In this document: positions 1 through 64,000 of the stretch, piece after piece
Position numbering within the stretch: position 1 is the stretch's first letter
Layout of the letters: each line of letters starts with the position of its first letter
Assembly: GCA_030698885.1 (NCBI GenBank)
Contig: JAUYLN010000020.1
Coordinates: 7,346-71,345 of the forward strand
Direction: 5' to 3'
DNA length: 64,000 bases
Source of the DNA: a bacterium
Lineage (GTDB): Bacteria; Patescibacteriota; Minisyncoccia; 2-02-FULL-40-12; IGHO2-01-FULL-4-A
Translations under genes and position numbers: made by a program
The notes under the pieces: generated by a model
What the model saw: only the letters and a program-made list of their open reading frames with translations
Told to the model about the DNA's origin: nothing
Databases searched by the model: none

Positions 1-984
1 TCTTTTAATTTATCGCAGACATTTTTGGCGTAGCCCATTTGTTCTTCGCCGATGTTCGCCACCTGAACCTGAACGGGGGAAAGCCATAGCGGAAGCCTGC
101 CTTCGGTGTGCTCAAGCAGGACGCCTATAAATCTTTCAAACGAACCGAACACGGCACGGTGAATAACCCAAGGCATTTTTTTATTGCCGTTTTCATCGGT
201 GTAAAAAGTTTCAAATTGTTTGGGTAACATTACTAAATCTAGCTGGGCCGTACCCATTTGCCAGTCGCGGTCCTGGGAATCCTTGAGGTGCGCTTCTATT
301 TTGGGTCCATAAAATGCTCCTTCGCCTTCCTGGACTTCATATTTTACTCCGGAGGCATCCATGGCTTTTTTTAATGCTTCTTCAGCCATATCCCATTCTT
401 CTTTTGTGCCGAGAGCTTTTTTGGGTCTGGTTGCAAGCACATAGCTGGTTTTAAAACTGAACATGTCGTAAAAGCTATCAATGGTTTTTACTATTTTTGA
501 CACTTCATTCTCAACTTGTTCGGGTGCAAGATAAATATGAGCATCATCCATGGTAATTTGCCGGACTCTGAATAATCCGCCAAGCGTGCCAGAAAGTTCA
601 TTTCGGTTCAGCCGGCCAATTTCAGCCAGGCGCAGAGGGAGCTCCCGGTAACTGCGGACTGTTGAATTAAAAACATAAGTGGATTCCGGGCAGTTCATCG
701 GCTTAATGACCAGATGCTCATTCTCATCTCTTGAATTGTCAAAATAGAACATATTTTCGCGGTAATGCTGCCAGTGTCCGGATTTTTCAAAAACCTCTCG
801 CTTAACAATAATTGGAGTTGAAATTTCGTGGTAGTTTTCGCGTTCATTTATTTCTCTGGCTACTCTCTCCAATTCTTTGAAAATTATCATTCCTTTCGGA
901 TGCCAAAAAGGAGCGCCGGGCGCTATTTCGTGAAAGCTAAACAAATCTAATTCGGTTCCTAAGTCTCTGTGGTCTTTTGCCATA
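1..984 (-). CDS. thrS: Threonyl-tRNA synthetase, partial (3' end lies beyond the window). The start maps directly into the catalytic core, so the N-terminal TGS/editing domains are absent.
   Basis: The minus-strand translation from the ATG at 984 reads MAKDHRDLGTELDLFSFHEIAPGAPFWHPKGMIIF...NCPESTYVF...RVRQITMDDAHIY..., which are class II ThrRS core motifs. The ORF runs off the window edge. Confidence 0.8.
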
Positions 985-1149
985 CCCGGTAGTGAAACTC
1001 CCAGTTGCCTTTTAGTTTTTTTTAACCATAAGGCGTTGAAAGTTTGTCTATGTTTATGTGTTGTTTAATTTAACTAGTATTCCCGGCCGGAAAACTTTTG
1101 TAAGTTCTACTACCGGGCATATCTAGATATTAGCAGAATACTCAGTATT

Positions 1150-1177
1150 AAAACAACCGCCTAGAGGCGGTTGTTTT
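1150..1177 (-). terminator. GC hairpin (aaaacaaccgcc-taga-ggcggttgtttt) downstream of dnaE
   Basis: A 12-bp perfect stem with flanking A/T runs lies between the dnaE 3' end and the thrS 5' region. Confidence 0.4.
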
Positions 1178-1212
1178 ATGCTTACTACTCACTACCAACT
1201 ACTTGCTACTAG

Positions 1213-4200
1213 CTAGGCTACCATCGCAATCGGTCTGACTTTGTCGCAGAGCAGTTTGGGCACCCCATCTCTTTCGTTAAGTTTGCCGCTGATAATTAAA
1301 ACGCTGTTCTCCTGAAAGACATCAGGGTGTCTTTCAAGCACATCCGGAAATACCACAACTTCAATTCTGGATGTCAGGTCTTCAAGCCACGAGAACATCA
1401 TGGGCTTGCCGGTTTTAGTTATTATTTTCTGTATTTTGGTTACCATTCCGCCTATTTTTACTGAGCCGCGATGAGAGGGTAGGTCTTTTATGTTTATCAA
1501 ATCTTTTTCAAAACTTAATTTCATCTGATAATCCTTAAGCGGATGGTCGGAGATAAACAACCCAAGCAGTTCTTTTTCCCACATTAATTTTTCAGCTCTG
1601 TTGACCGGCTGGGCATCGGCTAAACGGATTGGCGGCATTTTTGATTCAACACCGGGTGCGTCAAATAGGCTTGTTTGTTTTGAGGCGTGGGCTTTATGGC
1701 TGTCGCGGGCATAATTTAGCAGGTGGTCAAGGTTGGCCAATAATCTTCCTCTTTCTTCAAAAATATCCAAAGCCCCACAGCGGATTAAACTTTCAAGCGA
1801 TTTTTTATTAAAATCTTTATCATTAACTCTGATAAGCAAATCGTCTATGGTTTTGTACGGGCCATTATTCTTTCTTTCCTGAATTATGGCATCAACTATA
1901 TGCACCCCGATATTCTTAACCGCTGCCAGACCGAAACGAATGCGGGGCGTGATGTTTTCTCCCGGTACAACCGTAAATTTTCTTGAACTCTCATTTATTT
2001 GCGGCGGTAGAACTTGCATGTCCATGGCTTGGCATTCTTCTATAAGCATCGCAGTCCGTTCTATGTCTCCCGAGGCAGAATTCATCAGCGCGGCCATAAA
2101 TTCAACCGGATAGCTTGCTTTAAGATATGCGGTTTGATAGGCGATAGTGGCGTAACAGGCGGCATGTGATTTATTGAAGCCGTATCTGGCGAAGGGCTCT
2201 ATGAAGTTCCATATCTTTTCGGCGATTTGCTGGTCCAGGCCGTTGCCCATCGCACCGCTTATAAATTTTTCTTTTTGCTGGTCCAGGAGAGTTTTTATTT
2301 TTTTACCCACGGCCTTGATAAGAACATATCCTTGACCAAGGCTGAATCCCGCAACATTGTTGGCTATCTGCATAAGCTGTTCCTGGTAGACGATTATACC
2401 GTAAGTATTTTTTAGTATCGGTTCAAGGGTTGGATGTACATACTCTATCGGCTCTTTGCCGTGTTTGCGTGCCATATAGCGGGGGACCATGCCGGCATCC
2501 AGCGTGCCTGGACGATATAGCGATATCATGGCGATAATGTCTTCAATGCCGTCAGGCTTAAGCTCCTTCAGGTATCGTTTCATGCCCGAACTTTCTACCT
2601 GGAACACGCCGGTGGTTTTTCCTTGGCGCAGTAGTTTAAAAGTATTTTTGTCATCAAGCGGTATTTTATCTATGTCTATTTCTATGTTGTGATTTTCTTT
2701 TATCAGCTGAAGGGTGTCGTGAATAATGGTCAGGTTTGAAAGCCCCAGAAAGTCCATTTTCAAAAGTCCAAGGTCGGCAACAGCATTCATTTCGTATTGG
2801 GTGATAATATCACCTTCGTTGGTGCCTCGTTGAAGCGGAAGATAGTCTGTGAGTGGTCCCGGTGCTATCACGACGGCACAGGCATGAGTTGAGGAATGCC
2901 TGACTGTGCCTTCAAGACGTGAAGCCGAGTCTATGAGTTTTTTAACATCAGGATTAGTTGAATAATGCTGTCTTATTTCATCAACCTCTTCAATGCATTT
3001 TTTTAGGAAGCCGGATTTTTGGCCTTGATTAGGGGCAAGCGGTATAAGTTTGGCTATTTTATCGCAAAATTCATAAGAAAAACCAAGTGCTCTTCCGGCA
3101 TCACGGATGCTTCCTCTGGCCGCCATAGTACCGAAGGTTATGACCTGGGCAAAGTGGTCTTTGCCATATTTGTTGCGCACATATTCAAAAACCTCATCCC
3201 GCCTCATATCATCAAAATCAATATCAATATCGGGCATGCTGACCCTCTCTGGATTTAAGAACCTTTCAAAAAGGAGATTATAGTGTATAGGATCAATGTT
3301 TGTAATATTTAAGGCATAGGCGATTATACTGCCGGCGGCCGAACCTCTTCCGGGGCCGACGATTATGCCTTGGCCTTTGGCCCAGTTAACAAAATCCTGA
3401 ACGATAAGAAAATAACTTGCGAATCCTGTTTTCTGGATAACATCAAGCTCATACTCCAGTCTTTTTATTATTTCCGGTCCGGGTTCCGTGCCGTATCTTT
3501 TGATGAGGCCGGCAAAAGATAGTTCTCTTAAATACTGCTCGGCTGTTTTATTTTCCGGCAAAGGAAAGTTAGGCAACTTGTTGTTGCCTAACTCTATTTC
3601 AACATTGCACATGTCGGCAATCTTAGCCGTGTTCTCAAGAGCTTCTGGAATATCGGCAAATTTTTCCAGCATTTTTTCGGGCGGTAATATTGAGAAGTCA
3701 TCGTTTCTCAATGTAAGCCTGTCTTTGTCACTGACCTGGGTTCCGGTTTGTACGGCCAAGAGGACGTCATGGGCTTCGGCATCCTCGCTTTTGCAGTAAT
3801 GAGAATCTTGGGTAGCCGCCATAGGTATGCCTGTTTCTTTTGATAATCTGATTATTTCCGGGGTGGTAAAATTCTGGTCTTCAATAAAAGGATGTTGCTG
3901 GACCTCCAGATAAAAATTGCCGGAACCAAAAATTTCCTGATACTCCAGGGCTATTTTTTTAGCTTTGTCGTATTGTCTTGAGAGGATAGCGGTTGAAATT
4001 TCTCCGCCAAGGCAAGCCGAAAGACAGACTAGGCCCTCTGAGTGCTCTCGGAGTAGTTTTCTGTCTATTCTGGGTTTGTAGTAAAAGCCTTCCAGGTGAG
4101 ATGCCGTAACCAGCTTGATGAGGTTTTGATAGCCGGTATTATTTTTGGCAAGAAGAATAAGATGGTAATAATTTTTTACTCCTCGGCCGGGAGTTTTGTC

Positions 4201-4422
4201 ATACATGTCCCCGGTGATATACATCTCGCAGCCGATTATCGGTTTGATGCCAGCCTTTTTGGCTTTTTGATAAAACTCTATAGCTCCGTACATTACACCA
4301 TGGTCTGTGATTGCGGCCGCATCCATGCCAAGTTCCTTGACTCTTGCAACCAGCTCGTCAACCTTGGTCAGGCCGTCTAGCAAGGAGTAGTGAGTGTGGG
4401 TGTGGAGGTGAGCGAAGCGCAT
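1213..4422 (-). CDS. dnaE: DNA polymerase III alpha subunit
   Basis: The N-terminal PHP-domain motif MRFAHLHTHTHYSLLDG and full-length DnaE homology are present. The track ORF starts further upstream; the start was chosen at the Met preceding the PHP motif (alternative 4437). Confidence 0.85.
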   Translation of the reverse strand: MRFAHLHTHTHYSLLDGLTKVDELVARVKELGMDAAAITDHGVMYGAIEFYQKAKKAGIKPIIGCEMYITGDMYDKTPGRGVKNYYHLILLAKNNTGYQNLIKLVTASHLEGFYYKPRIDRKLLREHSEGLVCLSACLGGEISTAILSRQYDKAKKIALEYQEIFGSGNFYLEVQQHPFIEDQNFTTPEIIRLSKETGIPMAATQDSHYCKSEDAEAHDVLLAVQTGTQVSDKDRLTLRNDDFSILPPEKMLEKFADIPEALENTAKIADMCNVEIELGNNKLPNFPLPENKTAEQYLRELSFAGLIKRYGTEPGPEIIKRLEYELDVIQKTGFASYFLIVQDFVNWAKGQGIIVGPGRGSAAGSIIAYALNITNIDPIHYNLLFERFLNPERVSMPDIDIDFDDMRRDEVFEYVRNKYGKDHFAQVITFGTMAARGSIRDAGRALGFSYEFCDKIAKLIPLAPNQGQKSGFLKKCIEEVDEIRQHYSTNPDVKKLIDSASRLEGTVRHSSTHACAVVIAPGPLTDYLPLQRGTNEGDIITQYEMNAVADLGLLKMDFLGLSNLTIIHDTLQLIKENHNIEIDIDKIPLDDKNTFKLLRQGKTTGVFQVESSGMKRYLKELKPDGIEDIIAMISLYRPGTLDAGMVPRYMARKHGKEPIEYVHPTLEPILKNTYGIIVYQEQLMQIANNVAGFSLGQGYVLIKAVGKKIKTLLDQQKEKFISGAMGNGLDQQIAEKIWNFIEPFARYGFNKSHAACYATIAYQTAYLKASYPVEFMAALMNSASGDIERTAMLIEECQAMDMQVLPPQINESSRKFTVVPGENITPRIRFGLAAVKNIGVHIVDAIIQERKNNGPYKTIDDLLIRVNDKDFNKKSLESLIRCGALDIFEERGRLLANLDHLLNYARDSHKAHASKQTSLFDAPGVESKMPPIRLADAQPVNRAEKLMWEKELLGLFISDHPLKDYQMKLSFEKDLINIKDLPSHRGSVKIGGMVTKIQKIITKTGKPMMFSWLEDLTSRIEVVVFPDVLERHPDVFQENSVLIISGKLNERDGVPKLLCDKVRPIAMVA

Positions 4423-4546
4423 ACTTAATTTTACCATGAGTAAAAAATAACCAACAATTTTTGGGTTTTGTGGACAACGCCTATCAAAAACAGCAGATAT
4501 CAAACATCAAACATCATAACGACAAATCAAAAGTAAAAATTGTAAA

Positions 4547-4573
4547 CCCCCACACCCATGTATGGGTGTGGGG
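4547..4573. repeat. Perfect palindrome ccccacacccat-gt-atgggtgtgggg in the dnaE/ORF4661 divergent region
   Basis: Seen directly; a 12-bp perfect inverted repeat with a 2-nt loop. Confidence 0.6.
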
Positions 4574-4598
4574 TAAAGGAGAGCGCCCGCTATTAAGA

Positions 4599-4626
4599 TT
4601 GACAACTATCATTCTTTATGATAATG
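4599..4626 (+). promoter_or_regulatory. Sigma70-like promoter candidate (TTGACA ... gATAAT) for ORF 4661
   Basis: TTGACA at 4599-4604 is followed 15-16 nt later by GATAAT/ATAATG. AAGGAG lies 7 nt before the ATG at 4661. Confidence 0.4.
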
Positions 4627-4660
4627 TTTTGATAGCTCTTAAAAGACAAGGAGATTAAGC

Positions 4661-5101
4661 ATGAGATTATCGAGATATTATATCTTGACAGCTATTGTCG
4701 TAGCTTTATTTATTGCATTCGCGGGTTACTGCCACTCACGAGTGTACGTTTCGGCGGCGACAGTAGATGGTGCCGAGATAAAGATCAGGATAGATTACGT
4801 GAGCTTTTTTTCTTCTGATTTTTATGACATTGTTTATCACAGGAAGACAAAACTTGTTGTAGCGAAAATGGGCGTGGCATATATTTATGAAAATGAGCAA
4901 TTACTAAAGCCGGCTATCATTGGCGAAGGAGCCCCGGGTTTTATTATCGATGTTGAGGTTCAATATCCGGAATACTTTCTGGAGTTGATTAAGGAGCTAG
5001 ACCGAGCAAAGACCGAAGTTTTATTGAGAGTGAGGGCAGTTGAGGTTGAAAAGGCAATAATGGCCATTAAAAAGTTTAAGAAAAATAAGAGCAGTCATTA
5101 A
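4661..5101 (+). CDS. Hypothetical protein with an N-terminal TM anchor
   Basis: The ORF has a good SD (AAGGAG) and an N-terminal hydrophobic helix. No recognisable family. Confidence 0.4.
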   Translation: MRLSRYYILTAIVVALFIAFAGYCHSRVYVSAATVDGAEIKIRIDYVSFFSSDFYDIVYHRKTKLVVAKMGVAYIYENEQLLKPAIIGEGAPGFIIDVEVQYPEYFLELIKELDRAKTEVLLRVRAVEVEKAIMAIKKFKKNKSSH

Positions 5102-5202
5102 GAAAACAAAAAAGTAAAAAGAATTTAATTTGCCGAGAGTAATATAGGCCAGATTTATTTTTTTACATAATTCTCTTTCGTAACCGGCATCCTTTAATGC
5201 GT

Positions 5203-5235
5203 CGGGACCCCGTTTATACGGGGTCTTTTTGTTTC
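5203..5235 (+). terminator. Rho-independent terminator (gggaccccg-tttata-cggggtc + T-run)
   Basis: Stem-loop followed by tttttgttt downstream of ORF 4661. Confidence 0.6.
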
Positions 5236-5357
5236 GGAGTACTATAGTTGACAAATATTAAAAAGGTTGCTATAAACCCAATGATGCCTATTTATATGAT
5301 TCTACTGAATTTTTTAAAAAATAGGCGTCGTAGCTGTTTAAAAAAAGGAGTATCAAT

Positions 5358-5624
5358 GTGGAAGAGGCCTTAGCCGTCAACAAAGAGTTTATAAGTTTGT
5401 TTATTTCCTTGATAGGATGGGGAGGGTTTATTATTGTTTGCTTGATTTTCAGGGATTTTATTGTGGCCGCTCTTTCTAATGCGGCGGCATGGTTTTTACT
5501 CCAAGCAGATAAAAAAACCCAAGAAAGGCTGATTGTACATCTTGTAAATAAGAAAATGACATTGCGAGAACTATACAGAGAGCTCAAAAATGATTTTGAA
5601 GAAAAAGAGGAGGTAGCTAAATGA
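5358..5624 (+). CDS. Small membrane protein (hypothetical)
   Basis: GTG start 7 nt after AAGGAG. Two hydrophobic segments. Its stop overlaps the next start (ATGA). Confidence 0.35.
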   Translation: MEEALAVNKEFISLFISLIGWGGFIIVCLIFRDFIVAALSNAAAWFLLQADKKTQERLIVHLVNKKMTLRELYRELKNDFEEKEEVAK

Positions 5625-5872
5625 CCTTTCTAAGAATAATTCAGCTTTTGGTTTTTGTCACGTTTATTTATTCCATGGTTACTCAAGTCGTGGTTCCTCT
5701 TTGGAATGGAACAAAGCTGTTTCCGACTTTAAGAACCAAGGAAGGAAGACTAAAATCAGAGTTGACTGACCTAAGGCAGAAAGAAGCCGAGGCCTTACTG
5801 GCTAGACGGGTTAGTGAAGAAAAAGAGAGACTTTCCAAACTTCAGAATGATAATACGGTTAACCAGGGATAG
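5621..5872 (+). CDS. Small membrane/coiled-coil protein (hypothetical)
   Basis: Translationally coupled to the ORF upstream; N-terminal TM segment plus a charged C-terminus. Confidence 0.35.
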   Translation: MTFLRIIQLLVFVTFIYSMVTQVVVPLWNGTKLFPTLRTKEGRLKSELTDLRQKEAEALLARRVSEEKERLSKLQNDNTVNQG

Positions 5873-5897
5873 ATAAAAGAAAAAAGGAGGAAAAACG

Positions 5898-7175
5898 ATG
5901 GAAACGAAAAAAGTAATATCACTGATTGTGGCAGGCATTCTAATAGTCATCGGATTATCCATGCTAGGCAAATTAGTAGAAAACGTTGATGCCGAAGAAA
6001 TTTTGGTAATTCAGGATCCTGTTGATGGCGAACTGCATTGGCATGTAACTCCGGGACTTAAGGCTCAATGGTTTGGGAAGACAACTAAGTATCCAAAAAG
6101 AGGAACTTATAGGTTTGAATGCGAAGAATTCGTAACCAAGCAAGTCACTGACGAAGAAGGTAGCATGAGAGACGAGCAAGTATGTAATCCCGATAAGGAC
6201 CGCAGAATTAGGGTTAGATTCAATGATGGCGGTCATGCCACTATGACCGGCTCTATGCAGTTTGATATGCCCCTGGACGAACTTAATCTTACCAGGGCTC
6301 ACACCAAATTTGCCACTCCGGAGGCCATACAAAAGCAATTGATTGAGACCGTTATGAATAAGTCTATGTACATGACGGGCCCATTAATGAGCTCTAAAGA
6401 ATCTTATGCCGAGAAAAGAAACGCACTTATCAGTTTTGTGGAAGACCAAGTAGAGGGTGGTATATACAGAACGATTCAAAAAGAAATTAGAGTTCCCGAC
6501 CCAATTACAGGAGCTGACAAGACCATAACGGTGGTTGAGATAATGACAGGTGCTGATGGGTTACCTCAGAGACAGGAGTCGGCTCAGCTAACGGCATTTG
6601 GCATCAAGCCTTTCAACTTTACCATTACGGAAGTGGATTACGATGAAGAAGTAGAGGCACAGATTAAGCAACAGCAACAGCTTATTATGGATGTTCAGAC
6701 ATCCGTAGCTCAAGCAAAGAAGTCAGAGCAGAATGCTATAACTGTAGCTGAGCAAGGAAAAGCAGATGCAGCAGAATCTAAATGGAAGCAGGAAGTAATA
6801 AAGGCGCAGGCAGTAACAGAGGCCGAACAGGAGCTGGCAGTTGCGAAGCTACAAAGGGAAGCAGCCGAACAGACCAAGCAGAAAGAAATTTTGCTTGGTC
6901 AGGGCGAAGCTGAAAGAAAGCGTTTAGTTATGAATGCCGATGGGCAGTTGACCCAGAAGTTGGAGGTCTACTATAAAGTTCAGGAGCGCTGGGCCACGGC
7001 TTTTGAAAAACACCAAGGACCTCTGGTACCGAGTGTTGTTATGGGTGGAGGGCAGGATAGTTCAAGGAATGCCTCAAATACTACTTCCGATCTTGTTAAT
7101 TTACTTACTATCAAGACGGCTAAAGATTTGAGTCTTGATCTGAGTGTTCCAAAGGGAAATCAGGGAGCTCAATAA
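5898..7175 (+). CDS. SPFH/band-7 (flotillin-like) membrane protein, tentative
   Basis: Strong SD (AAAGGAGG), an N-terminal TM segment and a long Ala/Glu/Gln/Lys-rich coiled-coil (…ILLGQGEAERKR…) resemble flotillin/SPFH proteins. Confidence 0.5.
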   Translation: METKKVISLIVAGILIVIGLSMLGKLVENVDAEEILVIQDPVDGELHWHVTPGLKAQWFGKTTKYPKRGTYRFECEEFVTKQVTDEEGSMRDEQVCNPDKDRRIRVRFNDGGHATMTGSMQFDMPLDELNLTRAHTKFATPEAIQKQLIETVMNKSMYMTGPLMSSKESYAEKRNALISFVEDQVEGGIYRTIQKEIRVPDPITGADKTITVVEIMTGADGLPQRQESAQLTAFGIKPFNFTITEVDYDEEVEAQIKQQQQLIMDVQTSVAQAKKSEQNAITVAEQGKADAAESKWKQEVIKAQAVTEAEQELAVAKLQREAAEQTKQKEILLGQGEAERKRLVMNADGQLTQKLEVYYKVQERWATAFEKHQGPLVPSVVMGGGQDSSRNASNTTSDLVNLLTIKTAKDLSLDLSVPKGNQGAQ

Positions 7176-7273
7176 TTATTTTTTCATGCGACCAGATAGT
7201 GGTCGCTTTTTATTTTTATACTATTGCATTCGTATTTTGAAAGTGATAGTATTTTTTTATTCGCTAATCTTAC

Positions 7274-7657
7274 ATGAGCATTCAAGAGCTGAAAAAAATT
7301 GCAGAATCCGTTGGAGGGGTAGTTGTATTTGACGGTGATAAACCTTCTCTTATTATTTTGCCTTTTGATAAATATCAGGAGCAGTTAAGCGGTACTAAAG
7401 CCGTTGCCTCGTCTGAAGAGGCTGTTGCTAATGATATTAACGAGACGGAGAGAGACGAGCTGAAGCCCTCGTTAGCCAGTTATCAAAGCGAGCAATTAGC
7501 CCAAGGTAATGGCCAGAATTTTTATTCGGAAGCTGAAGAGGGTCCTTCTCGGGATAATCATGAGAATACAGACCAAGACTTAGTAGAGCAGTTAAATAGG
7601 GAGATAGAGGCCTTAAAAGACGAAGTTAGAATGAGGGAGGCCGAAGAGCTTGACTAA
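7274..7657 (+). CDS. Hypothetical acidic protein
   Basis: ORF with an acidic, low-complexity C-terminal half. No family recognised. Confidence 0.3.
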   Translation: MSIQELKKIAESVGGVVVFDGDKPSLIILPFDKYQEQLSGTKAVASSEEAVANDINETERDELKPSLASYQSEQLAQGNGQNFYSEAEEGPSRDNHENTDQDLVEQLNREIEALKDEVRMREAEELD

Positions 7658-7805
7658 CCATGGGCGTTCGGTTACAATTAAAAAACCCTAAATTTATTAA
7701 TAATTCGGGATTAATTTTCAGGATTACCATGCTAAATCTACAGCGGAGTCTCGTTTGACGGGACGGAGGGCGGTAGCTTTTGCTAGATAATCGTACTAAT
7801 AGAAA

Positions 7806-9008
7806 ATGGCAGATAAATTTGACAGGAGTAAGCCGCACTTAAATGTCGGCACAATAGGTCACGTTGACCATGGTAAAACCACCTTAACGGCGGCTATTTT
7901 GCATACCGCTAATTTGTTCAATGAGGAAGGCTATAAAGCCAGAAACGAAGGTGTTGACCAAATTGACAATGCGCCCGAGGAAAGAGCTCGTGGTATAACC
8001 ATAGCTTTGCATCATTCTGAATATGAAACTCCAAAGAGGCACTATGCTCACGTAGATGCTCCCGGGCACGCTGACTATATTAAAAATATGATAACCGGTG
8101 CTGCCCAGATGGACGGCGCAGTTTTGGTTGTTGCCGCCACCGATGGTCCGATGCCTCAAACCAGAGAGCACATACTTTTAGCCAGACAGGTGGGCGTACC
8201 TTCAATAATCGTTTTCATGAATAAGGTTGACCAGGTTGAAGACCCGGAATTGCTTGATTTGGTTGAAGCAGAAATCAGGGAGCTTTTGAACAAGTATCAG
8301 TTCCCCGGCGACACTACTCCTATAATAAGAGGTTCAGGCCTCAAAGCTTTAGAAGCTAAATCAAAAGATGATCCTGCCGCCAAGCCACTAAAGGAACTTT
8401 TGGACACATTAGATTCCTTTATTCCGGAACCGGTTCGTGAGAATGATAAGCCTTTCCTTATGCCTGTTGAGGATGTCTTCTCTATTGAGGGCCGAGGTAC
8501 TGTTGTTACCGGTAGAATTGAAAGGGGTCAAGTTGGTATTAACGAAGAAATAGAAGTAGTCGGTCTTAAAGATACTCAAAAGACTGTTGTCACAGGTATT
8601 GAAATGTTCAATAAGCAATTGGATAAAGGTATGGCCGGTGATAATGCCGGACTCCTATTGAGGGGCCTTAAGAAAGAAGATGTATCCCGCGGCCAAGTAT
8701 TGGCCAAGCCGGGTAGTATAACTCCTCATACCGATTTTGATGCTGAAGTTTATATATTATCCAAGGAAGAAGGAGGCCGACATACGCCATTCTTTAAAGG
8801 TTATAAACCGCAATTTTACTTTAGAACTACAGATGTTACAGGTGAGGTAACCTTGCCAGAGGGTACAGAAATGGTTATGCCCGGAGACACAATTACATTT
8901 AAAGTTAAGCTTATTGCCCCGATAGCCATGGAAGAAAAACAGAGGTTCGCTATCAGAGAAGGGGGTAAAACAGTGGGGGCCGGAGTCGTAACTAAAGTCG
9001 TAGCTTAA
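7806..9008 (+). CDS. tuf: Elongation factor Tu
   Basis: [26 protein letters not shown] and full-length EF-Tu homology. Confidence 0.95.
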
Positions 9009-9021
9009 TGAATTAAAGCAA

Positions 9022-9053
9022 GAACCCCCTTATCCTTAAGGATAAGGGGGTTC
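9022..9053 (+). promoter_or_regulatory. Perfect intercistronic stem-loop (gaacccccttatcc-ttaag-ggataagggggttc) between tuf and rpsJ. It has no U-tract and is probably a processing/stability hairpin rather than a terminator.
   Basis: 14-bp perfect inverted repeat seen directly; no T-run follows. Confidence 0.45.
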
Positions 9054-9074
9054 TCCAGCTAAAGCACTTAAAAA

Positions 9075-9416
9075 ATGCCGACACAAACGAAAAAAAAATC
9101 AGAGAGCCATGAACAGCAGAAAATCAGAATAAAGCTGAAGGCTTATGATAATAAGGTAATTGATAAATCTGCCAAACAGATTGTTGATACTATTGAAAGA
9201 AACGGGGGTAAAGTTGTTGGCCCGGTACCTTTGCCGACGGAGATCCATAAGTATACTGTTAACCGTTCAACCTTTATTGATAAGAATTCAAGAGAGCAGT
9301 TTGAAATGAGAGTTCACAAGAGATTAGTTGAGATACCGAACTATACGCCAAAGATAATTGATTCTTTGCAGAATCTTAGTTTGCCCGCAGGAGTTGATAT
9401 TGAAATTAAAATGTAA
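9075..9416 (+). CDS. rpsJ: 30S ribosomal protein S10
   Basis: Full-length S10 homology. Confidence 0.9.
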
Positions 9417-9639
9417 GTAGATATCCTGAGCTGAGCTCGGTATCCTTAGCGAATGGTTCGGGAATACTCACCACAAGTAGGGCATCCGAATAAAGTCATA
9501 AATAATAGAATGTAGGCATTGGCCGTTTTTATTTTAAAACGACTGTTGCGTGCATTTTATGCATAAGAAACCAATAATTTAGAAGTTAGATAGCAGAGTT
9601 TAGCTGATTTTTAATTACCCCAGCTAAATCTGGGATTTT

Positions 9640-10266
9640 ATGTTTTTACTAGGCAGAAAAATTGGTATGAGTCAGGTTTTTTCTGAAGATGGAAAAGTTA
9701 CGCCGGTAACTATTGTTGAAGCCGGACCGATTATTATAGTCCAAGTAAAAACCAAAGATAAAGATGGTTATAACGCAGTCCAGTTTGGATACGGAGAGAA
9801 TAAAAAAATAAAGAAACCTCAGTCCGGACATTCGGGAAAACTGGGTAATTTCAGGGTATTTAAAGAACTCAAAACTGATGATGTTAAAATTGGTACCGGT
9901 GAACAGGAAAAAGAAATAAAAAAAGGCGAAGTTATTGATACCGGAATATTTAATATAGGAGATGCCATTAAGGTCAGAGGACTAAGTAAGGCTAAGGGGT
10001 TTCAAGGTGTTGTTAAAAGGCATGGGTTCCATGGTGCTCCCGCAAGTCATGGTCACAAAAGCATGTTACGCCGTCCGGGATCAATCGGTCAGAGATTTCC
10101 TCAACATACGCTTCCCGGCATGAGAATGGCCGGCAGAATGGGAGGAGTGAACATTACAGTCCGAGGCCTTAAAGTTATGGCGATAGACAAAGCTAAAAAT
10201 TTAATGGCGATAAAGGGCGCAGTGCCGGGCAGAAGAGGAACATTATTAGAAATATCAAAAATGTAA
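9640..10266 (+). CDS. rplC: 50S ribosomal protein L3
   Basis: LLGRKIGMSQVF... and the L3 core motif; follows S10 after an unusual 223-bp spacer. Confidence 0.9.
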   Translation: MFLLGRKIGMSQVFSEDGKVTPVTIVEAGPIIIVQVKTKDKDGYNAVQFGYGENKKIKKPQSGHSGKLGNFRVFKELKTDDVKIGTGEQEKEIKKGEVIDTGIFNIGDAIKVRGLSKAKGFQGVVKRHGFHGAPASHGHKSMLRRPGSIGQRFPQHTLPGMRMAGRMGGVNITVRGLKVMAIDKAKNLMAIKGAVPGRRGTLLEISKM

Positions 10267-10336
10267 TCTACTGATTACTAATAAAATCACTAATATACTA
10301 ATTAGTACATTTGTATCCAATTCGTAATTAGTAGAT
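10267..10336 (+). repeat. Intergenic nested-palindrome element, copy A (rplC->rplD)
   Basis: TCTACTGATTACTAATAAAATCACTAATATAC...ATTCGTAATTAGTAGAT. It begins right after the TAA stop and ends 3 nt before the ATG. Confidence 0.85.
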
Positions 10337-10339
10337 GAA

Positions 10340-10996
10340 ATGAAGACAGATTTATACAATCAATCAGGAGAGGTGATAGGCGATGTCGAATTGCCCGACA
10401 AATTTTTTGGCGTTAAAGTTAATAACAACTTGGTGCATGAGGCTGTTGTAGCTCAGATGGCAAACAGGAGACAGGTTCTTGCCCACACTAAAGACAGAGG
10501 AGAGGTCAGGGGCGGAGGTATTAAACCTTGGAGACAAAAAGGTACAGGCAGGGCCAGGCACGGCTCCATCAGATCCCCAATCTGGGCTCATGGCGGAGTA
10601 GCTTTTGGACCGACCAAGAACAGGAATTTTTCCAAAAAAATAAATAAAAGGGCAAGGCAGGCTGCTGTGTTTATGGTGCTTTCTTCAAAATTGAAAAGTG
10701 AACACTTTATGGTTGTTGACCAGATAAAGCTAAACGAGGTTAAAACTAAGGAAGCAAATAACGTTTTATCTGTAATATCTGATAAATTTAAAAATTATAA
10801 AAAATCAAAAATTAAAAAGGACCCGGTGTTGATAGTGATGGCCGCCAAGAATCCGGAACTGCAGAGAACGTTTAGGAATCTGCCTTTTGTGGATGTTATG
10901 GGCGTTGATAGCTTGAATGTGGTAGATTTGCTAAAAAATAAGTATTTGTTAATGATGAAAGATTCAATTCAGGTGATGGAGAAACATTACAAGTAA
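10340..10996 (+). CDS. rplD: 50S ribosomal protein L4
   Basis: L4 homology (…GGGIKPWRQKGTGRARHGSIRSP…). Confidence 0.9.
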   Translation: MKTDLYNQSGEVIGDVELPDKFFGVKVNNNLVHEAVVAQMANRRQVLAHTKDRGEVRGGGIKPWRQKGTGRARHGSIRSPIWAHGGVAFGPTKNRNFSKKINKRARQAAVFMVLSSKLKSEHFMVVDQIKLNEVKTKEANNVLSVISDKFKNYKKSKIKKDPVLIVMAAKNPELQRTFRNLPFVDVMGVDSLNVVDLLKNKYLLMMKDSIQVMEKHYK

Positions 10997-11077
10997 TCTA
11001 CCAATTACTAATAAAATCACTAATATACTAACAGGAAATAGATTGGTAAATTCGTATCCAATTCGTAATTAGTAGAT
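10997..11077 (+). repeat. Intergenic nested-palindrome element, copy B (rplD->rplW)
   Basis: TCTACCAATTACTAATAAAATCACTAATATAC...ATTCGTAATTAGTAGAT, stop-to-start. Confidence 0.85.
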
Positions 11078-11080
11078 AAT

Positions 11081-11485
11081 ATGGGATTATTCAATAAAAA
11101 ATCTAAAAAAGAGGAAGAAGAAAAGCCGGAAAAAGCTACTGAAGTTATGCCGGAAGAAAAACAAGCCGAGCCCGGGGATGTGAAAGTGGTACTGCCGAAA
11201 GGCAAGAGTGCCAGCTCTTATAGTGTAATTTCAAACCCCTATGTTACGGAGAAATCTAGCATGCTTGCGCAGTTTAATCAGTACGTTTTTAAAGTTTCAA
11301 AAAATTCAAACAAAAAGGGAATCAAAGATTCAGTAGAAAAGCTTTATAACGTTAAAGTAGAAGATGTCAGAGTTGTTAATTTGCCCTCCAAGACAAGAAG
11401 AATAGGCAGGACGTTGGGCGTTAAAGCCGGTTATAAAAAGGCTATAGTTAGCCTAAGAGAGGGTGATAAAATTGAAGTCGTATAA
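11081..11485 (+). CDS. rplW: 50S ribosomal protein L23, with a ~45-aa Lys/Glu-rich N-terminal extension
   Basis: The C-terminal 90 aa match L23; the N-terminal extension is low-complexity. Confidence 0.85.
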   Translation: MGLFNKKSKKEEEEKPEKATEVMPEEKQAEPGDVKVVLPKGKSASSYSVISNPYVTEKSSMLAQFNQYVFKVSKNSNKKGIKDSVEKLYNVKVEDVRVVNLPSKTRRIGRTLGVKAGYKKAIVSLREGDKIEVV

Positions 11486-11601
11486 ATCTACCAATTACTA
11501 ATTTTATACTAATATACCAATAGAATTTATTAGTATATTAGTGATTTAATTCGTAATTCGTAGATTAAGTATATTAGTGACTTTATTAGTAATTAGTAGA
11601 T
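11486..11601 (+). repeat. Intergenic nested-palindrome element, copy C (rplW->rplB). A 1.5-unit copy with the 3' arm duplicated.
   Basis: It contains ...ATTCGTAATTCGTAGAT and a second ...ATTAGTAATTAGTAGAT. Confidence 0.85.
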
Positions 11602-11604
11602 AAC

Positions 11605-12444
11605 ATGGCAAAACATTACAAACCATATACAGCATCAAGAAGGCACATGACGGGTTATGATTTTTCAGGCCTGTCAAAAGTAGAGCCGTTAAAAAAATTA
11701 ACAGCCGGTTTTAAGCGTTCAGTAGGCAGGAACAATCAGGGTAGAATTACTACCAGGCATAAGGGTGGAGGAGTAAAAAGACTTTATAGGGCAGTAGACT
11801 TTAATCAAAACAAACTAAATATTTTGGCAAAAGTTGCGACCATTGAGTATGACCCGAATCGTTCAGCCCGTATCGCCAGACTTCATTATGCTGATGGAGA
11901 AAAAAGATATATTCTTGCACCGGATAATTTGAAAGTAGGAGATGCCGTTGTTGTAGGCGAGAAGACTGCTATAAAAATAGGTAACAGGATGAAGCTGAAG
12001 AATATTCTCCAGGGAACGATGGTCCATAATATTGAGATAAGTCCCGGCAGGGGCGGGCAACTGGCCAAATCAGCCGGAGCCGGTGCTATGGTTATGGCCA
12101 AAGAAGGCAATCATGTTCAAATACAATTACCGTCAGGAGAATTAAGAATGTTTAATGGTGAAGCGATGGCTTCCGTGGGTCAGTTATCAAATATTGAGCA
12201 CAATACGATTGTTATAGGAAAGGCAGGGCGTTCCAGGTGGATGGGCAGAAGGCCGGCGGTCCGTGGCAGTGCCATGAATCCGGTGGACCATCCACATGGT
12301 GGAGGAGAGGGCAGACAGGGCATCGGACTTAAGTATCCGAAGACGCCGTGGGGCAAGCATGCATTGGGAGTTAAGACCAGAGATAAAAAGAAGAAGAGCA
12401 GTAAATTTATAATAAGAAGAAGAAAGAAGAAGGCGAGGAAATAA
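11605..12444 (+). CDS. rplB: 50S ribosomal protein L2
   Basis: L2 homology (…HPHGGGEGR…). Confidence 0.95.
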
Positions 12445-12474
12445 TAAGTATTATCAGGCAGTAAGCTTTTTTCG

Positions 12475-12537
12475 GGTACGACATATTCGCCTGCTGGCGA
12501 ATTGTCTGGATCTCGCACCGTCGTGCTGCGATACACC
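12475..12537. repeat. Repeat GGTACGACAtATTCGCCTGCTGGCGAATTGTC...CGTCGTGCTGCG. A second copy at 41816-41878 lies downstream of fusA.
   Basis: The two copies lie downstream of rplB and fusA respectively. Confidence 0.6.
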
Positions 12538-12649
12538 CTAAAAAAGCCTACTGCCTGATGGAAGTTTAACAATTTACTTAAGAGGAAAGAGTGGTAATGG
12601 AATAAGGTAGATGTAATTGTAAATACAATTACATCCCGCTATTATTCGT

Positions 12650-12690
12650 AGATTCCTGCCTGCCGGCAGGCAGGCGAATGCCATTTGTAT
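12650..12690. repeat. GC-rich palindrome CCTGCCTGCCGGCAGGCAGG, a REP-like family member
   Basis: Perfect 20-bp palindrome. The same motif occurs at 35958-35980 and variants at 31067-31086 and 28165-28200. Confidence 0.6.
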
Positions 12691-12727
12691 ATTGGCATCG
12701 CGTAGCGAGCAAAGCGAGCGAAAAAAA

Positions 12728-12970
12728 TCAGACCCGTGGGGCCTGATTACAGTAAGCTTTAAAAATTTTGATCAAAGATAAGACAATGACGATTCCTAAA
12801 AACATCTTAATGGCGCCGAGATTGAACCAAAATAGATCCACGTCGCAATACCATACTTTGGCCAGCCCATTATCGGTTTGGCATATGTTTTCCATAATAG
12901 TACGGAAGAGATTTTCAAATTTAAAATATAAAAATATACATACAGCAAAGATTATCAATGGTAGTCTCAT
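12728..12970 (-). CDS. Small two-TM hydrophobic protein encoded antisense inside the r-protein operon (cassette 1)
   Basis: Minus strand: SD GGGAGA then ATG. The product has two hydrophobic helices. Its ends are conserved with the cassette at 15304-15799. Confidence 0.4.
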   Translation of the reverse strand: MRLPLIIFAVCIFLYFKFENLFRTIMENICQTDNGLAKVWYCDVDLFWFNLGAIKMFLGIVIVLSLIKIFKAYCNQAPRV

Positions 12971-13050
12971 TATCATTCTCCCAGTTGTCAAAAATCAAAA
13001 CTGATGATATTCTATCACGACTAAGCTATGTGTCAAATTAGTGTTTTGGT

Positions 13051-13115
13051 CATTGGGATTTGGAGCTTATTTAGGAATTAGAAATTAGGATTTAGAAATT
13101 AGAAATTCAAAGTTT
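13051..13115. repeat. AT-rich tandem repeat (GGAATTAGAAATTAGGATTTAGAAATTAGAAATT) upstream of rpsS. A related block lies at 45947-46062.
   Basis: Direct repeats of (a)gaaattag/ggatttag are seen in the sequence. Confidence 0.5.
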
Positions 13116-13168
13116 TATTAAATAAGAATTGATAAATATATAAAAAACAGATATTAAACTAAACTAAC

Positions 13169-13513
13169 ATGAGCAGATCACTAAAGAAGGGTCCTTTCGT
13201 GGATCCGAAATTACTGAAAAAAATAGGCAAGTTAAGAGCCGGCGACAAGACGGTTATTAAAACGTGGTCGCGTGCGTCAACGATAACGCCTGAAATGGTG
13301 GGCTTTACCTTTGGCGTGCACAACGGCAGAATACATTTACCGGTATTTGTGACCGAAGATATGGTCGGCCATAAGCTTGGCGAATTTTCTTTAACAAGAA
13401 AATTCGTAAGGCATGGTGGCAAGATGCAGAAAGAAATAGAAATCGCAGCCAAGCAGAAAGAGATAGATGCCGCCAAAGCTGCCAAAGTTGAGCCGGAGGC
13501 ACCTAAGAAGTAA
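13169..13513 (+). CDS. rpsS: 30S ribosomal protein S19, with a Lys/Ala/Glu-rich C-terminal extension
   Basis: S19 core homology. Confidence 0.9.
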
Positions 13514-13594
13514 TCTACCAATTACGAATTACATAACTAATATACGAATAATAAATAGATTAGTATATTAGTGATTTTATTCGTAATTAGTAGA
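13514..13594 (+). repeat. Intergenic nested-palindrome element, copy D (rpsS->rplV)
   Basis: TCTACCAATTACGAATT...GATTAGTATATTAGTGATTTTATTCGTAATTAGTAGA. Confidence 0.85.
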
Positions 13595-13599
13595 AATTT

Positions 13600-14118
13600 A
13601 TGGAAGTCAAAGCAAGCTTAAACAATTTAAGAATAAATCCCAGAAAAGTAAGATTGGTGGCTAACCTCATAAGAGGGTTAGATTTTGAGCAGGCAAAAAA
13701 CCAGCTTAACTTTATGATAAAAAGATCATCAAGTCCTATCTCTAAACTTCTTGATTCCGCGGCCGCTAATGCTGAAAATAATTTTAATTTAATCAGGAGT
13801 AATCTTTATATAAAGGAAATAACCGTTAATGAGGGCCGTAAGCTTAAAAGATTTAAAGCTAAGGGATTCGGACGGGCAATGCCAATACAGAAAAAAACTT
13901 CGCATATAAATGTTGTATTTGATGAAAGGGTGCCCGGACTTAAGCAGGAAGTAAGAAGCAAAAAAGAGGAGCAAAAGAGCGAAGAAGCCATGGACCACAA
14001 TCATGAGCACAAAGAAGAACCGAAATTCAAGAAAGAGATTAAAACTGAATCAAGGCAAAAGCAGAGCGATTTATTCGGAGGATTAAAGAAGAGAATGTTT
14101 AGAAGAAAAAGCATTTAA
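13600..14118 (+). CDS. rplV: 50S ribosomal protein L22, with a ~60-aa charged C-terminal extension
   Basis: The N-terminal 110 aa match L22. Confidence 0.9.
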   Translation: MEVKASLNNLRINPRKVRLVANLIRGLDFEQAKNQLNFMIKRSSSPISKLLDSAAANAENNFNLIRSNLYIKEITVNEGRKLKRFKAKGFGRAMPIQKKTSHINVVFDERVPGLKQEVRSKKEEQKSEEAMDHNHEHKEEPKFKKEIKTESRQKQSDLFGGLKKRMFRRKSI

Positions 14119-14200
14119 TCTACCAATTACTAATTTTATACGAATATACCTATGAAAGGCTTGATTAGTATATTAGTGATTTAATTCGTAATTAGTAGAT
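14119..14200 (+). repeat. Intergenic nested-palindrome element, copy E (rplV->rpsC)
   Basis: TCTACCAATTACTAATTTTATACGAATATACC...GTATATTAGTGATTTAATTCGTAATTAGTAGAT. Confidence 0.85.
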
Positions 14201-14203
14201 AAC

Positions 14204-14830
14204 ATGGGACAAAAAATATCACCAACATCATTAAGGATAGGAATTAGCAAGGACTGGTTGTCCAAGTGGTTTGGCGGCCGCAGATATAAGGAGTTGCTTG
14301 CCGAAGATTTTAAAGTCAGAACGATGTTGGCTAAAAAATTAAAGAGCATGAGTGTTGACAGGGTAGAGATAGAAAGAAGCCCCGATACGTATGCTGTCAC
14401 AGTCTATACTGCCAGGCCGGGACTTATTATAGGAAGAAGCGGAACAGGCGTGGAAGATGTAAAAGAGCAGATTAAAAAGATACTTAGCCGTAAAACTAAC
14501 GTAAGATTAGATATCCAAGAATATAAAAACCCTGAAACCTCTGCCAAAATAATGGCAGAATCAATGTCGGAACAGATTGAAAGAAGACTTCCATTCAGAA
14601 GAATTATGAAGCAAACTTTAATAAAAATAGTAGCGAGCAGAGACGTTAAGGGAGCAAAGATACAGATGTCGGGAAGATTGAATGGCGCCGAAATTGCAAG
14701 AACGGAACATTTGGAGCAGGGTAGTTTGCCTTTACAGACTTTGCGGGCAGATGTTGATTATGCCAGGGTAACGGCTCACACCACTTATGGAACGATAGGC
14801 ATAAAAGTCTGGATATACCGGGTCTACTAA
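14204..14830 (+). CDS. rpsC: 30S ribosomal protein S3
   Basis: S3 KH-domain homology. Confidence 0.9.
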   Translation: MGQKISPTSLRIGISKDWLSKWFGGRRYKELLAEDFKVRTMLAKKLKSMSVDRVEIERSPDTYAVTVYTARPGLIIGRSGTGVEDVKEQIKKILSRKTNVRLDIQEYKNPETSAKIMAESMSEQIERRLPFRRIMKQTLIKIVASRDVKGAKIQMSGRLNGAEIARTEHLEQGSLPLQTLRADVDYARVTAHTTYGTIGIKVWIYRVY

Positions 14831-14897
14831 TTACTAATTTGATACGAATATACTAATCTATTTTTTTATTAGTATATTAGTGATTTTATTCGTAGAT
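14823..14897 (+). repeat. Intergenic nested-palindrome element, copy F (rpsC->rplP). Its 5' arm overlaps the last codons and stop of rpsC, and its 3' arm is shortened.
   Basis: ...GTCTACTAATTACTAAT... runs through the rpsC stop; it ends ...TTCGTAGAT-TATG. Confidence 0.7.
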
Positions 14898-14898
14898 T

Positions 14899-15303
14899 AT
14901 GTTACAACCGAAAAGAATAAAACATAGAAAAGTACACAAGAGAAGGATGCATACCGTCGCGAGAAGGGGCAGTTATTTGAGCTTTGGCAATTTCGGGTTA
15001 AAGGCTACTGAGCCGGCTTATATAAAATCATCCCAGATAGAGTCAGCAAGAAGAGCCATAGCCAAATCAATAAAACGCGGAGGTAAGGTATGGATAAGAA
15101 TATTTCCGGATAAACCGTTTACGGCCAAGGGCGCGGAAGTAGGCATGGGTGCCGGAGCCGGAAGTTTATCTCATTTCGTTGCGCCGATAGAAGCCGGAAG
15201 AATAGTATTTGAAATGGCCGGTGTTACGGAAGATGTTGCCAAGGAGGCATTGAGGTTGGCAGGACATAAACTGCCGGTGAAGACGAGGTTTATTAAAAAA
15301 TAG
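14899..15303 (+). CDS. rplP: 50S ribosomal protein L16
   Basis: L16 homology. Confidence 0.9.
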
Positions 15304-15424
15304 TCGCTCCGACCTATCTGGCTTTTGTTTGGGTCATGCGAATCAGGAAAAATAAGAAGAAGGTAATAAAAATCAGGCCGGTGGGGCCTGATTATAACAA
15401 GCTAGTTAGTTATGAATTTTCGGA

Positions 15425-15655
15425 TTATAGCTTTTTTCTCACGAATAAATATAGGAGGGTCATTATCACCATAGTTGAAAGATCAATAGCTAATACTTCA
15501 TTTGTATTTAGGTCACCATGGCCTATCCCATATCCGAATAGGCTGAAAACATCGAAATTATTTAAATTGGAATTAAATATATAGCAGTTTATGGTATGAA
15601 ATAATAAAAGTGTGGCCACTAAAAGAAATGATGTATCAAGATGTATCTTGGCCAT
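15425..15655 (-). CDS. Small two-TM hydrophobic protein encoded antisense inside the r-protein operon (cassette 2)
   Basis: Minus strand: ...TTGACAACTGGGGAGGTTTGT-ATG, with SD GGAGG 5 nt before the ATG. It lies downstream of a conserved promoter-like block and is followed by the aatcaggccggtggggcctgatt hairpin. Confidence 0.4.
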   Translation of the reverse strand: MAKIHLDTSFLLVATLLLFHTINCYIFNSNLNNFDVFSLFGYGIGHGDLNTNEVLAIDLSTMVIMTLLYLFVRKKL

Positions 15656-15720
15656 ACAAACCTCCCCAGTTGTCAAAAATTAAAACTAATGCTATAGTAT
15701 CACAACTATGAAAAGTCATA

Positions 15721-15795
15721 AAGCTCTAAGGCCGTATAGCTATAAAGCTTAAAAAAGCTCTATGGCTCTACAGCTTTATGGCTTTAAGACCATAA
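15721..15795. repeat. Short tandem-repeat block (AAGCTCTAAGGCCGTATAGC...AAGCTCTATGGCTCTACAGCTTTATGGC) immediately upstream of rpmC
   Basis: The motif family (GCCGTAAAGC / AAGCTCTATGGC) is shared with 16237-16305 and 24551-24622. Confidence 0.6.
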
Positions 15796-15799
15796 AAAT

Positions 15800-15985
15800 A
15801 TGAAGTACAGTGAATTACAAAATAAGGGTGCAGAAGAGTTAAATAAAATGCTGGAAGAGCTGAAGATTAAGCTTGGAGAAATGAAGTTTCAGGTTGCCAG
15901 CAATGCCCTCAAAAATACCAACGAAATGGGCGCTGTAAAAAAAGATATTGCCCGAATTTTAACTATAATGCAGCAAACCGAATAA
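15800..15985 (+). CDS. rpmC: 50S ribosomal protein L29
   Basis: 61-aa L29-like protein positioned between rplP and rpsQ. Confidence 0.8.
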
Positions 15986-15986
15986 T

Positions 15987-16235
15987 ATGGAAAATCAAAA
16001 TAAAAAAAATAGGGTTTTGAAGGGTGTAGTAGTATCGGATAAGATGCAGAAGACTGCCGTTGTTGAGGTCTCAAGACTTATTAAGCATCCGAAATACAAA
16101 AAATATCATAAGGTCAGTAAAAGATTTAAGGCTCAAAATGATGACAATAAATATAAGACGGGAGAGAGGGTGTTAATTCAGGAAACAAGACCGATATCTA
16201 AAGATAAAAGATGGATTGTTATTGCTAAGCAATAA
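15987..16235 (+). CDS. rpsQ: 30S ribosomal protein S17
   Basis: S17 OB-fold homology; the ATG overlaps the rpmC stop. Confidence 0.9.
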
Positions 16236-16236
16236 A

Positions 16237-16305
16237 GCGGTAGCCCTAAAGCCGTAAGCCGTAAAGCTTTAAAGCTCTATGGCCATATGGCTCTATGGCT
16301 TTATA
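16237..16305. repeat. Short tandem-repeat block (GCCGTAAAGC / AAGCTCTATGGC family) upstream of rplN
   Basis: agccctaaagccgtaagccgtaaagctttaaagctctatggccatatggctctatggc. Confidence 0.6.
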
Positions 16306-16307
16306 TC

Positions 16308-16673
16308 TTGATTCAGTTAAGAAGTATAGTAAATGTAGCTGATAATAGCGGAGCCAAAAGAGTTGGCGTTTTTAAGGTTTTAGGAGGTTCCAGAAAAAGA
16401 TATGCCAGAATAGGTGATATTGTGGTTGTGTCAGTAAAAGAAGCTGAGCCAGGAAAACAGGTTAAGAAAAAAGAAGTGGTTAAGGCCGTGGTTGTCAGAC
16501 AGAGAAGTAATTTCAGGAGAAAAGACGGAAGCTATATCAGATTTGATGAGAATGCGGTTGTTATATTGGACGGAATGAATCCCAAGGGTGGACGTGTTTT
16601 CGGTCCGATACCAAGAGAAATAAAAGAGAAAGGTTTTGATCAGATTGCAAGCTTAGCCCAGGAAATAATATAA
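16308..16673 (+). CDS. rplN: 50S ribosomal protein L14. A TTG start is inferred from the conserved M-I-Q N-terminus; the track ORF begins at 16287 inside the tandem repeat.
   Basis: ...[16 protein letters not shown]... L14 motif. Confidence 0.8.
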
Positions 16674-16763
16674 ATCTACCAATTACGAATTAGATACTAA
16701 TATACAAACAAGAAATAAAGAAATAGATTGGTATATTGGTGACCTGATTAGTAATTAGTAGGT
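16674..16763 (+). repeat. Intergenic nested-palindrome element, copy G (rplN->rplX)
   Basis: ATCTACCAATTACGAATTAGATACTAATATAC...GGTATATTGGTGACCTGATTAGTAATTAGTAGGT. Confidence 0.85.
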
Positions 16764-16766
16764 AAT

Positions 16767-17072
16767 ATGAATATAAGAAAAGGCGACAATGTAATAATGA
16801 GAGGCGGAAAAGACCGAAGAAAGACCGGAAAAGTTTTGGCTGTACTGACAAAAGAAAACAGGGTAGTTATAGAAGGGCTTAATACTGTAAAGAGACATCT
16901 TAAAGCAAGGAAGCAAGGCCAGAAGGGGCAGGTAATAAATAAAGAGAGAGCGGTACCTCTATCTACGGTGCAGCTTGTTTGCAGTAAATGCGGTAAGCGG
17001 ACAAGGGTGGGGATTCAAGTAAGCGGGGACAAGAAGATAAGAGTTTGTAAAAAATGCGGAGGAGAAATTTAG
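16767..17072 (+). CDS. rplX: 50S ribosomal protein L24, with a C-terminal Cys4 zinc ribbon (CSKC...CKKC)
   Basis: An N-terminal KOW domain typical of L24. The C-terminus carries CxxC-x14-CxxC in place of the usual tail. Confidence 0.85.
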   Translation: MNIRKGDNVIMRGGKDRRKTGKVLAVLTKENRVVIEGLNTVKRHLKARKQGQKGQVINKERAVPLSTVQLVCSKCGKRTRVGIQVSGDKKIRVCKKCGGEI

Positions 17073-17153
17073 GTTTACCAATTACGAATTAGATACTAAT
17101 ATACGAATCGGAGTTCATTGGTATATTGGTGACCTGATTAGTAATTAGTAGAT
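17073..17153 (+). repeat. Intergenic nested-palindrome element, copy H (rplX->rplE)
   Basis: GTTTACCAATTACGAATTAGATACTAATATACG...GTATATTGGTGACCTGATTAGTAATTAGTAGAT. Confidence 0.85.
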
Positions 17154-17157
17154 GACC

Positions 17158-17709
17158 ATGAAAGAACCAAGATTACTAACTAAATATAGAAAAGAAGTAG
17201 CCCCTGCAATGCAGGCTAAGTTTAGCTATAAAAGTGTTATGGCCATACCAAAGATAGAAAAAATAATCCTTAATGTAGGTACGGGCAAGGCTGCAGTCGC
17301 AAAAGAGCAAAAACTTATGGATAAGATTGAGCAAGATTTGACCAAGATAACCGGTCAGAAGCCCTCAGTTAGAAAATCCAAAAAATCTATTTCCGGATTC
17401 AAGGTTCGTGAAGGAATGGATGTCGGCAAGATGGTTACCTTGCGTGGCAGAAGAATGTATGATTTTATGGACAGGTTGATATCTGTAGCCCTTCCAAGGT
17501 CAAGGGATTTTCACGGCCTGGATGCAAAGTCTTTTGATAAAAGTGGTAATTTTAATATGGGCATAAAAGAACAAAATATTTTTCCGGAAGTTGCCTATGA
17601 ATCATTGAAGGATATATTTGGTTTGCAGATAACAGTTACAACTACAGCAAAGAATAAAGAAGAAGGCAGGGAGCTGTTGAGCCTAATAGGTTTTCCAATA
17701 AAAAACTAA
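17158..17709 (+). CDS. rplE: 50S ribosomal protein L5. An alternative start at 17152 is formed by the last bases of the repeat.
   Basis: L5 homology. Spacing after the element matches other copies if the start is 17158. Confidence 0.85.
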   Translation: MKEPRLLTKYRKEVAPAMQAKFSYKSVMAIPKIEKIILNVGTGKAAVAKEQKLMDKIEQDLTKITGQKPSVRKSKKSISGFKVREGMDVGKMVTLRGRRMYDFMDRLISVALPRSRDFHGLDAKSFDKSGNFNMGIKEQNIFPEVAYESLKDIFGLQITVTTTAKNKEEGRELLSLIGFPIKN

Positions 17710-17795
17710 TCTACTAATTACTAATAAAATCACTAATATACGAAATACGAATAAAAATCATTAGTATATTAGTATCTAATTCGTAATTGGTAGAT
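17710..17795 (+). repeat. Intergenic nested-palindrome element, copy I (rplE->rpsZ)
   Basis: TCTACTAATTACTAATAAAATCACTAATATACG...TTAGTATATTAGTATCTAATTCGTAATTGGTAGAT. Confidence 0.85.
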
Positions 17796-17798
17796 GAT

Positions 17799-17984
17799 AT
17801 GCCGAAAAAATCAACAATTGCAAGGTCAAACAAGAAGCCAAAGTTTTCCAGCCGAACTGTTCTCAGGTGTTTTATATGCGGGCGTAAGCATGGCTTTATG
17901 AGAAAGTTTGGATTGTGCAGGATACATTTTAGAGAATTGGCCGGTGAGGGGTTACTTCCCGGAGTAAAGAAGTCGTCATGGTAA
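17799..17984 (+). CDS. rpsZ: 30S ribosomal protein S14, type Z (zinc-binding, 61 aa)
   Basis: MPKKS...[25 protein letters not shown], a CxxC...C zinc motif. Start taken at the conserved MPKK. Confidence 0.85.
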
Positions 17985-18055
17985 TCTACCAATTACCAAT
18001 AAAATCACTAATATACTAAATTAGTAAATTCGTACCAAATTCGTAATTAGTAGAT
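17985..18055 (+). repeat. Intergenic nested-palindrome element, copy J (rpsZ->rpsH)
   Basis: TCTACCAATTACCAATAAAATCACTAATATAC...AAATTCGTAATTAGTAGAT. Confidence 0.85.
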
Positions 18056-18061
18056 GATAAT

Positions 18062-18457
18062 ATGTATACATTAGGTAATATGCTAATACAATTAAAAAAT
18101 GCTCAATCCGTAGGACACGGGAGAGTTTTGGTGCCATTCTCCAAAATGAATTTGGCAGTGATAACCCTGCTTAAAGACGGCGGATTCATAGATGGTTTTG
18201 AAAAGAAAAAAAGAAAATTGAAAAAAAGCGAAGTTAATTTTATTGATGTTAAGCTAAATAGTGATGACGGTAAAAAAATAAATAATATAAAACTGGTATC
18301 AAAGCCTTCAAGAAGAATGTATATAGGTAAAAAAGAAATAAGACCCGTTATGGAAGGACATGGTATGCTTGTGGTTACTACGCCAAGAGGAGTTATTTCT
18401 GGAGAGGAAGCAAAAAAACAGGGAGTAGGCGGAGAGGCATTGTTTGAGGTCTGGTAA
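18062..18457 (+). CDS. rpsH: 30S ribosomal protein S8
   Basis: S8 homology. Confidence 0.9.
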   Translation: MYTLGNMLIQLKNAQSVGHGRVLVPFSKMNLAVITLLKDGGFIDGFEKKKRKLKKSEVNFIDVKLNSDDGKKINNIKLVSKPSRRMYIGKKEIRPVMEGHGMLVVTTPRGVISGEEAKKQGVGGEALFEVW

Positions 18458-18527
18458 TCTACCAATTACCAATAAAATCACTAATATACTAATTAGTAAA
18501 TTCGTACCAAATTCGTAATTAGTAGAT
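18458..18527 (+). repeat. Intergenic nested-palindrome element, copy K (rpsH->rplF), near-identical to copy J
   Basis: TCTACCAATTACCAATAAAATCACTAATATACTAATTAGTAAATTCGTACCAAATTCGTAATTAGTAGAT. Confidence 0.85.
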
Positions 18528-18532
18528 GATAC

Positions 18533-19078
18533 ATGAGCAGAATAGGTAAACAACCAATAAATATATCACAGGGAACAGAAGTCTTTATCGACGGCAGTTT
18601 GGTTCGGATAAAAGGACCCAAGGGAGAGCTTAGCATCAGTATCCCGCGACAGGCTACTGTTGAGAAAGATGATTCTGCCATTACCGTCAAAGTTAAGAAT
18701 AAAGAAGATAAAAAGCAAAGAGCAATTTGGGGACTGGTGCGTGCTCTACTGGCCAATATGGTTAAGGGAGTTAATGAGGGATTTGAAAAACAGCTGGAGT
18801 TTAGCGGAGTTGGCTTCAGGGCCGGCTTAAAAGGTCAAGACCTTGAGCTAAGCTTGGGGTTTTCTCATCCGGTTTTAATTAAGGCTCCGGCCGGCGTTGT
18901 TTTTAAAGTAGAGAAAAATACGATTACGGTTAGCGGTATAGATAAGCAGTTGGTTGGCCACGCCGCTGCCTTTATAAGGTCTAAGAAGCCGGTGGAACCA
19001 TATAAAGGAAAGGGCATTAAATATATCGGCGAGTATGTAAAAAGAAAAGCCGGCAAGAAAGCTGTAGCATCAGCATAA
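18533..19078 (+). CDS. rplF: 50S ribosomal protein L6
   Basis: L6 homology. Confidence 0.9.
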   Translation: MSRIGKQPINISQGTEVFIDGSLVRIKGPKGELSISIPRQATVEKDDSAITVKVKNKEDKKQRAIWGLVRALLANMVKGVNEGFEKQLEFSGVGFRAGLKGQDLELSLGFSHPVLIKAPAGVVFKVEKNTITVSGIDKQLVGHAAAFIRSKKPVEPYKGKGIKYIGEYVKRKAGKKAVASA

Positions 19079-19093
19079 ACTAAAAATAATATT

Positions 19094-19441
19094 ATGAAAC
19101 CATCAAAGCAAAAAAATAGAGAAAGACGCCATACTCGAATCAGAGCTAAGATTAAGGGTACTTTAGAGATACCGAGGGTTTCAGTTTTTAGAAGCAATAA
19201 AAATATTTTTGTTCAGTTTATTGATGATAAGTCCGGTAAAACACTGGTAAGTAATATTGTTAAGTCTTCAGAAGGAAAGGGTACTAAAACAGAGAAAGCC
19301 GCTACAATAGGCGAAACATTAGCCCAAAAAGCAATTCAGGCCGGAATAAGCAAGGTCGTATTTGATAGGGGCGGGTTTAATTATCACGGCAGAGTGAGGG
19401 CACTGGCGGAGGGCTTAAGAAAGGGAGGGCTGAAATTCTAG
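19094..19441 (+). CDS. rplR: 50S ribosomal protein L18
   Basis: L18 homology. Confidence 0.9.
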   Translation: MKPSKQKNRERRHTRIRAKIKGTLEIPRVSVFRSNKNIFVQFIDDKSGKTLVSNIVKSSEGKGTKTEKAATIGETLAQKAIQAGISKVVFDRGGFNYHGRVRALAEGLRKGGLKF

Positions 19442-19475
19442 AACTAAGCCATAGGCAATAAGTTGTACGATTTTC

Positions 19476-19508
19476 TTACAGCTTACAGCTTACAGCTTAC
19501 AGCTTTAG
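19476..19508. repeat. Heptamer tandem repeat (CAGCTTA) x ~4.5 between rplR and rpsE
   Basis: cttacagcttacagcttacagcttacagcttta, seen directly. Confidence 0.7.
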
Positions 19509-20101
19509 TGGAAAACAACAATCAACAACTAAATAGTGGGAGGCCCAGTAGGGGTGGAGGCAGGGGTGGAGGTGATCGTAGGCAAGGCAAGCGTCCCCCA
19601 AGAGAAAAGTCGGAATTTGATTCCAAGGTTTTAGATTTGGCCCGCGTAACCAGGGTTACCAAGGGCGGCAAGAGGTTCAGCTTCAGGGCCACGGTTGTTA
19701 TTGGCGACAGAAAGGGCAGTGTCGGTCTTGGTGTTGCTCAGGGCAGTGATGTTGCTCAGTCAGTACAAAAAGCCACTAACCAGGCCAAAAGATTTTTAAT
19801 GTATGTTCCAAAATTGGGCAGTTCTATACCACACAAAGTTGAAAATAAATATAGTTCTGCTTCGGTTTTACTAAAACCGGCTGTTAAGGGCAACGGCCTA
19901 AAGGCCGGTGGTCCGGTCAGGGCGGTTATAAGTCTTGCCGGCATAGAGGATTTGACTGCCAAGTTGCTTAACAGAACCAGAAATAAAATAAATATAGCAA
20001 GGGCAACCATGGGAGCGCTGGCAAAACTAAAAGTTTCAGCCAAGGATAAGCCCCTGCCTGTCGTGCAGGTAGGTGAATCTGCTCAAGAAAATAAAGCTTA
20101 A
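19508..20101 (+). CDS. rpsE: 30S ribosomal protein S5 with an Arg/Gly-rich N-terminal extension. The start is uncertain: GTG at 19508 just after the heptamer repeat is preferred, with TTG at 19463 as the alternative.
   Basis: S5 core ...RVTKGGKRFSFRATVVIGD... preceded by GRPSRGGGRGGGDRRQGKRPP. Confidence 0.75.
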   Translation: MENNNQQLNSGRPSRGGGRGGGDRRQGKRPPREKSEFDSKVLDLARVTRVTKGGKRFSFRATVVIGDRKGSVGLGVAQGSDVAQSVQKATNQAKRFLMYVPKLGSSIPHKVENKYSSASVLLKPAVKGNGLKAGGPVRAVISLAGIEDLTAKLLNRTRNKINIARATMGALAKLKVSAKDKPLPVVQVGESAQENKA

Positions 20102-20105
20102 AATT

Positions 20106-20567
20106 ATGCAGTTACATCAATTAAAACCATCAGGAAGCAATAAAAAGCGCAAACGAGTGGGCCGAGGCGGAAGCCGCGGTACTTATTCTGGCCGTGGCCA
20201 GAAAGGACAGAAATCAAGAGCCAGCACTTCAATAAGGCCTGATTTTAGGGGTGGAAGCGTACCACTTTGGAAAATATTTGGTAAAAAAAGAGGCTCAAGC
20301 AAAAAGGTTGATATAAAACACAGAGCGTTTAGAATAAGGAATAAGAAGCCTATCGTTGTTAAGCTGTCCCAGCTGAATCACTTTTTTAAAGATGGCGATA
20401 CGGTTACATTAAAAAATGTTATAAAGGCCGGACTGGCCGATAAATCCGGGGCCGGTATTAAAATTTTAAGCAACGGCGAGATAACAAAGAAGTTAAATTT
20501 TGTCAGATTGCCTATGTCGGCATCAGCAAAAAATAAAGTTACAGCTGCCGGAGGCACCGTCAAATAG
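20106..20567 (+). CDS. rplO: 50S ribosomal protein L15. There is no L30 gene between S5 and L15.
   Basis: MQLHQLKPSGSNKKRKRVGRGGSRG..., the L15 N-terminus. Only 4 nt separate it from the rpsE stop. Confidence 0.85.
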   Translation: MQLHQLKPSGSNKKRKRVGRGGSRGTYSGRGQKGQKSRASTSIRPDFRGGSVPLWKIFGKKRGSSKKVDIKHRAFRIRNKKPIVVKLSQLNHFFKDGDTVTLKNVIKAGLADKSGAGIKILSNGEITKKLNFVRLPMSASAKNKVTAAGGTVK

Positions 20568-20649
20568 ATTTACCAATTACCAATAAAATCACTAATATAC
20601 AAATAAGAAATGGATTCGTATATTAGTACCAGATTAGTAATTAGTAGAT
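20568..20649 (+). repeat. Intergenic nested-palindrome element, copy L (rplO->secY)
   Basis: ATTTACCAATTACCAATAAAATCACTAATATAC...GTATATTAGTACCAGATTAGTAATTAGTAGAT. Confidence 0.85.
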
Positions 20650-20653
20650 AATC

Positions 20654-21913
20654 ATGAATCGTTTTATAAAAATACTGAAGACTCCTGATATCAGAAACAA
20701 ACTGTTATTCATCATGGGCCTTTTGGTTGTATTCAGGGTCTTTGCTGCAGTTCCCATCCCAGGCATTGACACTTCAAGACTAAAAGAATTCTTTGATGAT
20801 AATCAGCTGTTCAGTCTCGTTAACACTTTTACCGGAGGTGGCCTGGACAGTCTCTCTATCGTCATGCTAGGCGTGGGTCCTTATATAACGGGCTCTATCG
20901 TTATGCAGCTTCTAACCTTTATATTTCCTCAACTGGAGCAAATGTATAAGTATGAAGGAGAAGCAGGCAGACAGAGATTTAATCAGTATTCAAGGTTGCT
21001 CACTGTTCCGCTAGCCGTTTTACAGGGCTATGGATTTATGGTGCTCCTCACCAGGCAAGGTGTTATAGACCCCCTGTCTTCTTTTCAGTGGATGACGGCG
21101 CTGTCTGTCGTTACTGCGGGAACTATTTTTCTGATGTGGCTAGGTGAGTTAATGTCAGAGAAAAATATCGGTAACGGTATTTCTATCATGATTTTTGCCG
21201 GTATTTTGTCCGGCTTTCCTAATGCTATCCGGCAGTCATTGTTCGTTTATGATTCTAGTCAGCTCACGACCTATGTAGGATTTGTTGTCATAGCTATAAT
21301 TGTCGTAGCCGGAGTTGTATATATTACAGAAGCCCAGCGCAATATTCCTATCAATTATGCTAAAAGGGTAAGGGGTTCCAAAGTCTTTGGCGGAGTATCT
21401 ACGTATCTGCCGATGCGCGTTAACAGCGCCGGAGTTATGCCTATAATATTTGCTTTATCCATTTTGCTTTTTCCGGGCATGATAGCTAACTTTTTTGCTA
21501 ATTCAAATGTGGCGGTCATATCAAGAGTCGCTAATTTTATTAATGATTTTTTGCAAAATCAAACTGTTTATGGCGTGCTTTATTTCCTGCTCGTAGTTTT
21601 GTTCACTTATTTCTATACCGCCGTTACGTTTGATCCGAAGTCAATTTCTGAAAATATTCAGAAGCAGGGGGGATATATTCCGGGAATACGTCCGGGTCAG
21701 CCGACTGCCCAATTTATGACCCATTTGTTAAACAGGGTTACACTGGTGGGTGCGGCATTTTTGGGTATTATTGCTGTTCTGCCTCAAATCGTAAGAGGCT
21801 TTACAGGAATAACCACATTTACAGTTGGCGGAACTTCCATTTTGATTGTTGTTTCGGTTGCTCTTGAAATAATGAAATCTATTGATGCCCAGCTAAGTAT
21901 GTATGAGTATTAA
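20654..21913 (+). CDS. secY: Preprotein translocase subunit SecY
   Basis: 10-TM SecY homology. Confidence 0.95.
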   Translation: MNRFIKILKTPDIRNKLLFIMGLLVVFRVFAAVPIPGIDTSRLKEFFDDNQLFSLVNTFTGGGLDSLSIVMLGVGPYITGSIVMQLLTFIFPQLEQMYKYEGEAGRQRFNQYSRLLTVPLAVLQGYGFMVLLTRQGVIDPLSSFQWMTALSVVTAGTIFLMWLGELMSEKNIGNGISIMIFAGILSGFPNAIRQSLFVYDSSQLTTYVGFVVIAIIVVAGVVYITEAQRNIPINYAKRVRGSKVFGGVSTYLPMRVNSAGVMPIIFALSILLFPGMIANFFANSNVAVISRVANFINDFLQNQTVYGVLYFLLVVLFTYFYTAVTFDPKSISENIQKQGGYIPGIRPGQPTAQFMTHLLNRVTLVGAAFLGIIAVLPQIVRGFTGITTFTVGGTSILIVVSVALEIMKSIDAQLSMYEY

Positions 21914-21966
21914 TAAAATTTAAAACATAAAGCGAAAAGCGTAAAACAAAAACACAAAGTCTAAAA

Positions 21967-21996
21967 TCAAAAACCGCTCCAAGGCGGTTTTTGATT
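21967..21996 (+). terminator. Rho-independent terminator after secY (aaaaaccgc-tccaa-ggcggttttt)
   Basis: Stem plus T-run. Confidence 0.65.
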
Positions 21997-22018
21997 TAAT
22001 AAATTTAGAGGTATAATG
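21991..22018 (+). promoter_or_regulatory. Promoter TTGATT-16 nt-TATAAT immediately upstream of adk. The predicted TSS is at or within a few nt of the ATG, i.e. a leaderless or near-leaderless mRNA.
   Basis: TATAAT at 22013-22018; ATG at 22026; no SD. Confidence 0.5.
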
Positions 22019-22025
22019 TGTGAGT

Positions 22026-22712
22026 ATGGCACAATACTCGGGTAAAAAAATAATTTCATTAATCGGGCCCATTGGTTCAGGTAAAGGAACGCAAGCTGAC
22101 AAATTAGCGGAAGAACTTAATATGCATCATTTTGATACCAGCCGTGTTTTGCGTAAGTTCTTGGCAGCTGCCTTGCCTGATGATCAAGAAGCCCGGAAAG
22201 AGAAAGAGCTTTATCAGGCCGGCGAACTTTTATCGCCACCTTTTGTGTGCAGGGTTCTTTTGGGTGAGATTAGGGTATTGCTGGCGGATATTAATGGAGT
22301 TGTTTTTAGCGGTTCACCAAGGACCGTATATGAATTTGAATGCGAGCTTCCGGCTTTTGATGAACTTGTCGGAGCGGAAAATGTTCACCTTTTTTATATT
22401 GAACTTAGCAAAGAGGAAGCCATAAAACGTAATAGCGCCAGATTGGTATGCGAGAAAAATAGGCATCCTATACCAAATTTACCCGGATACGAAGAGGCAA
22501 GAAAGCTTATGGTTTGCCCGAAGGATGGAAGCAGGCTTATTAAAAGAAGTCTTGATTCAGCAGAAATGATAGCAAAAAGATATGATGTTTATCTCCGCGA
22601 TACCAAGCCCATCCTTGATAAAGCTAAAGAATTAGGATATAAGTTTATAGAAATAAATGGTGACCAGACAATAGAGAAAGTCCATGAAGATATAAGGATG
22701 CACTTAAGTTAA
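22026..22712 (+). CDS. adk: Adenylate kinase (alternative start GTG 22020)
   Basis: P-loop GPIGSGKGTQA and NMP-kinase architecture; canonical position after secY. Confidence 0.8.
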   Translation: MAQYSGKKIISLIGPIGSGKGTQADKLAEELNMHHFDTSRVLRKFLAAALPDDQEARKEKELYQAGELLSPPFVCRVLLGEIRVLLADINGVVFSGSPRTVYEFECELPAFDELVGAENVHLFYIELSKEEAIKRNSARLVCEKNRHPIPNLPGYEEARKLMVCPKDGSRLIKRSLDSAEMIAKRYDVYLRDTKPILDKAKELGYKFIEINGDQTIEKVHEDIRMHLS

Positions 22713-22798
22713 AAGTTCACAAAGTTCGTAAGGTTAATAAAGTAAAGTCAAACAAAACTTTAAAAACTTTAAACTTTAAAACTTTATAAACTAGATTC

Positions 22799-23575
22799 TT
22801 GATTAACATAAAAACAGAAGAAGAAATAAAAATAATGAGAGAGGGCGGAAGAATATTGGCGAAGATACTTAAAGAGCTTGCCAATTTCGTGAAGCCCGGA
22901 ATATCCACGGAAGATATTGAAAAGCTCGCCGACGAGCTCATTTCTTTTTATAAGGTCAAACCGGCCTTTTTGGGTTTTAATGACTATCCGGCTTCAACCT
23001 GTATTTCTATAAACGAAGAAGTTGTTCATTGCGTACCTTCAGATAGAGTAATAAAAAGTGGTGATCTAGTCAGTATTGATATGGGCATAATTTTTAAAGG
23101 CTTTAATCTTGATTCTGCCATAACTGTTCCGGCTTTGGACAAAAAAGAGAATTATTCAGAGTGGTCATCTAAAAATCCTAAAAAAAGCAAGCTTCTTGAA
23201 GTGACAAAAAAATCCTTAAGCTTAGCATTGTCTAAAATGAAAGACGGAGCTAGTATAGGCGATATCGGCTACACCATTCAAAGTTTTGTTGAAAAAAACG
23301 GGTTGGTCATAGTAAAGGAGCTAACCGGACACGGTATAGGCAAGTCTTTGCATGAAGAACCCCAGATATTAAATTTCGGCCGCCCCAAAGAAGGCATTAA
23401 GCTCAAGGAAGGGATGACGGTTGCGATTGAACCGATAGTCAGCGTCGGTGAGTGGAGGTTGAAAAATAGTGCCGATGGTTTCGGCTATGAGACGAAAGAT
23501 GGGTCTTTATCGGCCCACTTTGAGCATACTGTGGCGATAACAAAGAATGGAGTAACAATACTGACGGAGGAATAG
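22799..23575 (+). CDS. map: Methionine aminopeptidase type I (TTG start)
   Basis: MAP pita-bread fold motifs (…GHGIGKSLHEEP…); canonical position after adk. Confidence 0.85.
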   Translation: MINIKTEEEIKIMREGGRILAKILKELANFVKPGISTEDIEKLADELISFYKVKPAFLGFNDYPASTCISINEEVVHCVPSDRVIKSGDLVSIDMGIIFKGFNLDSAITVPALDKKENYSEWSSKNPKKSKLLEVTKKSLSLALSKMKDGASIGDIGYTIQSFVEKNGLVIVKELTGHGIGKSLHEEPQILNFGRPKEGIKLKEGMTVAIEPIVSVGEWRLKNSADGFGYETKDGSLSAHFEHTVAITKNGVTILTEE

Positions 23576-23607
23576 GTGAATGACAAAAATGAACAAAAAT
23601 TAAAAAA

Positions 23608-24570
23608 ATGAGCAAAAATATGAAAAAGCAAATATTTCATCTTTATTTCAATGATGATTTTGACGGTGTAAGTTCGGCGGCCTTGTTTTCTTATTTTGTG
23701 AACAAAAAATGGCCCGGAAAATATAAGTTCAAGTATAATTTGGCGGTTTTTAAGCCGGGATATCAGAAGGAGTGGATTGGTAAAAAACTACCGGAGCCTT
23801 CAGCTGTTTTTGATTTTCGTTATCATCCGGATGCGGGGTGGTGGTTTGATCATCATGAGTCGAGTTTTATTTACGAATCACAAAAGAAAAATTTTAAAAA
23901 TACTGCCCAAAAAGCTTGGGACAAAAACCGTAAATCATGTTGTAGCTTAATTTTAAATCATCTGTCGGGCTATTTTAATTTTGAGTTTCCGGGTTATTTA
24001 AAAGAGCTTGCCAAAGAAGCAGATATTATTGATTCTGCCGGTTATAAATCTGCTAAGGAAGCCCTGGAGCCCAAAGAATCGGCTATAAAATTGAGCAACA
24101 TACTTCCGCTGGGCTTCAGCACTAAAGATGCAAAGGCGTGGATTGAAAGCTTAGCCTCTGGTCCGATGTCTGAAGTGATGAAATTAGATTTAACGAAGAA
24201 GAGAATGTTAAAAGCTGAAAGAATCATAAGTAAGGCCATTGAAGAAGCAAAAAATTTTTCAAAAGTCATCGGCGACACAGTCTTTTTGCCCGGGGGCAGG
24301 ATATTCAGCAGATTTGCCGTTTATTTAGTATATCCAAAAGCATATTATGCAGTGATAGTAAGCGATGTGGGGGAGTATTACCACATCGGGGCAGGCAAGA
24401 ATCCTTGGCTTGAAGTCAGGGACCAGAAAGATATTTCTGAAGTAATGAAAAAATTCGGCGGAGGAGGCCATGTCAATGTCGGTGCGACAGAAGTTAAGAC
24501 AAAGAAAGAAGCTTTACAAATTGCAGAAAAAGTGGTAGAAATATTGAACAGTAAAGCCGTAAAGCTGTAA
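23608..24570 (+). CDS. DHH/DHHA1-family phosphoesterase (NrnA-like)
   Basis: DGVSSAAL..., FDHHES (the DHH motif) and GGGGH (the DHHA1 GGGH motif). Confidence 0.55.
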   Translation: MSKNMKKQIFHLYFNDDFDGVSSAALFSYFVNKKWPGKYKFKYNLAVFKPGYQKEWIGKKLPEPSAVFDFRYHPDAGWWFDHHESSFIYESQKKNFKNTAQKAWDKNRKSCCSLILNHLSGYFNFEFPGYLKELAKEADIIDSAGYKSAKEALEPKESAIKLSNILPLGFSTKDAKAWIESLASGPMSEVMKLDLTKKRMLKAERIISKAIEEAKNFSKVIGDTVFLPGGRIFSRFAVYLVYPKAYYAVIVSDVGEYYHIGAGKNPWLEVRDQKDISEVMKKFGGGGHVNVGATEVKTKKEALQIAEKVVEILNSKAVKL

Positions 24571-24622
24571 GCCGTAAAGCCGTAAAGCTCTATGGCCGTA
24601 AAGCTCTATGGTCTCATAGCTT
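24551..24622. repeat. Short tandem-repeat block (GCCGTAAAGC / AAGCTCTATGGC family) upstream of the sugar-transferase gene
   Basis: gtaaagccgtaaagctgtaagccgtaaagccgtaaagctctatggccgtaaagctctatggtctcatagc. Confidence 0.6.
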
Positions 24623-26006
24623 GAGGCGTTCTGATTTAATCTTCAACGTAATATTGGTCCCGGTTGATTTTGCTATGCTGGCTCTTGCCGGCATAACTAC
24701 CTATCTTCTGCGCACAGAGATACTGACGGCTTTCAGGCCGGTTCTTTTTGAATTTAACCTGCCCTTTGAAAAGTATATTTTCCTGGCGCTTGGCGTGGCG
24801 GGTTTTTTTGTGGTTGTTTATGCTATATCCGGGCTGTATAACATCGGAGGCCCCAGGAATATTCTGGAAGAGTTTTTCAAGGTAGTTATTGCCTCGTCTG
24901 CGAGCATAATGACTATAATCGTTTATATATTCTTAAGGCAGGAACTTTTTGATTCCAGATTTCTAGTTCTTGGCGCATGGTTTTTTTCTATCATTTTTGT
25001 TTCACTGGGAAGGCTTATCGTGAGGCAGGTTCAGAAGAGTCTCGTTTCTAAACTTGATTACGGAATTCATAAAGTGCTTGTCATTGGCAATGACGATATA
25101 TCTTTCAAAATAATTAACGGCATGAATGACAACCACTCTCTGGGCTATAGGGTGGTTAAACAGCTTGTGAATCCGGAAGTGTCAGAAGTTAAGCTGGCTA
25201 TAGGCAATCCGGGCATAGACGAAGTGATTCTGGCTAATCCTAACTATCCTCAAGATAAAGTAGTTGAGATTGTAGATTTTTGCCATGAGAACCATCTTGT
25301 TTTCAAATTTGTTCCTAATATTTATCAGACTTTAACCGCAAATGCTTCAGCCGAAGCATTTGCCGGGGTGCCCTTAATTGAGCTTAGGAGGACTGCTCTA
25401 GACGGCTGGGGAAGCGTAGTTAAAAGACTGGTAGATGTTTTTGCTTCTGCGCTGGGCTTGATAATTCTATCGCCTTTGTTTTTGATTATAGCTTTTGCCA
25501 TTAAGTGGGAAACAGCCGGTCCGGTTTTTGTAAGACTTGAAAGAGTCAGCAGGAACAAAAGGTTTCAGTTGCTAAAGTTCAGGTCAATGATAAATAATGC
25601 GGATAAGTATAAGGAGATGCTCAAAGAAATGAATGAGCGTTCAGACGGCCCGCTTTTCAAAATGCGTTTTGATCCGCGCGTGACAAGAATTGGAAGATTC
25701 ATAAGGCGCACCAGAATAGATGAACTGCCTCAACTTTGGAATGTTTTGAGGGGGGAGATATCATTGGTTGGGCCAAGACCTCATGAGCCGTCAGAAATAG
25801 ATAAATACCAGAAGCATCACCGGAAAGTTCTGGCCTTAAAAGCCGGGGCTACGGGACTGGCCCAGATATCGGGCAGTTCTGATTTACCATTTGAAAAAGA
25901 AGTTGCCTTGGACACTCTTTATATTGAAAAATGGTCTCTATCTCAAGATATTAAAATTATCATTAGAACTGCCATCAAAATGTTCCGTGACCACTCGGCG
26001 GTTTGA
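24621..26006 (+). CDS. Polyprenyl-phosphate sugar phosphotransferase (WbaP/WcaJ 'bacterial sugar transferase' family). The start is uncertain.
   Basis: The C-terminal domain ...ISLVGPRPHEP...DTLYIEKWSLSQDIKII... with N-terminal TM helices. Confidence 0.75.
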   Translation: MRRSDLIFNVILVPVDFAMLALAGITTYLLRTEILTAFRPVLFEFNLPFEKYIFLALGVAGFFVVVYAISGLYNIGGPRNILEEFFKVVIASSASIMTIIVYIFLRQELFDSRFLVLGAWFFSIIFVSLGRLIVRQVQKSLVSKLDYGIHKVLVIGNDDISFKIINGMNDNHSLGYRVVKQLVNPEVSEVKLAIGNPGIDEVILANPNYPQDKVVEIVDFCHENHLVFKFVPNIYQTLTANASAEAFAGVPLIELRRTALDGWGSVVKRLVDVFASALGLIILSPLFLIIAFAIKWETAGPVFVRLERVSRNKRFQLLKFRSMINNADKYKEMLKEMNERSDGPLFKMRFDPRVTRIGRFIRRTRIDELPQLWNVLRGEISLVGPRPHEPSEIDKYQKHHRKVLALKAGATGLAQISGSSDLPFEKEVALDTLYIEKWSLSQDIKIIIRTAIKMFRDHSAV

Positions 26007-26108
26007 GATTACCTCTTGAGGTAAATTAAGCGTTTTTTAAAACGGCTCAACGATAACTATCGTTGAGCCGTTTTGATTTTTAATGTAAGTATATGCTAGT
26101 CTAACGAA

Positions 26109-27209
26109 ATGCGAGTAGCGCTAGTCCATGAATATCTAAACCAGTACGGCGGGGCAGAGAGGGTGCTTGAGATTTTGTGTGAAATTTTTCCTGATGCGCC
26201 GATATATACCCTGGTTTATGATGAAAAAGCCACGGGGGGAGTATTCAAAGATAAAGAGATACATACTTCTTTTATCCAGAAAATTCCTTTCAGCCGGAAG
26301 CATCATCGTGCATTCCCGCTTTTGATGCCCTTAGCTGTTGAGCAGTTTGATTTGTCATATTTTGATGTTGTTATTTCAAATGCTCACTCATTTGCGAAGG
26401 GTATTATCACAAAACCTCATACCCGCCACATTAGCTACTGCATGACTCCGACAAGATTTTTGTGGGATGACAGCCACAGGTATGTGGGCGAGTTCAGATA
26501 TTCCTGGCCTGTCAGAAAACTTTTGCCTTTATTCCTTAACTATCTCCGCATTTGGGATAAAGAGGCGGCGCTAAGAGTGGATGAATTCATCGCTAATTCT
26601 AATTTCGTTAAAACCAGAATAAAAAAGTATTATAACCGCGATGCTACTGTAATCCATCCTCCGGTTGAAGCGGATAAATACAAAATATCAAATAAGCAGG
26701 ATGATTACTTTTTGATGGTGGGGCGTATGGTGCCTTACAAAAAATTTGATTTGGCAGTTAAGGTTTTTAATGCGATTGAAAAACCGTTAAAAATCGTAGG
26801 TGACGGGCCGGAGAGAAAAAAACTTGAAAAAATTGCCCGTTCAACAAGCTCAGGGCAAGCCGGACAGAATATAGAATTTCTTGGGTTAGTCTCGGACTAC
26901 AAGATGCCGGAAATTTACTCAAAGGCACAGGCGTTAATATTTCCCCAAGAAGAAGATTTCGGACTTGTTCCTCTTGAGGCCATGGCCTCAGGCCGTCCTG
27001 TTATAGCTTACCGTGGCGGGGGAGCGCTTGAAACTATCGTTGAAGGTAAAACAGGAGTGTTCTTTGACGAACAGACAGAAATTGATATGGTTCAGGCTAT
27101 TGGTAAATTTAACTATACTGAATGGGACCCGGTTCAAATTCGCGAGCACGCCAAAAAATTTGATAAGTTAGTTTTTAAGCAGAAAATGGTAGAGCTATTG
27201 ACGAAATAA
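26109..27209 (+). CDS. Glycosyltransferase, GT4 family
   Basis: ...EDFGLVPLEAMASGRPVIA..., a GT-B C-terminal motif. Confidence 0.7.
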   Translation: MRVALVHEYLNQYGGAERVLEILCEIFPDAPIYTLVYDEKATGGVFKDKEIHTSFIQKIPFSRKHHRAFPLLMPLAVEQFDLSYFDVVISNAHSFAKGIITKPHTRHISYCMTPTRFLWDDSHRYVGEFRYSWPVRKLLPLFLNYLRIWDKEAALRVDEFIANSNFVKTRIKKYYNRDATVIHPPVEADKYKISNKQDDYFLMVGRMVPYKKFDLAVKVFNAIEKPLKIVGDGPERKKLEKIARSTSSGQAGQNIEFLGLVSDYKMPEIYSKAQALIFPQEEDFGLVPLEAMASGRPVIAYRGGGALETIVEGKTGVFFDEQTEIDMVQAIGKFNYTEWDPVQIREHAKKFDKLVFKQKMVELLTK

Positions 27210-27266
27210 TTTAATCCTGGTATATTATAAATAAGTTTATAGGTCTTTTAAAAAAGAGGGCACGGA

Positions 27267-28001
27267 ATGGAACTACTAAAATCTAGACTTGAAATAAATG
27301 CTCTTTTAGAGAATCTAACATTTTGCTGGGACAAGGAAATAGCGGCGGAGATTGTAAGGATTTTTCATAGACTGCCTTTTTCTGGCAAAGTACAGCTATC
27401 ATTTGGACATAAAAAACCAAGCAGACCGTTCAGCGGTTTCACTCAGGAGCATGGGGATGTGACAATAAAAGATAATGATAAGCTTAAGGTAAAAACTTTT
27501 GGAGAAAATGAAGAAGATTTTGAGCGTGTTGGTAATTTTAAAATCAAGAAGAAGAGAAGGGGTAGGGTCGCTTCCGGTATTCTTTTTTTTCCATTTGCAC
27601 AATCAGATATTGCTACCCAATCCTTTAATGAATCCAGGATTGAGTATGAGATTGATTTTATCAATAGCACCCTAGAACCATTTGCTTTTTTTAAAATTTA
27701 TTATGAACCAAAGGAGAGAGCCTTGTTCGGTGGACTTTCGGTTATTACTTTTAGTCGGCAAATAGAAAGAATTTTTTACGAGAAACCAATATATTTTATT
27801 GAAGAAAAAAATTGGGCTGGACCCGGTTTTTCTTTAAGAAAAATTATCTTAGATGCAATTGTCGGAATATTTTTTGTTTTTTTGATCGGACCTTTTCTAG
27901 GACTTGCATTCTGGCCTCGTTATCCGTTCTTTATTCTTTGGATGTTGATGTGCCTTGCCGTAAGGCTGTATTTCAAGAAAAATAAACCACCCACTAGCTA
28001 A
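27267..28001 (+). CDS. Hypothetical protein with C-terminal TM segments
   Basis: ORF with a plausible RBS and a C-terminal hydrophobic region. Confidence 0.35.
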   Translation: MELLKSRLEINALLENLTFCWDKEIAAEIVRIFHRLPFSGKVQLSFGHKKPSRPFSGFTQEHGDVTIKDNDKLKVKTFGENEEDFERVGNFKIKKKRRGRVASGILFFPFAQSDIATQSFNESRIEYEIDFINSTLEPFAFFKIYYEPKERALFGGLSVITFSRQIERIFYEKPIYFIEEKNWAGPGFSLRKIILDAIVGIFFVFLIGPFLGLAFWPRYPFFILWMLMCLAVRLYFKKNKPPTS

Positions 28002-28275
28002 CGCAGTCGGTGGTTTTAAATTTGATAAGCTGGCTCTAGATAGAAGATATTGGCTAGAGAGCGGAGATTCATCCCGTACGAAGTAGCTTGAATACAACCT
28101 TAAACAAAACTGTTTGTACTGCAAAGCTAAGTATTAACTTGTTGTCAGGGCTTTGAAATCTAACCTGGCAGGCAGGGATACTTCGTCCGGGATTCATCCA
28201 CAACTCTGCCGGCACAATTAAGAGTATAATTAAAGAGTGCCCGCAAAAAATAATATTTGGAGGGCTGTGTTTGAT

Positions 28276-30933
28276 GTGAGGCCGGTGATTAAGCCGGATG
28301 GTTTTGATTTTCAAAACTTGCCCCAAACTCTTGACCTGAAGAACGGAACGACGTTGATGACGGTATCGGCTGAAAATAAAAATGACGAAACTGTGATATT
28401 GGCCGATAAGGCACTTCCGAAAAAGCCGGGTTTGTTCTGGCACCGGCGTCCCAGGATAGTCAGCAAAAGAGACTTGTTCTTAAATCAGCTTGAAAGGGCC
28501 TCCGAGGTTCCGGTGGATATTAAATTAGAGCTAACCAAAGTTGGTGGAATTTTGCACGAACCGACTGCCGGAACTTTTTTGAGTTTTCAAAAAAGAAAAT
28601 CAGTTTTAGCAAGCCGTATCTTCCGCGATTATCCGGGCATGATTAGCATTGATGATATTGCAGCTGAGATAAGTCCCGAGCCACCGCCTCACTCCCAAGA
28701 GTTAGCCGGACTTAAGGTTAATCAGATAGCTTCCCTGACTGCTCTTTCAGGTGAGAACTTGCCCATGCATTCACCTGCCGGCAGTGAACTTGATTATTGG
28801 CTTCGGAGGTTCAAAGAAGATGGCCTAGTGACGGACAATAGGCCAGAAAAATTAAAGCATCCCAGCGACTATGTGGTTCCCGATAGTTTTGTACGGTCAA
28901 AAGCGGTAATGAGCGAAGTAGAAGCTGATTATGTCCAGGCGTCCAGGAAGTCCGGTAAATCCAAAAAAATAATTACTGTCATAGCTATAATAGCCGGCAT
29001 ACTCTCGGTATTATTTATTTTAAATTTTTTAGCTAACGATGGTCTGGGGGCAAAATCCAATGTTTTGCAAAACGGCAGTAATGCTATTGCGAATATCAAA
29101 GAGGCCCAGAAGAATCTTGAGAATTTTGATTTTGATAAAGCTGCCGATAATTTTGCTTTGGCTAATGACGATTTTTTAAAAGCTTCGCGCAAACTAAACG
29201 ACATAGGTTTTTCTCTGGTCTCTTTTTTTGTTAAATTACCCGGCCTGAGCATGCTCGGCGGAGAATCTTTTGATAAAATTACAGCGGCTAGCGATCTCCT
29301 GGGTGCCGGCCGGAATTTAACCAAGGCCGGGGAGGAGCTTTCCCTGGCATTCAGCGGACTTTATAAAACGGCGGTGCCGCTTTTTTTAGGCGGATACACG
29401 GCTGATGAGAATTCTGACGGCATTTACATCACGCTTAACCGGTTTAAAGAGGTTCTGGATTCCGCCAACTCTAAGATAGAGAGTTCGCGCCGGCTTTTGG
29501 CCAATATCAACCCTGACGTATTGCCGGAAGACAACAGGGAGTCCTTTTTTGATTTCAGAGAAAAGATGCCTTTGCTTGAAAAAGCTATTGACGATGCCGC
29601 CGGGTATTCTGATTTCTTACTTAATGTCGTCGGCAAGGATGGGACAAAAATATATCTGGTGTTATTCCAGAACAATAGTGAACTAAGAGCTACGGGGGGT
29701 TTTCCGGGTTCATATGCCCTTCTTACGTTCAAAGATGGCCGGCTTAACAAAATATTCGTAGATGATATTTATAATCCCGACGGCCAGATAAAAGATAAAA
29801 TAATCCCGCCCCTTCCGCTGGCTCACATAGTTTATAATTGGGAAACCAGAGATGCTAACTGGTTTGCGGACTTTCCGGCCTCGGCCCGAAAGGTGGCGGA
29901 TTTTTTTAAGAAAGGAAGCGGAGGCATTCAGGTTGATGGTGTTTTTACATTCACGCCGGATATTCTGGTGGAAATGCTGAAAGTTACCGGTCCTGTCGTT
30001 ATGCCTGATTATGGCCTAAATCTTGGCACTGATAATTTTCTCCAAGAAATACAGCTTGAAGTGGAGTCAAAAAACAATCCTACCCAGCCTAAAACGGTAC
30101 TAGTTGATTTCCAGCCCTTATTCCTTGAAAAATTAAAAAATCAGCCTAATGAGAAATGGGTTGAAATATTTAAGATAATGGCCAAAGCCACGGAAGAGAA
30201 AAAGATACTGACTTATTTTAAAGATGAAAACCTTGAAAATTTTGCCAAGAAAAAAGATATAGCGGGGGACTTAAAAAATGTGAACGGAGATTTTTTATCC
30301 GTAGTTTTTTCTAATATTAAAGGCTCTAAGACGGATGTCGTTACAGATAATTTTATTGACCTGTCAACTGTAATTGATGGCAGCAAAATACAGCATGAAC
30401 TAATCATAAACAGGATACATAGCGGTGGCGACAGCCCCTTTAGATTTTATAATCTGCAGAATCCGGCATATGTCAGGGTCTATGTGCCAAGGGGAGCGGT
30501 TCTTGAAGATATATCAGGAAATGCTATCGTTGATTATCATCCGCTGGTTAATTATGGTTTAGAAGGTTATGTTCCGGACCCTGATTTGGCTAAGATAGAA
30601 AATAGTACATATCACCCCTTTAATGGCGTAGATGTATTTGAAGAATCAGGCAAAACCGTGTTTGGTTTCTGGATGCTGACAAATCCTAAATCAAGCTCTA
30701 AGGCTATAATAAAGTATTCACTAAAAAATTCCTCATCGGATAAATATTCTCTTTATTGGCAAAAGCAAAGCGGTACCATCGGAGATAAAAATAAGATAAA
30801 TGCCAGTTTCAGATTAATCGGGGATGGGATTGTAGCTGATGCCGTTCCGGAGCTGAAAGCTGCGGGATATTATCTGGTGTTTAATTCAGATTTGGCCGTA
30901 GATAGGGAGATTAAATTTAATATCAAGTATTAG
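28276..30933 (+). CDS. Large membrane-anchored protein, DUF4012-like (tentative). GTG start chosen 9 nt after TGGAGGG; the track ORF begins at 28237.
   Basis: An internal TM segment plus the motif LVLFQNNSELRATGGFPGSYALL typical of DUF4012 proteins (recalled from memory). Confidence 0.5.
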   Translation: MRPVIKPDGFDFQNLPQTLDLKNGTTLMTVSAENKNDETVILADKALPKKPGLFWHRRPRIVSKRDLFLNQLERASEVPVDIKLELTKVGGILHEPTAGTFLSFQKRKSVLASRIFRDYPGMISIDDIAAEISPEPPPHSQELAGLKVNQIASLTALSGENLPMHSPAGSELDYWLRRFKEDGLVTDNRPEKLKHPSDYVVPDSFVRSKAVMSEVEADYVQASRKSGKSKKIITVIAIIAGILSVLFILNFLANDGLGAKSNVLQNGSNAIANIKEAQKNLENFDFDKAADNFALANDDFLKASRKLNDIGFSLVSFFVKLPGLSMLGGESFDKITAASDLLGAGRNLTKAGEELSLAFSGLYKTAVPLFLGGYTADENSDGIYITLNRFKEVLDSANSKIESSRRLLANINPDVLPEDNRESFFDFREKMPLLEKAIDDAAGYSDFLLNVVGKDGTKIYLVLFQNNSELRATGGFPGSYALLTFKDGRLNKIFVDDIYNPDGQIKDKIIPPLPLAHIVYNWETRDANWFADFPASARKVADFFKKGSGGIQVDGVFTFTPDILVEMLKVTGPVVMPDYGLNLGTDNFLQEIQLEVESKNNPTQPKTVLVDFQPLFLEKLKNQPNEKWVEIFKIMAKATEEKKILTYFKDENLENFAKKKDIAGDLKNVNGDFLSVVFSNIKGSKTDVVTDNFIDLSTVIDGSKIQHELIINRIHSGGDSPFRFYNLQNPAYVRVYVPRGAVLEDISGNAIVDYHPLVNYGLEGYVPDPDLAKIENSTYHPFNGVDVFEESGKTVFGFWMLTNPKSSSKAIIKYSLKNSSSDKYSLYWQKQSGTIGDKNKINASFRLIGDGIVADAVPELKAAGYYLVFNSDLAVDREIKFNIKY

Positions 30934-31166
30934 AGGCCATACGCTAAATTCCGGAGCCACAAAGATAAAGTGGCTTTCCGTAATTTAGCCACAGCGATTC
31001 CTCCGCCATGTGGCTTCGCTAAAGCGTAGCTGGCGGATGAACCTTCGACGAGAGGGTTTGCCCAATTTCCCTGCCTGTGGCAGGCAGGTTCGTTATCCCG
31101 CCATGGCGGGATGCCTCGAACTTGGCCAAACGTAAGGCCTCTATACAAAACAACTTTAATAAGTAG
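30934..31166. repeat. GC-rich structured intergenic island with several hairpins and a CCTGCCTGtGGCAGGCAGG palindrome
   Basis: GC content is much higher than the surroundings. Stems include ccgccatggcggg, tccgcca/tggcgga and AGGCC...GGCCT ends. Confidence 0.5.
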
Positions 31167-32783
31167 ATGGACATATCATCTTCAAAAATTTCATCTGGAA
31201 TTTTTCGCGGCAGCATAACGCTGGCCGTTTTTTCTTTGGTGTCGCGCCTGACCGGTCTTCTGCGGGACCGTATTCTGGCCGGGCGTTTTGGCGCCGGGGA
31301 AACTCTGGATATTTATTATGCCGCATTCAAAATTCCTGATTTCATATTCCACCTGGTGATTATCGGTGCTGTTTCCGCGGCCTTTATTCCTACATTTATA
31401 AATTATTATGAACGGGACAAAAATGAAGGCTGGAGGCTGGCGAGTAATTTTTTAAATACCGCTCTTTTCTTTGTGATAACCGCTTCGCTTATTTTAATAA
31501 TTTTTATCCCGGATTTAATGCCTCTGGTAGCGCCGGGATTTGGACCTTTGCAAACAGCTTATGCCGTAGACCTGACGAGGATTATGTTTTTGAGTCCGGT
31601 TATTTTTGCCATTTCAACTGTTTTGGGTTCCATTCTTCAGTCTTTAAGAAGATTTCTGGCTTTTGCCATTGCCCCTTCTTTCTATAATTTTGGAATTATT
31701 TTCGGAGCTTTATATCTTGAGCCCAGTCTTGGCCTCTCCGGTCTTGGCTGGGGAGTTATCATCGGAGCATTGCTCCATCTTCTGATACAGCTTCCGGCGG
31801 TATTTAGGGCGGGATTCAGGTGGTTTGCTGTTTTTGATTTTGCCGACTCCGGTTTAAGAAAGGTTTTTAAGTTAATGATGCCAAGAACTTTAGGCCTTGC
31901 TGTAACTCATATAAATCTGATAATTATTACGGCTATAGCATCAACCATAACAGTTGGCAGCATATCTATTTTTAATTTCGCCAATAATCTCCAGTTCCTG
32001 CCCATTTCAATGATAGGCGTTTCAATATCTATTGCTATTTTTCCGACGCTGTCCTCTTTATCGGGTCGGGATAATGAAGCTTTTATCAATGATTACTTGA
32101 GCGCTATGAAGCAAATAATATTTTTTGGCGTGCCTGTATCTTTTGCCATGTTTATTTTTAGAGAACCGATAGTGGCTCTTTTGCTTGGGGTTGGCAGGTT
32201 CGGCCCCGAAGATATAGGGCTGACTGCTGCCGCGGTAGGTATTTTCGCATTCAGTGCGTTAGCCATATCTCTCGTATCTCTGATTAATAGAGCATTTTAT
32301 GCTTTTCATAATACGGTTATCCCCTTAGTTGTCGGTGCTATTTCTGTTTCCCTTAATATAGTCTTATCATTTTTGCTTGTGGGCTGGTTTAAGATTGAAG
32401 AATTTTCTTTGTTCTGGCAAAAAATTCTTGGAGTTAGCGATGGTCCTGCATTTTCCATAATAGGCTTGGCGCTTGCCTGGAGCCTTTCTCATGTTCTGTA
32501 TTCTGTTTTAATCCACCTAAAATTTATAAAATTTGCCGGTATTAAAAAATCCGGTATCTGGCAATATATGAGCAAAACGATAGGCGCCTCCCTATTGTCT
32601 TGTGGTATATTAATTTTTGCCCTCCCGTATATTCCAAAAATATCTGTTTTATCCGGTTTTGTTTCTCAGTTTCTTTCGCTTTCATTGGATGTATTGATTT
32701 TCGGAATTATGGCCTTTGTTTTTTGCAGGATATTCGGAATTAAGGAAGCAGTTATTCCCTCGCGATTTCTTAGGAGGGTTTAG
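31167..32783 (+). CDS. murJ: Lipid II flippase MurJ (MviN)
   Basis: 14-TM protein with an N-terminal ...LTGLLRDRILAGRFGAGETLDIYYAAFKIPDF... MurJ signature. Confidence 0.75.
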   Translation: MDISSSKISSGIFRGSITLAVFSLVSRLTGLLRDRILAGRFGAGETLDIYYAAFKIPDFIFHLVIIGAVSAAFIPTFINYYERDKNEGWRLASNFLNTALFFVITASLILIIFIPDLMPLVAPGFGPLQTAYAVDLTRIMFLSPVIFAISTVLGSILQSLRRFLAFAIAPSFYNFGIIFGALYLEPSLGLSGLGWGVIIGALLHLLIQLPAVFRAGFRWFAVFDFADSGLRKVFKLMMPRTLGLAVTHINLIIITAIASTITVGSISIFNFANNLQFLPISMIGVSISIAIFPTLSSLSGRDNEAFINDYLSAMKQIIFFGVPVSFAMFIFREPIVALLLGVGRFGPEDIGLTAAAVGIFAFSALAISLVSLINRAFYAFHNTVIPLVVGAISVSLNIVLSFLLVGWFKIEEFSLFWQKILGVSDGPAFSIIGLALAWSLSHVLYSVLIHLKFIKFAGIKKSGIWQYMSKTIGASLLSCGILIFALPYIPKISVLSGFVSQFLSLSLDVLIFGIMAFVFCRIFGIKEAVIPSRFLRRV

Positions 32784-32912
32784 ACAGGGCCTTTTTTTGT
32801 TTTACGGCAGATGTTATGGTTATCGGATTATTGGTTCAAATAAGTCAATAATGATTAACGCGTTTGGCCCTCCATGAGCGGAGGAGCTCTACGGCGAAAG
32901 CATATAAGCCAC

Positions 32913-34706
32913 ATGGAAAATATAAGAAATTTCGTAATTATAGCTCATATAGACCACGGCAAATCCACTTTAGCGGACAGGTTTTTAGAGTTGACCGGAA
33001 CTGTGGAGAAAAGGCAGATGCAAGAACAATATCTGGACCAGATGGAGCTTGAGCGCGAGCGGGGAATAACCATCAAGCTACAGCCTGTACGAATGAGCTA
33101 CTCACTACACACTACCAACTACCAACTAAATCTGATTGATACTCCAGGTCACGTTGATTTTTCATACGAAGTCTCGCGCTCCTTAGCCGCAGTTGAAGGA
33201 GCAGTTTTACTCGTCGATGCCACTAAAGGTATTCAGGCCCAGACTCTTGCTAATTTTAATTTTGCCCGAGAACAGGGGCTGGTTATAATTCCGGTCATTA
33301 ATAAGGTTGATTTGCCCAATGCCAGAGTTTCCGAAGTTGAGGAAGAAATAAAAAACCTTTTAAATTCAGAAGCTAAAATTTTTAAAATATCGGCAAAGAC
33401 AGGCGAGGGTGTGGCGGATATTTTAGAAGAAGTGATAAGACTGGTTCCGCCTCCATCCGGTAATAAATATCAGGAAGATACCGGCGACAGATTCAGGGCT
33501 GTAATTTTTGATTCTGATTTTGACAGCTACAAGGGAGTTATCGCTTTTGTGAGGGTTTTTGGAGGCAGACTGAAAGCCGGCCAGCAAATATCTTTTTCGG
33601 CGGCAAAAGCCAGAAGTTCGGTAGTTGAGGTGGGTTACTTTATGCCTCTCTTAACCAAGGCAGATTCCATAGAAGCAGGTCAGATAGGATATATAGCCAC
33701 GGGCCTTAAAGATCCGGCTACGGTCAGGGTGGGCGATACTGTGGGCATATGGAATGAACCGGTTGAGGCTTTGCCGGGATACAAAGAGCCCCGGCCGATG
33801 GTATTTGCAAGTTTTTATCCGGAAGCCGGAGATGACTATGACTCGCTCAAAGATGCATTGTCCAAAGTTAAATTAACGGATGCTTCGTTAAGTTATGAAC
33901 CTGAATCTTCTCCAGGCCTTGGCAGGGGATTTCGGCTTGGGTTTTTAGGTATGCTTCATATTGAAATAGTGAGCGAAAGGCTTCATCGCGAGCATAAGCT
34001 GGGGCTTATCATAAGTACGCCATCGGTGGAATATCATGTTGTACAAAAAAACGGAAAGGTGGCAGTAATAAGGTCCGCTTCTGCCATGCCTGACCCGAGT
34101 TATATAGAAAAAATAGAAGAACCGATGGTTTTGCTTGAAATTTTAAGTCCGGCTTCTTATCTTGGTTCTCTGATGAATCTGTTGGCGGAATTAAGAAGCC
34201 AATATTTGGATACGGATTATATCGGCAAAGAGATAGTGGTGCTTAAATATAAAGTTCCGTTGGCGGAAATTGTAACTGATTTTTATGACAAACTAAAAAG
34301 CATCAGTTCGGGCTATGCCTCAATGAGCTACGAACCCTCTGAATATCAGCATTCAGATTTGGTTCGGTTGGATATTTTAGTTGCCGGCGACCCGGTTGAG
34401 CCGTTTGCCAAAATTGTGCCTAGAGAGAAGGCGCATAACGAAGGCAAGAACATTGTGGAGCGGCTTAAAAAGGTCATTCCGCCTCAGCTGTTCGTGGTTG
34501 CCTTGCAGGCGGCCATAGGGGGCAAGATTATTGCCCGTGAATCAATAAGCGCGAAGCGCAAGGACGTTACCGGGTATTTATACGGTGGAGATATTACCAG
34601 AAAGAAGAAGTTATTGGAAAAGCAAAAACGGGGCAAAAAGAAGATGAAAGAAATCGGCAAAGTTAATATTCCACAAAAAGTGTTTTTGGAGATGTTGAAG
34701 AGATAG
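32913..34706 (+). CDS. lepA: Elongation factor 4 (LepA)
   Basis: MENIRNFVIIAHIDHGKSTLADR... and a LepA C-terminal domain. Start set at the conserved Met (the track ORF starts at 32874). Confidence 0.9.
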   Translation: MENIRNFVIIAHIDHGKSTLADRFLELTGTVEKRQMQEQYLDQMELERERGITIKLQPVRMSYSLHTTNYQLNLIDTPGHVDFSYEVSRSLAAVEGAVLLVDATKGIQAQTLANFNFAREQGLVIIPVINKVDLPNARVSEVEEEIKNLLNSEAKIFKISAKTGEGVADILEEVIRLVPPPSGNKYQEDTGDRFRAVIFDSDFDSYKGVIAFVRVFGGRLKAGQQISFSAAKARSSVVEVGYFMPLLTKADSIEAGQIGYIATGLKDPATVRVGDTVGIWNEPVEALPGYKEPRPMVFASFYPEAGDDYDSLKDALSKVKLTDASLSYEPESSPGLGRGFRLGFLGMLHIEIVSERLHREHKLGLIISTPSVEYHVVQKNGKVAVIRSASAMPDPSYIEKIEEPMVLLEILSPASYLGSLMNLLAELRSQYLDTDYIGKEIVVLKYKVPLAEIVTDFYDKLKSISSGYASMSYEPSEYQHSDLVRLDILVAGDPVEPFAKIVPREKAHNEGKNIVERLKKVIPPQLFVVALQAAIGGKIIARESISAKRKDVTGYLYGGDITRKKKLLEKQKRGKKKMKEIGKVNIPQKVFLEMLKR

Positions 34707-34893
34707 TACTCGGCCAGCCATAGTTTTTAATTTTCGTTTCACTCGCGGGTAAATAATATTGTAATTTTCTCATTTTCCTAGATAAAAAACTGGTTCCCGT
34801 TCCGACCAGTTTTTTATTACGTAAAATCTCAAAAATTACAATTTATTTACGGCCACTCGCTCAAATAAATTAAAAACTTTGGCTGGCCTCGTT
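34707..34893. mobile_element. MITE-like element: ~60-bp terminal inverted repeats (34710-34768 / 34833-34891) flanking a terminator-like core hairpin (34784-34816)
   Basis: TIR-R is the reverse complement of TIR-L with few mismatches. A solo TIR copy lies at 41921-41980. Confidence 0.6.
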
Positions 34894-35251
34894 CTAGTTT
34901 TACGGCTATATAATTGCCTCAGTTATTTTTTTGCCGATTTCCGAAGGTGGTGAGGTGGGGGGATAGGATAGCCCCCGCCGTTTTTAGCGGGAGCCACTAT
35001 ACAAACGGCTCAACGATAATTATCGTTGAGCCGTTTGTGGTTAACCGAGGGCCGCTCTCGTTAATTTTTACGTATAGTCTACAGCTTACTGTTTATAGCT
35101 GTTATACTATTAATAAAAGGCGGGCCTGCCTACCGAAGTTTTATACGAAGGCGGGGAGAATTAGAAGTAGAACAAAAGAAACTATCGTCAAGACAGCGAT
35201 AATTATTCCGAACCAGCGCACGAATTTTTTATTGCCGATAACCATAGATGA

Positions 35252-35332
35252 TCTACTAATTACTAATTTCATACTAATATACTAATCTATTTCTTATTCG
35301 TATATTAGTGATTTTATTAGTAATTGGTAGAT
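35252..35332 (+). repeat. Intergenic nested-palindrome element, copy M (upstream of the ftsB-like gene)
   Basis: TCTACTAATTACTAATTTCATACTAATATAC...GTATATTAGTGATTTTATTAGTAATTGGTAGAT. Confidence 0.8.
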
Positions 35333-35357
35333 AAACGATAAGTTTCATTATATCCTT

Positions 35358-35720
35358 ATGAACAAACTTTTTCAATCACCGCTCCTGACTGTGCCCCTGA
35401 TTTTAATCATGGGATTTTTGCTTTTGCAGATAATAAAAATAAATCCCGAAAAATCCGACCTGGACAAAAAAGTAGCTAATCTTGAGGGACAGATAAGTAA
35501 ACAGGAGCAGTTGCTGCAAGAACTTGAGAAAGAAGCTGACTATTACCAAAGTGATAGCTATAAAGAAAGACAGGCCCGTATCAGATTGAACTATAAAAAG
35601 CCCGGCGAAAAAGTGATACTAGTTTATGACAGTCCGGTTGATGTGGAGAAGCAGGCTTCAAAATCCGAAGAGGCATTGCCATTTTGGAGAAATTGGCTAG
35701 AATATTTATTCGGAGAATAA
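35358..35720 (+). CDS. Septum-formation initiator FtsB/DivIC-like protein
   Basis: N-terminal TM segment, a coiled coil, and ...KERQARIRLNYKKPGEKVI..., which resembles the FtsB/DivIC C-terminal motif. Confidence 0.5.
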   Translation: MNKLFQSPLLTVPLILIMGFLLLQIIKINPEKSDLDKKVANLEGQISKQEQLLQELEKEADYYQSDSYKERQARIRLNYKKPGEKVILVYDSPVDVEKQASKSEEALPFWRNWLEYLFGE

Positions 35721-35763
35721 TCTTATATATTGCGAGAAGCAGGCCGTAGCTCGCAGAGCGTAG

Positions 35764-35834
35764 GCGGGTGTGGTTCAATGGTAGAATGCGACCTTCCCAA
35801 GGTTGAGACGAGGGTTCGATTCCCTTCACCCGCT
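35764..35834 (+). tRNA. tRNA-Gly (anticodon CCC)
   Basis: Cloverleaf with GCGGGTG acceptor, D-arm GTTCAATGGTAGAAT, anticodon loop TT-CCC-AA, T-arm GGGTTCGATTCCC, and discriminator T. No CCA is encoded. Confidence 0.8.
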
Positions 35835-35837
35835 CAT

Positions 35838-35873
35838 AAACTAAAAAGTGCCCAAAGGGGCACTTTTTAGTTT
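35838..35873 (+). terminator. Hairpin terminator after tRNA-Gly (aaactaaaaagtgccc-aaa-gggcactttttagttt)
   Basis: 16-bp stem followed by a T-rich tail. Confidence 0.6.
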
Positions 35874-35876
35874 ATA

Positions 35877-36085
35877 GGGGGAAGCAAGCAAGTGGTCCTG
35901 CTTGTGTAGGGTATCGAACGCCGGAGCGATGTTGTGAGCGAATTGGGCGCGAATAACCCTGCCTGCCGGCAGGCAGGCGTGAGGCGGTGCCCAGACCGAG
36001 GTGAGCGACCGGCGAGCCGAGAGTCGAGGGAGATTCCCTTCGCTCGCTCCAAATAAAAACCCCGCGAAAGCGGGATTTATTATGG
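35877..36085. repeat. GC-rich island containing CCTGCCTGCCGGCAGGCAGG. It is either a candidate structured ncRNA or a REP-cluster; it ends at a small GC hairpin (cccgc-gaaa-gcggg) with flanking A/T runs.
   Basis: A ~200-nt GC-rich segment in an AT-rich genome immediately after a tRNA and its terminator. The ORF-track minus-strand ORFs here look spurious. Confidence 0.4.
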
Positions 36086-36094
36086 CAAGGAAGA

Positions 36095-36319
36095 CTAAGC
36101 TTTTGGCTTCCATACAGGACAGCGGGTTATTGTCATTGCAATATTCTCTTTTACACAAATTTGATAGAGCTGGTTCGCTATGTAGCAGTGGTCGGGTTTG
36201 CCAGGTTTCATGTTTCCGCAATTTAAACATAGGCATTCTTTTTTCCGCAGGGATTCAGTTGTTGGGTTAACCCAGACAGTTTCATGGTGGTGAGATTCTT
36301 GCCTTGGCTCTTGTGTCAT
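36095..36319 (-). CDS. Small Cys-rich hypothetical protein (CLCLNCGN...C...C)
   Basis: ORF translationally coupled (ATGA overlap) with ORF 36316-36600. Four Cys residues suggest a metal-binding role. Confidence 0.35.
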   Translation of the reverse strand: MTQEPRQESHHHETVWVNPTTESLRKKECLCLNCGNMKPGKPDHCYIANQLYQICVKENIAMTITRCPVWKPKA

Positions 36320-36600
36320 TTTGCCTCCTGGTCCTTGAATCTTCTGAGGAATTTTTCGCCATCATGCAGAATGTTGGGAAAAATAAGAAACCTTAATGGT
36401 TTATCGTGTTTGCACTCGTAGCTTTGTCCGTTATGAATGGCCCGAGTTATAAATGCCTGGTCGAGTAAAGCGGGACCGTAAATAACATCCGCGCCATCTT
36501 TTATCATAGCTTCAAGCTCTTCCTGGTTTACAGATTGGTATTCTTCCTTGGCTTGTCCGGCTTCTGCTTCAAGCAATGTATTAATCGTCTCTCCTAACAT
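36316..36600 (-). CDS. Hypothetical protein
   Basis: 94-aa ORF, first gene of a two-gene minus-strand unit. Confidence 0.35.
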   Translation of the reverse strand: MLGETINTLLEAEAGQAKEEYQSVNQEELEAMIKDGADVIYGPALLDQAFITRAIHNGQSYECKHDKPLRFLIFPNILHDGEKFLRRFKDQEAK

Positions 36601-36675
36601 TTGTTTGGATTCTCCCGCTATTGAATTTTCAAGCTTTCTGGCTTAATATTAACATTAGTTTTGACGTTCGTCAAA

Positions 36676-36748
36676 GCCGCCTTAGCTCAGCTGGTAGAGC
36701 AGCACTTTCGTAAAGTGAAGGTCCCCAGTTCGAATCTGGGAGGCGGCT
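36676..36748 (+). tRNA. tRNA-Thr (anticodon CGT)
   Basis: Acceptor GCCGCCT/AGGCGGC, D-arm GCTCAGCTGGTAGAGC, anticodon loop TT-CGT-AA, T-arm CCCAGTTCGAATCTGGG. Confidence 0.8.
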
Positions 36749-36755
36749 CAAAGCA

Positions 36756-37809
36756 TATGAAATATAAAAACCTTTTTGTTACCGGTGGAGCGGGTTTTAT
36801 AGGCAATCATTTTATAAGGTATTTTTTAAAAAAATACCCGGATTTTGAGATTATTAATCTTGATAAGCTCACTTACTCCGGCAACTTAGCAAATCTTAGC
36901 GACGTTAAAAAAGATAAAGAGCTATTGAAGAGATATAAATTTGTCAGAGGCGATATTGCCGACCAAAAAAGAGTTGAAAGCGTTTTTAAGAAATATAAAC
37001 CTGATTACATGGTTAATTTTGCAGCTGAAACCCACGTTGATAGGAGTATCCATGTTGGCGCAAAGGAGTTCATAGACACAAATGTGTATGGGGTGTTCGT
37101 ACTGCTGGAAGCGATTAAAAAGTTCGGGATTCAAAGGGCCGTGTTTGTATCCACGGATGAGGTATACGGCAGTCTTTCAATAGGGTCTAAAAATAAATTT
37201 ACCGAGAATACTCAATTCCAGCCTAATGTACCATACTCAGCAACAAAAGCCGGAGGCGATTTATTATGCCGGGCCTATCATTTTACTTGGAAGTTGCCCC
37301 TGGTGGTAACTCATTGTTCTAATAACTATGGCGAATATCAATATCCGGAAAAGCTAATTCCATTTTTTACCTTACGAGCCAGCGAGAATAAAAACCTTCC
37401 TTTGTATGGAGATGGAAAGAATGTCCGAGACTGGATTTATGTGCTTGATCATGTGAGGGGTGTTGAGCTGGCCCTCCTTAAAGGAAAGCCGGGCGAGGTG
37501 TATAATTTTGGCGCGGATAACGAGGTACAAAATATTGAAATAGCAAGGCTGATTTTAAATATGTTGGGTAAATCAGAGAACCTTCTGACTTTTGTCGCTG
37601 ATCGCCCCGGCCATGACCGAAGATATGCGGTAGATTCCCGAAAGGCCAGACAAGAGCTTGGCTGGAAACCCAAATATAGTTTTAAAAAAATGTTGCCAAA
37701 AACCGTAAAATGGTATTTGGATAATAAAAAATGGGTTCGGGATGTCCAGAAAAAGACGGGCGTTATTAACGCCCATATCGATTTATGGAAACCCCATAAT
37801 CTTAAGTAG
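36756..37809 (+). CDS. rfbB: dTDP-glucose 4,6-dehydratase
   Basis: MKYKNLFVTGGAGFIGNHF..., the Rossmann motif, and RmlB homology. The track ORF is extended upstream across the tRNA. Confidence 0.85.
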
Positions 37810-37811
37810 GT

Positions 37812-38546
37812 ATGAAAGGAATAATACTTGCCGGAGGTCACGGTACCCGCCTATATCCGTTAACTCGTATCACATCAAAGCAGTTATTGCCGATATATGA
37901 CAGGCCGATGATATTTTATCCGCTACAGGTTCTGTTAATGGCGGGTATAAAGGAAATTTTGATTATCGTGGCCCCGGAAAGAGCCGGTGATTTTTTGAAT
38001 TTATTGGGTTCCGGTAAGAATTTTGGAGCTAAGTTTACTTATGAGATTCAGGATAAACCTGAAGGAATAGCGCAGGCCTTTATAATCGGCGCTGATTTTA
38101 TTGGAGACGATAGCGTGGCCCTAATCTTAGGAGATAATATTTTTGAAGATGACCTCTCGGAAACTATCAGGAATTTTAAAAAGGGCGGCAAAATTTTTAT
38201 TAGAGAAGTTAGTGATCCTGAGAGATTCGGAGTGGTTAAACTTGATAAGCTCGGGAAGCCTCAGAGGATTATTGAAAAACCTAAAAAATTTATTTCTAGC
38301 TATGCGATTACCGGTCTTTATGTTTTTGATAATAGGGTTGTGAAGATTGCGGAAAACCTGAAACCATCTAAGAGGGGCGAACTGGAGATAACAGATATAC
38401 AAGCGCGGTATCTGAAGATGGGTGAGTTAACGGTCCATACCATCAGAGGAGAGTGGATTGATACGGGCACATTTGACTCTTTGCTGAAGGCTTCAAATTG
38501 GGCCCGGCGACAAGCTAAAAGCAAAGCATCCGGCAGGCCTATATAG
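37812..38546 (+). CDS. Sugar-phosphate nucleotidyltransferase, RmlA-like (glucose-1-phosphate thymidylyltransferase family), short form
   Basis: MKGIILAGGHGTRLYPLT...KQLLPIYDRPMIFYPL... Confidence 0.7.
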   Translation: MKGIILAGGHGTRLYPLTRITSKQLLPIYDRPMIFYPLQVLLMAGIKEILIIVAPERAGDFLNLLGSGKNFGAKFTYEIQDKPEGIAQAFIIGADFIGDDSVALILGDNIFEDDLSETIRNFKKGGKIFIREVSDPERFGVVKLDKLGKPQRIIEKPKKFISSYAITGLYVFDNRVVKIAENLKPSKRGELEITDIQARYLKMGELTVHTIRGEWIDTGTFDSLLKASNWARRQAKSKASGRPI

Positions 38547-38625
38547 GCCCAAAATAGATCATTTGACCCGCTTCCCGCCTTCTGCTATTATGTAGACAGG
38601 CTTAGGGCCTTTATTTTATTCTTAG

Positions 38626-38706
38626 TCTACCAATTACGAATTTTGTACTAATATACTAATAGAATTTAAATTCGTATATTAGTGATTTAATTAGTAATTA
38701 GTAGAT
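38626..38706 (+). repeat. Intergenic nested-palindrome element, copy N (upstream of rpsL)
   Basis: TCTACCAATTACGAATTTTGTACTAATATAC...GTATATTAGTGATTTAATTAGTAATTAGTAGAT. Confidence 0.85.
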
Positions 38707-38709
38707 AAT

Positions 38710-39120
38710 ATGCCGACTTTTAACCAATTAATGAAACACCCAAGAAGGGTAGCAAAAGCGAAGGATACTTCGCCTGCTTTGTCATTTAGCTTCAACACCA
38801 TACACAACAGACCGACATACAGTCCGGCTCCGTTTAAAAGAGGAGTCGTAACTCAGGTTAGAACTGTAACTCCGAAAAAGCCTAACTCCGCCTTGAGAAA
38901 AGTTGCCCGTATAAGGCTGACAAACGGTATGGAAGTAACAGCGTATATTCCGGGCGAAGGCCACAATATTCAGGAACATGCTGTAGTGATGATAAGAGGC
39001 GGAAGAGTAAAGGATTTGCCGGGTGTCAGGTATCACATTGTCCGAGGCAGATTAGATGCTGCCGGAGTTGAGAAGCGAAGGCAACAGCGTTCTAAGTACG
39101 GCGCCAAGCGCCCCAAATAA
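38710..39120 (+). CDS. rpsL: 30S ribosomal protein S12
   Basis: S12 homology (...[11 protein letters not shown]...). Confidence 0.95.
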
Positions 39121-39201
39121 TCTACCAATTACTAATCGGGTACTAATGTACGAATAAAATCAGGATTAGTATATTAGTGATTTAATTAGTAATTAGTAGA
39201 T
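39121..39201 (+). repeat. Intergenic nested-palindrome element, copy O (rpsL->rpsG)
   Basis: TCTACCAATTACTAATCGGGTACTAATGTACG...GATTAGTATATTAGTGATTTAATTAGTAATTAGTAGAT. Confidence 0.85.
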
Positions 39202-39206
39202 AATAT

Positions 39207-39674
39207 ATGCGACGTCCAATCAAAAAAAGAGCAGAAGCAGAGCCGGATGCAAAATATTCATCACCATTGGTGGTGCGTCTTATCAACCAGGTAATGAAAA
39301 AAGGCAAAAAGTCTATTGCTCAAAAAATAGTTTATAGCGCCATGGAAAAACTTGAAAGGCAAAGTAAAAAACCTGCCCTTGAGGCGTTGGTAGAGGCGCT
39401 AGATAATGCCGGTCCCCAGGTTGAGCTAAGGTCGCGAAGAGTCGGCGGAGCCAATTATCAGGTTCCTCATGAGGTCCGAGGAGACAGAAAAGTTACTTTA
39501 GCTTTGCGCTGGATATTGATTGCAGCCAGAAGCCAGAAAGGCAAACCCATGGATGAAAGACTGGCTGAAGAGTTAAATAATGCCATAAACAATACCGGAC
39601 TAGCCATTAAGAAGAAATTAGATACACACAAGATGGCGGATGCTAATAAGGCATTTGCCCATTTCTCTTGGTAA
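39207..39674 (+). CDS. rpsG: 30S ribosomal protein S7
   Basis: S7 homology. Confidence 0.95.
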
Positions 39675-39675
39675 T

Positions 39676-41787
39676 ATGGAACGAGATTATCCGATTGAAA
39701 AAATTAGGAACATAGGAATTATCGCCCACATAGACGCCGGAAAGACTACGGTTTCCGAGCGTGTTTTATTTTACACAGGCCTTTCTTACAAAATAGGAGA
39801 GGTGCATGAGGGCGCGGCCGTAATGGACTGGATGGAACAGGAAAGAGAGCGCGGTATTACCATTACCTCTGCCGCCGTTACTACTTACTGGATACCGACC
39901 TATGCGAATCATAATAAAGAATTTGAACGCAGGATAAATATCATTGATACTCCCGGCCACGTGGATTTTACGGTTGAAGTAGAGCGCTCGCTTCGTGTTC
40001 TGGATGGTGGAGTAGTTGTGTTTGACGGAGTCGCCGGCGTTGAGCCCCAATCCGAGACTGTTTGGCGTCAGGCCGAAAAATATCATGTACCAAGAATGTG
40101 TTTTATAAATAAGCTTGACCGCATGGGAGCTTCCTTTGAGCGTTCTTACCGTTCAATACTTGAAAGACTCACGCCGAATGCCATTCGCATGCAGATACCG
40201 GACGGCGAGGAAGATAAGTTTATGGGAGTAGTTAATCTGCTTGAAATGAAATATTTTAAATTTGAAGGCGCTCACGGAGAAAGTGTTGTTGAGGCGGATA
40301 TTCCATCCGAGGAACTTAAAACAAGAGCCCAGGAGTTAAGGGCCGAGCTTATTGAAAAAATAGTTGAGAATGATGATAAGGCTATGGCTGATTATCTTGA
40401 AGGCAGGGAAGTCCCGGTTGACGAGCTTAAAAAAATACTTCGCAAAGCAGTTCTGGGCAACAAACTAGTACCGGTTTTTGCCGGCTCTGCCTTAAAAAAT
40501 AGAGGGGTTCAATTCATGCTGGATGGCGTGGTTGATTATCTCCCGTCGCCCTTGGATGTGCCTGCTGTAACCGGCACCGATCCGAAAACTGATGAGAAAA
40601 TAACAAGAGAAGCCAAAGACGAAGAGCCATTTGCCGCACTGGCTTTCAAGATTGCCACAGATCCATTCGTCGGTCAGCTGACATTCTTCAGGGTATACTC
40701 AGGCCAGCTGTCGGCGGGTTCTTACGCCTTAAACAGTACATCGCGAAATCAGGAAAGAATCGGCAGAATAGTCAGAATGAAATCTAATGACAGGGAAGAA
40801 ATAAAAGAAGTATTTGCCGGAGGCATTGCTGCCGCGGTGGGCCTTAAAGGCACCAAAACTGGCGATACATTATGTGATCCGGAGCATCCTATAATTCTTG
40901 AAAATATTGTTTTTCCGGAGCCTGTCATATCTCTTCGTATTGAGCCAAAAAGTAAAGCTGACCAGGAAAAAATGGGCATGGCTTTAAGCAAGCTTGTAAT
41001 GGAAGACCCAACTTTTAGGGTTAAGGGCGACATAGAAACAGGAGAAACTATAATCAGCGGAATGGGCGAGCTTCATTTGGATATTTTGGTGGACAGAATG
41101 AAAAGGGAGTTTAAGGTGGAAGCTAATATCGGCAGGCCACAAGTCGCGTATAAAGAAACTATCAAAAGCAATGCCGAAGCCGAAGGTAAATATATTAAAC
41201 AATCCGGCGGACGCGGTCAGTATGGACATGTCAGGATGAGAATTGAACCGCTTGAGCGTGGCAAGGGATTTGAGTTTGTAAATGCTATAAAAGGAGGCGC
41301 GATTCCGCAAGAATTTATCCCGGCTGTTGAAAAGGGTGCTCACGAAGCTGTGGATAAGGGCGTTATCGCGGGATTTCCGCTGGTTGACGTGAAAGCCACG
41401 GTTTATGACGGTTCCTATCACGAAGTTGATTCATCTGAAGTAGCTTTCAAGATTGCAGCTTCAATGGCTCTGCAGGAAGCCGCAAAGCGTGCCAAGCCTA
41501 TTTTGCTTGAGCCTGTTATGAAGGTAGAAGTAATCATGCCTGATGAATTCATGGGCGAAATAACCGGTGATTTAAGTTCCCGCAGAGGCAGGATAGAACA
41601 GATGGGCGACCGCTCGCCGCTTAATCTAAAAGTTATTGATGCTAAAGTTCCGCTTTCCGGCATGTTCGGTTATGCCACAACCTTGCGTTCACTCACTCAG
41701 GGCAGGGGAACATATACGATGGAGTTTGATAATTATGAAGAAGTTCCCGCTAATGTTGCTGCTCAAGTAACAGAAGGAAAGAAATAG
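39676..41787 (+). CDS. fusA: Elongation factor G
   Basis: [25 protein letters not shown]... Start set at the conserved Met 2 nt after the rpsG stop (the track ORF starts at 39640). Confidence 0.95.
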
Positions 41788-41815
41788 TCGCTCGTGCATA
41801 CTATCAACTTTTAAA

Positions 41816-41878
41816 GGTACGACACATCCGCCTGCTGGCGGATTGTCTTTTGTTCGCGCCGTCGCGCTCCACAGAACC
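41816..41878. repeat. Second copy of the GGTACGACA...CGCCTGCTGGCG... repeat (first copy at 12475-12537)
   Basis: Near-identical to the copy downstream of rplB. Confidence 0.6.
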
Positions 41879-41920
41879 TTTAAAAATTAATAGTATGCCA
41901 CTCGCTTGGGGTGGAGGGAT

Positions 41921-41980
41921 AAAATTACAATTTATTTACAACCGCTCGCTCAAATAAATTAAAAACTATGGCTGGCCTCG
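41921..41980. repeat. Solo copy of the MITE terminal repeat (AAAATTACAATTTATTTACAACCGCTCGCTCAAATAAATTAAAAACTATGGCTGGCCTCG)
   Basis: ~90% identical to TIR-R at 34833-34891. Confidence 0.6.
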
Positions 41981-42018
41981 CTTGGGCTGGGTAAGGCCTT
42001 ATACTGATTTTGCTATTT

Positions 42019-42066
42019 GCCCGCCTAAATTTTCACAAGGAAAGTTTGGCGGGCCTTTTGTTTTTT
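42019..42066 (+). terminator. Rho-independent terminator after fusA (gcccgcc...ggcgggc + T-run)
   Basis: 7-bp GC stem with a long loop and ccttttgtttttt tail. Confidence 0.6.
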
Positions 42067-42165
42067 ATAACTAGTTTATACAAAGGGCATCTTTGTAATT
42101 ACAAAGATGCCCTTTGTTGTGCCTGATACTGGATACTTAATACTTAATACGATATAATAATTTTA

Positions 42166-42882
42166 ATGAGACTATCCATAATAATTCCCGCTTACAATGA
42201 ATCAAAAAGAATTGAGAAGACGCTTCTTAGCGTCCATGAGTATTTATCCAAGCAAGATTATGAGTACGAGATATTAGTAGTGAATGATGGCTCAAAAGAT
42301 AATACAGCTGAGGTAGTTAAAAATCTTGAATCGCAGGTCAGGGGTTTAAAACTTATAGATAATAAAGAAAATCACGGCAAGGGCTGGGCGGTAAAACAGG
42401 GGATGCTTCAAGCAAAAGGCGAGGCGAGATTATTTATGGATGCTGATAACTCTACAACCGTTGACCAGGTTGCCGGTTTTTTGCCGTTTTTCGGGGAAGG
42501 ATTTGATATTGTTATCGGTTCCCGCCGGATTAAGGGCTCTGATATTGCGGTGCATCAGCCGTGGTTCAGGGATTTTCTCGGCGGAGCATTCAGACTTATA
42601 GTCCACATTTTGGTTCCGCTGGGAGTTACTGACTCTCAGGCGGGATTTAAAGTATTTTCGGCCAAAGCTACGGAGGCGATATTTCCAAGGCAGACAATAT
42701 TTCGCTGGGCGTTTGATGTTGAAATTTTGGCAATTGCCCGTAAAATGAAGTTTAAGATAAAAGAAGCACCGATAAAGTGGGTTAATGACACTGAAAGTAA
42801 GGTTAAACTGTCGGGCATGATAAAAATGTTGTTTGAAGTTATTCAGGTAAGATTGAATTTGTGGGGCGGGAAATATAAGTAA
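42166..42882 (+). CDS. Glycosyltransferase family 2 (polyprenyl-phosphate glycosyltransferase-like)
   Basis: MRLSIIIPAYNESKRI...VNDGSKD... Confidence 0.75.
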   Translation: MRLSIIIPAYNESKRIEKTLLSVHEYLSKQDYEYEILVVNDGSKDNTAEVVKNLESQVRGLKLIDNKENHGKGWAVKQGMLQAKGEARLFMDADNSTTVDQVAGFLPFFGEGFDIVIGSRRIKGSDIAVHQPWFRDFLGGAFRLIVHILVPLGVTDSQAGFKVFSAKATEAIFPRQTIFRWAFDVEILAIARKMKFKIKEAPIKWVNDTESKVKLSGMIKMLFEVIQVRLNLWGGKYK

Positions 42883-42964
42883 TCTACTAATTACTAATAA
42901 AATCACTAATATACGAATAAGATTAAAATTTAGTATATTCGTATCAGATTAGTAATTGGTAGAT
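42883..42964 (+). repeat. Intergenic nested-palindrome element, copy P (GT2->galT-like)
   Basis: TCTACTAATTACTAATAAAATCACTAATATACG...GTATATTCGTATCAGATTAGTAATTGGTAGAT. Confidence 0.85.
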
Positions 42965-42969
42965 GATTC

Positions 42970-43971
42970 ATGAATGAATTCCGACAAGATATAGTTTCCG
43001 GGGAGTGGGTGCTTTTTGCGCCTGATCGTGCTAAGCGTGGCATCAGGGTTTTGCAATGCGAAGAATTGAACAGAGATAAAGAAAAATGCCCCTTTGAAGA
43101 TTTAGAAGGTAACGGCAATACGGTTCTTAAAACATACGACTGGGACGGTTGGGACGGTTGGTTTGCAAAGGTTATAAATAATAAATATCCCGCTGTTGCG
43201 AGAAACTGTATTGACGAAGAGGCGGAAATTAAAAAAATTGGCCCCTTCAGAAGCACCGAGGCCCGGGGTGCGCACGAGGTAATAGTTTACGGCAATCACG
43301 ACAAACTGATGATGGAGTTTGATGAGAAAGAAATGGCCCAAGTATTCAGGATATATAAAGACCGTTATGAAGTTATAACCAAAGAATGTGCCAGTGAATT
43401 TATTCTGATATTTAATAATCACGGTTCAAAAGCCGGAGGCTCCCTATATCATCCCCATTCACAGATAATATCAACCCCCGTTATGCCACCGGATGTTGAA
43501 GCGAGCGTTAAGGGTTCGGAAAGATATTATATGGAATATAAGGAGAAGGTTTATGATGCCATGATTAGGTACGAGATGCAGGAGGGTAAGAGAATAATAG
43601 CGGAAAATGATGATTTTGTGGCATTCTGTCCTTTTGCTTCCAAGACTCCTTACGAGATGAGGGTTTTTCCAAAAGAGGATGGCGCGCACTTCAATGATAT
43701 ATCTGAAAATAATATCATTAATCTGGGCGATATAGTCAGTAAGATACTAAAAAAAATGGATAAAGTTTTAAAGAGGCCGGACTATAATTTTTTCATTCAC
43801 ACTTCGCCCTTGCATCGCCGCTGGGAAAAGCCCGAATATTTTTATACATGGCATATAGAGATATTGCCCAAGATATCTTTAGTCGGCGGTTTTGAAATAG
43901 GTAGTGGCATTTATGTGAATGTCATTGATCCGGATGATGCCGCAAGGCAGATGCGAGACGCTGAAATATAA
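42970..43971 (+). CDS. Galactose-1-phosphate uridylyltransferase-like (GalT/HIT superfamily)
   Basis: An N-terminal Cys/His cluster and ...GSLYHPHSQI..., an HxHxQ nucleotidyl-transfer motif. Confidence 0.6.
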   Translation: MNEFRQDIVSGEWVLFAPDRAKRGIRVLQCEELNRDKEKCPFEDLEGNGNTVLKTYDWDGWDGWFAKVINNKYPAVARNCIDEEAEIKKIGPFRSTEARGAHEVIVYGNHDKLMMEFDEKEMAQVFRIYKDRYEVITKECASEFILIFNNHGSKAGGSLYHPHSQIISTPVMPPDVEASVKGSERYYMEYKEKVYDAMIRYEMQEGKRIIAENDDFVAFCPFASKTPYEMRVFPKEDGAHFNDISENNIINLGDIVSKILKKMDKVLKRPDYNFFIHTSPLHRRWEKPEYFYTWHIEILPKISLVGGFEIGSGIYVNVIDPDDAARQMRDAEI

Positions 43972-44033
43972 TCTACTAATTACTCGTATGTTCCTTATTA
44001 GTATATTGGTGATTTTATTGGTAATTAGTAGAT
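43972..44033 (+). repeat. Intergenic nested-palindrome element, copy Q (galT-like->tpiA), short form
   Basis: TCTACTAATTACTCGTATG...TTAGTATATTGGTGATTTTATTGGTAATTAGTAGAT. Confidence 0.8.
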
Positions 44034-44037
44034 TTAC

Positions 44038-44799
44038 ATGAAAAAACTAATCATCGCAAACTGGAAAGATAACCCTGCAACCGCCAAAGAGGCGGAAGAG
44101 CTTTTTTATTTTTACTATGATGCCTATTCGGAATTAAGAGATAAGATAGACCTAGTCGTTTGCCCGCCAGCAGTCTATATTCAGGAGTTGGCTGCAATAT
44201 CAAAGAGCATGCCTCTGGGCGCCCAGGATGTGTCCTGGGAGAGTTCGGTGGGTCCTCATACCGGAGAAATTACTGCTGATGTTTTGAAAAATTTAGGCGT
44301 GGAGTACGTTTTGGTCGGACATTCAGAGCGCAGATACGGCATAGGCGAGAGCGATGAGGTTATAAGCAAAAAACTAAAGGCAGCCCTTTCTGCCGGATTA
44401 ACCCCGGTGCTTATCGTAGGAGAAAGGAATAATCAGGATGACCGTAAAAAAATAATTGAAGAGCAGTTAGCGATTGACCTGGATGCCCTGGATCCGGAAA
44501 GCGTATCAAAGATTATTCTGGCTTATGAGCCGGTGTGGGCTATCAGTACAAGCCAAGATGGTCATCCGGACACACCCCAAAACGCATTTGATGCACTTGG
44601 CGAAATTAAGAATTTCGTCTTTGAAACTTACCGGGTCAGGCCGGATGCGTATAGGTCCGTTTATGGCGGAAGCATTACCGAAGGCAATGTAGCTGCTTTT
44701 CTGGGTCATGATGAAATAAATGGCGCCCTGATAGGAGGAGCAAGCCTTCGCAAAGAAGAGTTCTCCAGTATTTTAAAGATAGTCAGCGAGCTTAAATGA
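44038..44799 (+). CDS. tpiA: Triosephosphate isomerase
   Basis: ...VLVGHSERR... and the TIM barrel motifs. Confidence 0.9.
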   Translation: MKKLIIANWKDNPATAKEAEELFYFYYDAYSELRDKIDLVVCPPAVYIQELAAISKSMPLGAQDVSWESSVGPHTGEITADVLKNLGVEYVLVGHSERRYGIGESDEVISKKLKAALSAGLTPVLIVGERNNQDDRKKIIEEQLAIDLDALDPESVSKIILAYEPVWAISTSQDGHPDTPQNAFDALGEIKNFVFETYRVRPDAYRSVYGGSITEGNVAAFLGHDEINGALIGGASLRKEEFSSILKIVSELK

Positions 44800-45923
44800 T
44801 AAAATACATTGATGAATTAAGGGAGGACGAGCTAAAAGATAAAAAAGTTCTGTTGCGGACGGATTTTGATGTCCCTTTCGTGAATGGCCGGATTCAGGAA
44901 GATTTCCGCATTAAAGCCCAAAAAGAAACCATTGATTATCTTATCGGTCTGGGAGCAAAAGTGGTTATGGTTGCTCATATTTCTGCCATCGATTCTTTTG
45001 AAGAGCTTGTTCCCCAGCTTCGTATAATACTAGGTCGCGAATTTGGATTTATAAAAAAGTTAGAGCAATTAGGTCAATTAGAGCAATTAGGTCAATTGAT
45101 TTTGTTAGATAACATCCGCCAGGATTCCCGCGAAGAGAAAAATAACGAGGGGTTTGCCCAAGAGCTATCTGAGGGTTTTGATATTTATGTAAATAATGCT
45201 TTTGCCGTTTCTCATCGTAACCATGCTTCGGTTTCGGCCGTTACCAAAAAACTGCCAGCATATGGCGGATTATTGATAAAAAAAGAGATAGCAGGCTTAT
45301 CCCGTGCCATTGATTGTCCGGCCGAAGGCAAGATATTAGTTCTAGGCGGAGCCAAGATATCTACCAAAATGCCCGTCATTGCCAATTTTTTTGATAAAGC
45401 CGAGAAGATATTGGTCGGAGGGGCAATAGCAAACAATTTTTTTAAAGTTCTGGGAATTGATGTAGGCTCTTCATTAGTTGATAATAATGTTTCTGTAAAT
45501 ATTAAAAGCGAAAAGGTAATCTTGCCGGAAGATATATTGATAGCTGACAAAAAAACCAACGAGATGGAGGATGGCGCCAGTTCGCTCAAGAATGTTAAGG
45601 AGGGCTATTTCATAGCTGACATTGGGCCTAAAAGCGTTCAAAAATTTTGCGAGATAATAAAAGGGGCTAAGATGGTCATCTGGAATGGCCCGATGGGATA
45701 TGCTGAAATAGAAAAGTTTTCACACGCTACCCATATGATAGCCAAGGCTGTTGCTGATTCCGAAGCGGAAAGCATTGTCGGGGGAGGCGATACAGTGGCA
45801 TTAGTCAGAGAATTGAATATAATGGATAAGTTCAGCTATGTTTCAACCGGTGGCGGGGCGATGCTGGAGTTTCTGACTGGAAACAAACTGCCGGGACTTG
45901 AAGTGTTGGGATACTATAATTAA
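44796..45923 (+). CDS. pgk: Phosphoglycerate kinase, containing an in-frame 18-bp tandem duplication that encodes LEQLGQ-LEQLGQ
   Basis: PGK N- and C-domain motifs. Its ATG overlaps the tpiA stop. Confidence 0.9.
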   Translation: MIKYIDELREDELKDKKVLLRTDFDVPFVNGRIQEDFRIKAQKETIDYLIGLGAKVVMVAHISAIDSFEELVPQLRIILGREFGFIKKLEQLGQLEQLGQLILLDNIRQDSREEKNNEGFAQELSEGFDIYVNNAFAVSHRNHASVSAVTKKLPAYGGLLIKKEIAGLSRAIDCPAEGKILVLGGAKISTKMPVIANFFDKAEKILVGGAIANNFFKVLGIDVGSSLVDNNVSVNIKSEKVILPEDILIADKKTNEMEDGASSLKNVKEGYFIADIGPKSVQKFCEIIKGAKMVIWNGPMGYAEIEKFSHATHMIAKAVADSEAESIVGGGDTVALVRELNIMDKFSYVSTGGGAMLEFLTGNKLPGLEVLGYYN

Positions 45924-46062
45924 TTGACATTGTGTCAATTAATTAAAATCCTAAGTCCAAAATCCTAAATTCTAAATAAAATTGAAATTATAAATGGTTT
46001 GAAAATTGGGATTTTAGATATTGGGATTTGTTTAGAAATTAGATATTAGGATTTAGAAATTT
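45919..46062. repeat. Palindrome TAATTAATTGACA-TTG-TGTCAATTAATTA at the pgk stop, followed by a long imperfect inverted repeat of the AGGATTTAGAAATT family
   Basis: Left arm aatcctaagtccaaaatcctaaattctaaat; right arm atttagaaattagatattaggatttagaaattt. Confidence 0.55.
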
Positions 46063-46094
46063 GGGGGCAGTATAAATATAAATTATTTTTAAAT

Positions 46095-46553
46095 ATGGTT
46101 AAGGCCGATATAAATAACAAGGAATTATATATAATCCACACTGATGGCGGTTCGCGGGGCAATCCCGGCCCGTCTGCTATTGGCGTGGTCATAGCCGATT
46201 ACGACGGTTCGCTTAAGAAAGAATATTCGGAGTACATAGGCGAAACAACGAATAACGAAGCCGAATACCAGGCCATAATTTTTGCTTTGAAAAAATTAAA
46301 ACAGCTTATCGGTAAGGAAAAAGCTTCAAATGCGAAGCTGGAATTTCATGTGGACAGCGAGCTTGCAGTTAAACAGCTAAACGGTGAATATAAACTGAAT
46401 GATAAAAATATTCAGAGATTTTTTATTGAGATTTGGAATAATAAATTAGATTACGGTGAGGTAACTTTTAAGCATGTGCCCAGAGAAGACAATAAAGAAG
46501 CCGACAAATTGGTAAATGCGGCCTTAGATAAAGAATTAAACAAATTATTTTAA
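46095..46553 (+). CDS. rnhA: Ribonuclease H (RNase HI-like)
   Basis: ...IIHTDGGSRGNPGPSAIGVV...NNEAEYQAII...HVPREDNKEADKL..., the DEDD catalytic residues. Confidence 0.75.
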   Translation: MVKADINNKELYIIHTDGGSRGNPGPSAIGVVIADYDGSLKKEYSEYIGETTNNEAEYQAIIFALKKLKQLIGKEKASNAKLEFHVDSELAVKQLNGEYKLNDKNIQRFFIEIWNNKLDYGEVTFKHVPREDNKEADKLVNAALDKELNKLF

Positions 46554-46557
46554 ATAA

Positions 46558-46639
46558 TCTACCAATTACGAATTAAATCACTAATATACGAATGAGAAGT
46601 CTTGATTAGTATATTGGTATAAAATTAGTAATTAGTAGG
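46558..46639 (+). repeat. Intergenic nested-palindrome element, copy R (rnhA->DoxX)
   Basis: TCTACCAATTACGAATTAAATCACTAATATACG...GATTAGTATATTGGTATAAAATTAGTAATTAGTAGG. Confidence 0.85.
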
Positions 46640-46648
46640 CATTGCACT

Positions 46649-47041
46649 ATGTTTAAAAAAGTATTCAGTTGCTCTGATTATAATCTGGCCATGCTTTTGG
46701 GCCGTATCGGAGCGGGCTCGGTTTTTCTAGCCCATGGCTTGCAGAAGTTGGGGAACCTGGACGGCACTTCAATGTTCATGGCCAGTCTTGGTCTGCCTTC
46801 ATTTTTCGGCCCATTTATTATGGCTGTTGAAGTTTTGGGCGGACTTGCCCTTATAGTCGGGGCATTTTCAAGAATCGCCGGCCTTGTTTTGGCCGTGGAT
46901 ATGGCTTTTGCCATTTGCCTGGTCAAATTCTCAAAGGGTTTTATCGGCGGTTATGAGTTTGAGTTGTTGTTATTGCTTGTCGCGCTCGGTATTCATCTGG
47001 CCGGTCCCGGAAAGTATGCTGTCGGTAAAGATTGGTGGTAG
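46649..47041 (+). CDS. DoxX-family membrane protein
   Basis: Four TM segments; ...MLLGRIGAGSVFLAHGLQKL... is DoxX-like. Confidence 0.55.
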   Translation: MFKKVFSCSDYNLAMLLGRIGAGSVFLAHGLQKLGNLDGTSMFMASLGLPSFFGPFIMAVEVLGGLALIVGAFSRIAGLVLAVDMAFAICLVKFSKGFIGGYEFELLLLLVALGIHLAGPGKYAVGKDWW

Positions 47042-47055
47042 ATGTTAATATAGTT

Positions 47056-47087
47056 AAAAACCGTCCCGTCAAACGGGACGGTTTTTT
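47056..47087 (+). terminator. Rho-independent terminator (aaaaaccgtcccg-tcaaa-cgggacggtttttt)
   Basis: Perfect 13-bp stem plus T-run. Confidence 0.7.
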
Positions 47088-47105
47088 AGTTCGGGCAGAT
47101 TGCTG

Positions 47106-47135
47106 TTGACAAATATCCGATAGTCCTGCTATATT
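47106..47135 (+). promoter_or_regulatory. Sigma70-type promoter TTGACA-18 nt-TATATT (with TGn) for ORF 47173
   Basis: Consensus -35, extended -10, and SD AAGGAG 7 nt before the ATG. Confidence 0.55.
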
Positions 47136-47172
47136 ATTGGTGCTTAGAAAGTTACCTTAACAAGGAGTTGCC

Positions 47173-47577
47173 ATGGGCATGACTAGAAAAACCTTTTTAG
47201 TGGCGATAATTTCAGCTCCGGTCATTGCTATTAAGTCTTTAATGGCACAGCCGTTCTCAATAAATAACTCAAGGAAAATTGGTTCGGTATCCTATATTTC
47301 TAATGAAGATTTTATTGGAAAATATTACAAAGAGCTTGGGTATCCGCCCAAAGGCATGCTCAGGATTATTTGCGGAGATATGGTTAGCTGGCTTATGGTA
47401 TGGGTAAAGGGTGATTATGGAAATCTTGAAAATGCCAAAAAAGCTGCCGACGAATGCTGTTGTTTTGATACTAGCGGCAGCATGTACTGGGCCAGTGTGT
47501 ATGATCACAAGGGTCGTAGAATATATCAAGGGGCAAACAGAAGAAAGGCAAACAGAAGAAATACTAGTTTGGCCTGA
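47173..47577 (+). CDS. Hypothetical secreted protein (signal peptide, CCC motif)
   Basis: Monocistronic unit with its own promoter, SD and terminator. Confidence 0.4.
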   Translation: MGMTRKTFLVAIISAPVIAIKSLMAQPFSINNSRKIGSVSYISNEDFIGKYYKELGYPPKGMLRIICGDMVSWLMVWVKGDYGNLENAKKAADECCCFDTSGSMYWASVYDHKGRRIYQGANRRKANRRNTSLA

Positions 47578-47589
47578 TTAATTTCAAAT

Positions 47590-47616
47590 CCCCGCACCTT
47601 TCAACGGCGCGGGTTT
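47590..47616 (+). terminator. Terminator hairpin (cccgcacc-tttcaac-ggcgcggg + T-run)
   Basis: Stem-loop followed by tttttaatt. Confidence 0.5.
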
Positions 47617-47636
47617 TTAATTGCCGTGAGATAACA

Positions 47637-47662
47637 TTCTCACATTCTTAAGAATGTGAGAA
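47637..47662. promoter_or_regulatory. Perfect 26-bp palindrome TTCTCACATTCTTAAGAATGTGAGAA, a candidate dimeric transcription-factor operator
   Basis: Seen directly; it lies in the convergent gap between ORF 47173 and the sortase gene. Confidence 0.45.
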
Positions 47663-47821
47663 CGAAAGATTCTTTTATCTTTAATTTGCGTGTCTGCCCG
47701 CCTCTGGAGGGAATAGGCGAATAAAGTAAGTTGTGGCTAGGGATAGCCTATAACTAACTTGTTTAGTTAAATTCGAGGTTCCGATAAATCATATAAAATA
47801 ATTCTAACTATATAACATAAC

Positions 47822-47879
47822 AACACAGCAAAAGACATCCTTAAAAACTTGAGAATTTAAGGATGTCTTTTGCTGTGTT
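47822..47879. terminator. Long perfect inverted repeat (24-bp stem) acting as a bidirectional terminator downstream of the sortase
   Basis: aacacagcaaaagacatccttaaa ... tttaaggatgtcttttgctgtgtt. Confidence 0.6.
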
Positions 47880-47937
47880 TAGGGGCGCTAGGGACGAGAG
47901 ACCTTGGATAAGTATATAATTTAGCAAGTAAATTATA

Positions 47938-48588
47938 TTAGATGCGTTCGGCGATTATGATGAGACGCTGTTTAGATGTGAAAAGAGGGGAGCAGGTGAT
48001 TAAGGTGAGCCGGGGTGAGTCGGTGGGATTTAGAACGGAAAGGTCGGTAGGTTCAACGACTTTGCTTTCTATGACCCGGTATCGGTAAGTTGCTCCCTGC
48101 CATGAAAGCTCAAACTCTTCGCCCACCGTCAGTTTGTCCAGATTATAAAAAGTATTGCCGATTGGGGGTAGGAATTTAAAGCGATGGCCGAAAATGACAG
48201 TATTGCCTCCCTTGTCGGGAGTTGAAGTATGCGGGAACATCCATCCGCCCTTGGCGAGGGTTCTGACGCTATCGCTTAAGAATATGGGCATATTAATTCC
48301 AATTTGAGGTATAGAGAGGCGATTATTAATATTCTTAAGTTCATAGTCCGGCACTGGAGTGGCCGTGTTTGACGCGGGAGTCGGAGCTATTTCTTGGCCG
48401 GGTACTACGAACTGGTCGTTTATGGTTATGGCAGAGTTTATCTCCTGTTCTGAAAGCGTATCCAAAAAAGCATAGTCATCCAAAAAGCCAAACGAAAGCA
48501 GGGGAATACCGATTCCAAGCAGAGACAAGGTTATTAGCACGAACCCCAGTTTTTTATATATTTTATGTTGGTCTGTATTTTTAGGCAC
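47938..48588 (-). CDS. Sortase-family transpeptidase (GTG start)
   Basis: An N-terminal TM anchor and ...RLTLITCSP..., the TLxTC active-site motif with the catalytic Cys. Confidence 0.75.
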   Translation of the reverse strand: MPKNTDQHKIYKKLGFVLITLSLLGIGIPLLSFGFLDDYAFLDTLSEQEINSAITINDQFVVPGQEIAPTPASNTATPVPDYELKNINNRLSIPQIGINMPIFLSDSVRTLAKGGWMFPHTSTPDKGGNTVIFGHRFKFLPPIGNTFYNLDKLTVGEEFELSWQGATYRYRVIESKVVEPTDLSVLNPTDSPRLTLITCSPLFTSKQRLIIIAERI

Positions 48589-48595
48589 TTATTAG

Positions 48596-48624
48596 AGTAT
48601 TAAGTAGTAAGTATAAAGTATAAG
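48596..48624. repeat. Variant of the pilin-associated repeat (AGTATTAAGTAGTAAGTATAAAGTATAAG) directly upstream of the sortase start
   Basis: It shares AGTATTAAG...GTAGTAAGTAT with the repeats at 54428, 55990, 56487, 58163 and 58664. Confidence 0.55.
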
Positions 48625-48650
48625 AACGTAAAAACTAAATCTATTATAAC

Positions 48651-48679
48651 AAATAAAGAGCGCATTGCGCTCTTTATTT
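48651..48679 (-). terminator. Terminator hairpin aaataaagagcgc-attg-gcgctctttattt after the surface-protein gene (minus strand)
   Basis: Perfect stem with flanking T/A runs. Confidence 0.6.
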
Positions 48680-48691
48680 GTTGAACCTGTT

Positions 48692-48718
48692 CCTTAATAC
48701 TTAACCCTTACTACTTAT
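48692..48718. repeat. Inverted variant of the pilin-associated repeat (CCTTAATACTTAACCCTTACTACTTAT) overlapping the surface-protein stop codon
   Basis: Reverse complement: ATAAGTAGTAAGGGTTAAGTATTAAGG. Confidence 0.55.
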
Positions 48719-49962
48719 TTATTCAGCCACACATTTGCCTTCTTTGGCATAAGCTCGTAGCCGAACATTAATGAGAGCAAGCCGGTCATAAAGAATGAAA
48801 TCATAAGCGATAAGAATATTCTGTCAAAACCGGTTAATGATACATCCGGAAGCTGGTCCATCTCGCCAAGTACAGCCGGGGTCGGAGTTGCTGGCGGGGT
48901 TGCTGTTGGGGTGGGAGATACGGTTTCAGCTCCAAGGACTGCCGAAGAGTTGGTTGTCGGGAAGAATCCGCCTCCACCTCCACCGCCTCCACCACCTCCA
49001 TTGGGCGTCGGGGTTGGGGTAGGAGTTGCAGATGGGGTAGGGGTTGGAGTGGGAGATGTCTGTGTGTTATTTAAACCAAAGTGTGCATTTATGGTTTGAT
49101 GGCTTGTTACGGTAAAAGTACAAACCGGATTTGTAGGATCGCTGACGCAGGGGCCAGAAGTCCAAGAGCCATCAAAGTTGGATCCTTCGTCAGGAGTGGC
49201 GTTCAAAGTAACTTCTGTTCCTTCTTCATATGTCTCTGAACAGTCGCTTTCCTCTGAATTGCTGTCGCAATTTATTAATTCATCTTCGTCATTAATAACG
49301 CCATCACCATCTCCGCTAGTTGTAATATCTACTGTGTAAGTTGGCGTCGGGGTTGGGGTAGGGGTATCACTTGGAGTTGGTGATGGAGTCGGAGTGTCAG
49401 AAGGAGTAGGGCTTGGGGTCGGTGTGTCTGAGGGGCTGGGGGTAGGAGTCGGTGTATTACTTGGGGCTGGCGTCGGGGTTGGTGTCGGGTCTACATCAAC
49501 GCAGATAGTTACAGAAGAAACTGCGTCTGCCTGATTGTCCTGTCCTGGTACTGTTTGATGATAAATACGAGCTGTAATAGTAAAAGGACCATCCGTAAGA
49601 TAGGTGTGAGTTGCACCGAAAGAACGTGTTTCTGTTCCGTGGTCTGGGTTTTGATTTAAACTAAATGTACTTGCCTCAGTTTGGTCATTAGTATTGCCAT
49701 CTCCCCAATCTATTTGTACGTGATATTGGCCAAGTTGACCCTGGGGGGCTGTTGCAGTTGCCGTTCCCGAGACTGTTACTTCACCACCGATGTTGCAATC
49801 GTCACCGCTAATAGGACTAGTGATATTAACTGAAGTTGCCGCAAATACACTAAACGGTATGGCCTGCAATGTCATGGACATTACGAATGTTAATATGAAA
49901 AAACTGGCCAAAAACTTTGGCCTACGACCTGTTGAGAAAAATCCTATATTGCTATTTTTCAT
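48715..49962 (-). CDS. Secreted cell-surface protein with Pro/Thr linker repeats, a Gly11 run and a C-terminal hydrophobic anchor plus KK tail. It is a candidate sortase substrate.
   Basis: Signal peptide; (TPTPSPSDTP)n; GGGGGGGGGGG; C-terminus ...LPDVSLTG...hydrophobic...PKK. Confidence 0.6.
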   Translation of the reverse strand: MKNSNIGFFSTGRRPKFLASFFILTFVMSMTLQAIPFSVFAATSVNITSPISGDDCNIGGEVTVSGTATATAPQGQLGQYHVQIDWGDGNTNDQTEASTFSLNQNPDHGTETRSFGATHTYLTDGPFTITARIYHQTVPGQDNQADAVSSVTICVDVDPTPTPTPAPSNTPTPTPSPSDTPTPSPTPSDTPTPSPTPSDTPTPTPTPTYTVDITTSGDGDGVINDEDELINCDSNSEESDCSETYEEGTEVTLNATPDEGSNFDGSWTSGPCVSDPTNPVCTFTVTSHQTINAHFGLNNTQTSPTPTPTPSATPTPTPTPNGGGGGGGGGGGFFPTTNSSAVLGAETVSPTPTATPPATPTPAVLGEMDQLPDVSLTGFDRIFLSLMISFFMTGLLSLMFGYELMPKKANVWLNK

Positions 49963-50348
49963 GAATTTTCGCCCTTTTCTTGCCTTTTTGGCCCGAAACA
50001 GGGGAAGTTATTTAAAGTTATTATTATTTTAACAGAATATAATCATATTGTCAAATTAATGCGCCCGGATACGTATTTGACAGTTTCTTCATTAAATCAT
50101 CACGGTGACGGTATCATATAACGCCTATATACTTTGGTTTAGTATAAAACCACTTTATTCCATCATGATGACTAATCATTAATAATAGATGAAGATTATC
50201 CACGGAGCAACAAGGTTTATCAAGGTTTGACTTTCTTCATGAAGAGTGTATATTTCTATGATTCCCTCAACTTTTAAAAACCAATATTAATTGGCTCATT
50301 TAGCAACAAAGAGTTAGCTGAAGGGCATTATGTTGGAGAAAAATACAA

Positions 50349-52799
50349 ATGAATAAGTACATTGCGGTTTGTCTGCTTGCGGGCGTGTTGGTTTTGGGTG
50401 GTATAAGTTTGGCTTATGGCGAGTCTTCACCAACCTTAACTACAGATAAAGATGATTATTTGATAGGAGAGACTGCCACTATCTCCGGCCTGTCATTTAA
50501 CCCATCAGAGAATTTTAATATTAAAGTATATGGGGGAAGCGATGCTGATGGAACTTACACCGAAACAAATGATGTCGTTGCAAGCGATGAAAATGGCAAA
50601 TTTATTTATTCATATACTCTTGATTTAGTTTACAGGCCCTTATATGTGGTTGCGGTCAGTGATTTAAATGGTGTTGAATTGGCAAGAACCACATTCACTG
50701 ATGCACCACCCGCAGTAAGCCTTGAACAATGTAGAAATGGAGCGGTGGGGACACCTAATAATTGTGAAGATCTAGGCGGTGGAAGCGGCTGGGTTTCCGG
50801 TAATGTTGGAGCCTCGCAGGGGCATTACTTAGAAGGACACTCCATTCCATATAGGGCAGTTTTAACAAACCTTCCGGTTAATACGCCAATAACTCTAACT
50901 CTGGGATATGATATAAAACATAGCGGTGCTCATGCTATAGACTATTTGACTCATTTTGATCGTCTTGATCCACATACCCAGTTCAGTCATTCTGCCGAAA
51001 GTGTAAATCCGACTGATGGTGTTTCGGGATTTTCTGCAACCACAACGACCTTTACTGTTCTGGCGCCTGATACTATAAATTCTCCGGTTTTTGGGCAACC
51101 AGCTACAAGCTTCAATGCATTACTTGCTGGCGAGAGGGTTATGACATTATTTGGAGGAACTATTTCTGGCATCTCGTATGATACTGATGGTGATTTAACT
51201 GCTGCACAATCTGAAACTAGGATTACCGTTACATTTAGTGTTGATGATTCTACTGCAGTTCTCGCATGGGGTGGCCATATAGCTACCCAAGAAGATTGGG
51301 GCGTTGGTCAATCTGCAGGAGGAATTAGCGGTTCTCCTTACCATATGCGTTTAATTGACTGGAATTTAAATAATCTCGGCAACACAGATCGCTCTCTTTC
51401 TGCGGCAGTAATTCTTGTTCCCCAACAGGCCACACTTACTCTTTTGAAGGATGTAGTTAATGACAATGGCGGAACAGCTTTGGATACTGCCTGGACTCTT
51501 TCCGCAAACGGTCCTACTCCGGTTTCCGGAGTTGAAGGCGATGTAGCAGTTACAGATGCTTTAGTTGATGCCGGAGAATATACTCTTTCAGAATCAAGCG
51601 GCCCTTCAGGTTATACTGCTTCTTCATATAGTTGTGTTGTGAATGGCGAAAATCCCGTTGTCGGTAATTCATTAACTCTTGCTCCTGAAGATGTCGCAGT
51701 TTGTACTATCACCAATGATGACGATGCCCCTTCCCTTACTTTGGTAAAGGAAGTTGTTAATGATAACGGTGGAACCGCAGTGGCAGGCGACTGGACACTT
51801 ACTGCGACCGGCTACGATTCAGTTTCTCCTGATGCAGGCACTTATGACCTTTCAGAATCAGGCCCTGACAATTACACTCAGACCTCTTTGACCTGCGATA
51901 ATGCCGAAGGACAGGTTACTTCAGTAACTCTCGGTCTTGGTGAGGATGTCACCTGCACATTTGTAAATGATGATCAGCCTGCTAAGTTGACTATAATAAA
52001 AGATTCAGATCCGAATGATACCCAGGATTTCAATTTCTCGGGTACATTAGGCGCATTCGTATTGGATAATGATGAAGGAGTGCAGGATGTAGAGGATAGT
52101 GCCACTCCAGACAGAAAGACATTTGATGACTTATCAGCAAACCAAGTTTATACCGTAACCGAAGGACCGCAGCCAAGCACATATTGGACATTTGTCGGGG
52201 TTAGCTGTGTGGATACAAATACTCAAGAAGTATATCCGGCAACCGTTGATGGCCAGAGCATATCAGTTGAGCTTGTTTTAGATGGAGACGTTACCTGCAC
52301 ATTCGTAAATCATAAAGACAGCCCATCCAGAACTCTTGGTTTCTGGAAGACACATACTGAATATACGACCAGTATATTTGAGAATCAGCTGGGGAGCAGC
52401 ATAACCTTGGGTGATGGAGGAGAGCACCAGGATGTGATTGCTTCACCGTCCGCATTATTCGGTGCGTGGTATTCAAACGTTTCACAGAAATCAATTGGTA
52501 AAGGCAAGAATGCACGAAGATCCACGGTTGACCAGGCCAGAATGCAGTTGGCATGGCAGTGGTTGGCGGCAAAACTAAACTGTGCGGCATTCGGATGCCC
52601 AAGTGATGTGCAGACGTTGCTTAGTGATGCCAGCACGGTTTACGCAGTAGGTGATGTAGGCGCAATGCTTAACTATGCCGGTCAGCTTGATATCTTTAAT
52701 AATGCCAGCGACTCAATCGTTATAGATGGTGATGTTGGCAAGGCAACTCCGAAATTATCACAGACTCTCGCAGATCTTCTGTTCTGGGACACACCATAA
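50349..52799 (+). CDS. Large secreted protein with three tandem beta-sandwich-like repeats (LTL[V/L]K[E/D]VVNDNGGTA...)
   Basis: Signal peptide; repeated ~100-aa units seen in the translation; no obvious C-terminal sorting signal. Confidence 0.6.
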   Translation: MNKYIAVCLLAGVLVLGGISLAYGESSPTLTTDKDDYLIGETATISGLSFNPSENFNIKVYGGSDADGTYTETNDVVASDENGKFIYSYTLDLVYRPLYVVAVSDLNGVELARTTFTDAPPAVSLEQCRNGAVGTPNNCEDLGGGSGWVSGNVGASQGHYLEGHSIPYRAVLTNLPVNTPITLTLGYDIKHSGAHAIDYLTHFDRLDPHTQFSHSAESVNPTDGVSGFSATTTTFTVLAPDTINSPVFGQPATSFNALLAGERVMTLFGGTISGISYDTDGDLTAAQSETRITVTFSVDDSTAVLAWGGHIATQEDWGVGQSAGGISGSPYHMRLIDWNLNNLGNTDRSLSAAVILVPQQATLTLLKDVVNDNGGTALDTAWTLSANGPTPVSGVEGDVAVTDALVDAGEYTLSESSGPSGYTASSYSCVVNGENPVVGNSLTLAPEDVAVCTITNDDDAPSLTLVKEVVNDNGGTAVAGDWTLTATGYDSVSPDAGTYDLSESGPDNYTQTSLTCDNAEGQVTSVTLGLGEDVTCTFVNDDQPAKLTIIKDSDPNDTQDFNFSGTLGAFVLDNDEGVQDVEDSATPDRKTFDDLSANQVYTVTEGPQPSTYWTFVGVSCVDTNTQEVYPATVDGQSISVELVLDGDVTCTFVNHKDSPSRTLGFWKTHTEYTTSIFENQLGSSITLGDGGEHQDVIASPSALFGAWYSNVSQKSIGKGKNARRSTVDQARMQLAWQWLAAKLNCAAFGCPSDVQTLLSDASTVYAVGDVGAMLNYAGQLDIFNNASDSIVIDGDVGKATPKLSQTLADLLFWDTP

Positions 52800-52815
52800 T
52801 CTTGTTACTCTAGAT

Positions 52816-52851
52816 CACCAAAAACCGCCCCGAGACGGGCGGTTTTTGGTG
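52816..52851 (+). terminator. Rho-independent terminator (caccaaaaaccgcccg-agac-gggcggtttttggtg)
   Basis: 16-bp perfect stem plus T-run. Confidence 0.7.
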
Positions 52852-53034
52852 ATGAAACTCTTCATGAAGATTCCATAAACTTGAGATTAAATAAAGCTTA
52901 GCATATAATAACATAATTAATTTTGGCCCGCAAAACAGTGATAGGACAGCATACTTGCCAAAAATAACAAATTGTGATATTATATATACAGTAAAAAGGC
53001 TTAATGCCTTTTTGCGTTAAAAGCGCTATTATCA

Positions 53035-53197
53035 GAACTTGTCCAAAAACCCTCTTTCGTCGCGAAATTGCAGAATTTTGAGCGAGACACTCCGGCGGAA
53101 AACGAAGCATATCCTTTGATATGGTGAGTTTGAGCCGTTGGGTGTCGCAGCCGAAATTCTGCAATTGCAGCAGAATACGGGGTTTTTGGACAAGTTC
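53035..53197. promoter_or_regulatory. Nested long-range inverted repeats in the pilB leader: GAACTTGTCCAAAAACCC ... GGGTTTTTGGACAAGTTC (outer) and CGAAATTGCAGAATT ... AATTCTGCAATTGCAG (inner)
   Basis: Two perfect or near-perfect inverted-repeat pairs ~130 bp apart, ending 10 nt before the pilB ATG. Confidence 0.5.
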
Positions 53198-53207
53198 AAG
53201 GCCTTTT

Positions 53208-54425
53208 ATGACCAAAACTAAGTCAGAAAAAGAAATAAAAAAGGGGGCAGAAATATCAGTTATCACACTGGTGGACTCTTTGATTGAAGATGCCCACCAG
53301 GTAAATGCTTCCGATATTCATATTGATGCCGGCGAAAAATCGGCCAGGGTCAGGTTCAGGGTTGATGGCGTTTTACAGGATATGTTTGAATTGCCATTGG
53401 GCCTGATGCCTGAAATTATTTCCAGAATAAAAATATTGACCAACCTAAGAACTGATGAGCACAAGGTTCCGCAGGACGGTCGTTTCAGGCTAGTCATTGA
53501 AAAAATCGGACCGGTTGATGTCAGGGTGGCCATTACCCCGACTTATCACGGTGAAAGCGCCGTTTTGCGTTTATTGTCTTCCGACCAGTCCGGCCAATAT
53601 AGTCTTGAGTCTTTGGGTTTTGAAGAGCATGACAGAGAAAAAATATTGAAAGCCGTTCAGAATCCTTACGGAATGATTTTGGTTACCGGACCGACCGGCT
53701 CAGGTAAAACAACCACTCTTTATACGATATTAAAAATTTTAAATACAAATGATGTTTCAATCATTACGATTGAAGACCCGATTGAATATGCCATTGATAA
53801 TATAAAGCAGGTTCCGGTCAGTGCCAGAACCGGTCTAACCTTTGCCAGCGGTCTGCGCTCCATGTTGAGGCAGGACCCGGACATTATCATGGTGGGTGAG
53901 ATTAGGGATGAGGACACTGCCGGCCTTGCGGTCAATACCGCTTTGACCGGTCACCTTTTACTTTCAACATTGCATACAAATGATGCGGCTACGACTTTGC
54001 CCAGATTGTTAGACATGAAGATAGAGCCATATTTGGCTTCGTCCACTGTTAACGTTGCCATCGGCCAGAGATTGGTCAGAAGGATCTGCGAAGGCTGTAA
54101 GGTTCAGAAAAATATTACCGAAACTGAGTACGAGAGCCTTGTAGAGGTTTTGGGTAAAAACATAGTCGGATCAAGTAAAAAGTTTTATAAAGGTTCAGGT
54201 TGCGATAAATGCAATCTGACCGGTTATCGCGGAAGATTAGTAATAGACGAAGTTATGGTCATTGATGACGAGATAAGGGAGGCTATCTTAAAAAAAGGTT
54301 CTTCAAGCGATATAAAAAATATTGCAATAAAGAATGGCATGACCACGATGATAGAAGACGGAATTAGAAAAGCCGCGAAAGGAATGACGACGATACAGGA
54401 AGTGCTGAGAGTGATACATGAATAA
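53208..54425 (+). CDS. Type IV pilus/type II secretion assembly ATPase (PilB/GspE family, short N-terminus)
   Basis: Walker A GPTGSGKTTTLY, Asp/His boxes and a tetracysteine motif CEGC...CDKC. Start set at MTKTKSEK (the track ORF starts at 53121 inside the inverted repeats). Confidence 0.8.
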   Translation: MTKTKSEKEIKKGAEISVITLVDSLIEDAHQVNASDIHIDAGEKSARVRFRVDGVLQDMFELPLGLMPEIISRIKILTNLRTDEHKVPQDGRFRLVIEKIGPVDVRVAITPTYHGESAVLRLLSSDQSGQYSLESLGFEEHDREKILKAVQNPYGMILVTGPTGSGKTTTLYTILKILNTNDVSIITIEDPIEYAIDNIKQVPVSARTGLTFASGLRSMLRQDPDIIMVGEIRDEDTAGLAVNTALTGHLLLSTLHTNDAATTLPRLLDMKIEPYLASSTVNVAIGQRLVRRICEGCKVQKNITETEYESLVEVLGKNIVGSSKKFYKGSGCDKCNLTGYRGRLVIDEVMVIDDEIREAILKKGSSSDIKNIAIKNGMTTMIEDGIRKAAKGMTTIQEVLRVIHE

Positions 54426-54427
54426 TT

Positions 54428-54460
54428 CTAAGTATTAAGGAATAAGTAGTAAGTATTAAG
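54428..54460 (+). repeat. Pilin-associated repeat (CTAAGTATTAAGGAATAAGTAGTAAGTATTAAGC) directly upstream of the four-helix-bundle gene
   Basis: Same unit as upstream of each pilin gene. The first ~20 nt of the downstream CDS are also conserved. Confidence 0.8.
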
Positions 54461-54461
54461 C

Positions 54462-54842
54462 ATGGATACAAAAACAAAAATTGAAAGCTTTACCGATTTA
54501 AAGGCATGGAAAGAAGGGCATAGGCTTGTCCTGGACGTTTATAAGATTAGCAGGGAGTTTCCCAGAGAAGAGATGTTCGGCTTGGCCAATCAATTAAGGC
54601 GTGCAGTCGTATCAATCACATCAAACTTGGCCGAAGGATTTAGTAGAACATCCTATAAGGACAAGATAAAGTTTTATTCTATATCATTAGGGTCTTTAAC
54701 TGAAGTGCAAAACCAGTTATTGATATCCCGAGACATTAATTATTTGAACAAAGAAAAATTTGATATTTTAGCACAACAAACAATTTTGGTAAGTAAGTTG
54801 GTTAATGGTTTAATTAAAAAATTAAAAACCCTTAATACTTAA
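54462..54842 (+). CDS. Four-helix-bundle protein (TIGR02436 / 23S-rRNA-intervening-sequence-protein family)
   Basis: ...FTDLKAWKEGHRLVLDVYKISREFPREEMFGLANQLRRAVVSITSNLAEGFSR...ISLGSLTEVQNQL... matches the family signature. Confidence 0.6.
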   Translation: MDTKTKIESFTDLKAWKEGHRLVLDVYKISREFPREEMFGLANQLRRAVVSITSNLAEGFSRTSYKDKIKFYSISLGSLTEVQNQLLISRDINYLNKEKFDILAQQTILVSKLVNGLIKKLKTLNT

Positions 54843-54860
54843 TACTTGCTACTTAATACT
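54831..54860 (-). repeat. Inverted copy of the pilin-associated repeat (CTTAATACTTAATACTTGCTACTTAATACT) overlapping the 4HB stop codon
   Basis: Reverse complement AGTATTAAGTAGCAAGTATTAAGTATTAAG. Together with 54428-54460 it brackets the 4HB gene with inverted repeats. Confidence 0.7.
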
Positions 54861-54867
54861 ATTCGTC

Positions 54868-55989
54868 ATGAGCTTCATTAAATCAAACAACCCAACATTT
54901 AATAAGGAAATTTCATTTAGCTTGCCTAAGTGGATGCCTTTCGGCAGATTGTCGGTCAAAGACCAGGCGGTTTTTGCCAAGAGATTATCGTTTTTGATAA
55001 AGGCCGGCGTGCCGATATTGGACGGCATCAGGATGTTAAACAAGCAGACTAAGTCCGGTTCCAAAAAGAGGATATTGGAGCAGGTTTTAAGCGACGTTTC
55101 ACAGGGCCAGCTTTTGTCCGCCAGCTTTGCCAAATCCCAGAAAGTATTCGGCGAATTCGGCATTAGCATGATAAAAGTCGGTGAAGAGGGCGGTATTTTG
55201 GATGAAAACCTGAGCTATCTTGCCGAAGAGTTGAGAAAGAGCCATCGCTTGAGGAAAAAGATAAAAGGCGCGTTGGCCTATCCGGCTTTTGTTACTTTTG
55301 CTACTATCGGCATAACCGGTTTTATAACCGCTTTTATATTCCCTAAAATTTTGCCTATTTTTGCTAATTTTGGAGCCGAACTTCCGGTAACAACCAAGGC
55401 CCTCATAATTATAAGCACATTTCTTCTTCATTATGGCCTAGCGCTTTTAGCTGGCCTTTTTGTCTTATCTATTTTTCTATACGGAGTGTATCTTAAGGCG
55501 GGGCCATTCAGGATGACTGTGGACAGAGGCGTTCTCTCTTTGCCGATATTCGGCAAAATGATTAAAGATTACCAGATGGCAAGTTTTTGCCGAACTTTTG
55601 GGCTGCTTCTAAAGAGCCAGCTGGATGTTGTTAAGGCAACTCAGATTACAGCTCACACGCTTTCAAATCATGTTTATCAAAGAGAAATTAAGGCCCTCTC
55701 GGTTAACATTACAAAGGGTAAAAATATCGCTGAGTACATAAGCCAGAATCCTTATTTGTTTCCGGAAATGGTTTTACAGACCTTATCGGTCGGCGAATCA
55801 ACCGGTCATTTAAGCGACAGCTTGCTTTATCTTTCCGATTATTACGAGAACGAAGTTGAAGAAACAACCAGGAATTTATCAAGCACTCTTGAGCCGGCCC
55901 TGATGGTAGTCATGGGTGTCGTGGTTGGATTCGTGGCTTTAGCTGTTATCACTCCGATTTATCAGATAACTCAAAATATTCATCCGTAA
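54868..55989 (+). CDS. Type IV pilus/type II secretion platform protein (PilC/GspF family)
   Basis: Three TM segments with two GspF-like cytoplasmic domains. Confidence 0.8.
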   Translation: MSFIKSNNPTFNKEISFSLPKWMPFGRLSVKDQAVFAKRLSFLIKAGVPILDGIRMLNKQTKSGSKKRILEQVLSDVSQGQLLSASFAKSQKVFGEFGISMIKVGEEGGILDENLSYLAEELRKSHRLRKKIKGALAYPAFVTFATIGITGFITAFIFPKILPIFANFGAELPVTTKALIIISTFLLHYGLALLAGLFVLSIFLYGVYLKAGPFRMTVDRGVLSLPIFGKMIKDYQMASFCRTFGLLLKSQLDVVKATQITAHTLSNHVYQREIKALSVNITKGKNIAEYISQNPYLFPEMVLQTLSVGESTGHLSDSLLYLSDYYENEVEETTRNLSSTLEPALMVVMGVVVGFVALAVITPIYQITQNIHP

Positions 55990-56023
55990 CTAAGTATTAA
56001 GGGATAAATAGTAAGTATTAAGC
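55990..56023 (+). repeat. Pilin-associated repeat (CTAAGTATTAAGGGATAAATAGTAAGTATTAAGC)
   Basis: It starts right after the pilC stop and ends at the pilin ATG. Confidence 0.8.
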
Positions 56024-56485
56024 ATGAATACAAAAACAAAAAACAATCAGTGGGGGTTCACTGCCGTAGAGGTTTTAATGGTTATTGGAATTTTTTCGCT
56101 TCTGGCCGGCCTGGGTCTTTTTATCAGTATGGATTTCTACAGAAGTTATTCTTTCAGGTCTGACAGGGATATGACCATCAGTATTCTGGAAAGAGCCAGA
56201 GCTCAGTCTTTGGCCAATATTAATGAATCGGCCCACGGTGTTCGCTTTGATTCCGGTTCATCCAAGTTAATATTATTTCAGGGTAATTCATATGATGACA
56301 GAGACACCTCGCTTGACCAGGAAATATCTTTAAATTCAGGCATAGCAGTAACCGGCATAAATGAGGTTGTGTTTGAACAACTGACGGGTAATGCAGTATA
56401 TTCTGGAGCCGGAAATATGATTTTAAGCTACGGAGCCCAAACCGCGACGATATCATTTAATGGAGAGGGGAGGATAAATTACTAG
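56024..56485 (+). CDS. Type IV prepilin/pseudopilin (class III signal MNTKTKNNQWG|FTAVE)
   Basis: Leader ending in Gly, mature N-terminus F-x-x-x-E5 followed by a hydrophobic helix. Confidence 0.7.
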   Translation: MNTKTKNNQWGFTAVEVLMVIGIFSLLAGLGLFISMDFYRSYSFRSDRDMTISILERARAQSLANINESAHGVRFDSGSSKLILFQGNSYDDRDTSLDQEISLNSGIAVTGINEVVFEQLTGNAVYSGAGNMILSYGAQTATISFNGEGRINY

Positions 56486-56486
56486 C

Positions 56487-56518
56487 AAGTATTAAGGGAT
56501 AAGTAGTAAGTATTAAGC
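56487..56518 (+). repeat. Pilin-associated repeat (CAAGTATTAAGGGATAAGTAGTAAGTATTAAGC)
   Basis: Located between the stop of pilin 1 and the ATG of the next gene. Confidence 0.8.
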
Positions 56519-58171
56519 ATGAATACAAAAATAAAAAACAATCAGAGGGGGTTCATCCCGCACCTTTCTGGCAATTGCCTTCGGCATAACAGGCCTCTTT
56601 GCGGCGTTTGCCAAAAAGGTGCGGGATTCAGCACTATTGAGATAGTGCTGGCTTTTGCGATAATCATTGTCGTGCTGTCGGCTATAATTTTAGTTGTGTT
56701 CGGCAATCAGACTGTTGCCGTGGATAATGAGATAAATAACGAGGCATTGTACAAAGCGAAAGAAATTGTTGAGACGGCCCGTGCTGATGCCAAGGAGGAT
56801 TTTTATGGTTTAGCCGGGAGTACCTCTCTTGATGATATTTACACAAAAGTTCTAGGTATATCTGATATTAATCTTTGCAAAAAAAGCATTACCGGAACGG
56901 TTTCATGGCAGACTGAACCTGACAGGCCTCTTGAAATATCTATCAACAGCGAAGTCTCAAGTATTTTTGACGCCCTTGCCCTGGGTGGCGACTGCGGTTC
57001 TGATACCCCCCCGATAAGCGAGTGGTGGTTTCCGAGGACATTTAAGGATTATGACCTAAAGACAATAGAGCCTCCGGCAGAACAGTCGGGGAATGCTGGT
57101 GTTCCGGCAACAAGTATTGATGTCGTTAAGCAGGGGGGCAGTAAATACGCAGTCTTAAGTACCGCACATAATTCAGAAAATGATATCTGGATAATTAATG
57201 TTGACGATAGTTTAAATGCATTTATAGTGAGTTCGCTTGAAACAGAAAGCGTTGGTCTTAATACTGCGGATGTGGCAGGAGGCCTTGCTTATGCCTTAAG
57301 CGTAGGTTCACCCACGACACAACCTTCCGAATTACAAATTATAGATATAAGTACAGTTAGCGCGCCCGCACTCTTGGCTACCAAGTCTTTGGATATTTTC
57401 GGTGCAGATGCCGAGAATTCACCGAATGCAAATACTATTTATTACTTTGACGAAAAAATATATGTCGGTACGCATAAAACAGGAGGCAAAGAATTTCAGA
57501 TTTTTAGTGGTGTTGCACCATATGAGAAGGTTGCAGAGCTAGAGATAAACCACAACATTAATGACATAGTTGTCAGGGGTGATTATGCCTATTTGGCTAC
57601 ATCGGATGATGGCTATGCAATAAATGGTGGGGCAGGTGAGCTTATGGTTGTTAACATAAATCCGTTAAGCCCAGAAGAATATATGGTTCACCCTGATGTA
57701 ACTGGCATGTGGTACGATGCCACCAAGGGTTTTGACGCTATAAGTCTTTATTTGCTAGGCAATAAGATTTATTTAGGCAGGCAGGGCGGTAATTATGTTA
57801 AAACAGAAGCGTTCAATTTTATGATATTAGACATAACTGACCCGCATGCAATCACGGAGCTTGGTTCAAAATTTATTCCTACTAACGAATCACCAAATAA
57901 GGCCGCGGGGATTAAGGATTTTCAAATAGTGAGCGATTTTGCATTTATTGCAACAGATGTAGATAACTTGGACTTTCAGGTTTATAGAGTAAGCGATCCA
58001 ACTAATATTCTAAATTGCAGTGAGCTGACTCCTCCTCCTGCGTCTAACTGTGGTAAATATGATTTTCCGGCAAAAATGGTAGATCTCGAATTTAGCGATA
58101 ACCTCATTTATGCAGCCATTGAAAGTAATGCAACTTTCAGGATAATTTTTGATGATATAACCAAGTATTAA
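56519..58171 (+). CDS. Large (550-aa) pilin-like protein, a putative tip or minor pilin. It has an unusually long leader containing two G|F junctions and an in-frame 13-bp-stem hairpin.
   Basis: MNTKIKNNQRG-FIPHL...QKGAG|FSTIEIVLAF: the second junction has E5 and a hydrophobic helix. The C-terminal ~450 aa form a globular domain. Confidence 0.6.
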   Translation: MNTKIKNNQRGFIPHLSGNCLRHNRPLCGVCQKGAGFSTIEIVLAFAIIIVVLSAIILVVFGNQTVAVDNEINNEALYKAKEIVETARADAKEDFYGLAGSTSLDDIYTKVLGISDINLCKKSITGTVSWQTEPDRPLEISINSEVSSIFDALALGGDCGSDTPPISEWWFPRTFKDYDLKTIEPPAEQSGNAGVPATSIDVVKQGGSKYAVLSTAHNSENDIWIINVDDSLNAFIVSSLETESVGLNTADVAGGLAYALSVGSPTTQPSELQIIDISTVSAPALLATKSLDIFGADAENSPNANTIYYFDEKIYVGTHKTGGKEFQIFSGVAPYEKVAELEINHNINDIVVRGDYAYLATSDDGYAINGGAGELMVVNINPLSPEEYMVHPDVTGMWYDATKGFDAISLYLLGNKIYLGRQGGNYVKTEAFNFMILDITDPHAITELGSKFIPTNESPNKAAGIKDFQIVSDFAFIATDVDNLDFQVYRVSDPTNILNCSELTPPPASNCGKYDFPAKMVDLEFSDNLIYAAIESNATFRIIFDDITKY

Positions 58172-58194
58172 GGGATAAGTAGTAAGTATTAAGC
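58163..58194 (+). repeat. Pilin-associated repeat (CAAGTATTAAGGGATAAGTAGTAAGTATTAAGC)
   Basis: Immediately upstream of the pilin ATG at 58195. Confidence 0.8.
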
Positions 58195-58665
58195 ATGAAT
58201 ACAAAAAGAAAAAACAATCAGAGGGGATTCACTTTGGTGGAGGTGCTCATCTACACGGTTTTAATTATGTTTATACTTGGCGGAATGCTTTTGGCCGTCT
58301 ATAACATTGTTGAAGGAAGTACGGCCCTTGGCCAGGATGTGATTATTCAAGAAGAGGCAAATTTTCTGCTTCGTAAAATTGAGTGGGCATTGAGCGGGGC
58401 CAGCGATATCAATACTCCGAATTCAGGAAATAGCGGGAATGTGCTTTCGGTTGATAAAGATTTAAACACCATACAGTTTAATCTTGATTCAGGTAATTTA
58501 AGGATTGATAAGGGGAGCGGTCCGATAATACTAAACAGCGAGTATGTTACGGTTTCCAGTTTGAGCTTTGAGCATATTCCCGCAAGCGGAACCGGTCCAG
58601 CAGCGGTTCGTGCCGAATTTTATGTTGACGATAAATACTTCAATTTAACGAAGTACCTTCGTTAA
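58195..58665 (+). CDS. Type IV prepilin/pseudopilin (MNTKRKNNQRG|FTLVE)
   Basis: Class III signal with E5 and a hydrophobic N-terminal helix. Confidence 0.7.
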   Translation: MNTKRKNNQRGFTLVEVLIYTVLIMFILGGMLLAVYNIVEGSTALGQDVIIQEEANFLLRKIEWALSGASDINTPNSGNSGNVLSVDKDLNTIQFNLDSGNLRIDKGSGPIILNSEYVTVSSLSFEHIPASGTGPAAVRAEFYVDDKYFNLTKYLR

Positions 58666-58695
58666 GTATTAAGGGATAAGTAGCAAGTATTAAGC
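58664..58695 (+). repeat. Pilin-associated repeat (TAAGTATTAAGGGATAAGTAGCAAGTATTAAGC)
   Basis: Overlaps the stop of pilin 3 and ends at the ATG of pilin 4. Confidence 0.8.
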
Positions 58696-59100
58696 ATGAA
58701 TACAAAAATAAAAAACAATCAGGAGGGATTTATCGCGCTGGTGTCAGCAATCGTAATATCTCTTGTATTGATGGCGATAGTTTTCTCCCTAAGTTTTAGG
58801 GGATTTTTCGGGCGCTTCAATCTTCTGGACAGCGAATTTAAAGAAAGAAGCATCGCTGTCGCTGAAGCTTGCGGTGACAATGCATTGCTTCGCTTGGCCC
58901 AAGATATAAACTATGCAGGCAGTGAGAGCTTTGATATAGGAGATGATACTTGTAAAGTTTTGCCGATAAATAATATATTAAGTCCCAGGGTTATCTATGC
59001 TACGGCTAATGTATATTCAGCTGTTACAAATCTGAAGATAACGGTTGATGAAGCCACTCTCTCCGTCAGCTCTTGGCAAGAAATTCCGAAACGGCCCTAG
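58696..59100 (+). CDS. Minor pilin-like protein lacking Glu5 (MNTKIKNNQEG|FIALVS)
   Basis: Same conserved leader, but the mature +5 residue is Val rather than Glu; it could be a GspK/PilX-like minor pilin. Confidence 0.55.
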   Translation: MNTKIKNNQEGFIALVSAIVISLVLMAIVFSLSFRGFFGRFNLLDSEFKERSIAVAEACGDNALLRLAQDINYAGSESFDIGDDTCKVLPINNILSPRVIYATANVYSAVTNLKITVDEATLSVSSWQEIPKRP

Positions 59101-59191
59101 TTGACAATTAGGCATATTTTCTGTTATTATCACAACAGGTTTAAAGACCTCGTTTTTTTATAATAAAAAGAGAGAAAAGGAGTGAAAAATA

Positions 59192-60865
59192 ATGGTGAAA
59201 ACAATTTTAAGAAGCACCGCTCTTGCGCTTTTGTTCTCTGCTTTGGTTTTTTCGCAAAACTTTCCAAAGCCGGTCGGATATGTAAACGATTTTGCTGACA
59301 TTTTGCCTGCCGAGATTGAGACTCAACTTTCGGCAAAATTAAGCGACTATCAGCAAAAAACCTCCATAGAAATTGCTGTAGTTACCGTTCAGTCCCTGGA
59401 AGGCTATGAAGTTGATGATTATACCAACCGTTTGGCTAATGCATGGGGTGTTGGCGATAGGGCTAAAGATAACGGAATTGTTTTTCTCATAGCGCCCAAT
59501 GACAGAGATGTCAGAATTGAAGTCGGCTATGGCCTTGAGCCTGATTTGACGGATGGCGCATCCGGAAATATTCTTGACCAGTTCGTTGTCCCGTATTTTC
59601 GGGATAACAATATGGCCGGTGGAGTTGTGGCCGGAGTAGACGGCATTATTGCTCACCTTGGAGATACGCCTATTCAGGCACGCCTTGAAGAAAGAAAAAT
59701 AGCCGAAGAAAAAAATCGGTTGGCCCGTGAAGAAGCCAGTAGGAATTTCAAAAATATCATGACGATATTTGGTATTTTTCTGGCTATAGCCACACCCATT
59801 TTTGGCCTTTTGTGGTTAGGGATTAGGTATGCCAGGCGGGTAAAGTATTTAAAAAAGGTTGACCTGGAAAATAAAGCGAAACTAAAAGTGTTCAGCTCAC
59901 GGCTTAGTAGCGGGAATTCAAATTTTAGAGAAGCAATGGAATTATTAAAGGAGCTTAAGTCAGTCAGTCCGGAGACAGTTTGGTCCAATCTTAATAAAAG
60001 AGTAGAAAGCTTTGACGATGATTATGTCGTAGCCGATGAGGATCTTAACAGAATGGGGCTCGGTATAGTTGTCATAGCGGCTAGAGGGTGGAAGGCTTCT
60101 GAATTAGTGTCGGCCAGACTAGAAGAAATCGAGCCGAAAGTAGATAATATTTATTCCTTAAAGTCCGACATTGAGACAAAAATAAAAGAAGTTACAAGAG
60201 CAAAAAAGAAAAGTATGGAAATTCTAAAAACTTTGCCGGCTGCGTATATGGTAGCCAGCGAAAACTCTTTACATGATGATGTAACTACGGAAACCAAGAA
60301 TAGGCTAGAGGAGGTATCCTTAAAGCTTAAAGAAGCTTCGAGGGTGGCCACAGGTGTGGGTAATGAAAATAAGGTGGTTAATATAGAGGAGAGAAATCCG
60401 GATTGGATAAGTATTCTGGCGATTCTTGTCGGGATTGCGCTGTCCCTGAAGAGTATTAATAGTCAAATAACTACCGATAAAGAAAATGCCAATAAGGCCA
60501 GGACTGAAGGCCCGAAGCTTCTAAAAGAATTGCCCGAGCTTATCGCTTCTGTGGCGGAAAAAGTTTCCGGTTCGGATGTAGGTCAGGAAGCCAAAGATTT
60601 ACTGGGTAATGCCAGGAAGCAGTTTAAAAAAGCGGAAGAATCATTAAATCTGGGCTGGCTCGTTGTGTTTCCTTTTTTGGCCTCCGCTTCTTCCTTGCTG
60701 TCACAGGCAGAAGAAAAAGCTAAAAAAGATAACAAAAAAGCATATGACAGGCGCAATCCGAAGCTTTCCAGTGGCCCTACTTACCGACCTCCTAGCGGTG
60801 GAAGTGGATTTGGTGGTTTTAGCGGGGGTAGTTTTGGAGGTGCAGGGGCCAGTCGGAAGTGGTAG
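59192..60865 (+). CDS. TPM-domain (TLP18.3/Psb32/MOLO-1 phosphatase-like) membrane protein with a long coiled C-terminal region and a Gly-rich tail
   Basis: Signal peptide, then ...GYVNDFADILPAEIETQLSAKL...VVTVQSLEG...IEVGYGLE..., the TPM domain, followed by a TM segment. Confidence 0.65.
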   Translation: MVKTILRSTALALLFSALVFSQNFPKPVGYVNDFADILPAEIETQLSAKLSDYQQKTSIEIAVVTVQSLEGYEVDDYTNRLANAWGVGDRAKDNGIVFLIAPNDRDVRIEVGYGLEPDLTDGASGNILDQFVVPYFRDNNMAGGVVAGVDGIIAHLGDTPIQARLEERKIAEEKNRLAREEASRNFKNIMTIFGIFLAIATPIFGLLWLGIRYARRVKYLKKVDLENKAKLKVFSSRLSSGNSNFREAMELLKELKSVSPETVWSNLNKRVESFDDDYVVADEDLNRMGLGIVVIAARGWKASELVSARLEEIEPKVDNIYSLKSDIETKIKEVTRAKKKSMEILKTLPAAYMVASENSLHDDVTTETKNRLEEVSLKLKEASRVATGVGNENKVVNIEERNPDWISILAILVGIALSLKSINSQITTDKENANKARTEGPKLLKELPELIASVAEKVSGSDVGQEAKDLLGNARKQFKKAEESLNLGWLVVFPFLASASSLLSQAEEKAKKDNKKAYDRRNPKLSSGPTYRPPSGGSGFGGFSGGSFGGAGASRKW

Positions 60866-60980
60866 ATTAATGGGGAGGGAGCTCATATTGGGCTTTGACC
60901 ATTCGGTTTTAAAAACAATGGCGGTAGAAATACCGCCTTTTTATTTTGACTTTACGTGATTTATTTGTTATAATTAATTT

Positions 60981-61424
60981 GCTTTGGTGTGTTGGGTGGC
61001 TACTGTGGAGAGGCCCGCCTATGCCCTTTGGGCTTAGGCGAGGCGCTTCGCAGAGGAAAGTCCGGACACCATGCCGCCTCTTTTGGCGGCAAACGGTAGC
61101 AGGTAACGCCTGTCGCGGGTAACCGCCGAGATGCGAACAGTGACGCTTTAATCCGAAAGGATTAAGCATCCTGCTTTGGCAGGATGAATCCAGTTATAAA
61201 TTATTGTCATCTATCTTATCCCTAAAGGATGAGCAGTTGGCTTAAGACTGGAGTGAAACGGCTAAATTCTTACTGGGGTGCAAGGCCGAGCCTGGCTATT
61301 TTAAAAATAGTCGGGAGTGCCGCTATTGCCCTGAGTTTATCGAAGGGCTTGAGGCTGTCAGCGATGTCAGTCCCAGATAAATTGCCACACAAATACAGGA
61401 TCCGGCTTACAGACACACCAAAGC
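60981..61424 (+). ncRNA. rnpB: RNase P RNA (bacterial type)
   Basis: P1 pairing GCTTTGGTGTG...CACACCAAAGC; P4 GAGGAAAGTCCGGAC...; GCAGGTAACGCCTG; GAGTGAAACGGC...; 3' ACAGGATCCGGCTTACAG. Confidence 0.7.
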
Positions 61425-61534
61425 AAATCAAAATCCGTCTTATGGCGGATTTTGATTTGCTTTGTCAATATTACTAACATTGTATTCGGAGTTATTATTT
61501 ATCCAGTCAGAACCTTAACAAGGAGAATCATAGT

Positions 61535-62630
61535 GAGAGTTCTAATAGTTGGTACAGGAACTATCGCTAAGCCTTTAATAAGACTTTGTCTTATTAAAAG
61601 AAAGAAGTTGGGCATAACCGAACTTATTTTTAACAAGCATCAGCCTTTGCTTGAATCGCGGGGAACATTGAAAGATTTTCATGATATGGGAGCTAAGCTA
61701 TCTGTTTTCCCGGAAAAAATGGCGGAGTTTAGAGATATGCTTTTCGGTTATGGCTTTGGTCCTGATTATACTTTTAGTGAAGCCATTGATATCGCAGATG
61801 TCGTAATAGACTGCACCGATAAGGGCATTGCCAGAAAATTAAAGGAGGAATATTATTTCAAGCAAAAAGGTGGAAAACTGTTTATTGCTCAAGGTTCGGA
61901 AAAGGGCTTCGGTATTCCTTATGCCTTTGATATTAATGATGCAGTTTTAATGGAAGATGAGCCAAAGTATCTGCAAATCGTCAGCTGTAATACCCATCAA
62001 GTTCTGTGCCTGCTTAAGACTTTGGCCTTTGATCCGGAGAATGCCGGTCCCTGGAATTTTGATAATTTAGTCAGAGCGCGTTTTGACATTACAAGAAGGG
62101 CGGCCGATATTTCTCAGGAAGATTCAACGATTGGGATTAGGGTGGGCGAACCAAGTGACCTAGTTTTCGGAACCCATCAAGGCAAAGACGCTCATGATGT
62201 TTTAAACACGTTGACCGAAAAAACATTTGACATTCATACAACAGCCGATATATCAAATAATTGTTTTACACACGTTGTTAATTTTAGGGTTACTCTAAAA
62301 GAAAAAGTAAGCCGTGATGAAATTGAAAGAAGGTTCAGGATAAATCCTCTTACTGCCATTACGTATCTGATGGATAATAACAGGGTATTTTCTGAGGGCA
62401 GAGACAGGGGATTTTCCGGCCGGATATTGAACCAGACCGTTGTTTGTTTGCCTTCTCTTGAGGTAAGGGAGGATGGTCATAAAGTTATCGGTAGGTGCTT
62501 TACGCCACAAGATGGCAATCCTCTTTTATCATCTGTTGCTGCCTTGCTTTGGTCCCAGGAGCCGTTCAATTATAGGCAGAAGCTTAAAAATATATTTTTT
62601 AAACGGCCGTTTCTTTTTGACGAGGTGTGA
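61535..62630 (+). CDS. Glyceraldehyde-3-phosphate dehydrogenase, type II (archaeal-type), tentative
   Basis: GTG start 7 nt after AAGGAG; Rossmann motif VLIVGTGTIAKP; active site IVSCNTHQV (SCNT, as in archaeal GAPDH). The track ORF start at 61452 would overlap rnpB. Confidence 0.45.
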
Positions 62631-62631
62631 T

Positions 62632-63450
62632 ATGCACATAGGCGGAGACATCGTAAGAGAAGATATAAAAAATGGCGGTTCGGGAGGCGATGCTGAGGTT
62701 ATCGTCCAGGTCAGGAATTTTTTTCCGGGCATAGGTGGATGCATCAAAACAAAACAGACTACATATGTTGCCTTAAGAAAAGAGCAAAAATCAGGACGTG
62801 TGACCGGTTCCGGGCATAAAACATTTTTACGCCACCTGCTTATTAAAAAACTGGATGACTTTTTCTGTCGAAACCGTGTTTATTTAGGCCCGCACGTTAC
62901 CCGCCCCTTCGGTTCAGCTTCTATTTCCGATACAGGCCGGAATGCGGAAAAAATTGAAGCGTCTATTTATGAATGGGTTTGGGGCCAGGATAGTTTCCCG
63001 TGGAGAATACAGGACAGCAAGGGCAACTCATTTCCCGTGGTACTAAAGGAATGGGATTTATTCAAGTCCGTTTTTTCCGGCATTGGTATTATTCTGGATG
63101 ATGATATTGTTAACGTAGATAACGGCAATATCTCACAGAATATTGTCCATCAGCTTTGTTCTTTTAATGACATAAATTCAGGTGAGCTTAACTTATGTTG
63201 GCACAGGATAGACTTTGGTGCTGATTCTCTGTTTATTGATTATGATAAGCTTGGCGGGTTTTTTAAAAAAGAATCCGATAAATTGAAAAATTTGCTGGGC
63301 ATACATCGCTATGAACTTATTTGGCTGGCATATAGAACCTTATCTCCGGATATCATAGTGAGTGAAAGGGAGGCGGGGAGGCTCGAGATGCTGGTCCGCG
63401 AATTCCGTAAATCTTCTCTCCGCCATCTTGATGCAGAGATTGTATTATAA
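62632..63450 (+). CDS. Hypothetical protein (272 aa)
   Basis: The ATG lies 2 nt after the GAPDH stop; the upstream part of the track ORF (62473) overlaps the GAPDH gene. Confidence 0.35.
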   Translation: MHIGGDIVREDIKNGGSGGDAEVIVQVRNFFPGIGGCIKTKQTTYVALRKEQKSGRVTGSGHKTFLRHLLIKKLDDFFCRNRVYLGPHVTRPFGSASISDTGRNAEKIEASIYEWVWGQDSFPWRIQDSKGNSFPVVLKEWDLFKSVFSGIGIILDDDIVNVDNGNISQNIVHQLCSFNDINSGELNLCWHRIDFGADSLFIDYDKLGGFFKKESDKLKNLLGIHRYELIWLAYRTLSPDIIVSEREAGRLEMLVREFRKSSLRHLDAEIVL

Positions 63451-63454
63451 AAAT

Positions 63455-63486
63455 CAAAAACCACGAATCAGGCGTGGTTTTTTTGT
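63455..63486. terminator. Bidirectional terminator hairpin (aaaaaccacg-aatcag-gcgtggttttttt) between convergent genes
   Basis: Stem with A-run upstream and T-run downstream. Confidence 0.6.
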
Positions 63487-63491
63487 TTGTT

Positions 63492-64000
63492 CTAAAATGC
63501 CACTCCGATGAATGAGTGGCCGGCCATGATGTAGTATAATAGCCGGGCGATTGGCGGTACTACCATTATCGCGACGAGAAGTGCAAAAAAAGTTCCGAAC
63601 ATTGAGAACTGCATCATCATGAAGCGGCTTCGCGGGAAAAAGTCCATCAATAATTTAGAGCCGTCCAACGGCGGTATCGGTATTAAATTAAATAATGCTA
63701 AAAATATATTTATGTACACTACCCAGCTGATAGCGATATAAAACGGTCCGGCAACCGGAATAAAACGGATAAGAATACCGAACATGATGGCGATTATGAA
63801 GTTAGCGGCCGGGCCGGCAAAGCCAACCTTAGCTGAACCATATTTTTTGTCACTCAAAAGTAATGGGTTATAGGGAACCGGTTTGGCCCAGCCGATAAAT
63901 GCACCCAATTTACCAGCAAATAAATATGGTCCAAACAGCAAAAGAAGCGGTATTATAACCGTTCCCCATTTGTCTATGTGTTTGAGCGGATTCAGGGTGA
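63492..64000 (-). CDS. Site-2 protease (M50 family) membrane metalloprotease, partial (5' end lies beyond the window)
   Basis: ...NLIPIPPLDGSKL... matches the M50 LDG motif region within a multi-TM protein. The ORF is open to the window edge. Confidence 0.6.
   Translation of the reverse strand, partial: TLNPLKHIDKWGTVIIPLLLLFGPYLFAGKLGAFIGWAKPVPYNPLLLSDKKYGSAKVGFAGPAANFIIAIMFGILIRFIPVAGPFYIAISWVVYINIFLALFNLIPIPPLDGSKLLMDFFPRSRFMMMQFSMFGTFFALLVAIMVVPPIARLLYYIMAGHSFIGVAF

Follow-up and report, generated by a model that had tools for sequence, protein, structure and literature searches.

The repeat family and its setting

The window, by which we mean the whole 64,000-nucleotide stretch analysed, belongs to a Yanofskybacteria-like candidate-phyla-radiation (CPR) bacterium and carries 18 copies of an imperfect palindrome of ~80 bases, every one between the stop codon of one gene and the next ATG. 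Their neighbours are the genes for L3, L4, L23, L2, S19, L22, S3, L16, L14, L24, L5, S14, S8, L6, L15, SecY, S12 and S7; GT2 glycosyltransferase, GalT, TIM, RNase H, DoxX and DivIC genes adjoin others. The copies, to which no strand is assigned, are the following (CM, covariance model built from the 18):

10267..10335: copy A, rplC-rplD junction; CM 69.7 bits; dG -15.0
10997..11076: copy B, rplD-rplW junction; CM 82.5 bits; folded
11487..11564: copy C, rplW-rplB junction; CM 82.3 bits
11565..11600: extra right half on copy C; right arm, 36-nt tandem duplication
13514..13594: copy D, rpsS-rplV junction; 89.4 bits; dG -25.7, z -8.1
14119..14199: copy E, rplV-rpsC junction; CM match
14823..14896: copy F, rpsC-rplP junction; right outer arm truncated; 52.4 bits
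16675..16762: copy G, rplN-rplX junction; CM match
17074..17152: copy H, rplX-rplE junction; end overlaps first ATG; CM match
17710..17794: copy I, rplE-rpsN junction; CM match
17985..18054: copy J, rpsN-rpsH junction; CM match
18458..18526: copy K, rpsH-rplF junction; CM match
20569..20648: copy L, rplO-secY junction; CM match
35252..35331: copy M, 26 nt before the ATG of a DivIC-like gene; CM match
38626..38705: copy N, directly upstream of rpsL; CM match
39121..39200: copy O, rpsL-rpsG junction; CM 90.5 bits
42883..42963: copy P, GT2 glycosyltransferase-GalT junction; CM match
43972..44032: copy Q, GalT-TIM junction; left inner arm deleted; 39.4 bits
46558..46639: copy R, RNase H-DoxX junction; CM match

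The arms are built of 7-base units, TACNAAT on the left and ATTNGTA on the right, usually 2+2 heptamers per arm with a spacer of 3-6 nt between them. The palindrome has the ends TCTAC…GTAGA, encloses a loop of 10-25 nt and holds no ORF; an ATG is present in 5 copies only, and 17 of the 18 have stops in all three frames. Both internal orientations occur although all the genes lie on one strand: copies L and M are 90% identical, L being inverted relative to M. Copies J and K, 473 nt apart, share 98% identity, and a tandem repeat of period 36 (1.9 copies, 11532-11601) is found at copy C.

These copies are a real, discrete family. In the window, the outer-arm motif has 37 matches against 1.2 expected and the inner-arm motif 24 against 3.9, no shuffle reaching either count, and the covariance model, run with filters off, recovers the same 18 and nothing else below E=0.2. 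The sequence-only reading of this DNA had located all of them, with C, G, H and L beginning one nucleotide too early; the degenerate 3' half that it placed before tuf (7787-7803) is not detected by the model. Expansion of simple sequence in place, by slippage in AT-rich spacers, with palindromes arising by chance or local rearrangement and no mobility involved, would be in keeping with the many further 7-8-nt tandem arrays in spacers of the window, including a perfect CTTACAG x4.4, and with heptamers being the commonest long simple repeats in prokaryotes according to Mrazek (2007), as cited in PMC4679880. However, slippage is unable to yield identical composite palindromes at unlinked sites, and a composite of ~80 nt with identical ends, inner arms and spacing is present 18 times here and again in distant phylum-level lineages. 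This reading is already disfavoured and we hold it to be very improbable.

Placement and translation starts

The stop-to-start placement that had been described is borne out. The left end lies 0-1 nt past the stop codon and the right end 0-9 nt before the ATG, copy M being the exception (26 nt). Copy F, which had been seen to overlap the rpsC stop, in fact supplies it: the copy encodes the last rpsC codons as well, and S3 ends in WIYRVY-stop, compared with WIYKAGS-stop in a relative, L082. Translation genes are favoured as neighbours, with 14/24 of their junctions in the window occupied compared with 4/32 other junctions (p=0.0004). In other genomes, 17 of 100 copies adjoin one of 25 S10/spc/str genes, where a rough estimate gives an expectation of roughly 5-6%.

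Genes downstream of the elements had been contrasted with other genes of the window for their want of a Shine-Dalgarno (SD) sequence. The contrast holds numerically (SD-like sequences in 0/18 versus 9/39, p=0.045), but it is not specific, the ribosomal-protein or elongation-factor (EF) genes without an element giving 0/11. Absence of the SD is general to the ribosomal-protein genes of the host genome, and the suggestion that the element is an initiation module replacing the SD is weakened, since ribosomal-protein genes without it lack an SD too.

The proximity of the right end to the ATG (0-10 nt) could also point to transcription signals, either promoters for leaderless mRNAs or intrinsic terminators and attenuators, and 11 of 100 copies from other genomes do lie between convergent genes. 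Yet only 2/100 lie between divergent genes, promoter-like matches are at background (37 versus 34.8 expected), and good sigma-70-like sites are found outside the elements, at 12985 and 15670. GC-rich stems with a T-run after them are absent from all the elements, and twelve terminators within one essential operon would be implausible. We give this possibility hardly any credence, less even than slippage.

The tight placement is seen across many lineages, in which the heptamer sequence is conserved, and copies are over-represented in operons for ribosomal proteins, EFs and ATP synthase. Together with the lack of an SD downstream, this would suit an RNA module selected by the host, its hairpins being kept because they are needed. 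Such a module might punctuate the operon, endonuclease sites dividing its mRNA into short-leader, SD-independent units, or it might couple cistrons, a terminating ribosome opening the base of the stem and the next start being exposed only if the upstream cistron is translated. The SD argument is blunted by the element-free ribosomal-protein genes, and the folding and distribution of the copies, given below, make us consider a host module unlikely.

Folding and covariation

All 18 copies do fold as hairpins, as had been predicted, with dG of -10 to -27 kcal/mol and z of -1.8 to -9.9. The compensatory changes reported for the outer stem are not borne out: the variable columns are mostly unpaired (6/86 in 12/17 copies, 13/79 in 13/18, 25/67 in 7/17 and 33/59 in 12/17), and the covariation score among the 18 copies is 0.038 compared with 0.053 in shuffles, 500/500 shuffles being at or above the observed value. 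C·A mismatches predominate on the sense strand in the window. Among 56 oriented copies from other genomes, the N positions form Watson-Crick pairs in 16/56, which is chance level (0.28 expected). The six bases around N are fixed on each arm independently, N itself being free. Nor does the transcribed strand fold better than its complement, whether in the TCTAC…GTAGA family (25 versus 28) or in hairpins of all heptamer types (20 versus 27). Because covariation is absent, N pairs at chance and neither strand is favoured, the element is not an RNA kept in shape by constraints on pairing. These observations, and the occurrence of copies in both orientations, speak against the host module. The behaviour of the copies is that of mobile repeats similar to rRNA intervening sequences (IVSs) and not that of a conserved regulatory RNA.

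Distribution in other genomes, gain and loss

The family is non-coding, imperfectly palindromic and spread across CPR. The exact two-arm pattern has matches in 8 species genomes (Saccharibacteria, Wolfebacteria, Parcubacteria and two contigs binned as Bacteroidota) and in >120 metagenomic stretches, mostly from groundwater or sediment; the inner arms are conserved in these matches though the pattern did not demand them. Saccharibacteria, Wolfebacteria and other CPR lineages have 1-2 copies per ribosomal-protein operon. The order gene end-element-gene start is kept by 56/100 copies from other genomes, the left end abutting the stop and the ATG lying mostly 1-20 nt past the right end.

L149 (SecY 84% identical) and L151 (Yanofskybacteria GCA_016181175.1, 77%) are the nearest relatives and the best sampled of the close ones. 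No copy was found in either, and at orthologues of the junctions occupied in the window genome they have spacers of 3-40 nt or hairpins of other heptamers. That close relatives do without an insert at such junctions, a check proposed in the sequence-only reading, argues against the host module. In its favour, family-free junctions of relatives often hold a hairpin of other heptamers, so that "some hairpin here" recurs. Occupancy differs among about 14 lineages as a mosaic; L082, for instance, has a copy of the TCTAC…GTAGA family at rplV-rpsC, the junction of copy E. Together with the near-identity of J and K and the replacement of the S3 C-terminus by copy F, the evidence from these sequences points to recent gain and loss of copies. 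Since the family is sparse across CPR and missing from the orthologous junctions of these two close relatives, the 18 copies probably reflect a burst, specific to this lineage, of a repeat that spreads horizontally. The sequence-only reading had preferred selected RNA structure to recent transposition as the explanation; the mosaic occupancy and the likeness of J and K point the other way, as do the missing covariation, the chance pairing of N, the want of a folding advantage on the transcribed strand and the two orientations.

No target-site duplication is significant (3-nt direct repeats at 8/70 copies, 4.5 expected, p=0.06). About 1 Mb of element-bearing loci yielded neither a transposase nor an autonomous partner with TCTAC ends.

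PF05635 genes and rRNA intervening sequences

Another element of the window, of a different heptamer type and outside the 18, lies between pilB-like and pilC-like genes:

54426..54867, + strand: PF05635/TIGR02436 four-helix-bundle ("23S rRNA IVS protein") gene in inverted TAAGTAT/ATACTTA arrays

It is the ORF-bearing counterpart of the palindrome architecture. Heptamer arrays flank 9/9 PF05635 genes examined (this one and others from Falkowbacteria, Gribaldobacteria, Yanofskybacteria and other CPR contigs), inverted arrays being clear on both sides in 7/9, and they extend from the stop of the preceding gene to the start of the next. The commonest flanking unit, TATGAAT/ATTCATA, is one base off TACGAAT/ATTCGTA. 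As none of the PF05635 loci examined has TCTAC-type arms, the link to IVSs rests on the shared architecture and on this 6-of-7 heptamer resemblance.

The 23S rRNA IVSs, like the copies, have terminal inverted repeats and a stem of about 28 bp with tandem heptamers; a PF05635 four-helix-bundle ORF sits in the loop of some and is missing from many, and they are regarded as selfish. Their host genes are transcribed at very high levels, and RNase III cuts them in the stem or repeats (PMC4990558). In Coxiella, the IVS combines a terminal stem of 28 bp and tandem heptamers with a PF05635 ORF (S23p), and is excised by RNase III, which cuts within the repeats (PMC4990558). The copies differ in lying between protein-coding cistrons rather than inside rRNA helices, in being ORF-less with a short loop and another heptamer, and in that their cleavage by RNase III is inferred.

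The arrays might instead be sites in cis at which a protein reads units of the TAC-N-AAT type, the candidate being the pentameric, Avd-like PF05635 protein; ORF-bearing elements would then be autonomous and TCTAC copies non-autonomous members of one mobile or regulatory system. The constant flanking of PF05635 genes by heptamers would be expected, as would a free N among six bases that are fixed independently in either arm. Between CPR groups, PF05635 homologues share 65-76% identity, and many 7-nt-period arrays of the window have about 4-5 units, PF05635 proteins being reported as homopentamers (PMC4990558). Against these points, the PF05635 genes and the TCTAC copies are not physically linked (about 1 Mb of element-bearing loci has one, unrelated, PF05635 gene), the heptamers around different PF05635 genes differ widely, the fold is without known nuclease or recombinase activity, and S23p of Coxiella is apparently not expressed (PMC4990558). 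We regard such a cis-site system as improbable, somewhat more so than a host module.

Proposed origin

On balance, we lean towards regarding the copies as ORF-less, IVS/MITE-like palindromes, tolerated at cistron junctions and co-transcribed as hairpins. The family would be selfish, non-autonomous, MITE-like DNA with the architecture of bacterial rRNA IVSs; it would have spread horizontally among CPR lineages and expanded sharply in the Yanofskybacteria-like genome, copies surviving almost solely in the few nucleotides between co-directional cistrons. Once transcribed, a copy would form an AU-rich hairpin in the mRNA, whose base would place the stop of the preceding gene only a few nucleotides from the start of the next, so that operon expression would survive the insertion. 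RNase III may cut this hairpin as it cuts 23S IVS stems. Against this reading count the lack of a significant target-site duplication and, in about 1 Mb of element-bearing loci, of a transposase or an autonomous partner. The near-invariance of the non-N positions between lineages that diverged deeply, N being free, is also not predicted by simple neutral decay of selfish DNA, and gives a hint of a host function or of a factor that reads the sequence. The enrichment beside translation genes could mean function instead of tolerance.

The sequence-only reading is confirmed in part for what it observed and supported in part for its interpretation. Of its three candidate roles, that of a mobile, MITE-like element has the strongest support, though not its proposed targeting of stop codons, because no target-site duplication is significant. 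Endonucleolytic processing of the polycistronic mRNA is still a plausible role, with an analogy in the excision of rRNA IVSs by RNase III.

Comparison with known repeats

We found no description of the family in the searchable literature. To say that there is no described system of this sort would nevertheless be too strong, since the family has near relations in kind among IVSs, MITE/REP-type repeats and arrays of the TAACTGA heptamer. Neisseria Correia elements, enterobacterial ERIC and pneumococcal RUP/BOX are MITE-like palindromic repeats co-transcribed in operons, and Correia stems form mRNA hairpins cut by RNase III. What they share with the present family is small size, the absence of coding sequence, terminal inverted repeats, a wide scatter of intergenic copies that face either way, insertion polymorphism, and hairpins in the mRNA, which the family is predicted to form. 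Unlike them, the family lacks a clear target-site duplication, and a cognate IS element was not found for it; its arms are heptamer modules with an unconstrained middle base, it is conserved across phylum-level lineages, and it is placed exactly from stop to start.

REP/BIME/REPIN elements, which go with RAYT transposases, are likewise imperfect palindromes in operons downstream of stops, with a conserved GTAG tetranucleotide at the element boundary and inverted doublets that form long hairpins. In REPs, however, GTAG lies 5' of each unit's own hairpin, whereas in the family each strand carries it at the 3' end, and a single arm does not form a palindrome by itself; the examined part of the host genome showed no RAYT gene.

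Among heptamer repeats, the cyanobacterial STRR heptamers are akin to the TAACTGA arrays. The latter are intergenic direct repeats of Beggiatoaceae, Cyanobacteria and Bacteroidetes (MacGregor 2015, PMC4679880). They share with the family tandem heptamers that contain stop codons and end a few nucleotides before starts, the rarity of SD sequences downstream, over-representation before translation genes and inside ribosomal-protein operons, and a patchy distribution across phyla that suggests horizontal spread (PMC4679880). They are, however, direct repeats of one exact heptamer with no inverted partner, whereas the family has two inverted arrays in a composite palindrome with fixed ends.

The intercistronic RNase III sites of phage T7 are also hairpins with internal loops between cistrons of one long transcript, and their cleavage gives separate mRNAs; their sequences are unique, neither repeated nor mobile, whereas the family is repeated and cleavage at its copies is inferred only. 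Finally, mycobacterial interspersed repetitive units (MIRUs), of 40-100 bp, fill intercistronic gaps of operons and touch both stop and start. MIRUs are unidirectional and contain small ORFs overlapping the flanking genes, whereas the copies described here are found in both orientations, with all frames closed in 17/18.

Composite palindromes between stop and start codons

A sequence-only reading had described 18 hairpin elements in the window, and direct reading together with a covariance model places all 18 (copies A to R, between 10267 and 46639) where it had put them. The model, built from an alignment of the 18 copies and scanned over the whole window with the filters off, recovers precisely these copies, each on both strands with similar scores, and no other match at E<0.2. 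A degenerate half-copy proposed to lie before tuf is therefore unsupported, since nothing but the 18 is returned at this threshold. The arms stand well above background in the window: the outer-arm 16-mer has 37 matches against 1.2 expected, a count unreached in any shuffle, and the inner-arm 15-mer, with up to 3 mismatches allowed, matches 24 times where 3.9 are expected, with 0 shuffles as high.

The copies, which we call the TCTAC family, are non-coding, 61-88 nt long, 19-30% in GC content and spread over 36 kb. They are composed of heptamers, TACNAAT in the left arm and ATTNGTA in the right arm, where N is a free middle base. The left arm reads TC-TACNAAT-TACNAAT, a spacer of 3-6 nt, then (C/T)ACNAAT-(A)TACNAAT; the right arm mirrors it, with two plus two ATTNGTA units terminating in GTAGA. 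The inverted repeats TCTACNAATTACNAAT / ATTNGTAATTNGTAGA terminate 16 of the 18 copies; copy F is without most of its right arm and the left arm of copy Q deviates from the motif. The loops, of 10-25 nt, contain no ORF in any of the 18; stop codons occur in all three frames of 17 copies and ATG is nearly missing.

Gaps measured at both ends of the 18 copies bear out the placement from the upstream stop to the next start. The left end lies 0-1 nt past the stop, and the right end 0-9 nt (about 0-10) from the ATG, or 26 nt in copy M. The sequence of copy F forms the final codons and the stop of rpsC. Neighbouring genes supported by Pfam are L3, L4, L23, L2, S19, L22, S3, L16, L14, L24 and L5, and further L22, DivIC, GT2, GalT, TIM, RNase H and DoxX. 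Junctions of translation genes are occupied more often than other junctions of the window (14/24 versus 4/32, p=0.0004).

Gain and loss among relatives

The SecY protein of the window falls in or beside Candidatus Yanofskybacteria, with named matches 75-77% identical. Syntenic operons of four relatives were compared, referred to as L149 (SecY 84% identical), L152 (83%), L151 (Yanofskybacteria GCA_016181175.1, 77%) and L082. The covariance model detects no TCTAC copy in the syntenic operons of L149 or L151, a weak match only in L152, and one strong copy plus one weak match in L082. Many junctions that are occupied in the window have spacers of 2-30 nt in L151, and those of L149 are similarly short:

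Table. Spacers of L149 at junctions where the window carries 68-86-nt elements
S19 to L22: 12 nt
L22 to S3: 17 nt
S3 to L16: 17 nt
L24 to L5: 18 nt
S14 to S8: 26 nt
S8 to L6: 24 nt
L15 to SecY: 36 nt

Other junctions of the relatives hold hairpins made of different 7-8-nt units (GCGATACCAAT…, AAAGTTn, GAGCTAT, GGCATAT, AACATTT, TTTCTAA), most of them with z < -4. Over about 14 lineages the spacer lengths are bimodal, about 30 nt or less versus 70-130 nt, and which junctions are long varies by lineage. The end of S3 differs as well: it reads WIYRVY* in the window, via the TCTAC-TAA of the element, versus WIYKAGS* in L082. Copies J and K are 98% identical.

The hairpins, read earlier as structures under selection, are missing from the syntenic operons of L149 and L151. 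Orthologous junctions of L149, L151, L152 and L082 are empty or differently filled, a presence/absence polymorphism between species, not strains. Together, the empty or mosaic junctions, the altered S3 end and the near-identity of J and K mark the family as a repeat that is distributed horizontally and has expanded in a burst in this lineage, and not as a regulatory structure inherited from an ancestor.

Folding without covariation

Every copy is predicted to form a hairpin (dG -10 to -27 kcal/mol, z -1.8 to -9.9), whose helix is broken at the N positions, at intervals of about 7 nt. That the copies fold as hairpins therefore stands, but covariance analysis of the 18 copies detects no covariation. 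The alignment comprises 32 modelled pairs, with 89% of cells paired; nearly all pairs never vary and are therefore uninformative for or against structure. The varying columns 6/86, 13/79, 25/67 and 33/59 are unpaired in 12/17, 13/18, 7/17 and 12/17 copies, respectively, and a two-sided change occurs in one cell only. The covariation score is 0.038 versus 0.053 in shuffles, 500 of 500 shuffles being at least as high. Among 56 copies from other genomes, with the flanking genes setting the orientation, 16 have a Watson-Crick outer N pair, as expected by chance from base frequencies, and G·U pairs (15) show no excess over A·C mismatches (17). The compensatory changes once reported for the outer stem are found neither in the 18-copy alignment nor in these 56 oriented copies.

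Neither strand folds better than the other. By minimum free energy, the sense versus antisense counts are 25 versus 28 for the TCTAC family, and 20 versus 27 when junction hairpins are taken whatever their heptamer type. On the sense strand in the window, C·A mismatches predominate. The copies occur in both internal orientations, yet all the flanking genes are on the + strand, and identity in inverted orientation is 90% for L/M and 88% for B/M. Since there is no covariation, no sense-strand advantage and no fixed orientation, selection for a strand-specific RNA is not supported, and the preference of the sequence-only reading for selection on RNA structure over transposition is not upheld.

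Translation and transcription signals

The Shine-Dalgarno (SD) contrast drawn between genes that follow an element and genes elsewhere survives in part. An SD-like 4-mer precedes 0/18 element-preceded genes and 9/39 other genes, but it precedes 0/11 element-less ribosomal-protein/EF genes too, so that its absence is a property of the gene class and the genome, not of the element. A hairpin that brings an upstream SD near the start was rejected, there being no consistent SD in the 3' ends of the upstream genes, as was alternative anti-SD pairing with ...TAGTAGAT, since other genes of the window use the canonical AAGGAGG. Matches resembling promoters are no commoner in the elements than background, strong sigma-70-like sites lying elsewhere. 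None of the 18 elements has the GC-rich stem or T-run of an intrinsic terminator, and none was flagged as one by the scan.

Distribution in other genomes

An exact two-arm pattern of 27-28 fixed bases was searched in about 185,000 species genomes. It matches eight: two Saccharibacteria, two Wolfebacteria, one Parcubacteria, one 'Patescibacteria' and two contigs binned as Bacteroidota. It is also present in more than 120 metagenome stretches among the matches listed. Viral contigs give zero matches, and a phage origin was rejected. The element-bearing contigs L005 and L007, binned as Bacteroidota/Bacteroidia MAGs, are either mis-binned CPR DNA or a true occurrence outside CPR.

The inner arms are conserved as well, though unconstrained by the pattern. 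Among 100 unique copies from beyond the window, 56 occupy a junction where one gene ends and the next, co-directional one begins, 11 separate convergent genes and 2 separate divergent ones. Most often the stop directly adjoins the element, with the ATG 1-20 nt further on (mode 6). Seventeen of the 100 adjoin one of 25 S10/spc/str genes; parts of the S10/spc/str operons are present in about 24 fetched loci, and an ATP-synthase operon in one. The family is thus shown to be a discrete, palindromic repeat that is indifferent to orientation, has been gained and lost between close relatives, is confined to the junctions of cistrons and is over-represented in operons with heavy transcription.

A recurrent extension of 8-9 nt, the TAGCGAAGC stretch, separates the element from the start codon as GTAGA-TAGCGAAGC-(N)-ATG in six unrelated contigs (L081, L110, L079, L102, L015, L073).

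Comparison with known repeats

The family is real, and unusual in build and placement; a search of the literature on the arm sequences, on CPR intergenic palindromes and MITEs, and on PF05635 found no description of it. MITE- and REP-type repeats co-transcribed in operons are among the closest described things, together with rRNA intervening sequences (IVSs) and the TAACTGA arrays of Beggiatoaceae.

A site-specific MITE had been one candidate, and the 18 copies share with MITEs the terminal inverted repeats, the short, non-coding, dispersed build and the presence/absence between species. The signal for a target-site duplication is not significant: direct flanking repeats of 3 nt border 8/70 copies versus 4.5±1.9 expected (p=0.06), lengths of 2 and 4 nt show none, and the flanks are biased to T-W-A on both sides. 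No transposase was found in about 1 Mb of element-bearing loci, nor a Y1 transposase domain (RAYT, IS200/IS605-like) among 45 window proteins scanned. No arm pair enclosing an ORF was seen among the two candidate pairs inspected; what lies between paired solo arms is ordinary genes (L23, ATP synthase a subunit). Solo arms belong to other heptamer types.

Each REP/BIME unit is a short palindrome preceded by a 5' GTAG. The copies differ, having GTAG terminally, at the 3' end of each strand, and their single arms are direct heptamer arrays. MIRUs are unidirectional and carry a small ORF that overlaps the stop and the start on either side, whereas the copies occur in both orientations with stops in every frame of 17/18. 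A TIGR-Tas or CRISPR-like array, going by the available part of its description, was set aside, the copies being dispersed single units, not tandem ones. In-place slippage cannot account for one and the same composite recurring at unlinked sites and across distant lineages. Rfam returns nothing at gathering score in the window and, within 9000-21000, nothing at E<=0.1 save a chance miRNA match elsewhere in that region.

TAACTGA arrays stop shortly before starts that lack an SD, precede translation genes more often than expected and are without a known function (PMC4679880). Common to both are direct heptamer arrays just before starts where SD is rare (here the right arm, with SD 0/18); the heptamer sequence is different, and the inverted partner is a feature of the window copies.

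Resemblance to 23S rRNA intervening sequences

The window contains one heptamer-flanked element with a gene inside:

54462-54842, + strand, PF05635/TIGR02436 four-helix-bundle gene, within an element of 54426-54867, between pilB-like and pilC-like genes

PF05635/TIGR02436 is the '23S rRNA intervening sequence protein', related to Avd. Heptamer arrays in inverted orientation enclose the gene, with TAAGTAT… on its upstream side and …ATACTTA on its downstream side. Eight further homologues were examined, from Falkowbacteria, Gribaldobacteria, Yanofskybacteria and unnamed CPR contigs; those of other CPR groups are 65-76% identical. Heptamer arrays flank all nine genes, from the upstream stop to the downstream start, and are clearly inverted on both sides in seven. 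The commonest unit beside them, TATGAAT/ATTCATA, is one base away from the TACGAAT/ATTCGTA of the TCTAC family. No PF05635 gene lies between TCTAC arms or beside TCTAC copies in about 1 Mb of loci, as searched with an HMM of 120 PF05635 proteins.

Solo arrays of the TAAGTAT type occupy the entire spacer before four pilin-like genes (55990-56023, 56486-56518, 58172-58194, 58666-58695), and others lie at 42133-42150 and 48590-48714. The array and the first ~20 coding nt, ATG(A/G)ATACAAAAA…, are common to the pilin-like genes and the PF05635 gene.

The 23S IVS of Coxiella has a 28-bp terminal stem and carries an S23p ORF as well as three to four heptamers in tandem; it is excised by RNase III, which cuts at the first repeat, and its authors deem it selfish (PMC4990558). 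The 18 copies share the long stem of terminal complementary sequences. They differ in location, being between protein-coding genes and not in an rRNA gene (23S helix 25 or 45), and in lacking the PF05635 ORF that some IVSs carry in the loop, an ORF found here in the different-heptamer element at 54426-54867. Because the PF05635 elements and the Coxiella IVS share this architecture, the 18 copies look like its ORF-less form, carried in mRNA instead of rRNA, a resemblance of build.

The six non-N bases of each unit are near-invariant across phylum-level lineages while N is free, which suggests a sequence-reading factor for the heptamers; the PF05635 pentamer is the obvious putative candidate. 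There is a small chance that heptamer-array palindromes with or without a PF05635 gene form one unrecognised class of CPR element, whose protein would read the 7-nt units, whose insertions RNase III excision would make harmless, and whose ORF-less copies would punctuate operon transcripts into single mRNAs, as tRNAs do mitochondrial transcripts. If true, this would account for the origin of 23S rRNA IVSs and the role of the very large TIGR02436 family.

Possible consequences for operon expression

Few gene strings in bacteria are as tightly packed and as conserved as the ribosomal-protein operons. Palindromes of ~80 nt throughout them show that structured inserts at the borders of cistrons are tolerated, or used, by CPR genomes, both in this one and, through other heptamer types, across many CPR lineages. 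A copy would be co-transcribed and fold in the mRNA so that a few nucleotides separate the stop from the start that follows, and termination-reinitiation or coupling would then persist. Because the fold would keep stop and start close, only stop-to-start insertions may have survived. The stem, of about 27-30 bp with internal loops, would be a plausible RNase III substrate by analogy with IVS stems. If cleavage of such stems occurs, expression of CPR operons would go through processed mRNAs with short leaders; if the stems are uncut, they offer a natural test of translational coupling surviving an 80-nt hairpin. Precise placement, modular heptamers with a free middle base and the flanking of PF05635 genes make a testable bridge between rRNA IVSs, a huge orphan four-helix-bundle family and the heptamer repeats upstream of SD-less genes. 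On the practical side, the repeats fragment short-read assemblies (the Logan contigs found of this genome, which is also seen in SRR13727534, are 1-1.6 kb) and misguide gene callers at starts and stops.

Other features of the window

Tandem arrays of other 7-8-nt units (TTAGAAA/AGGATTT, AAAGCynT, AAACTTT and a perfect CTTACAG x4.4), several of them inverted, occupy spacers at:

13060-13107
15712-15794
16234-16319
19475-19505
22713-22800
24547-24632
45946-46061

Given so many array families, heptamer arrays are a general feature of the spacers of this genome. Other repeats are present as pairs:

12468-12545 (directly after rplB) and 41809-41886 (directly after fusA), a GC-richer structured repeat of 78 nt, 73% identical
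34832-34891 and 41921-41980, a 60-nt repeat, 93% identical
26040-26073 and 35003-35036, a 34-nt perfect-stem hairpin, 97% identical

Intergenic inserts here (~12680, ~28170 and ~31060) and in the Wolfebacteria-like contigs L003, L022 and L060 share a recurrent GC palindrome of the CCTGCCTGCCGGCAGGCAGG type, often inside structured inserts of 150-220 nt at ribosomal-protein junctions.

Two long gaps split the ribosomal-protein cluster:

12445-13168, between L2 and S19
15304-15799, between L16 and L29

Both contain a conserved hairpin, AAAAATCAGrCCsGTGGGGCCTGATT, that reads as a minus-strand terminator, and a conserved + strand promoter-like CCCAGTTGTCA-N17-TATwsT; the L2-S19 gap adds an 11/12 minus-strand promoter. 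The terminator-like and promoter-like blocks are also present in the relative L082. Two small minus-strand ORFs in the operon gaps have no homology to each other and no Pfam match. L22 (13600-14118, 172 aa in total) has a C-terminal extension of ~65 aa, and L23 (11081-11485, 134 aa) an N-terminal one of ~48 aa.

Finally, a class A RNase P RNA lies at 60984-61425 (+ strand; 91.3 bits, E 3e-28); it was missed by the default scan because its score is below the Rfam gathering score of 100. The ORF called inside it, at 61229-61477, is probably spurious.

Follow-up and report, generated by a model that had tools for sequence, protein, structure and literature searches.

Two minus-strand inserts with shared ends and predicted small membrane-protein ORFs in a bacterial ribosomal-protein gene cluster

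Phage morons, exemplified by the HK97 gene 15 element (Cumby et al. 2012, PMC3594210), are stretches of extra DNA within a strongly conserved gene array that are not present in relatives. They have their own promoter, their own stem-loop terminator and a GC content unlike that of the neighbouring genes, and frequently encode a small membrane protein. Symmetric bidirectional promoters (Warman et al., bioRxiv 10.1101/2020.01.31.928960; NAR 2026, PMC12825309) are characterized by overlapping -10 elements with positions 2 and 6 paired and by a +1 A opposite the -18 T of the other strand; their start sites lie 18 bp apart, and in Escherichia coli no other arrangement of divergent starts is as frequent. 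Putative mobile promoters (Matus-Garcia et al. 2012, PMC3488235) are defined as upstream sequences of 50-100 nt, at least 80% identical, that precede non-homologous genes in one genome. Finally, type I toxin-antitoxin loci (hok/sok, ldr/rdl, ibs/sib, zor/orz, tisB/istR; Fozo et al. 2010, PMC2887945) encode small hydrophobic proteins (a size limit of ≤70 aa was used) with polar or basic C-termini, are located in long intergenic regions, and occur as duplicates that are alike outside the ORF.

The locus described here lies in the S10-type ribosomal-protein (r-protein) gene cluster of an uncultivated bacterium, probably of CPR type, within the analyzed window (the whole stretch of 64,000 nucleotides). 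The rplB-rpsS gap (12445-13168, 724 nt) and the rplP-rpmC gap (15304-15799, 496 nt) each hold one minus-strand unit (cassettes 1 and 2, respectively), which confirms the two inserts noticed in an earlier sequence-only reading of this DNA. That reading expected near-zero spacing at such junctions. This is true of relatives but not of this genome, in which the r-protein junctions are mostly 66-119 nt long and filled with AT-rich palindromes; the two gaps are oversized in any case, at 4-7 times the size of the neighbouring r-protein spacers. Logan contigs from an independent assembly (run SRR13727534) exactly match window positions 11529-13105 and 14177-16703, covering both inserts and the adjoining r-protein genes with 100% identity. 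Relatives have neither insert at the orthologous positions, as a survey of 80 related loci shows. There the rplB-rpsS gap is ≤123 nt, bar three unrelated larger ones (242, 705 and 1753 nt), while rplP and rpmC are at most 156 nt apart, and no remnant of the cassettes was detected at either the DNA or the protein level. Judging from this comparison, the inserts are lineage-specific.

Similarity between the two inserts is confined to their ends. The left motif AATCAGRCCSGTGGGGCCTGATT (12726-12748 and 15371-15393) and the right motif CCCAGTTGTCAAAAATYAAAACT (12980-13002 and 15665-15687) each match twice in the window, compared with 0.00 matches expected from shuffled sequences. The full shared blocks comprise 36 nt on the left (family D20) and 44 nt on the right (family D13), with 86% identity in each case. 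The ORF bodies between them show neither protein nor DNA similarity (z = 0), as the sequence-only reading had proposed in describing conserved ends around mutually non-homologous cargo. Its hairpin at the left end was also recovered, and both copies score as minus-strand intrinsic terminators. In the left block of cassette 1 (12719-12758, minus strand), the terminator consists of a hairpin at 12726-12748 (-16 kcal/mol, z -3.8) followed by a U-run at 12719-12725; the block takes in a conserved AGCUU..UAAUCAG lead-in, and the stop codon of the upstream ORF lies inside the hairpin. In the left block of cassette 2 (15366-15403, minus strand), the terminator has its hairpin at 15371-15393 (-14 kcal/mol, z -4.3), and then UUUUUAUUA. 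The T-run follows the hairpin on the minus strand only, which points to a minus-strand terminator that would serve no purpose on the plus strand.

Each unit carries one minus-strand ORF: ORF1 (12728-12970, 80 aa) and ORF2 (15425-15655, 76 aa). Their ATG codons follow Shine-Dalgarno (SD) sequences, GGGAG at 12982-12978 (7 nt ahead) for ORF1 and GGGGAGG at 15667-15661 (5 nt ahead) for ORF2, as the earlier reading had noted; SD-like motifs precede only ~9 of the 59 plus-strand genes of the window. The predicted leaders, whose start sites were deduced from the -10 positions, are both 32 nt long (12971-13002 for ORF1 and 15656-15687 for ORF2, minus strand) and unstructured (z +0.8 and +1.5, respectively); they are less structured than shuffled sequences, so the SD should be exposed. 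With the ATG fixed, the frame was open in 0.98% (ORF1) and 0.42% (ORF2) of dinucleotide shuffles, and T occupies 47% of second codon positions in both. The GC content of the ORFs is 31-35%, compared with 43% for genes. By hydropathy and charge, each product has two hydrophobic stretches joined by an acidic loop and is basic at both ends, and AlphaFold2 (AF2) models likewise gave two long helices each, in keeping with the two transmembrane helices originally predicted. The ORF1 product is predicted to be a membrane hairpin of two helices (3-32 and 44-75, pLDDT 72) whose loop contains Cys30 and Cys42 and whose charge distribution suggests an N-in/C-in orientation, and that of ORF2 is a predicted two-helix membrane hairpin with a basic C-terminus, RKKL (helices 3-32 and 52-75, pLDDT 60). 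A single homologue of ORF1 was found in another metagenome (P0004, 82 aa; 38% identity, E 4e-6), which retains C30, C42 and LFW. ORF2 is an orphan, with no homologue among 5.8 billion proteins. Both ORFs look real, and neither product matched toxin or defence families or models.

The shared right end had been read as supplying a promoter-like block on the minus strand. A promoter is indeed predicted there, but not with the hexamers originally named (TTGTGA-15-TTTAAT); in copy 1 the better candidate is TTGACA-16-TGaTAGAAT, an 11/12 match in the promoter scan. Moreover, a symmetric promoter of the extended -10 type, facing in both directions, is probably the better reading of the right end. In cassette 1 (12980-13036, both strands), the plus arm would comprise a -35 TTGTCA (12985-12990), TG (13005-6) and -10 TATTCT (13008-13013), with a predicted start at 13020, and the minus arm a -35 TTGACA (13036-13031), TG (13017-16) and -10 TAGAAT (13014-13009), with a predicted start at 13002. 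In cassette 2 (15665-15720, both strands), the corresponding plus-arm elements are TTGTCA (15670-15675), TG (15690-1) and TATAGT (15693-15698), predicted start 15705; the minus arm has TG (15702-01) and -10 TACTAT (15699-15694), predicted start 15687, and its -35 is weak and not recognisable, the element having been read from the sequence and not listed by the promoter scan. The predicted plus-strand promoter, TTGTCA-17-TGnTATnnT, is present in both copies (9/12 plus TG in copy 1, 10/12 plus TG in copy 2). In this arrangement the -10 hexamers of opposite strands overlap with positions 2 and 6 paired, TGnTAnnnT can be read on either strand, the predicted divergent starts are 18 bp apart, and the predicted +1 bases are both A, each facing T at -18 of the opposite promoter. 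Under this model, every one of the six differences within the 44-nt block is neutral: they affect the spacer, the n of TGn, positions 3-5 of the -10 and one base upstream of TG. It should be noted that the promoters, start sites and terminators are consensus predictions, and that promoter-like hits are not enriched in this AT-rich region (29, compared with 31.2 in shuffles).

Owing to the symmetric -10, the 44-nt block would also act as a plus-strand promoter facing rpsS or rpmC. The predicted rpsS leader, which would start at the two-way promoter and end at the ATG of rpsS (13020-13168, plus strand; extent tentative), holds a TTAGAAA-type repeat at 13060-13100 (family D17). The predicted rpmC leader, which likewise runs to the ATG (15705-15799, plus strand), is mostly a palindromic 8-nt-repeat hairpin at 15712-15794 (family D5; a self-inverted match with sub-threshold hairpin-type hits).

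Each insert probably represents an autonomous, lineage-specific minus-strand unit for a small two-helix membrane protein, with a two-way promoter; we put the probability of this reading at slightly above one half (about 0.55). Minus-strand transcription would start at the extended -10 sigma-70-type promoter, cross the unstructured, U-rich 32-nt leader with its strong SD and then the ORF, and halt at the stable hairpin and U-run, which would prevent antisense transcripts from entering rplB or rplP. We infer that either arm may fire, that the plus arm may feed the downstream r-protein genes (rpsS or rpmC), and that the ORF products may insert into the membrane. Since the block holds both the minus-strand leader with its SD and the plus-strand -35 with its spacer, such double duty would explain its 86% conservation despite the unrelated ORFs. 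Given only two copies, however, conserved ends with unrelated cargo could also reflect recent copying or gene conversion of the ends and not a dual functional constraint. Repeated regulatory-looking modules also occur in other spacers of this genome (families D15 and D19), so the shared ends may be a genome-wide habit and not a property of these units. The promoter scan, folding, hydropathy and AF2 models agree on the antisense promoter, SD, small hydrophobic ORF and hairpin, and so bear out this part of the sequence-only reading.

The same reading likened the units to type I toxin loci or, alternatively, had antisense transcription modulate operon read-through. On the first view, the products would be membrane toxins whose mRNAs are neutralised by the fully complementary read-through transcript of the essential operon; on the second, convergent transcription would tune that read-through. 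The ORFs encode small, hydrophobic products whose C-termini are basic, and they lie exactly antisense to an operon that should be transcribed heavily; the plus strand has no terminator between rplB or rplP and the cassettes, which makes read-through antisense RNA plausible. The duplicated units are alike only in their non-coding ends, and type I loci likewise show similarity outside the ORF (PMC2887945); when the full-length mRNAs are folded, their 5' ends pair with sequence in the 3' part of the ORF (z -2.3 and -1.8). However, these pairings use different partner sites in each copy, local 5'UTR structure is below that of shuffles with the SD exposed, and products of 76-80 aa with two helices depart from the pattern of ≤70 aa and a single transmembrane segment (PMC2887945). 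There is also no conserved promoter aiming a dedicated antisense sRNA into the ORF, complementarity between the divergent leader and the small mRNA is no higher than for shuffled leaders, and toxin and defence models gave 0 matches. The analogy was not upheld, and we regard a module of this kind, toxin-like or regulatory, as unlikely. It is just as doubtful that only the plus strand matters, in which case the blocks would serve, together with a structural hairpin, as internal promoters dividing the cluster into sub-operons, and the ORFs would be unselected by-products of T-rich spacer DNA. The promoter scan finds the plus arm in both copies, a similar promoter, TTGCCAAAAAT...TGaTATTAT, lies ahead of an ordinary gene on the plus strand at 52955, and the ORFs are near-orphans whose GC content is closer to that of non-coding DNA than to that of genes. 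Against this stand frames that run without a stop from an SD-preceded ATG as far as the terminator (p of roughly 0.01 and 0.004), the enrichment of T at codon position 2, product charges that obey the positive-inside rule, the ORF1 homologue with its conserved Cys, the minus-strand-only T-run, and a strong SD conserved in a genome mostly without SDs.

Less probable still are mobile or exchangeable cassettes, in which the fixed ends would be recombination or copying sites (mobile promoter, MITE-like or integron-like) for swapping small ORFs. Conserved ends with unrelated cargo, relatives without inserts, a GC content off from that of genes, a genome rich in other propagated intergenic repeats and the documented reuse of promoter segments ahead of non-homologous genes (PMC3488235) are consistent with this idea. 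Nevertheless, neither terminal inverted repeats and target-site duplications nor a nearby recombinase or transposase were found, there are only two copies in the 64 kb, and promoter and terminator account fully for the ends. Searches of 185,579 species genomes and of JGI metagenomes, viral contigs, plasmids and phages gave no match to the end motifs, an outcome that the sequence-only reading, in proposing a search of the whole genome and relatives, had itself named as counting against it. An assembly artefact or chance resemblance might be suspected in a metagenome-derived, repeat-rich genome, but the independent Logan contigs span both inserts and their flanks, chance alone would give 0 motif matches, and this explanation is highly improbable.

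When compared with the described systems, the preferred minus-strand units share with type I loci the traits listed above, including duplication, and an antisense RNA partner is conceivable; they differ in size and helix number, in having no dedicated antitoxin sRNA, in their exposed SD and unstructured leader, and in having no homology to known toxin families. The right block meets the identity level of mobile promoters ahead of non-homologous genes in one genome, but its length of 44 nt, or 57 nt if the weak -35 region is counted, falls short of the size definition or only just reaches it, a matching terminator module is also common to both inserts, and no mobilising element is evident. Compared with the promoters of Warman et al., the block has the same -10 overlap, start spacing and +1/-18 pairing, but it is a prediction only, in a CPR-looking bacterium, with the TGn extension on both arms too, and it is duplicated as a whole at two loci with different genes on either side. 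Reading the shared right end as such a symmetric bidirectional promoter is the new point of this analysis. All the moron features given at the outset have counterparts in the inserts, which differ in lying in a cellular ribosomal-protein operon and not in a phage genome, in being antisense to the host operon, in having no phage or plasmid match, and in forming two copies with common regulatory ends and different cargo. The units thus resemble phage morons sited in a chromosomal operon, an arrangement that is unusual though not revolutionary.

The host locus of both cassettes, the minus-strand units in the rplB-rpsS gap (cassette 1) and the rplP-rpmC gap (cassette 2), is the chromosomal r-protein cluster. 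In the window this plus-strand cluster comprises tuf, rpsJ, rplC, rplD, rplW, rplB, rpsS, rplV, rpsC, rplP, rpmC, rpsQ and rplN, and it continues beyond rplN to rpsE, rplO and secY. The S5 gene is followed directly by the L15 gene, with L30 absent between them, an adjacency commonly seen in bacteria of the Candidate Phyla Radiation (CPR). The closest metagenomic relatives (RpsC 60–73% identical) include groundwater contigs. Since the S10/spc r-protein cluster is among the most conserved bacterial gene orders, and since genomes of the CPR type are compact and small, antisense genes with transcription of their own are unexpected there.

The sequence-only reading had described both gaps as oversized, and this was confirmed by their lengths: 724 nt between rplB and rpsS (12445–13168) and 496 nt between rplP and rpmC (15304–15799). 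Its expectation of near-zero spacers holds for related loci and fails for this genome, where most r-protein junctions measure 66–119 nt. Logan assemblies of run SRR13727534 are identical to the window over 11529–13105 and 14177–16703. Since these independent contigs span the inserts together with the flanking r-protein genes, the inserts are not an assembly artefact.

The two gaps were compared with those of 80 loci encoding RpsC relatives (45–73% identity). Among the loci spanning the respective junction, the rplB-rpsS spacer was 1–123 nt long in all but three and the rplP-rpmC spacer never exceeded 156 nt. No trace of the cassettes was detected in the 80 loci by blastn, nhmmer or tblastn. 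Orthologous loci in relatives, with small gaps in all but three cases, carry no cassette DNA, as expected if the inserts are extra. The three enlarged rplB-rpsS gaps belong to distant relatives (RpsC 48–53% identical): 242 nt in locus L029 (1737–1978), 705 nt of internal repeats in L065 (4637–5341), and 1753 nt in L050 (3554–5306), where the minus strand contains an unrelated ORF of 218 aa without a Pfam match. Judging from these gaps, the rplB-rpsS junction may be a recurrent insertion site.

The end motifs of the cassettes (AATCAGNCCNGTGGGGCCTGATT and CCCAGTTGTCAAAAAT in searchable form) were sought elsewhere, as the sequence-only reading had proposed, in collections that do not include the genome of the window. 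Among 185,579 species genomes, the right-end motif gave three chance matches, with flanks that were not conserved, and it gave none in JGI metagenomes or viral contigs. The hairpin motif of the left end was likewise not found in viral contigs, and a distant blastn search of plasmid and phage records with the cassette DNA returned no match. The other long spacers of the window (5102–5897, 41788–42165 and 60866–61451) contain no comparable unit. The absence of the inserts from relatives, and of their end motifs from these collections, indicates that the inserts are lineage-specific additions.

Both cassettes are bounded by the same two blocks, each 86% identical between the copies: a 36-nt left block around the hairpin AATCAGRCCSGTGGGGCCTGATT (12726–12748 and 15371–15393) and a 44-nt right block starting with CCCAGTTGTCAAAAATYAAAACT (12980–13023 and 15665–15708). 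Each block occurs exactly twice in the window, against 0.00 occurrences expected from shuffles, which bears out the conserved ends noticed earlier. The enclosed ORFs share no detectable similarity at the protein or DNA level (DNA z = 0), again as proposed, and the end-to-end nhmmer match between the cassettes is carried by their ends. On sequence comparison, "conserved ends, unrelated cargo" is an accurate description of the two units. A MITE or IS origin is not supported, as neither cassette is bracketed by terminal inverted repeats or target-site duplications.

At the left end, the hairpins fold with −16 kcal/mol (z −3.8) in copy 1 and −14 kcal/mol (z −4.3) in copy 2. Of the two differences between the copies, one converts a G·U pair into G-C and the other alters the loop. 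On the minus strand the hairpin is followed 3' by UUUUUUU in copy 1 and by UUUUUAUUA in copy 2, while no T-run follows it on the plus strand, and a terminator scan called both hairpins minus-strand intrinsic terminators. Since the T-run is present on the minus strand only, the left end is predicted to act as a one-way stop for minus-strand transcription. This predicted stop sits just before rplB or rplP, as minus-strand transcription approaches these genes. A search against Rfam yielded no family at the gathering threshold, and hairpin-type miRNA noise only at E<1.

The cargo consists of ORF1 (80 aa; minus strand, 12728..12970) in cassette 1 and ORF2 (76 aa; minus strand, 15425..15655) in cassette 2. 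As the sequence-only reading had stated, each is preceded by a strong Shine-Dalgarno sequence (SD), GGGAG 7 nt 5' of the ATG in ORF1 and GGGGAGG 5 nt 5' of the ATG in ORF2, while an SD-like motif precedes only ~9 of the 59 plus-strand genes of the window. A frame open from the fixed ATG to the observed length arose in 0.98% (ORF1) and 0.42% (ORF2) of dinucleotide-preserving shuffles. In both ORFs, T occupies 47% of second codon positions, which is the periodic signature of a hydrophobic coding sequence. Their GC content is 35% (ORF1) and 31% (ORF2), compared to ∼43% for genes and 41% for the window. Both putative proteins have a hydrophobic segment towards either end, with basic residues at the N- and C-termini and acidic ones in the loop; by the positive-inside rule, this charge layout is consistent with an N-in/C-in hairpin. 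AlphaFold modelled two long helices in each, at residues 3–32 and 44–75 of ORF1 (pLDDT 72) and 3–32 and 52–75 of ORF2 (pLDDT 60), in agreement with the two transmembrane helices predicted previously.

A full HMMER scan of 1.84 billion representatives identified a single real relative of ORF1, the 82-aa protein P0004 (encoded on a 623-nt contig, ENA ERZ27296333; 36–38% identity over residues 1–69, E 4e-6), in which Cys30, Cys42, the LFW motif and the general layout are conserved. A repetitive 869-aa protein matched in the same scan was dismissed as low-complexity. When ORF1, ORF2 and an ORF1+P0004 profile were used in word-indexed protein searches, P0004 was the only match besides the queries, and ORF2 had no relative. 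Nothing significant was obtained with ORF1, ORF2 or P0004 against Pfam, PHROGs, NCBIfam, PADLOC or PDB sequences. Several lines of evidence, namely the open frames, the T content of the codons, the charge layout, the helices and the ORF1 homologue, make ORF1 and ORF2 look like genes.

The right end had been read earlier as a minus-strand promoter, TTGTGA-15-TTTAAT. These hexamers are not the best fit, and a promoter scan preferred other elements on both strands. On the minus strand, copy 1 contains TTGACA-16-TAGAAT with an upstream TG (11/12 match, 13036..13009); the homologous element of copy 2 is TGaTACTAT (15702..15694), with only a weak −35. On the plus strand, TTGTCA-17-TATTCT (12985–13013) was found in copy 1 and TTGTCA-17-TATAGT (15670–15698) in copy 2, both with TG. 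The −10 elements of the two strands overlap: TATTCT (13008–13013, plus) over TAGAAT (13014..13009, minus) in copy 1, and TATAGT (15693–15698, plus) over TACTAT (15699..15694, minus) in copy 2. With the opposing hexamers shifted by 1 base, position 2 on either strand is paired with position 6 on the complementary one. This pairing is the commonest arrangement of bacterial bidirectional promoters, in which the start sites lie 18 bp apart with each +1 opposite −18 (Warman and colleagues, bioRxiv 10.1101/2020.01.31.928960). In copy 1 the start sites are predicted at 13002 on the minus strand and 13020 on the plus strand, in copy 2 at 15687 on the minus strand and 15705 on the plus strand. The spacing is 18 bp in both cassettes, and at every start an A faces the T at −18 of the opposing promoter.

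All six substitutions within the 44-nt block, as read from the sequence, fall at positions that are neutral in this model: two in the spacer, one at the n of the plus-strand TGn, two at −10 positions 3–5, and one just upstream of the minus-strand TG. The two spacer substitutions preserve a small palindrome (ATCAnnnnTGAT -> ATTAnnnnTAAT). Folding of the 32-nt leader on the minus strand is weaker than that of shuffled sequences (z +0.8 in copy 1, +1.5 in copy 2), and RNA structure therefore does not explain the conservation of this leader. A second role, as −35 element and spacer of the predicted plus-strand promoter, does account for it. Promoter-like matches as such show no enrichment in the AT-rich region (29, compared to 31.2 expected), and the argument for a two-way promoter rests mainly on the conservation pattern. 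We conclude that the 44-nt block is most likely a two-way promoter, the left arm of which would express the small protein, while the right arm would point at rpsS or rpmC. The right block recurs weakly at 52950; this third copy was set aside as a plus-strand promoter of the ordinary kind, located ahead of a pilus ATPase-like gene, with no small ORF and no shared terminator.

Small hydrophobic proteins encoded antisense to a highly expressed operon had also been likened to type I toxins. Such toxins are defined as proteins of ≤70 aa, usually <60 aa, with one predicted transmembrane helix (Fozo et al., PMC2887945), and the analogy is not supported, as the 80- and 76-aa ORFs, each with two hydrophobic segments, lie outside these limits. 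No conserved plus-strand promoter leads into either ORF, leaving none to make an antisense sRNA, and in a test of complementarity in trans, pairing between the divergent plus-strand leader and the small mRNA did not exceed that of shuffled leaders. No significant match to toxin families was obtained in Pfam, NCBIfam, PHROGs or PADLOC. Type I toxin mRNAs are also structured so as to sequester the SD, and on this point the predicted folds are mixed. Taken locally, the 5'UTR shows no structure (z +0.8 and +1.5), which would leave the SD exposed; in whole-mRNA folds the 5' end pairs with the distal part of the ORF (z −2.3 and −1.8), at partner sites that differ between the copies. The sole possible antisense partner of the small mRNA would be read-through from rplB or rplP, which is plausible, given that neither cassette has a predicted plus-strand terminator upstream of it. 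Taken together, we consider the type I toxin reading of the two units unlikely.

In a more far-reaching proposal, only part of a modular system spanning the whole genome of this CPR-like lineage would be visible in the two units, and a fixed "socket" of two-way promoter, leader and terminator carries interchangeable small membrane-protein ORFs antisense in essential, highly transcribed operons. The operon transcript would then serve as antisense antidote or regulator, in a type I-like addiction or coupling module without a dedicated antitoxin gene, and the plus arm would compensate the host operon for being interrupted. We hold this to be unlikely. The refined reading that we prefer on sequence grounds is that of two putative moron-like antisense small-membrane-protein genes, lineage-specific, with a common symmetric bidirectional promoter and intrinsic terminator.

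The window contains several other repeats. An ~80-nt AT-rich palindrome (TCTACCAATTAC...GTAATTAGTAGA; −11 to −27 kcal/mol) is present in ∼17 copies between 10267 and 46639 (e.g., 13514–13594, 14119–14199, 17074–17152 and 38626–38705). The copies start right after a stop codon and end 3–8 nt before the next ATG, and in the majority of r-protein junctions such a copy stands where an SD would be. Within the window, 18 arm motifs lie on the plus strand and 16 on the minus strand; the motif is essentially absent from the 80 loci of relatives. Most copies have one arm position that is a C/A mismatch in plus-strand RNA and would be a G·U pair if the minus strand were transcribed. Tandem 8-nt repeats (AAAGCTCT / ATGGCTCT / AAGCCGTA; 15712–15794, 16234–16319 and 24547–24632) are self-complementary and form, as predicted, a second class of pre-start-codon hairpin, just 5' of the ATG of rpmC, rplN and the gene at 24621. 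The left part of the rplB-rpsS gap, outside the cassette, is a palindromic element of ∼100–107 bp with ∼25-bp arms and a GC-richer structured core (12453–12559), found again at 41795–41895. The two copies lie directly 3' of the stop codons of rplB and of a 715-aa gene ending at 41787, and their cores are 73% identical with apparent compensatory changes (ATTCGCC/GGCGAAT and ATCCGCC/GGCGGAT). A TTAGAAATTAGGATTTAGAAATT-type repeat precedes rpsS (13060–13100) and an RNase H-like gene at 46095 (46021–46061), and similar repeats occur in related loci L008, L011, L034 and L058. Two further families, regulatory in appearance, are duplicated at unrelated loci: D19, a perfect-palindrome, terminator-like 34-mer (26040–26073 and 35003–35036, 97% identity), and D15, a 60-nt block (34832–34891 and 41921–41980, 93% identity) in two spacers. 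Judging by these duplications, the propagation of intergenic modules appears to be a general feature of the genome.

Some genes of the window also have unusual upstream regions or neighbors. Those at 22020, 28237 and 42166 have a TATAAT-like hexamer 2–7 nt 5' of the start codon and no SD, and their mRNAs may be leaderless. Five genes at 54425–58745 share an ~87-nt block comprising upstream AAGTATTAAGGGATAAGTAGTAAGTATTAAGC and first codons ATGAATACAAAAA...AATCAGNGGGG; from the first codons and the PilB-like ATPase gene at 53121 only, these genes resemble a family of paralogues in which the N-terminus is conserved. On the minus strand, which has few clear genes in the window, a sortase-domain gene adjoins one for a 415-aa protein with an InlB B-repeat-like domain (47938–49962), the latter gene containing a G-rich repeat region with a 12-nt period (48866–49490).

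The two units add two predicted, unannotated small membrane proteins from an uncultivated lineage. If the two-way promoter is real, they would show how an essential operon tolerates insertion, by means of an outward promoter that serves the downstream genes and a terminator that protects the upstream ones. The right block would then illustrate how a single short sequence can be constrained in two ways in nature, as leader and SD on one strand and as −35 and spacer on the other. The practical significance is modest unless further copies or a phenotype are found.

Among known elements, the predicted overlapping −10 elements, with positions 2 and 6 base-paired, resemble the symmetric bidirectional promoters of Warman and colleagues. 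The right block also recalls putative mobile promoters, upstream segments of 50–100 nt that are at least 80% identical and precede non-homologous genes in one genome (PMC3488235). It likewise precedes genes that are non-homologous, on both strands, with 86% identity over 44 nt and weaker identity over ∼57 nt, and its length is at or below the threshold for these elements. The best analogy for the units as a whole is the phage moron, an addition between the genes of a conserved array that is equipped with a promoter and a terminator of its own, differs in GC content and often encodes a small membrane protein (PMC3594210). Like morons, both inserts are extra DNA in a gene order conserved in related genomes, have their own promoter and factor-independent terminator by consensus prediction, and have a GC content (31–35%) lower than that of the surrounding genes. 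Unlike morons, they lie antisense in a cellular operon, and their motifs were not found in viral contigs or phage records. The units are a new variant that combines known kinds of element and stands out by its position in the r-protein cluster and by its predicted dual-use promoter block.

Follow-up and report, generated by a model that had tools for sequence, protein, structure and literature searches.

REP/BIME (REPIN) sequences, which are mobilised by RAYT transposases, are short GC-rich palindromes that are scattered between genes and can form hairpins. REPs are imperfect palindromes with a GTAG-type end, and they are lineage-specific, high in copy number, often paired, and extragenic. The GC clusters of yeast mitochondria are mobile GC-rich palindromic mini-elements in a lower-GC genome, where they occupy spacers, RNA genes and occasionally coding sequence; they measure 30–50 bp, are organelle-specific and fall into diverse families. 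Islands that integrate at tRNA genes leave displaced tRNA 3′ fragments at their att sites, with a repeat running from the T-loop to the 3′ end. MITEs span 50–500 bp. They consist of terminal inverted repeats around an internal segment, are accompanied by target-site duplications and are far longer than 20 bp (PMC10969869). Rickettsia palindromic elements (RPEs) insert in frame into unrelated protein genes, to which they add a conserved peptide; they are ~150 bp long, fall into several families and are restricted to that genus (PMC10969869).

We analyzed a 64,000-nt stretch of bacterial DNA (the window) that contains a perfect 20-nt palindrome, CCTGCCTGCCGGCAGGCAGG, referred to here as PAL. Like REPs, PAL is a short GC-rich palindrome that forms a hairpin and lies between genes, but it is a perfect 20-mer, identical across phyla and solitary, its flanks are not conserved, and it also occurs in RNA genes and coding sequences. 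It differs from the yeast mitochondrial GC clusters in being one exact 20-mer found in many bacterial phyla. The resemblance to RPEs is that PAL adds the peptide LPAGRQ to GatB, FtsK, S6, and RfbB in other genomes, although its length (20–21 nt) and cross-phylum host range do not fit that class. PAL shares with MITEs its small size, its non-autonomous nature and the lack of a transposase gene, but consists of two abutted 10-nt arms, with no duplication at clean insertions; it does not fit the MITE class, as it totals 20 nt and flanking repeats of 5–8 nt accompany only 6 of 163 copies.

One PAL copy lies within an RNA element next to a tRNA gene. This element has in common with tRNA att islands a T-loop-to-3′ direct repeat adjoining an intact tRNA, but it is ~150–190 nt long, lacks an integrase and has a covarying RNA structure between the repeats. 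The direct repeat that marks an att duplication, starting at T-loop C56 and at least 12 nt long, was found in ~47 of the 78 family members, the window copy keeping GATTCCCTTC only; no integrase and cargo were found between the repeats, the gap from tRNA to core being 21–84 nt. As in tmRNA and other RNAs with a tRNA-like domain, a T-stem-like helix runs into a tRNA 3′ acceptor strand. The element differs from tmRNA in having no ARAGORN or Rfam match and no tag reading frame, in an extra domain that emerges at the T-loop position and in the absence of a 5′ acceptor strand from most copies.

PAL in the window and in other genomes

The sequence-only reading had described four GC-rich islands in an AT-rich genome, each with the palindrome or a variant of it; we refer to them as islands 1 to 4 along the window. 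The gene context it gave was accurate: rplB lies upstream of island 1, DUF4012 and MurJ genes lie downstream of islands 2 and 3, and tRNA-Gly(CCC) (35764–35835) precedes island 4. Since its GC content is 41%, the window is not very AT-rich, and the description as GC-rich held for islands 3 and 4 (cores 0.59 and 0.63) but not for islands 1 and 2 (0.41 and 0.425; 200-nt windows). The PAL-related sequences are as follows.

12655–12674, no strand: PAL copy 1, perfect 20-nt palindrome CCTGCCTGCCGGCAGGCAGG (exact match, 0 by chance)
28164–28177, no strand: candidate decayed PAL remnant, CCT+GGCAGGCAGG+G (exact half-site at 28167–28176; fold z = −0.4)
31070–31088, no strand: 19-nt PAL variant CCTGCCTG-TGG-CAGGCAGG, central CCGG altered (sequence, half-site match, hairpin fold)
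35958–35977, no strand: PAL copy 2, CCTGCCTGCCGGCAGGCAGG, a 20-nt insertion in the tRNA-linked RNA (exact match)

Both perfect copies read earlier at 12657 and 35958 exist, although the first starts at 12655. They are the only two intact copies in the 64-kb window, where none was expected (100 shuffles), and they lie 23 kb apart, unpaired. Copy 1 stands by itself in the spacer where rplB and a small ORF of reverse orientation converge, and it folds as an isolated 8-bp hairpin; this rplB/PAL region was reproduced at 100% in an independent Logan assembly. Copy 2 is placed between ‘..AAC’, the end of helix P2, and ‘CGUGAGG’ of helix P-beta. The variant announced at 31067 is indeed present as the 19-nt form listed above, within the hairpin cluster of island 3 and upstream of murJ. 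For island 2, where variants had been read at 28165–28200, we found the half-site and a separate CTGCCGGCA ~30 nt away, and nothing more; the island showed no excess folding (z = +0.6 and −0.4), and 28164–28177 is possibly a decayed remnant, as judged from its sequence. The window contains two intact PAL copies, one mutated copy and perhaps this remnant, and the half-site GGCAGGCAGG, with at most one mismatch, matched 11 times versus 2.7 expected. No PAL in the window was inserted into coding sequence. The window copies do not look like intrinsic terminators, as neither hairpin is directly followed by a U-run (T-run); terminator scans flagged other hairpins.

Exact matches to PAL were found in at least 120 genome loci from many phyla, with CPR, Bacteroidota, Omnitrophota, Planctomycetota, Thermodesulfobacteriota, Verrucomicrobia, and others as hosts, and some of the carriers are cultured isolates or assemblies that are complete or of megabase scale. 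PAL was also present in 35 viral loci, whereas three control palindromes of matched composition gave 0, 0, and 0. Most public loci have one copy per 8 kb fetched, some viral contigs carry PAL inside longer local repeats, and no gene or position was common to the PAL contexts. When the stem was specified and any loop allowed, 42 of 56 matches had the CCGG loop and most others were one base off; in viral contigs, loops other than CCGG were most often single-base variants of it. A search with the inner 16-mer gave 55 matches, 42 of them with CC...GG flanks, and conservation ended at position 20. Beyond that point, 163 copies had no GTAG-type tetranucleotide in common; a weak preference for A(−1)/T(+1) was all they showed. 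The flanking direct repeats seen at six of these copies (5–8 nt) could indicate a transposase-like process, of which we found no other trace; an IS-sized or paired arrangement of half-sites was not found.

At the site of copy 2, 66 of 69 aligned members of the RNA family lack PAL, and both syntenic orthologues, L168 and L189, are among these. It occupies the same RNA junction in the window and in L039 and a different one in L207, each time as exactly 20 nt, and four tRNA fragments carry it in the D-loop (L015, L037, L085, and L099). No target duplication accompanied the clean insertions in the RNA family and the tRNA fragments. Within protein genes, PAL occupies 21 nt (L-P-A-G-R-Q) and leaves the frame intact. 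The peptide is nearly always LPAGRQ, as in 7 of 9 long ORFs, among them the four genes named above; in RfbB it amounts to an insertion of 7–8 residues relative to PDB 1g1a. PAL in island 4 is a lineage-specific insertion and no defining part of the RNA.

The tRNA-linked RNA of island 4

Island 4 and its surroundings contain the following features.

35676–35703: promoter-like site, before tRNA-Gly
35764–35835, + strand: tRNA-Gly(CCC), the partner tRNA (ARAGORN, Rfam)
35837–35876, + strand: long terminator-like hairpin in the spacer between tRNA and element (sequence, alignments)
35884–35905, + strand: H0 hairpin directly before P1 (minimum-free-energy fold)
35907–36041, + strand: three-way-junction core with the arms P1, P-alpha/P-beta/P2, and P-gamma/P3 (covariance model R1)
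35914–35932, + strand: invariant 19-mer TCGAACGCCGGAGCGATGT, comprising the 3′ part of the P1 5′ strand and the 5′ strands of P-alpha and P-beta (invariant columns, alignments A2 and A3)
35933–35957, + strand: degenerate or expanded P2 region before PAL (alignment with L039 and L181, both of the ‘long P2’ type)
35995–36024, + strand: P3 hairpin with two tandem G.A/A.G motifs, CGAG/CGAG (alignment with AU-type members)
36032–36052, + strand: P1 3′ strand and tRNA-like tail (sequence)
36061–36074, + strand: terminator-like hairpin CCCGC-GAAA-GCGGG closing the unit (terminator scan, flagged on both strands)

A structured ncRNA of ~200 nt had been suspected after tRNA-Gly, and we found that 35907–36041 belongs to a covarying family: model R1, derived from 60 members other than the window copy, matched it over the full length at 66.5 bits (E = 5.7e-15), with a 47-nt insert at P2. 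The next best match in the window had an E of 0.2, and no further copy was detected. The terminal GC hairpin noted earlier was located at 36061–36074. The sequence-only reading had also failed to fit tmRNA, SRP RNA, or 6S RNA and had proposed an Rfam scan; the element has no Rfam 15 match, ARAGORN found no tmRNA, and the gathering-threshold scan of the window yielded two tRNAs only. Scanning by E-value, applied to island 4 and to one typical member of the family, gave nothing credible, and an Rfam scan of 12 family loci returned tRNAs only.

The family was gathered by an exact 19-mer scan that gave at least 120 metagenome loci, 78 distinct copies passing the family filter; its diversity and host range are those visible through exact 19-mer matches. 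Members come from CPR (Patescibacteria) genomes or unclassified metagenome contigs. The structure comprises 38 pairs, with 89.5% pairing versus 33–42% with slid partners; covariation was 0.427 versus at most 0.127, and 25 pairs had changes on both sides. G.U pairs outnumbered A.C pairs (56 versus 26), tandem G.A motifs occurred on the tRNA strand only, and AU-type members have A-U pairs at the G.A/A.G positions of P3. In 62 of 78 members a same-strand tRNA ends 21–84 nt upstream, and 31 anticodon types are represented. The direct repeat with the tRNA reaches 54 nt in the orthologue L168, and in the L182 contig two copies have nearly identical cores while each P1 matches its own tRNA. Some members only, such as L192 and L158, have a complementary 5′ acceptor strand directly ahead of H0. 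No conserved protein family, integrase included, was found within 4 kb on either side of the element. This tRNA-linked RNA family is conserved in CPR and apparently undescribed.

In the window, the end of tRNA-Gly lies 78 nt from the 19-mer. Hairpins like that at 35837–35876 fill the same spacer in other family members, and H0 recurs in other members as well, its homologue in L168 being GAAGCAAGCAAatgaTTTTGCTTGC. The sequence GATTCCCTTC at 36032–36041 repeats 10 nt of tRNA-Gly (35818–35827), and the remaining tail has diverged. As P1 contains mismatches, the degenerate P2 region is no longer a clean stem and the tRNA-like tail has diverged, the window copy may be decaying. The order LepA...DivIC–tRNA-Gly–element is common to the window, L168, L254, and L189, the element having been kept at this locus across genomes with 72% LepA identity and amplified in tandem in L189. 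Since its syntenic relatives carry the element too, the island 4 RNA was inherited vertically; these relatives have it without PAL.

Proposed explanation and its alternatives

We consider it probable that PAL is a discrete, propagated 20-nt unit and that island 4 is a conserved tRNA-linked RNA bearing it. PAL is propagated as a sequence, not merely selected as a shape. It would spread by a sequence-specific copy-and-insert process supplied in trans, and it persists where an extra hairpin is tolerated (spacers, RNA helix junctions, tRNA-fragment loops, and variable protein loops), mostly as one copy per fetched locus as far as sampled. The RNA 3′ end copies the T-loop-to-3′ end of the upstream tRNA, so that P1 mimics an extended T-stem, and the island 4 RNA has gained PAL at the P2/P-beta junction. 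The RNA itself might be an element that lacks an ORF and places copies of itself at tRNA genes via T-loop recognition, or a tRNA-like RNA that bears a minihelix and shares the processing machinery of tRNAs.

Other accounts of PAL fit part of these data. The REP/BIME-like class that had been offered as one reading of the islands would make them genome-specific palindromes mobilised by a RAYT encoded elsewhere in the genome, in keeping with a GC-rich intergenic palindrome, a GTAG three bases upstream of PAL copy 1 (‘cgtagatt’), the half-site enrichment of the window and the longer local repeats around some viral copies. That reading is quite unlikely. REPs are lineage-specific, but one and the same 20-mer is present in many phyla; no conserved tetranucleotide flanks the 163 copies, the window copies are single and unpaired, half-sites lack an IS-sized or paired arrangement, and PAL is also found within structured RNAs and, in frame, within protein genes. 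An immobile functional hairpin (a protein site, RNA stabiliser, or terminator), gained or kept by many lineages independently of each other, would suit the very stable PAL hairpin, its often intergenic position and the recurrence across loci of other palindromic ‘words’ such as TCCGCCAGCTGGCGGA. We regard this as unlikely given that conservation of the loop and of the precise 20-nt limits goes far past structural need, that matched palindromes are absent (0, 0, and 0), that no U-run follows PAL and that its contexts share no gene or position; moreover, insertions in conserved RNAs, tRNA fragments, and protein loops are unlike an operator or terminator. Sequencing or assembly artefacts are an extremely improbable source of the insertions even though most carriers are metagenome-assembled genomes, because PAL occurs in cultured isolates and complete or megabase-scale assemblies, mutated variants exist, coding copies keep the frame and nearly always read LPAGRQ, and the independent Logan assembly reproduces the rplB/PAL region at 100%.

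As for the RNA, the better-than-shuffled folding of islands 1, 3, and 4 would be expected if PAL were a conserved helix of a single structured ncRNA family that included all four islands; such a family had also been proposed. This is hardly credible: the covariance model detects island 4 only (best other E = 0.2), BLAST with PAL masked found no homology among the islands or externally except that of island 4 to L039, most members of the island 4 family lack PAL, and island 2 is unstructured. The shared gcccaatt/aattgggc motifs that had been put forward occur at chance level (6 matches versus 4.4 expected). Islands 1–3 are unrelated local hairpin clusters holding PAL or its relics. It is unlikely, too, that the tRNA-linked element is an integration scar (attR plus arm) at the tRNA T-loop, a DNA site with no functional RNA. 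A repeat that begins at T-loop C56 and extends as far as the 3′ end of the tRNA resembles tRNA att sites, a recombinase-made att site would show the same direct repeat, many different tRNAs are involved and L189 shows tandem amplification; however, 25 compensatory pairs, the G.U bias and strand-specific tandem G.A motifs speak for an RNA, the 21–84-nt gap between tRNA and core comes without an integrase or other conserved neighbor gene, and the element is retained at a syntenic locus between genomes with 72% LepA identity.

Other structured features of the window

Three further structured features lie in or near islands 1 and 3.

12451–12562, + strand: Y-shaped structured repeat just past the rplB stop codon (repeat family D15)
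12705–12719, + strand: GCGAGC-AAA-GCGAGC hairpin (unique match, 0.01 expected)
30943–31139, + strand: island 3, DUF4012–murJ spacer with a cluster of four or five hairpins (folds z = −3.9 and −2.9)

The ‘agcgagc’ motif of the sequence-only reading exists as GCGAGCaaaGCGAGC at 12705–12719, the sole such match; this hairpin, in which tandem G.A pairs are read by analogy with P3, is the same building block as that at the apex of P3. Island 3 had no Rfam match and, except for PAL, no relative in 2 Mb of fetched loci, and the gene order around it differs in the closest relatives. The Y-shaped repeat has no relation to PAL. A second copy lies at ~41795–41899, after fusA; the two copies have the same architecture with different outer-stem sequences, and both fold strongly (z = −6.5 for the first and −7.2 for the second).

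PAL in the window and the islands that carry it

The window has a GC content of 41.2% and carries two exact copies of the perfect 20-nt palindrome CCTGCCTGCCGGCAGGCAGG (hereafter PAL), at 12655-12674 and 35958-35977, where shuffled sequences predict none. The sequence-only reading had reported this palindrome, or variants of it, in four GC-rich islands (12600-12730, 28060-28210, 30934-31166, and 35877-36085; islands 1-4), and both the palindrome and the gene context it gave for the islands proved correct. Clear GC richness is confined to islands 3 and 4. The variants were likewise borne out in part: a 19-nt form with an altered centre is present at 31070-31088, whereas island 2 holds only the half-site GGCAGGCAGG (28167-28176) and is unstructured, folding no better than shuffles. 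As for the flanking motifs said to be shared, gcccaatt occurs at chance level (6 matches in the window versus 4.4 expected), and agcgagc is real in the form GCGAGCaaaGCGAGC (12705-12719). One further exact half-site, at 57776-57785, lies within a coding region and is read YLGRQGG; it either arose by chance or is what remains of a former in-frame PAL.

The proposal that the four islands form a single family was ruled out. Once PAL was masked, BLAST of each island against the surroundings of the others and about 2 Mb of public loci fetched for comparison (L handles) found homology for island 4 only, and the covariance model of the island 4 family returned no second copy in the window (next match, E = 0.2). 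No relatives of the hairpin cluster in island 3 were found, and around islands 2 and 3 the closest contigs (L168, L254, and L189) differ in gene order. Island 1 lies in a convergent spacer in which the rplB stop codon is followed by a 110-nt Y-shaped structured repeat, several hairpins including PAL, and a terminator that belongs to a reverse-oriented small ORF with a strong promoter:

12728-13036, reverse strand: small hydrophobic ORF, 87 aa, within the rplB-rpsS split
13036-13009, reverse strand: near-consensus promoter TTGACA-16-TAGAAT of the same ORF stretch
12748-12726, reverse strand: terminator of the same ORF stretch

About 720 nt split rplB from rpsS in the S10 operon. The 87-aa ORF has no Pfam match; a repeat at 12980-13023 recurs at 15665-15708, beside another reverse small ORF. 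When strain variation was sought in the rplB/PAL region, the single other contig was 100% identical.

A tRNA-linked RNA family in island 4

Island 4 belongs to a tRNA-linked RNA family that shows covariation and is absent from Rfam, and this copy carries PAL. Its homology was first seen in the PAL flanks of locus L039, and among the 155 PAL loci listed the family occurs only in L039 and L084 (Candidatus Yanofskybacteria). Members share the 19-mer TCGAACGCCGGAGCGATGT; of the metagenome loci with this sequence, at least 120 in number, about ten are chance matches in GC-rich coding DNA. Alignment and RNAalifold define a three-way junction composed of helix P1, an arm P-alpha/P-beta/P2, and an arm P-gamma/P3, with a hairpin, H0, in front. 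The structure has 38 pairs and, across 60 sequences, is 89.5% paired, versus 33-42% with slid partners; its covariation is 0.427 versus at most 0.127, and both partners vary in 25 of the pairs. Because G·U outnumbers A·C by 56 to 26 and P3 contains two tandem G·A/A·G motifs, replaced by A-U pairs in AU-type members, the tRNA strand is the RNA strand. The window copy (35907-36041) scores 66.5 bits with the family model R1 and has a 47-nt insert at the expected P2 site, which upholds the suggestion that this segment is a structured noncoding RNA. Its mismatched P1, degenerate P2, and diverged tail suggest that it may be decaying. The sequence-only reading could not fit tmRNA, SRP RNA, or 6S RNA to the segment, and Rfam 15 indeed gave no match to these or any other family, nor did ARAGORN find a tmRNA. 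We found no description of a tRNA-downstream RNA motif in CPR bacteria in the literature. A second subfamily (L180, L188, L255, L258, and L270) keeps the 19-mer, P1, and the tRNA-adjacent site and differs in its interior, GAGGAAGUAUGACGAACGAGUGAGGUGUGUCCCGCGGCAC....

In 62 of 78 distinct members, a same-strand tRNA ends 21-84 nt upstream of the 19-mer, and 31 anticodon types are represented among these tRNAs. The 3' strand of P1 and the stretch downstream of it duplicate the tRNA sequence between T-loop C56 and the 3' end; this direct repeat is at least 12 nt long in about 47 of 78 members and reaches 88 nt where the unit is tandemly amplified. The 5' strand of P1 corresponds to the 5' strand of the T-stem plus the complement of T-loop positions 56-60, and its variable base covaries with T-loop position 59 (AU 22, UA 17, CG 6, GC 6). 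Contig L182 carries two copies with a near-identical core, each with a P1 that fits its own tRNA. In 8 of 41 members scanned, as well as in L192 and L158, H0 is immediately preceded by a 5' acceptor strand whose sequence is complementary to that of the 3' tail. The window, L168/L254, and L189 all show the order LepA...DivIC, tRNA-Gly(CCC), element, and their LepA proteins are about 72% identical; the locus is therefore vertically inherited. A search for conserved protein genes near the RNA found none, and an associated protein gene was rejected as a candidate, as only spurious ORFs overlapping the element cluster together.

From these data we infer that the RNA is either an ORF-less mobile element targeting tRNA genes or a tRNA-like functional RNA. 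The 31 tRNA types, the near-identical intragenomic copies, and the tandem amplification fit a mobile element, while syntenic retention and strong structural constraint are compatible with both readings. An integrase scar as the origin of the element fails as an explanation, given that an integrase is missing and that the covariation is of the RNA type. If the element is mobile, the 5' strand of P1 (GGGA-N-TCGAAC) could guide it to its target by complementarity to the T-loop and T-stem there; this would account for N following T-loop position 59, even where two copies in a single genome are otherwise almost identical. Insertion would then leave an intact tRNA and a copied 3' end. The tie to tRNA genes points to a mobile RNA of a new, tRNA-targeting kind or else to a new tRNA-like RNA. 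The family is widespread, with members here from CPR genomes and from metagenomes of groundwater or sediment; it has covariation support equal to that of many curated Rfam families and gives tangible, testable access to RNA biology in the rarely cultured CPR bacteria.

PAL as an inserted unit across phyla

PAL is a specific, cross-phylum 20-nt unit that is found as a clean insertion. The exact 20-mer occurs in at least 120 genome loci. Among the matches listed, hosts include the CPR lineages Parcubacteria, Saccharibacteria, WWE3, Daviesbacteria, and Uhrbacteria, and, outside the CPR, Bacteroidota, Omnitrophota, Planctomycetota, Thermodesulfobacteriota, and Verrucomicrobia; the cultured Bacteroidota Winogradskyella, Flagellimonas, Longitalea, Flavivirga, and Aquiflexum also carry it. 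Thirty-five viral loci contain exact PAL, compared to 0 viral matches for each of three control palindromes of the same composition or design. When the 8-bp stem alone was required, 42 of 56 viral matches had the CCGG centre and most others were one base off; with the inner 16 bases alone required, the CC...GG flanks were present in 42 of 55. Conservation stops at this CC...GG edge (position -1: G 18, A 16, C 6, T 2), and the flanks appear unrelated between loci, except in L039. Neither the 20-mer nor the peptide LPAGRQ was found in the literature.

PAL is missing in 66 of 69 aligned members of the island 4 RNA family. It sits at the P2/P-beta junction in the window and L039 and at the P-gamma/P3 junction in L207, in each case as exactly 20 nt with no flank duplication, and L168 and L189, the syntenic orthologues of the window element, are without it. 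L015, L037, L085, and L099 contain partial tRNA copies with PAL at one and the same point in the D-loop. Long ORFs read PAL in frame, giving x-LPAGRQ-x in seven of nine, including GatB, FtsK, ribosomal protein S6, and RfbB; the frames imply 21-nt insertions here, and in RfbB PAL coincides with a 7-8-residue insertion relative to the solved structure 1g1a. PAL nested within PAL was seen in L018 and L042. Partial 5' tRNA copies lie just upstream of an intact tRNA in L106 (3650-3800), L030 (3600-3790), and L015 (4020-4165), all with PAL inside, and in L106 the partial copy is followed by a GIY-YIG-like ORF.

Several explanations for PAL were considered. An assembly artefact is unlikely, as isolates, complete or megabase-scale assemblies, mutated variants, and the preservation of reading frames speak against it. 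The REP/BIME-like family that had been proposed fails on lineage specificity, PAL being cross-phylum, on the end motif, as a conserved tetranucleotide was sought in the flanks and not found, and on pairing. Flank-to-flank pairing is marginal (7.9 pairs versus 7.0 in controls), and the idea that PAL caps a longer hairpin was dropped on this ground, although single cases are striking. Nor do the PAL halves mark the ends of a longer insertion sequence, there being no IS-sized pairs and no element bounded by halves. Target-site duplication was rejected too, being seen at only 6 of 163 copies, some within tandem-word contexts, and removal of PAL to restore reading frames is contradicted by the long ORFs that run through it.

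PAL would spread through a putative insertion process, sequence-specific and acting in trans, and survive where its hairpin is harmless. The combined picture, an ORF-less mobile RNA homing to tRNA genes together with PAL as a cross-phylum, sequence-specific insertion unit or "nano-element", strikes us as rather improbable; were it to hold, the 20-nt unit would write a hairpin into DNA, RNA genes and protein genes included. If PAL is as it appears, an exact 20-mer enters intergenic DNA, structured RNAs, and protein loops of unrelated phyla, which implies an insertion activity nobody has assigned and provides a marker for finding it by phyletic profiling. It would also be, to our knowledge, the smallest and most widely distributed dispersed repeat. 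For genome annotation, PAL and the tRNA-linked RNA account for GC-rich islands and spurious ORFs beside tRNA genes, such as 35841-36236 on the reverse strand.

Other short GC palindromic words reappear in unrelated genomes, for example TCCGCCAGCTGGCGGA in seven loci (L011, L016, and five other PAL loci), CCCGATAGCTATCGGG, and GTCATTGCGAGGAGCG...CGACGAAGCAATC (L186, L049, and L091 among the loci given). Such recurrence may make PAL the extreme case within a broader lexicon of hairpins that genomes share. In the window, words repeated with a period of 8 nt (AAAGCCGT, AAAGCTCT, and ATGGCCGT) form intergenic arrays at 15712-15784, 16234-16319, and 24547-24632; elsewhere, as in L050, L058, and L101, PAL is flanked by similar arrays of 7-8-nt words.

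Further repeats and RNAs of the window

The Y-shaped repeat occurs twice, at 12451-12562 and 41795-41899, directly after the rplB and fusA stop codons (z = -6.5 and -7.2, respectively). The copies have the same architecture, with an outer stem that differs in sequence and conserves pairing and with inner hairpins CGCC-UGCU-GGCG and GC(A/G)C-CGUC-G(U/C)GC; on the opposite strand, the loops AGCA and GACG are those of P2 and P3 in the tRNA-linked RNA. The short gaps between ribosomal-protein genes and their neighbours are almost all taken up by an AT-rich palindromic repeat of 80-95 nt:

10263-10338, 10993-11079, 11479-11598, 13506-13600, 14111-14205, 14815-14901: AT-rich palindromic repeat
16667-16768, 17066-17170, 17709-17797, 17976-18056, 18454-18529, 20560-20653: AT-rich palindromic repeat
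35238-35337, 38618-38711, 39113-39206, 42872-42966, 43966-44041, 46537-46629: AT-rich palindromic repeat

Its left arm begins at the stop codon (TAA TCTACCAATTAC...) and its right arm (...GTAATTAGTAGATaacATG) ends a few bases ahead of the next ATG, with no Shine-Dalgarno-like sequence visible; two examples folded with z = -6.1 and -4.4. Because the hairpin joins stop and start codons, a role in coupling, processing, or insulation is suggested. The GC-rich stretch 60980-61148 is accounted for by an RNase P RNA, whose score lies just below the Rfam gathering score of 100 and which a default scan therefore misses:

60984-61425, forward strand: RNase P RNA, bacterial class A with extra insertions, 91.3 bits

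At 54425-58745, five consecutive genes have a near-identical leader (AAGTATTAAGGGATAAGTAGTAAGTATTAAGC + ATG) and N-terminus (MNTKTKNNQ.GGF), and their products look like pilin-like proteins. A 60-nt repeat, 93% identical between 34832-34891 and 41921-41980, lies downstream of lepA and of fusA and might serve the genes that follow as a common promoter or leader. An inverted repeat (53035-53090/53142-53197) whose 56-nt arms are 75% complementary across a 51-nt spacer overlaps the start of the ORF at 53121.
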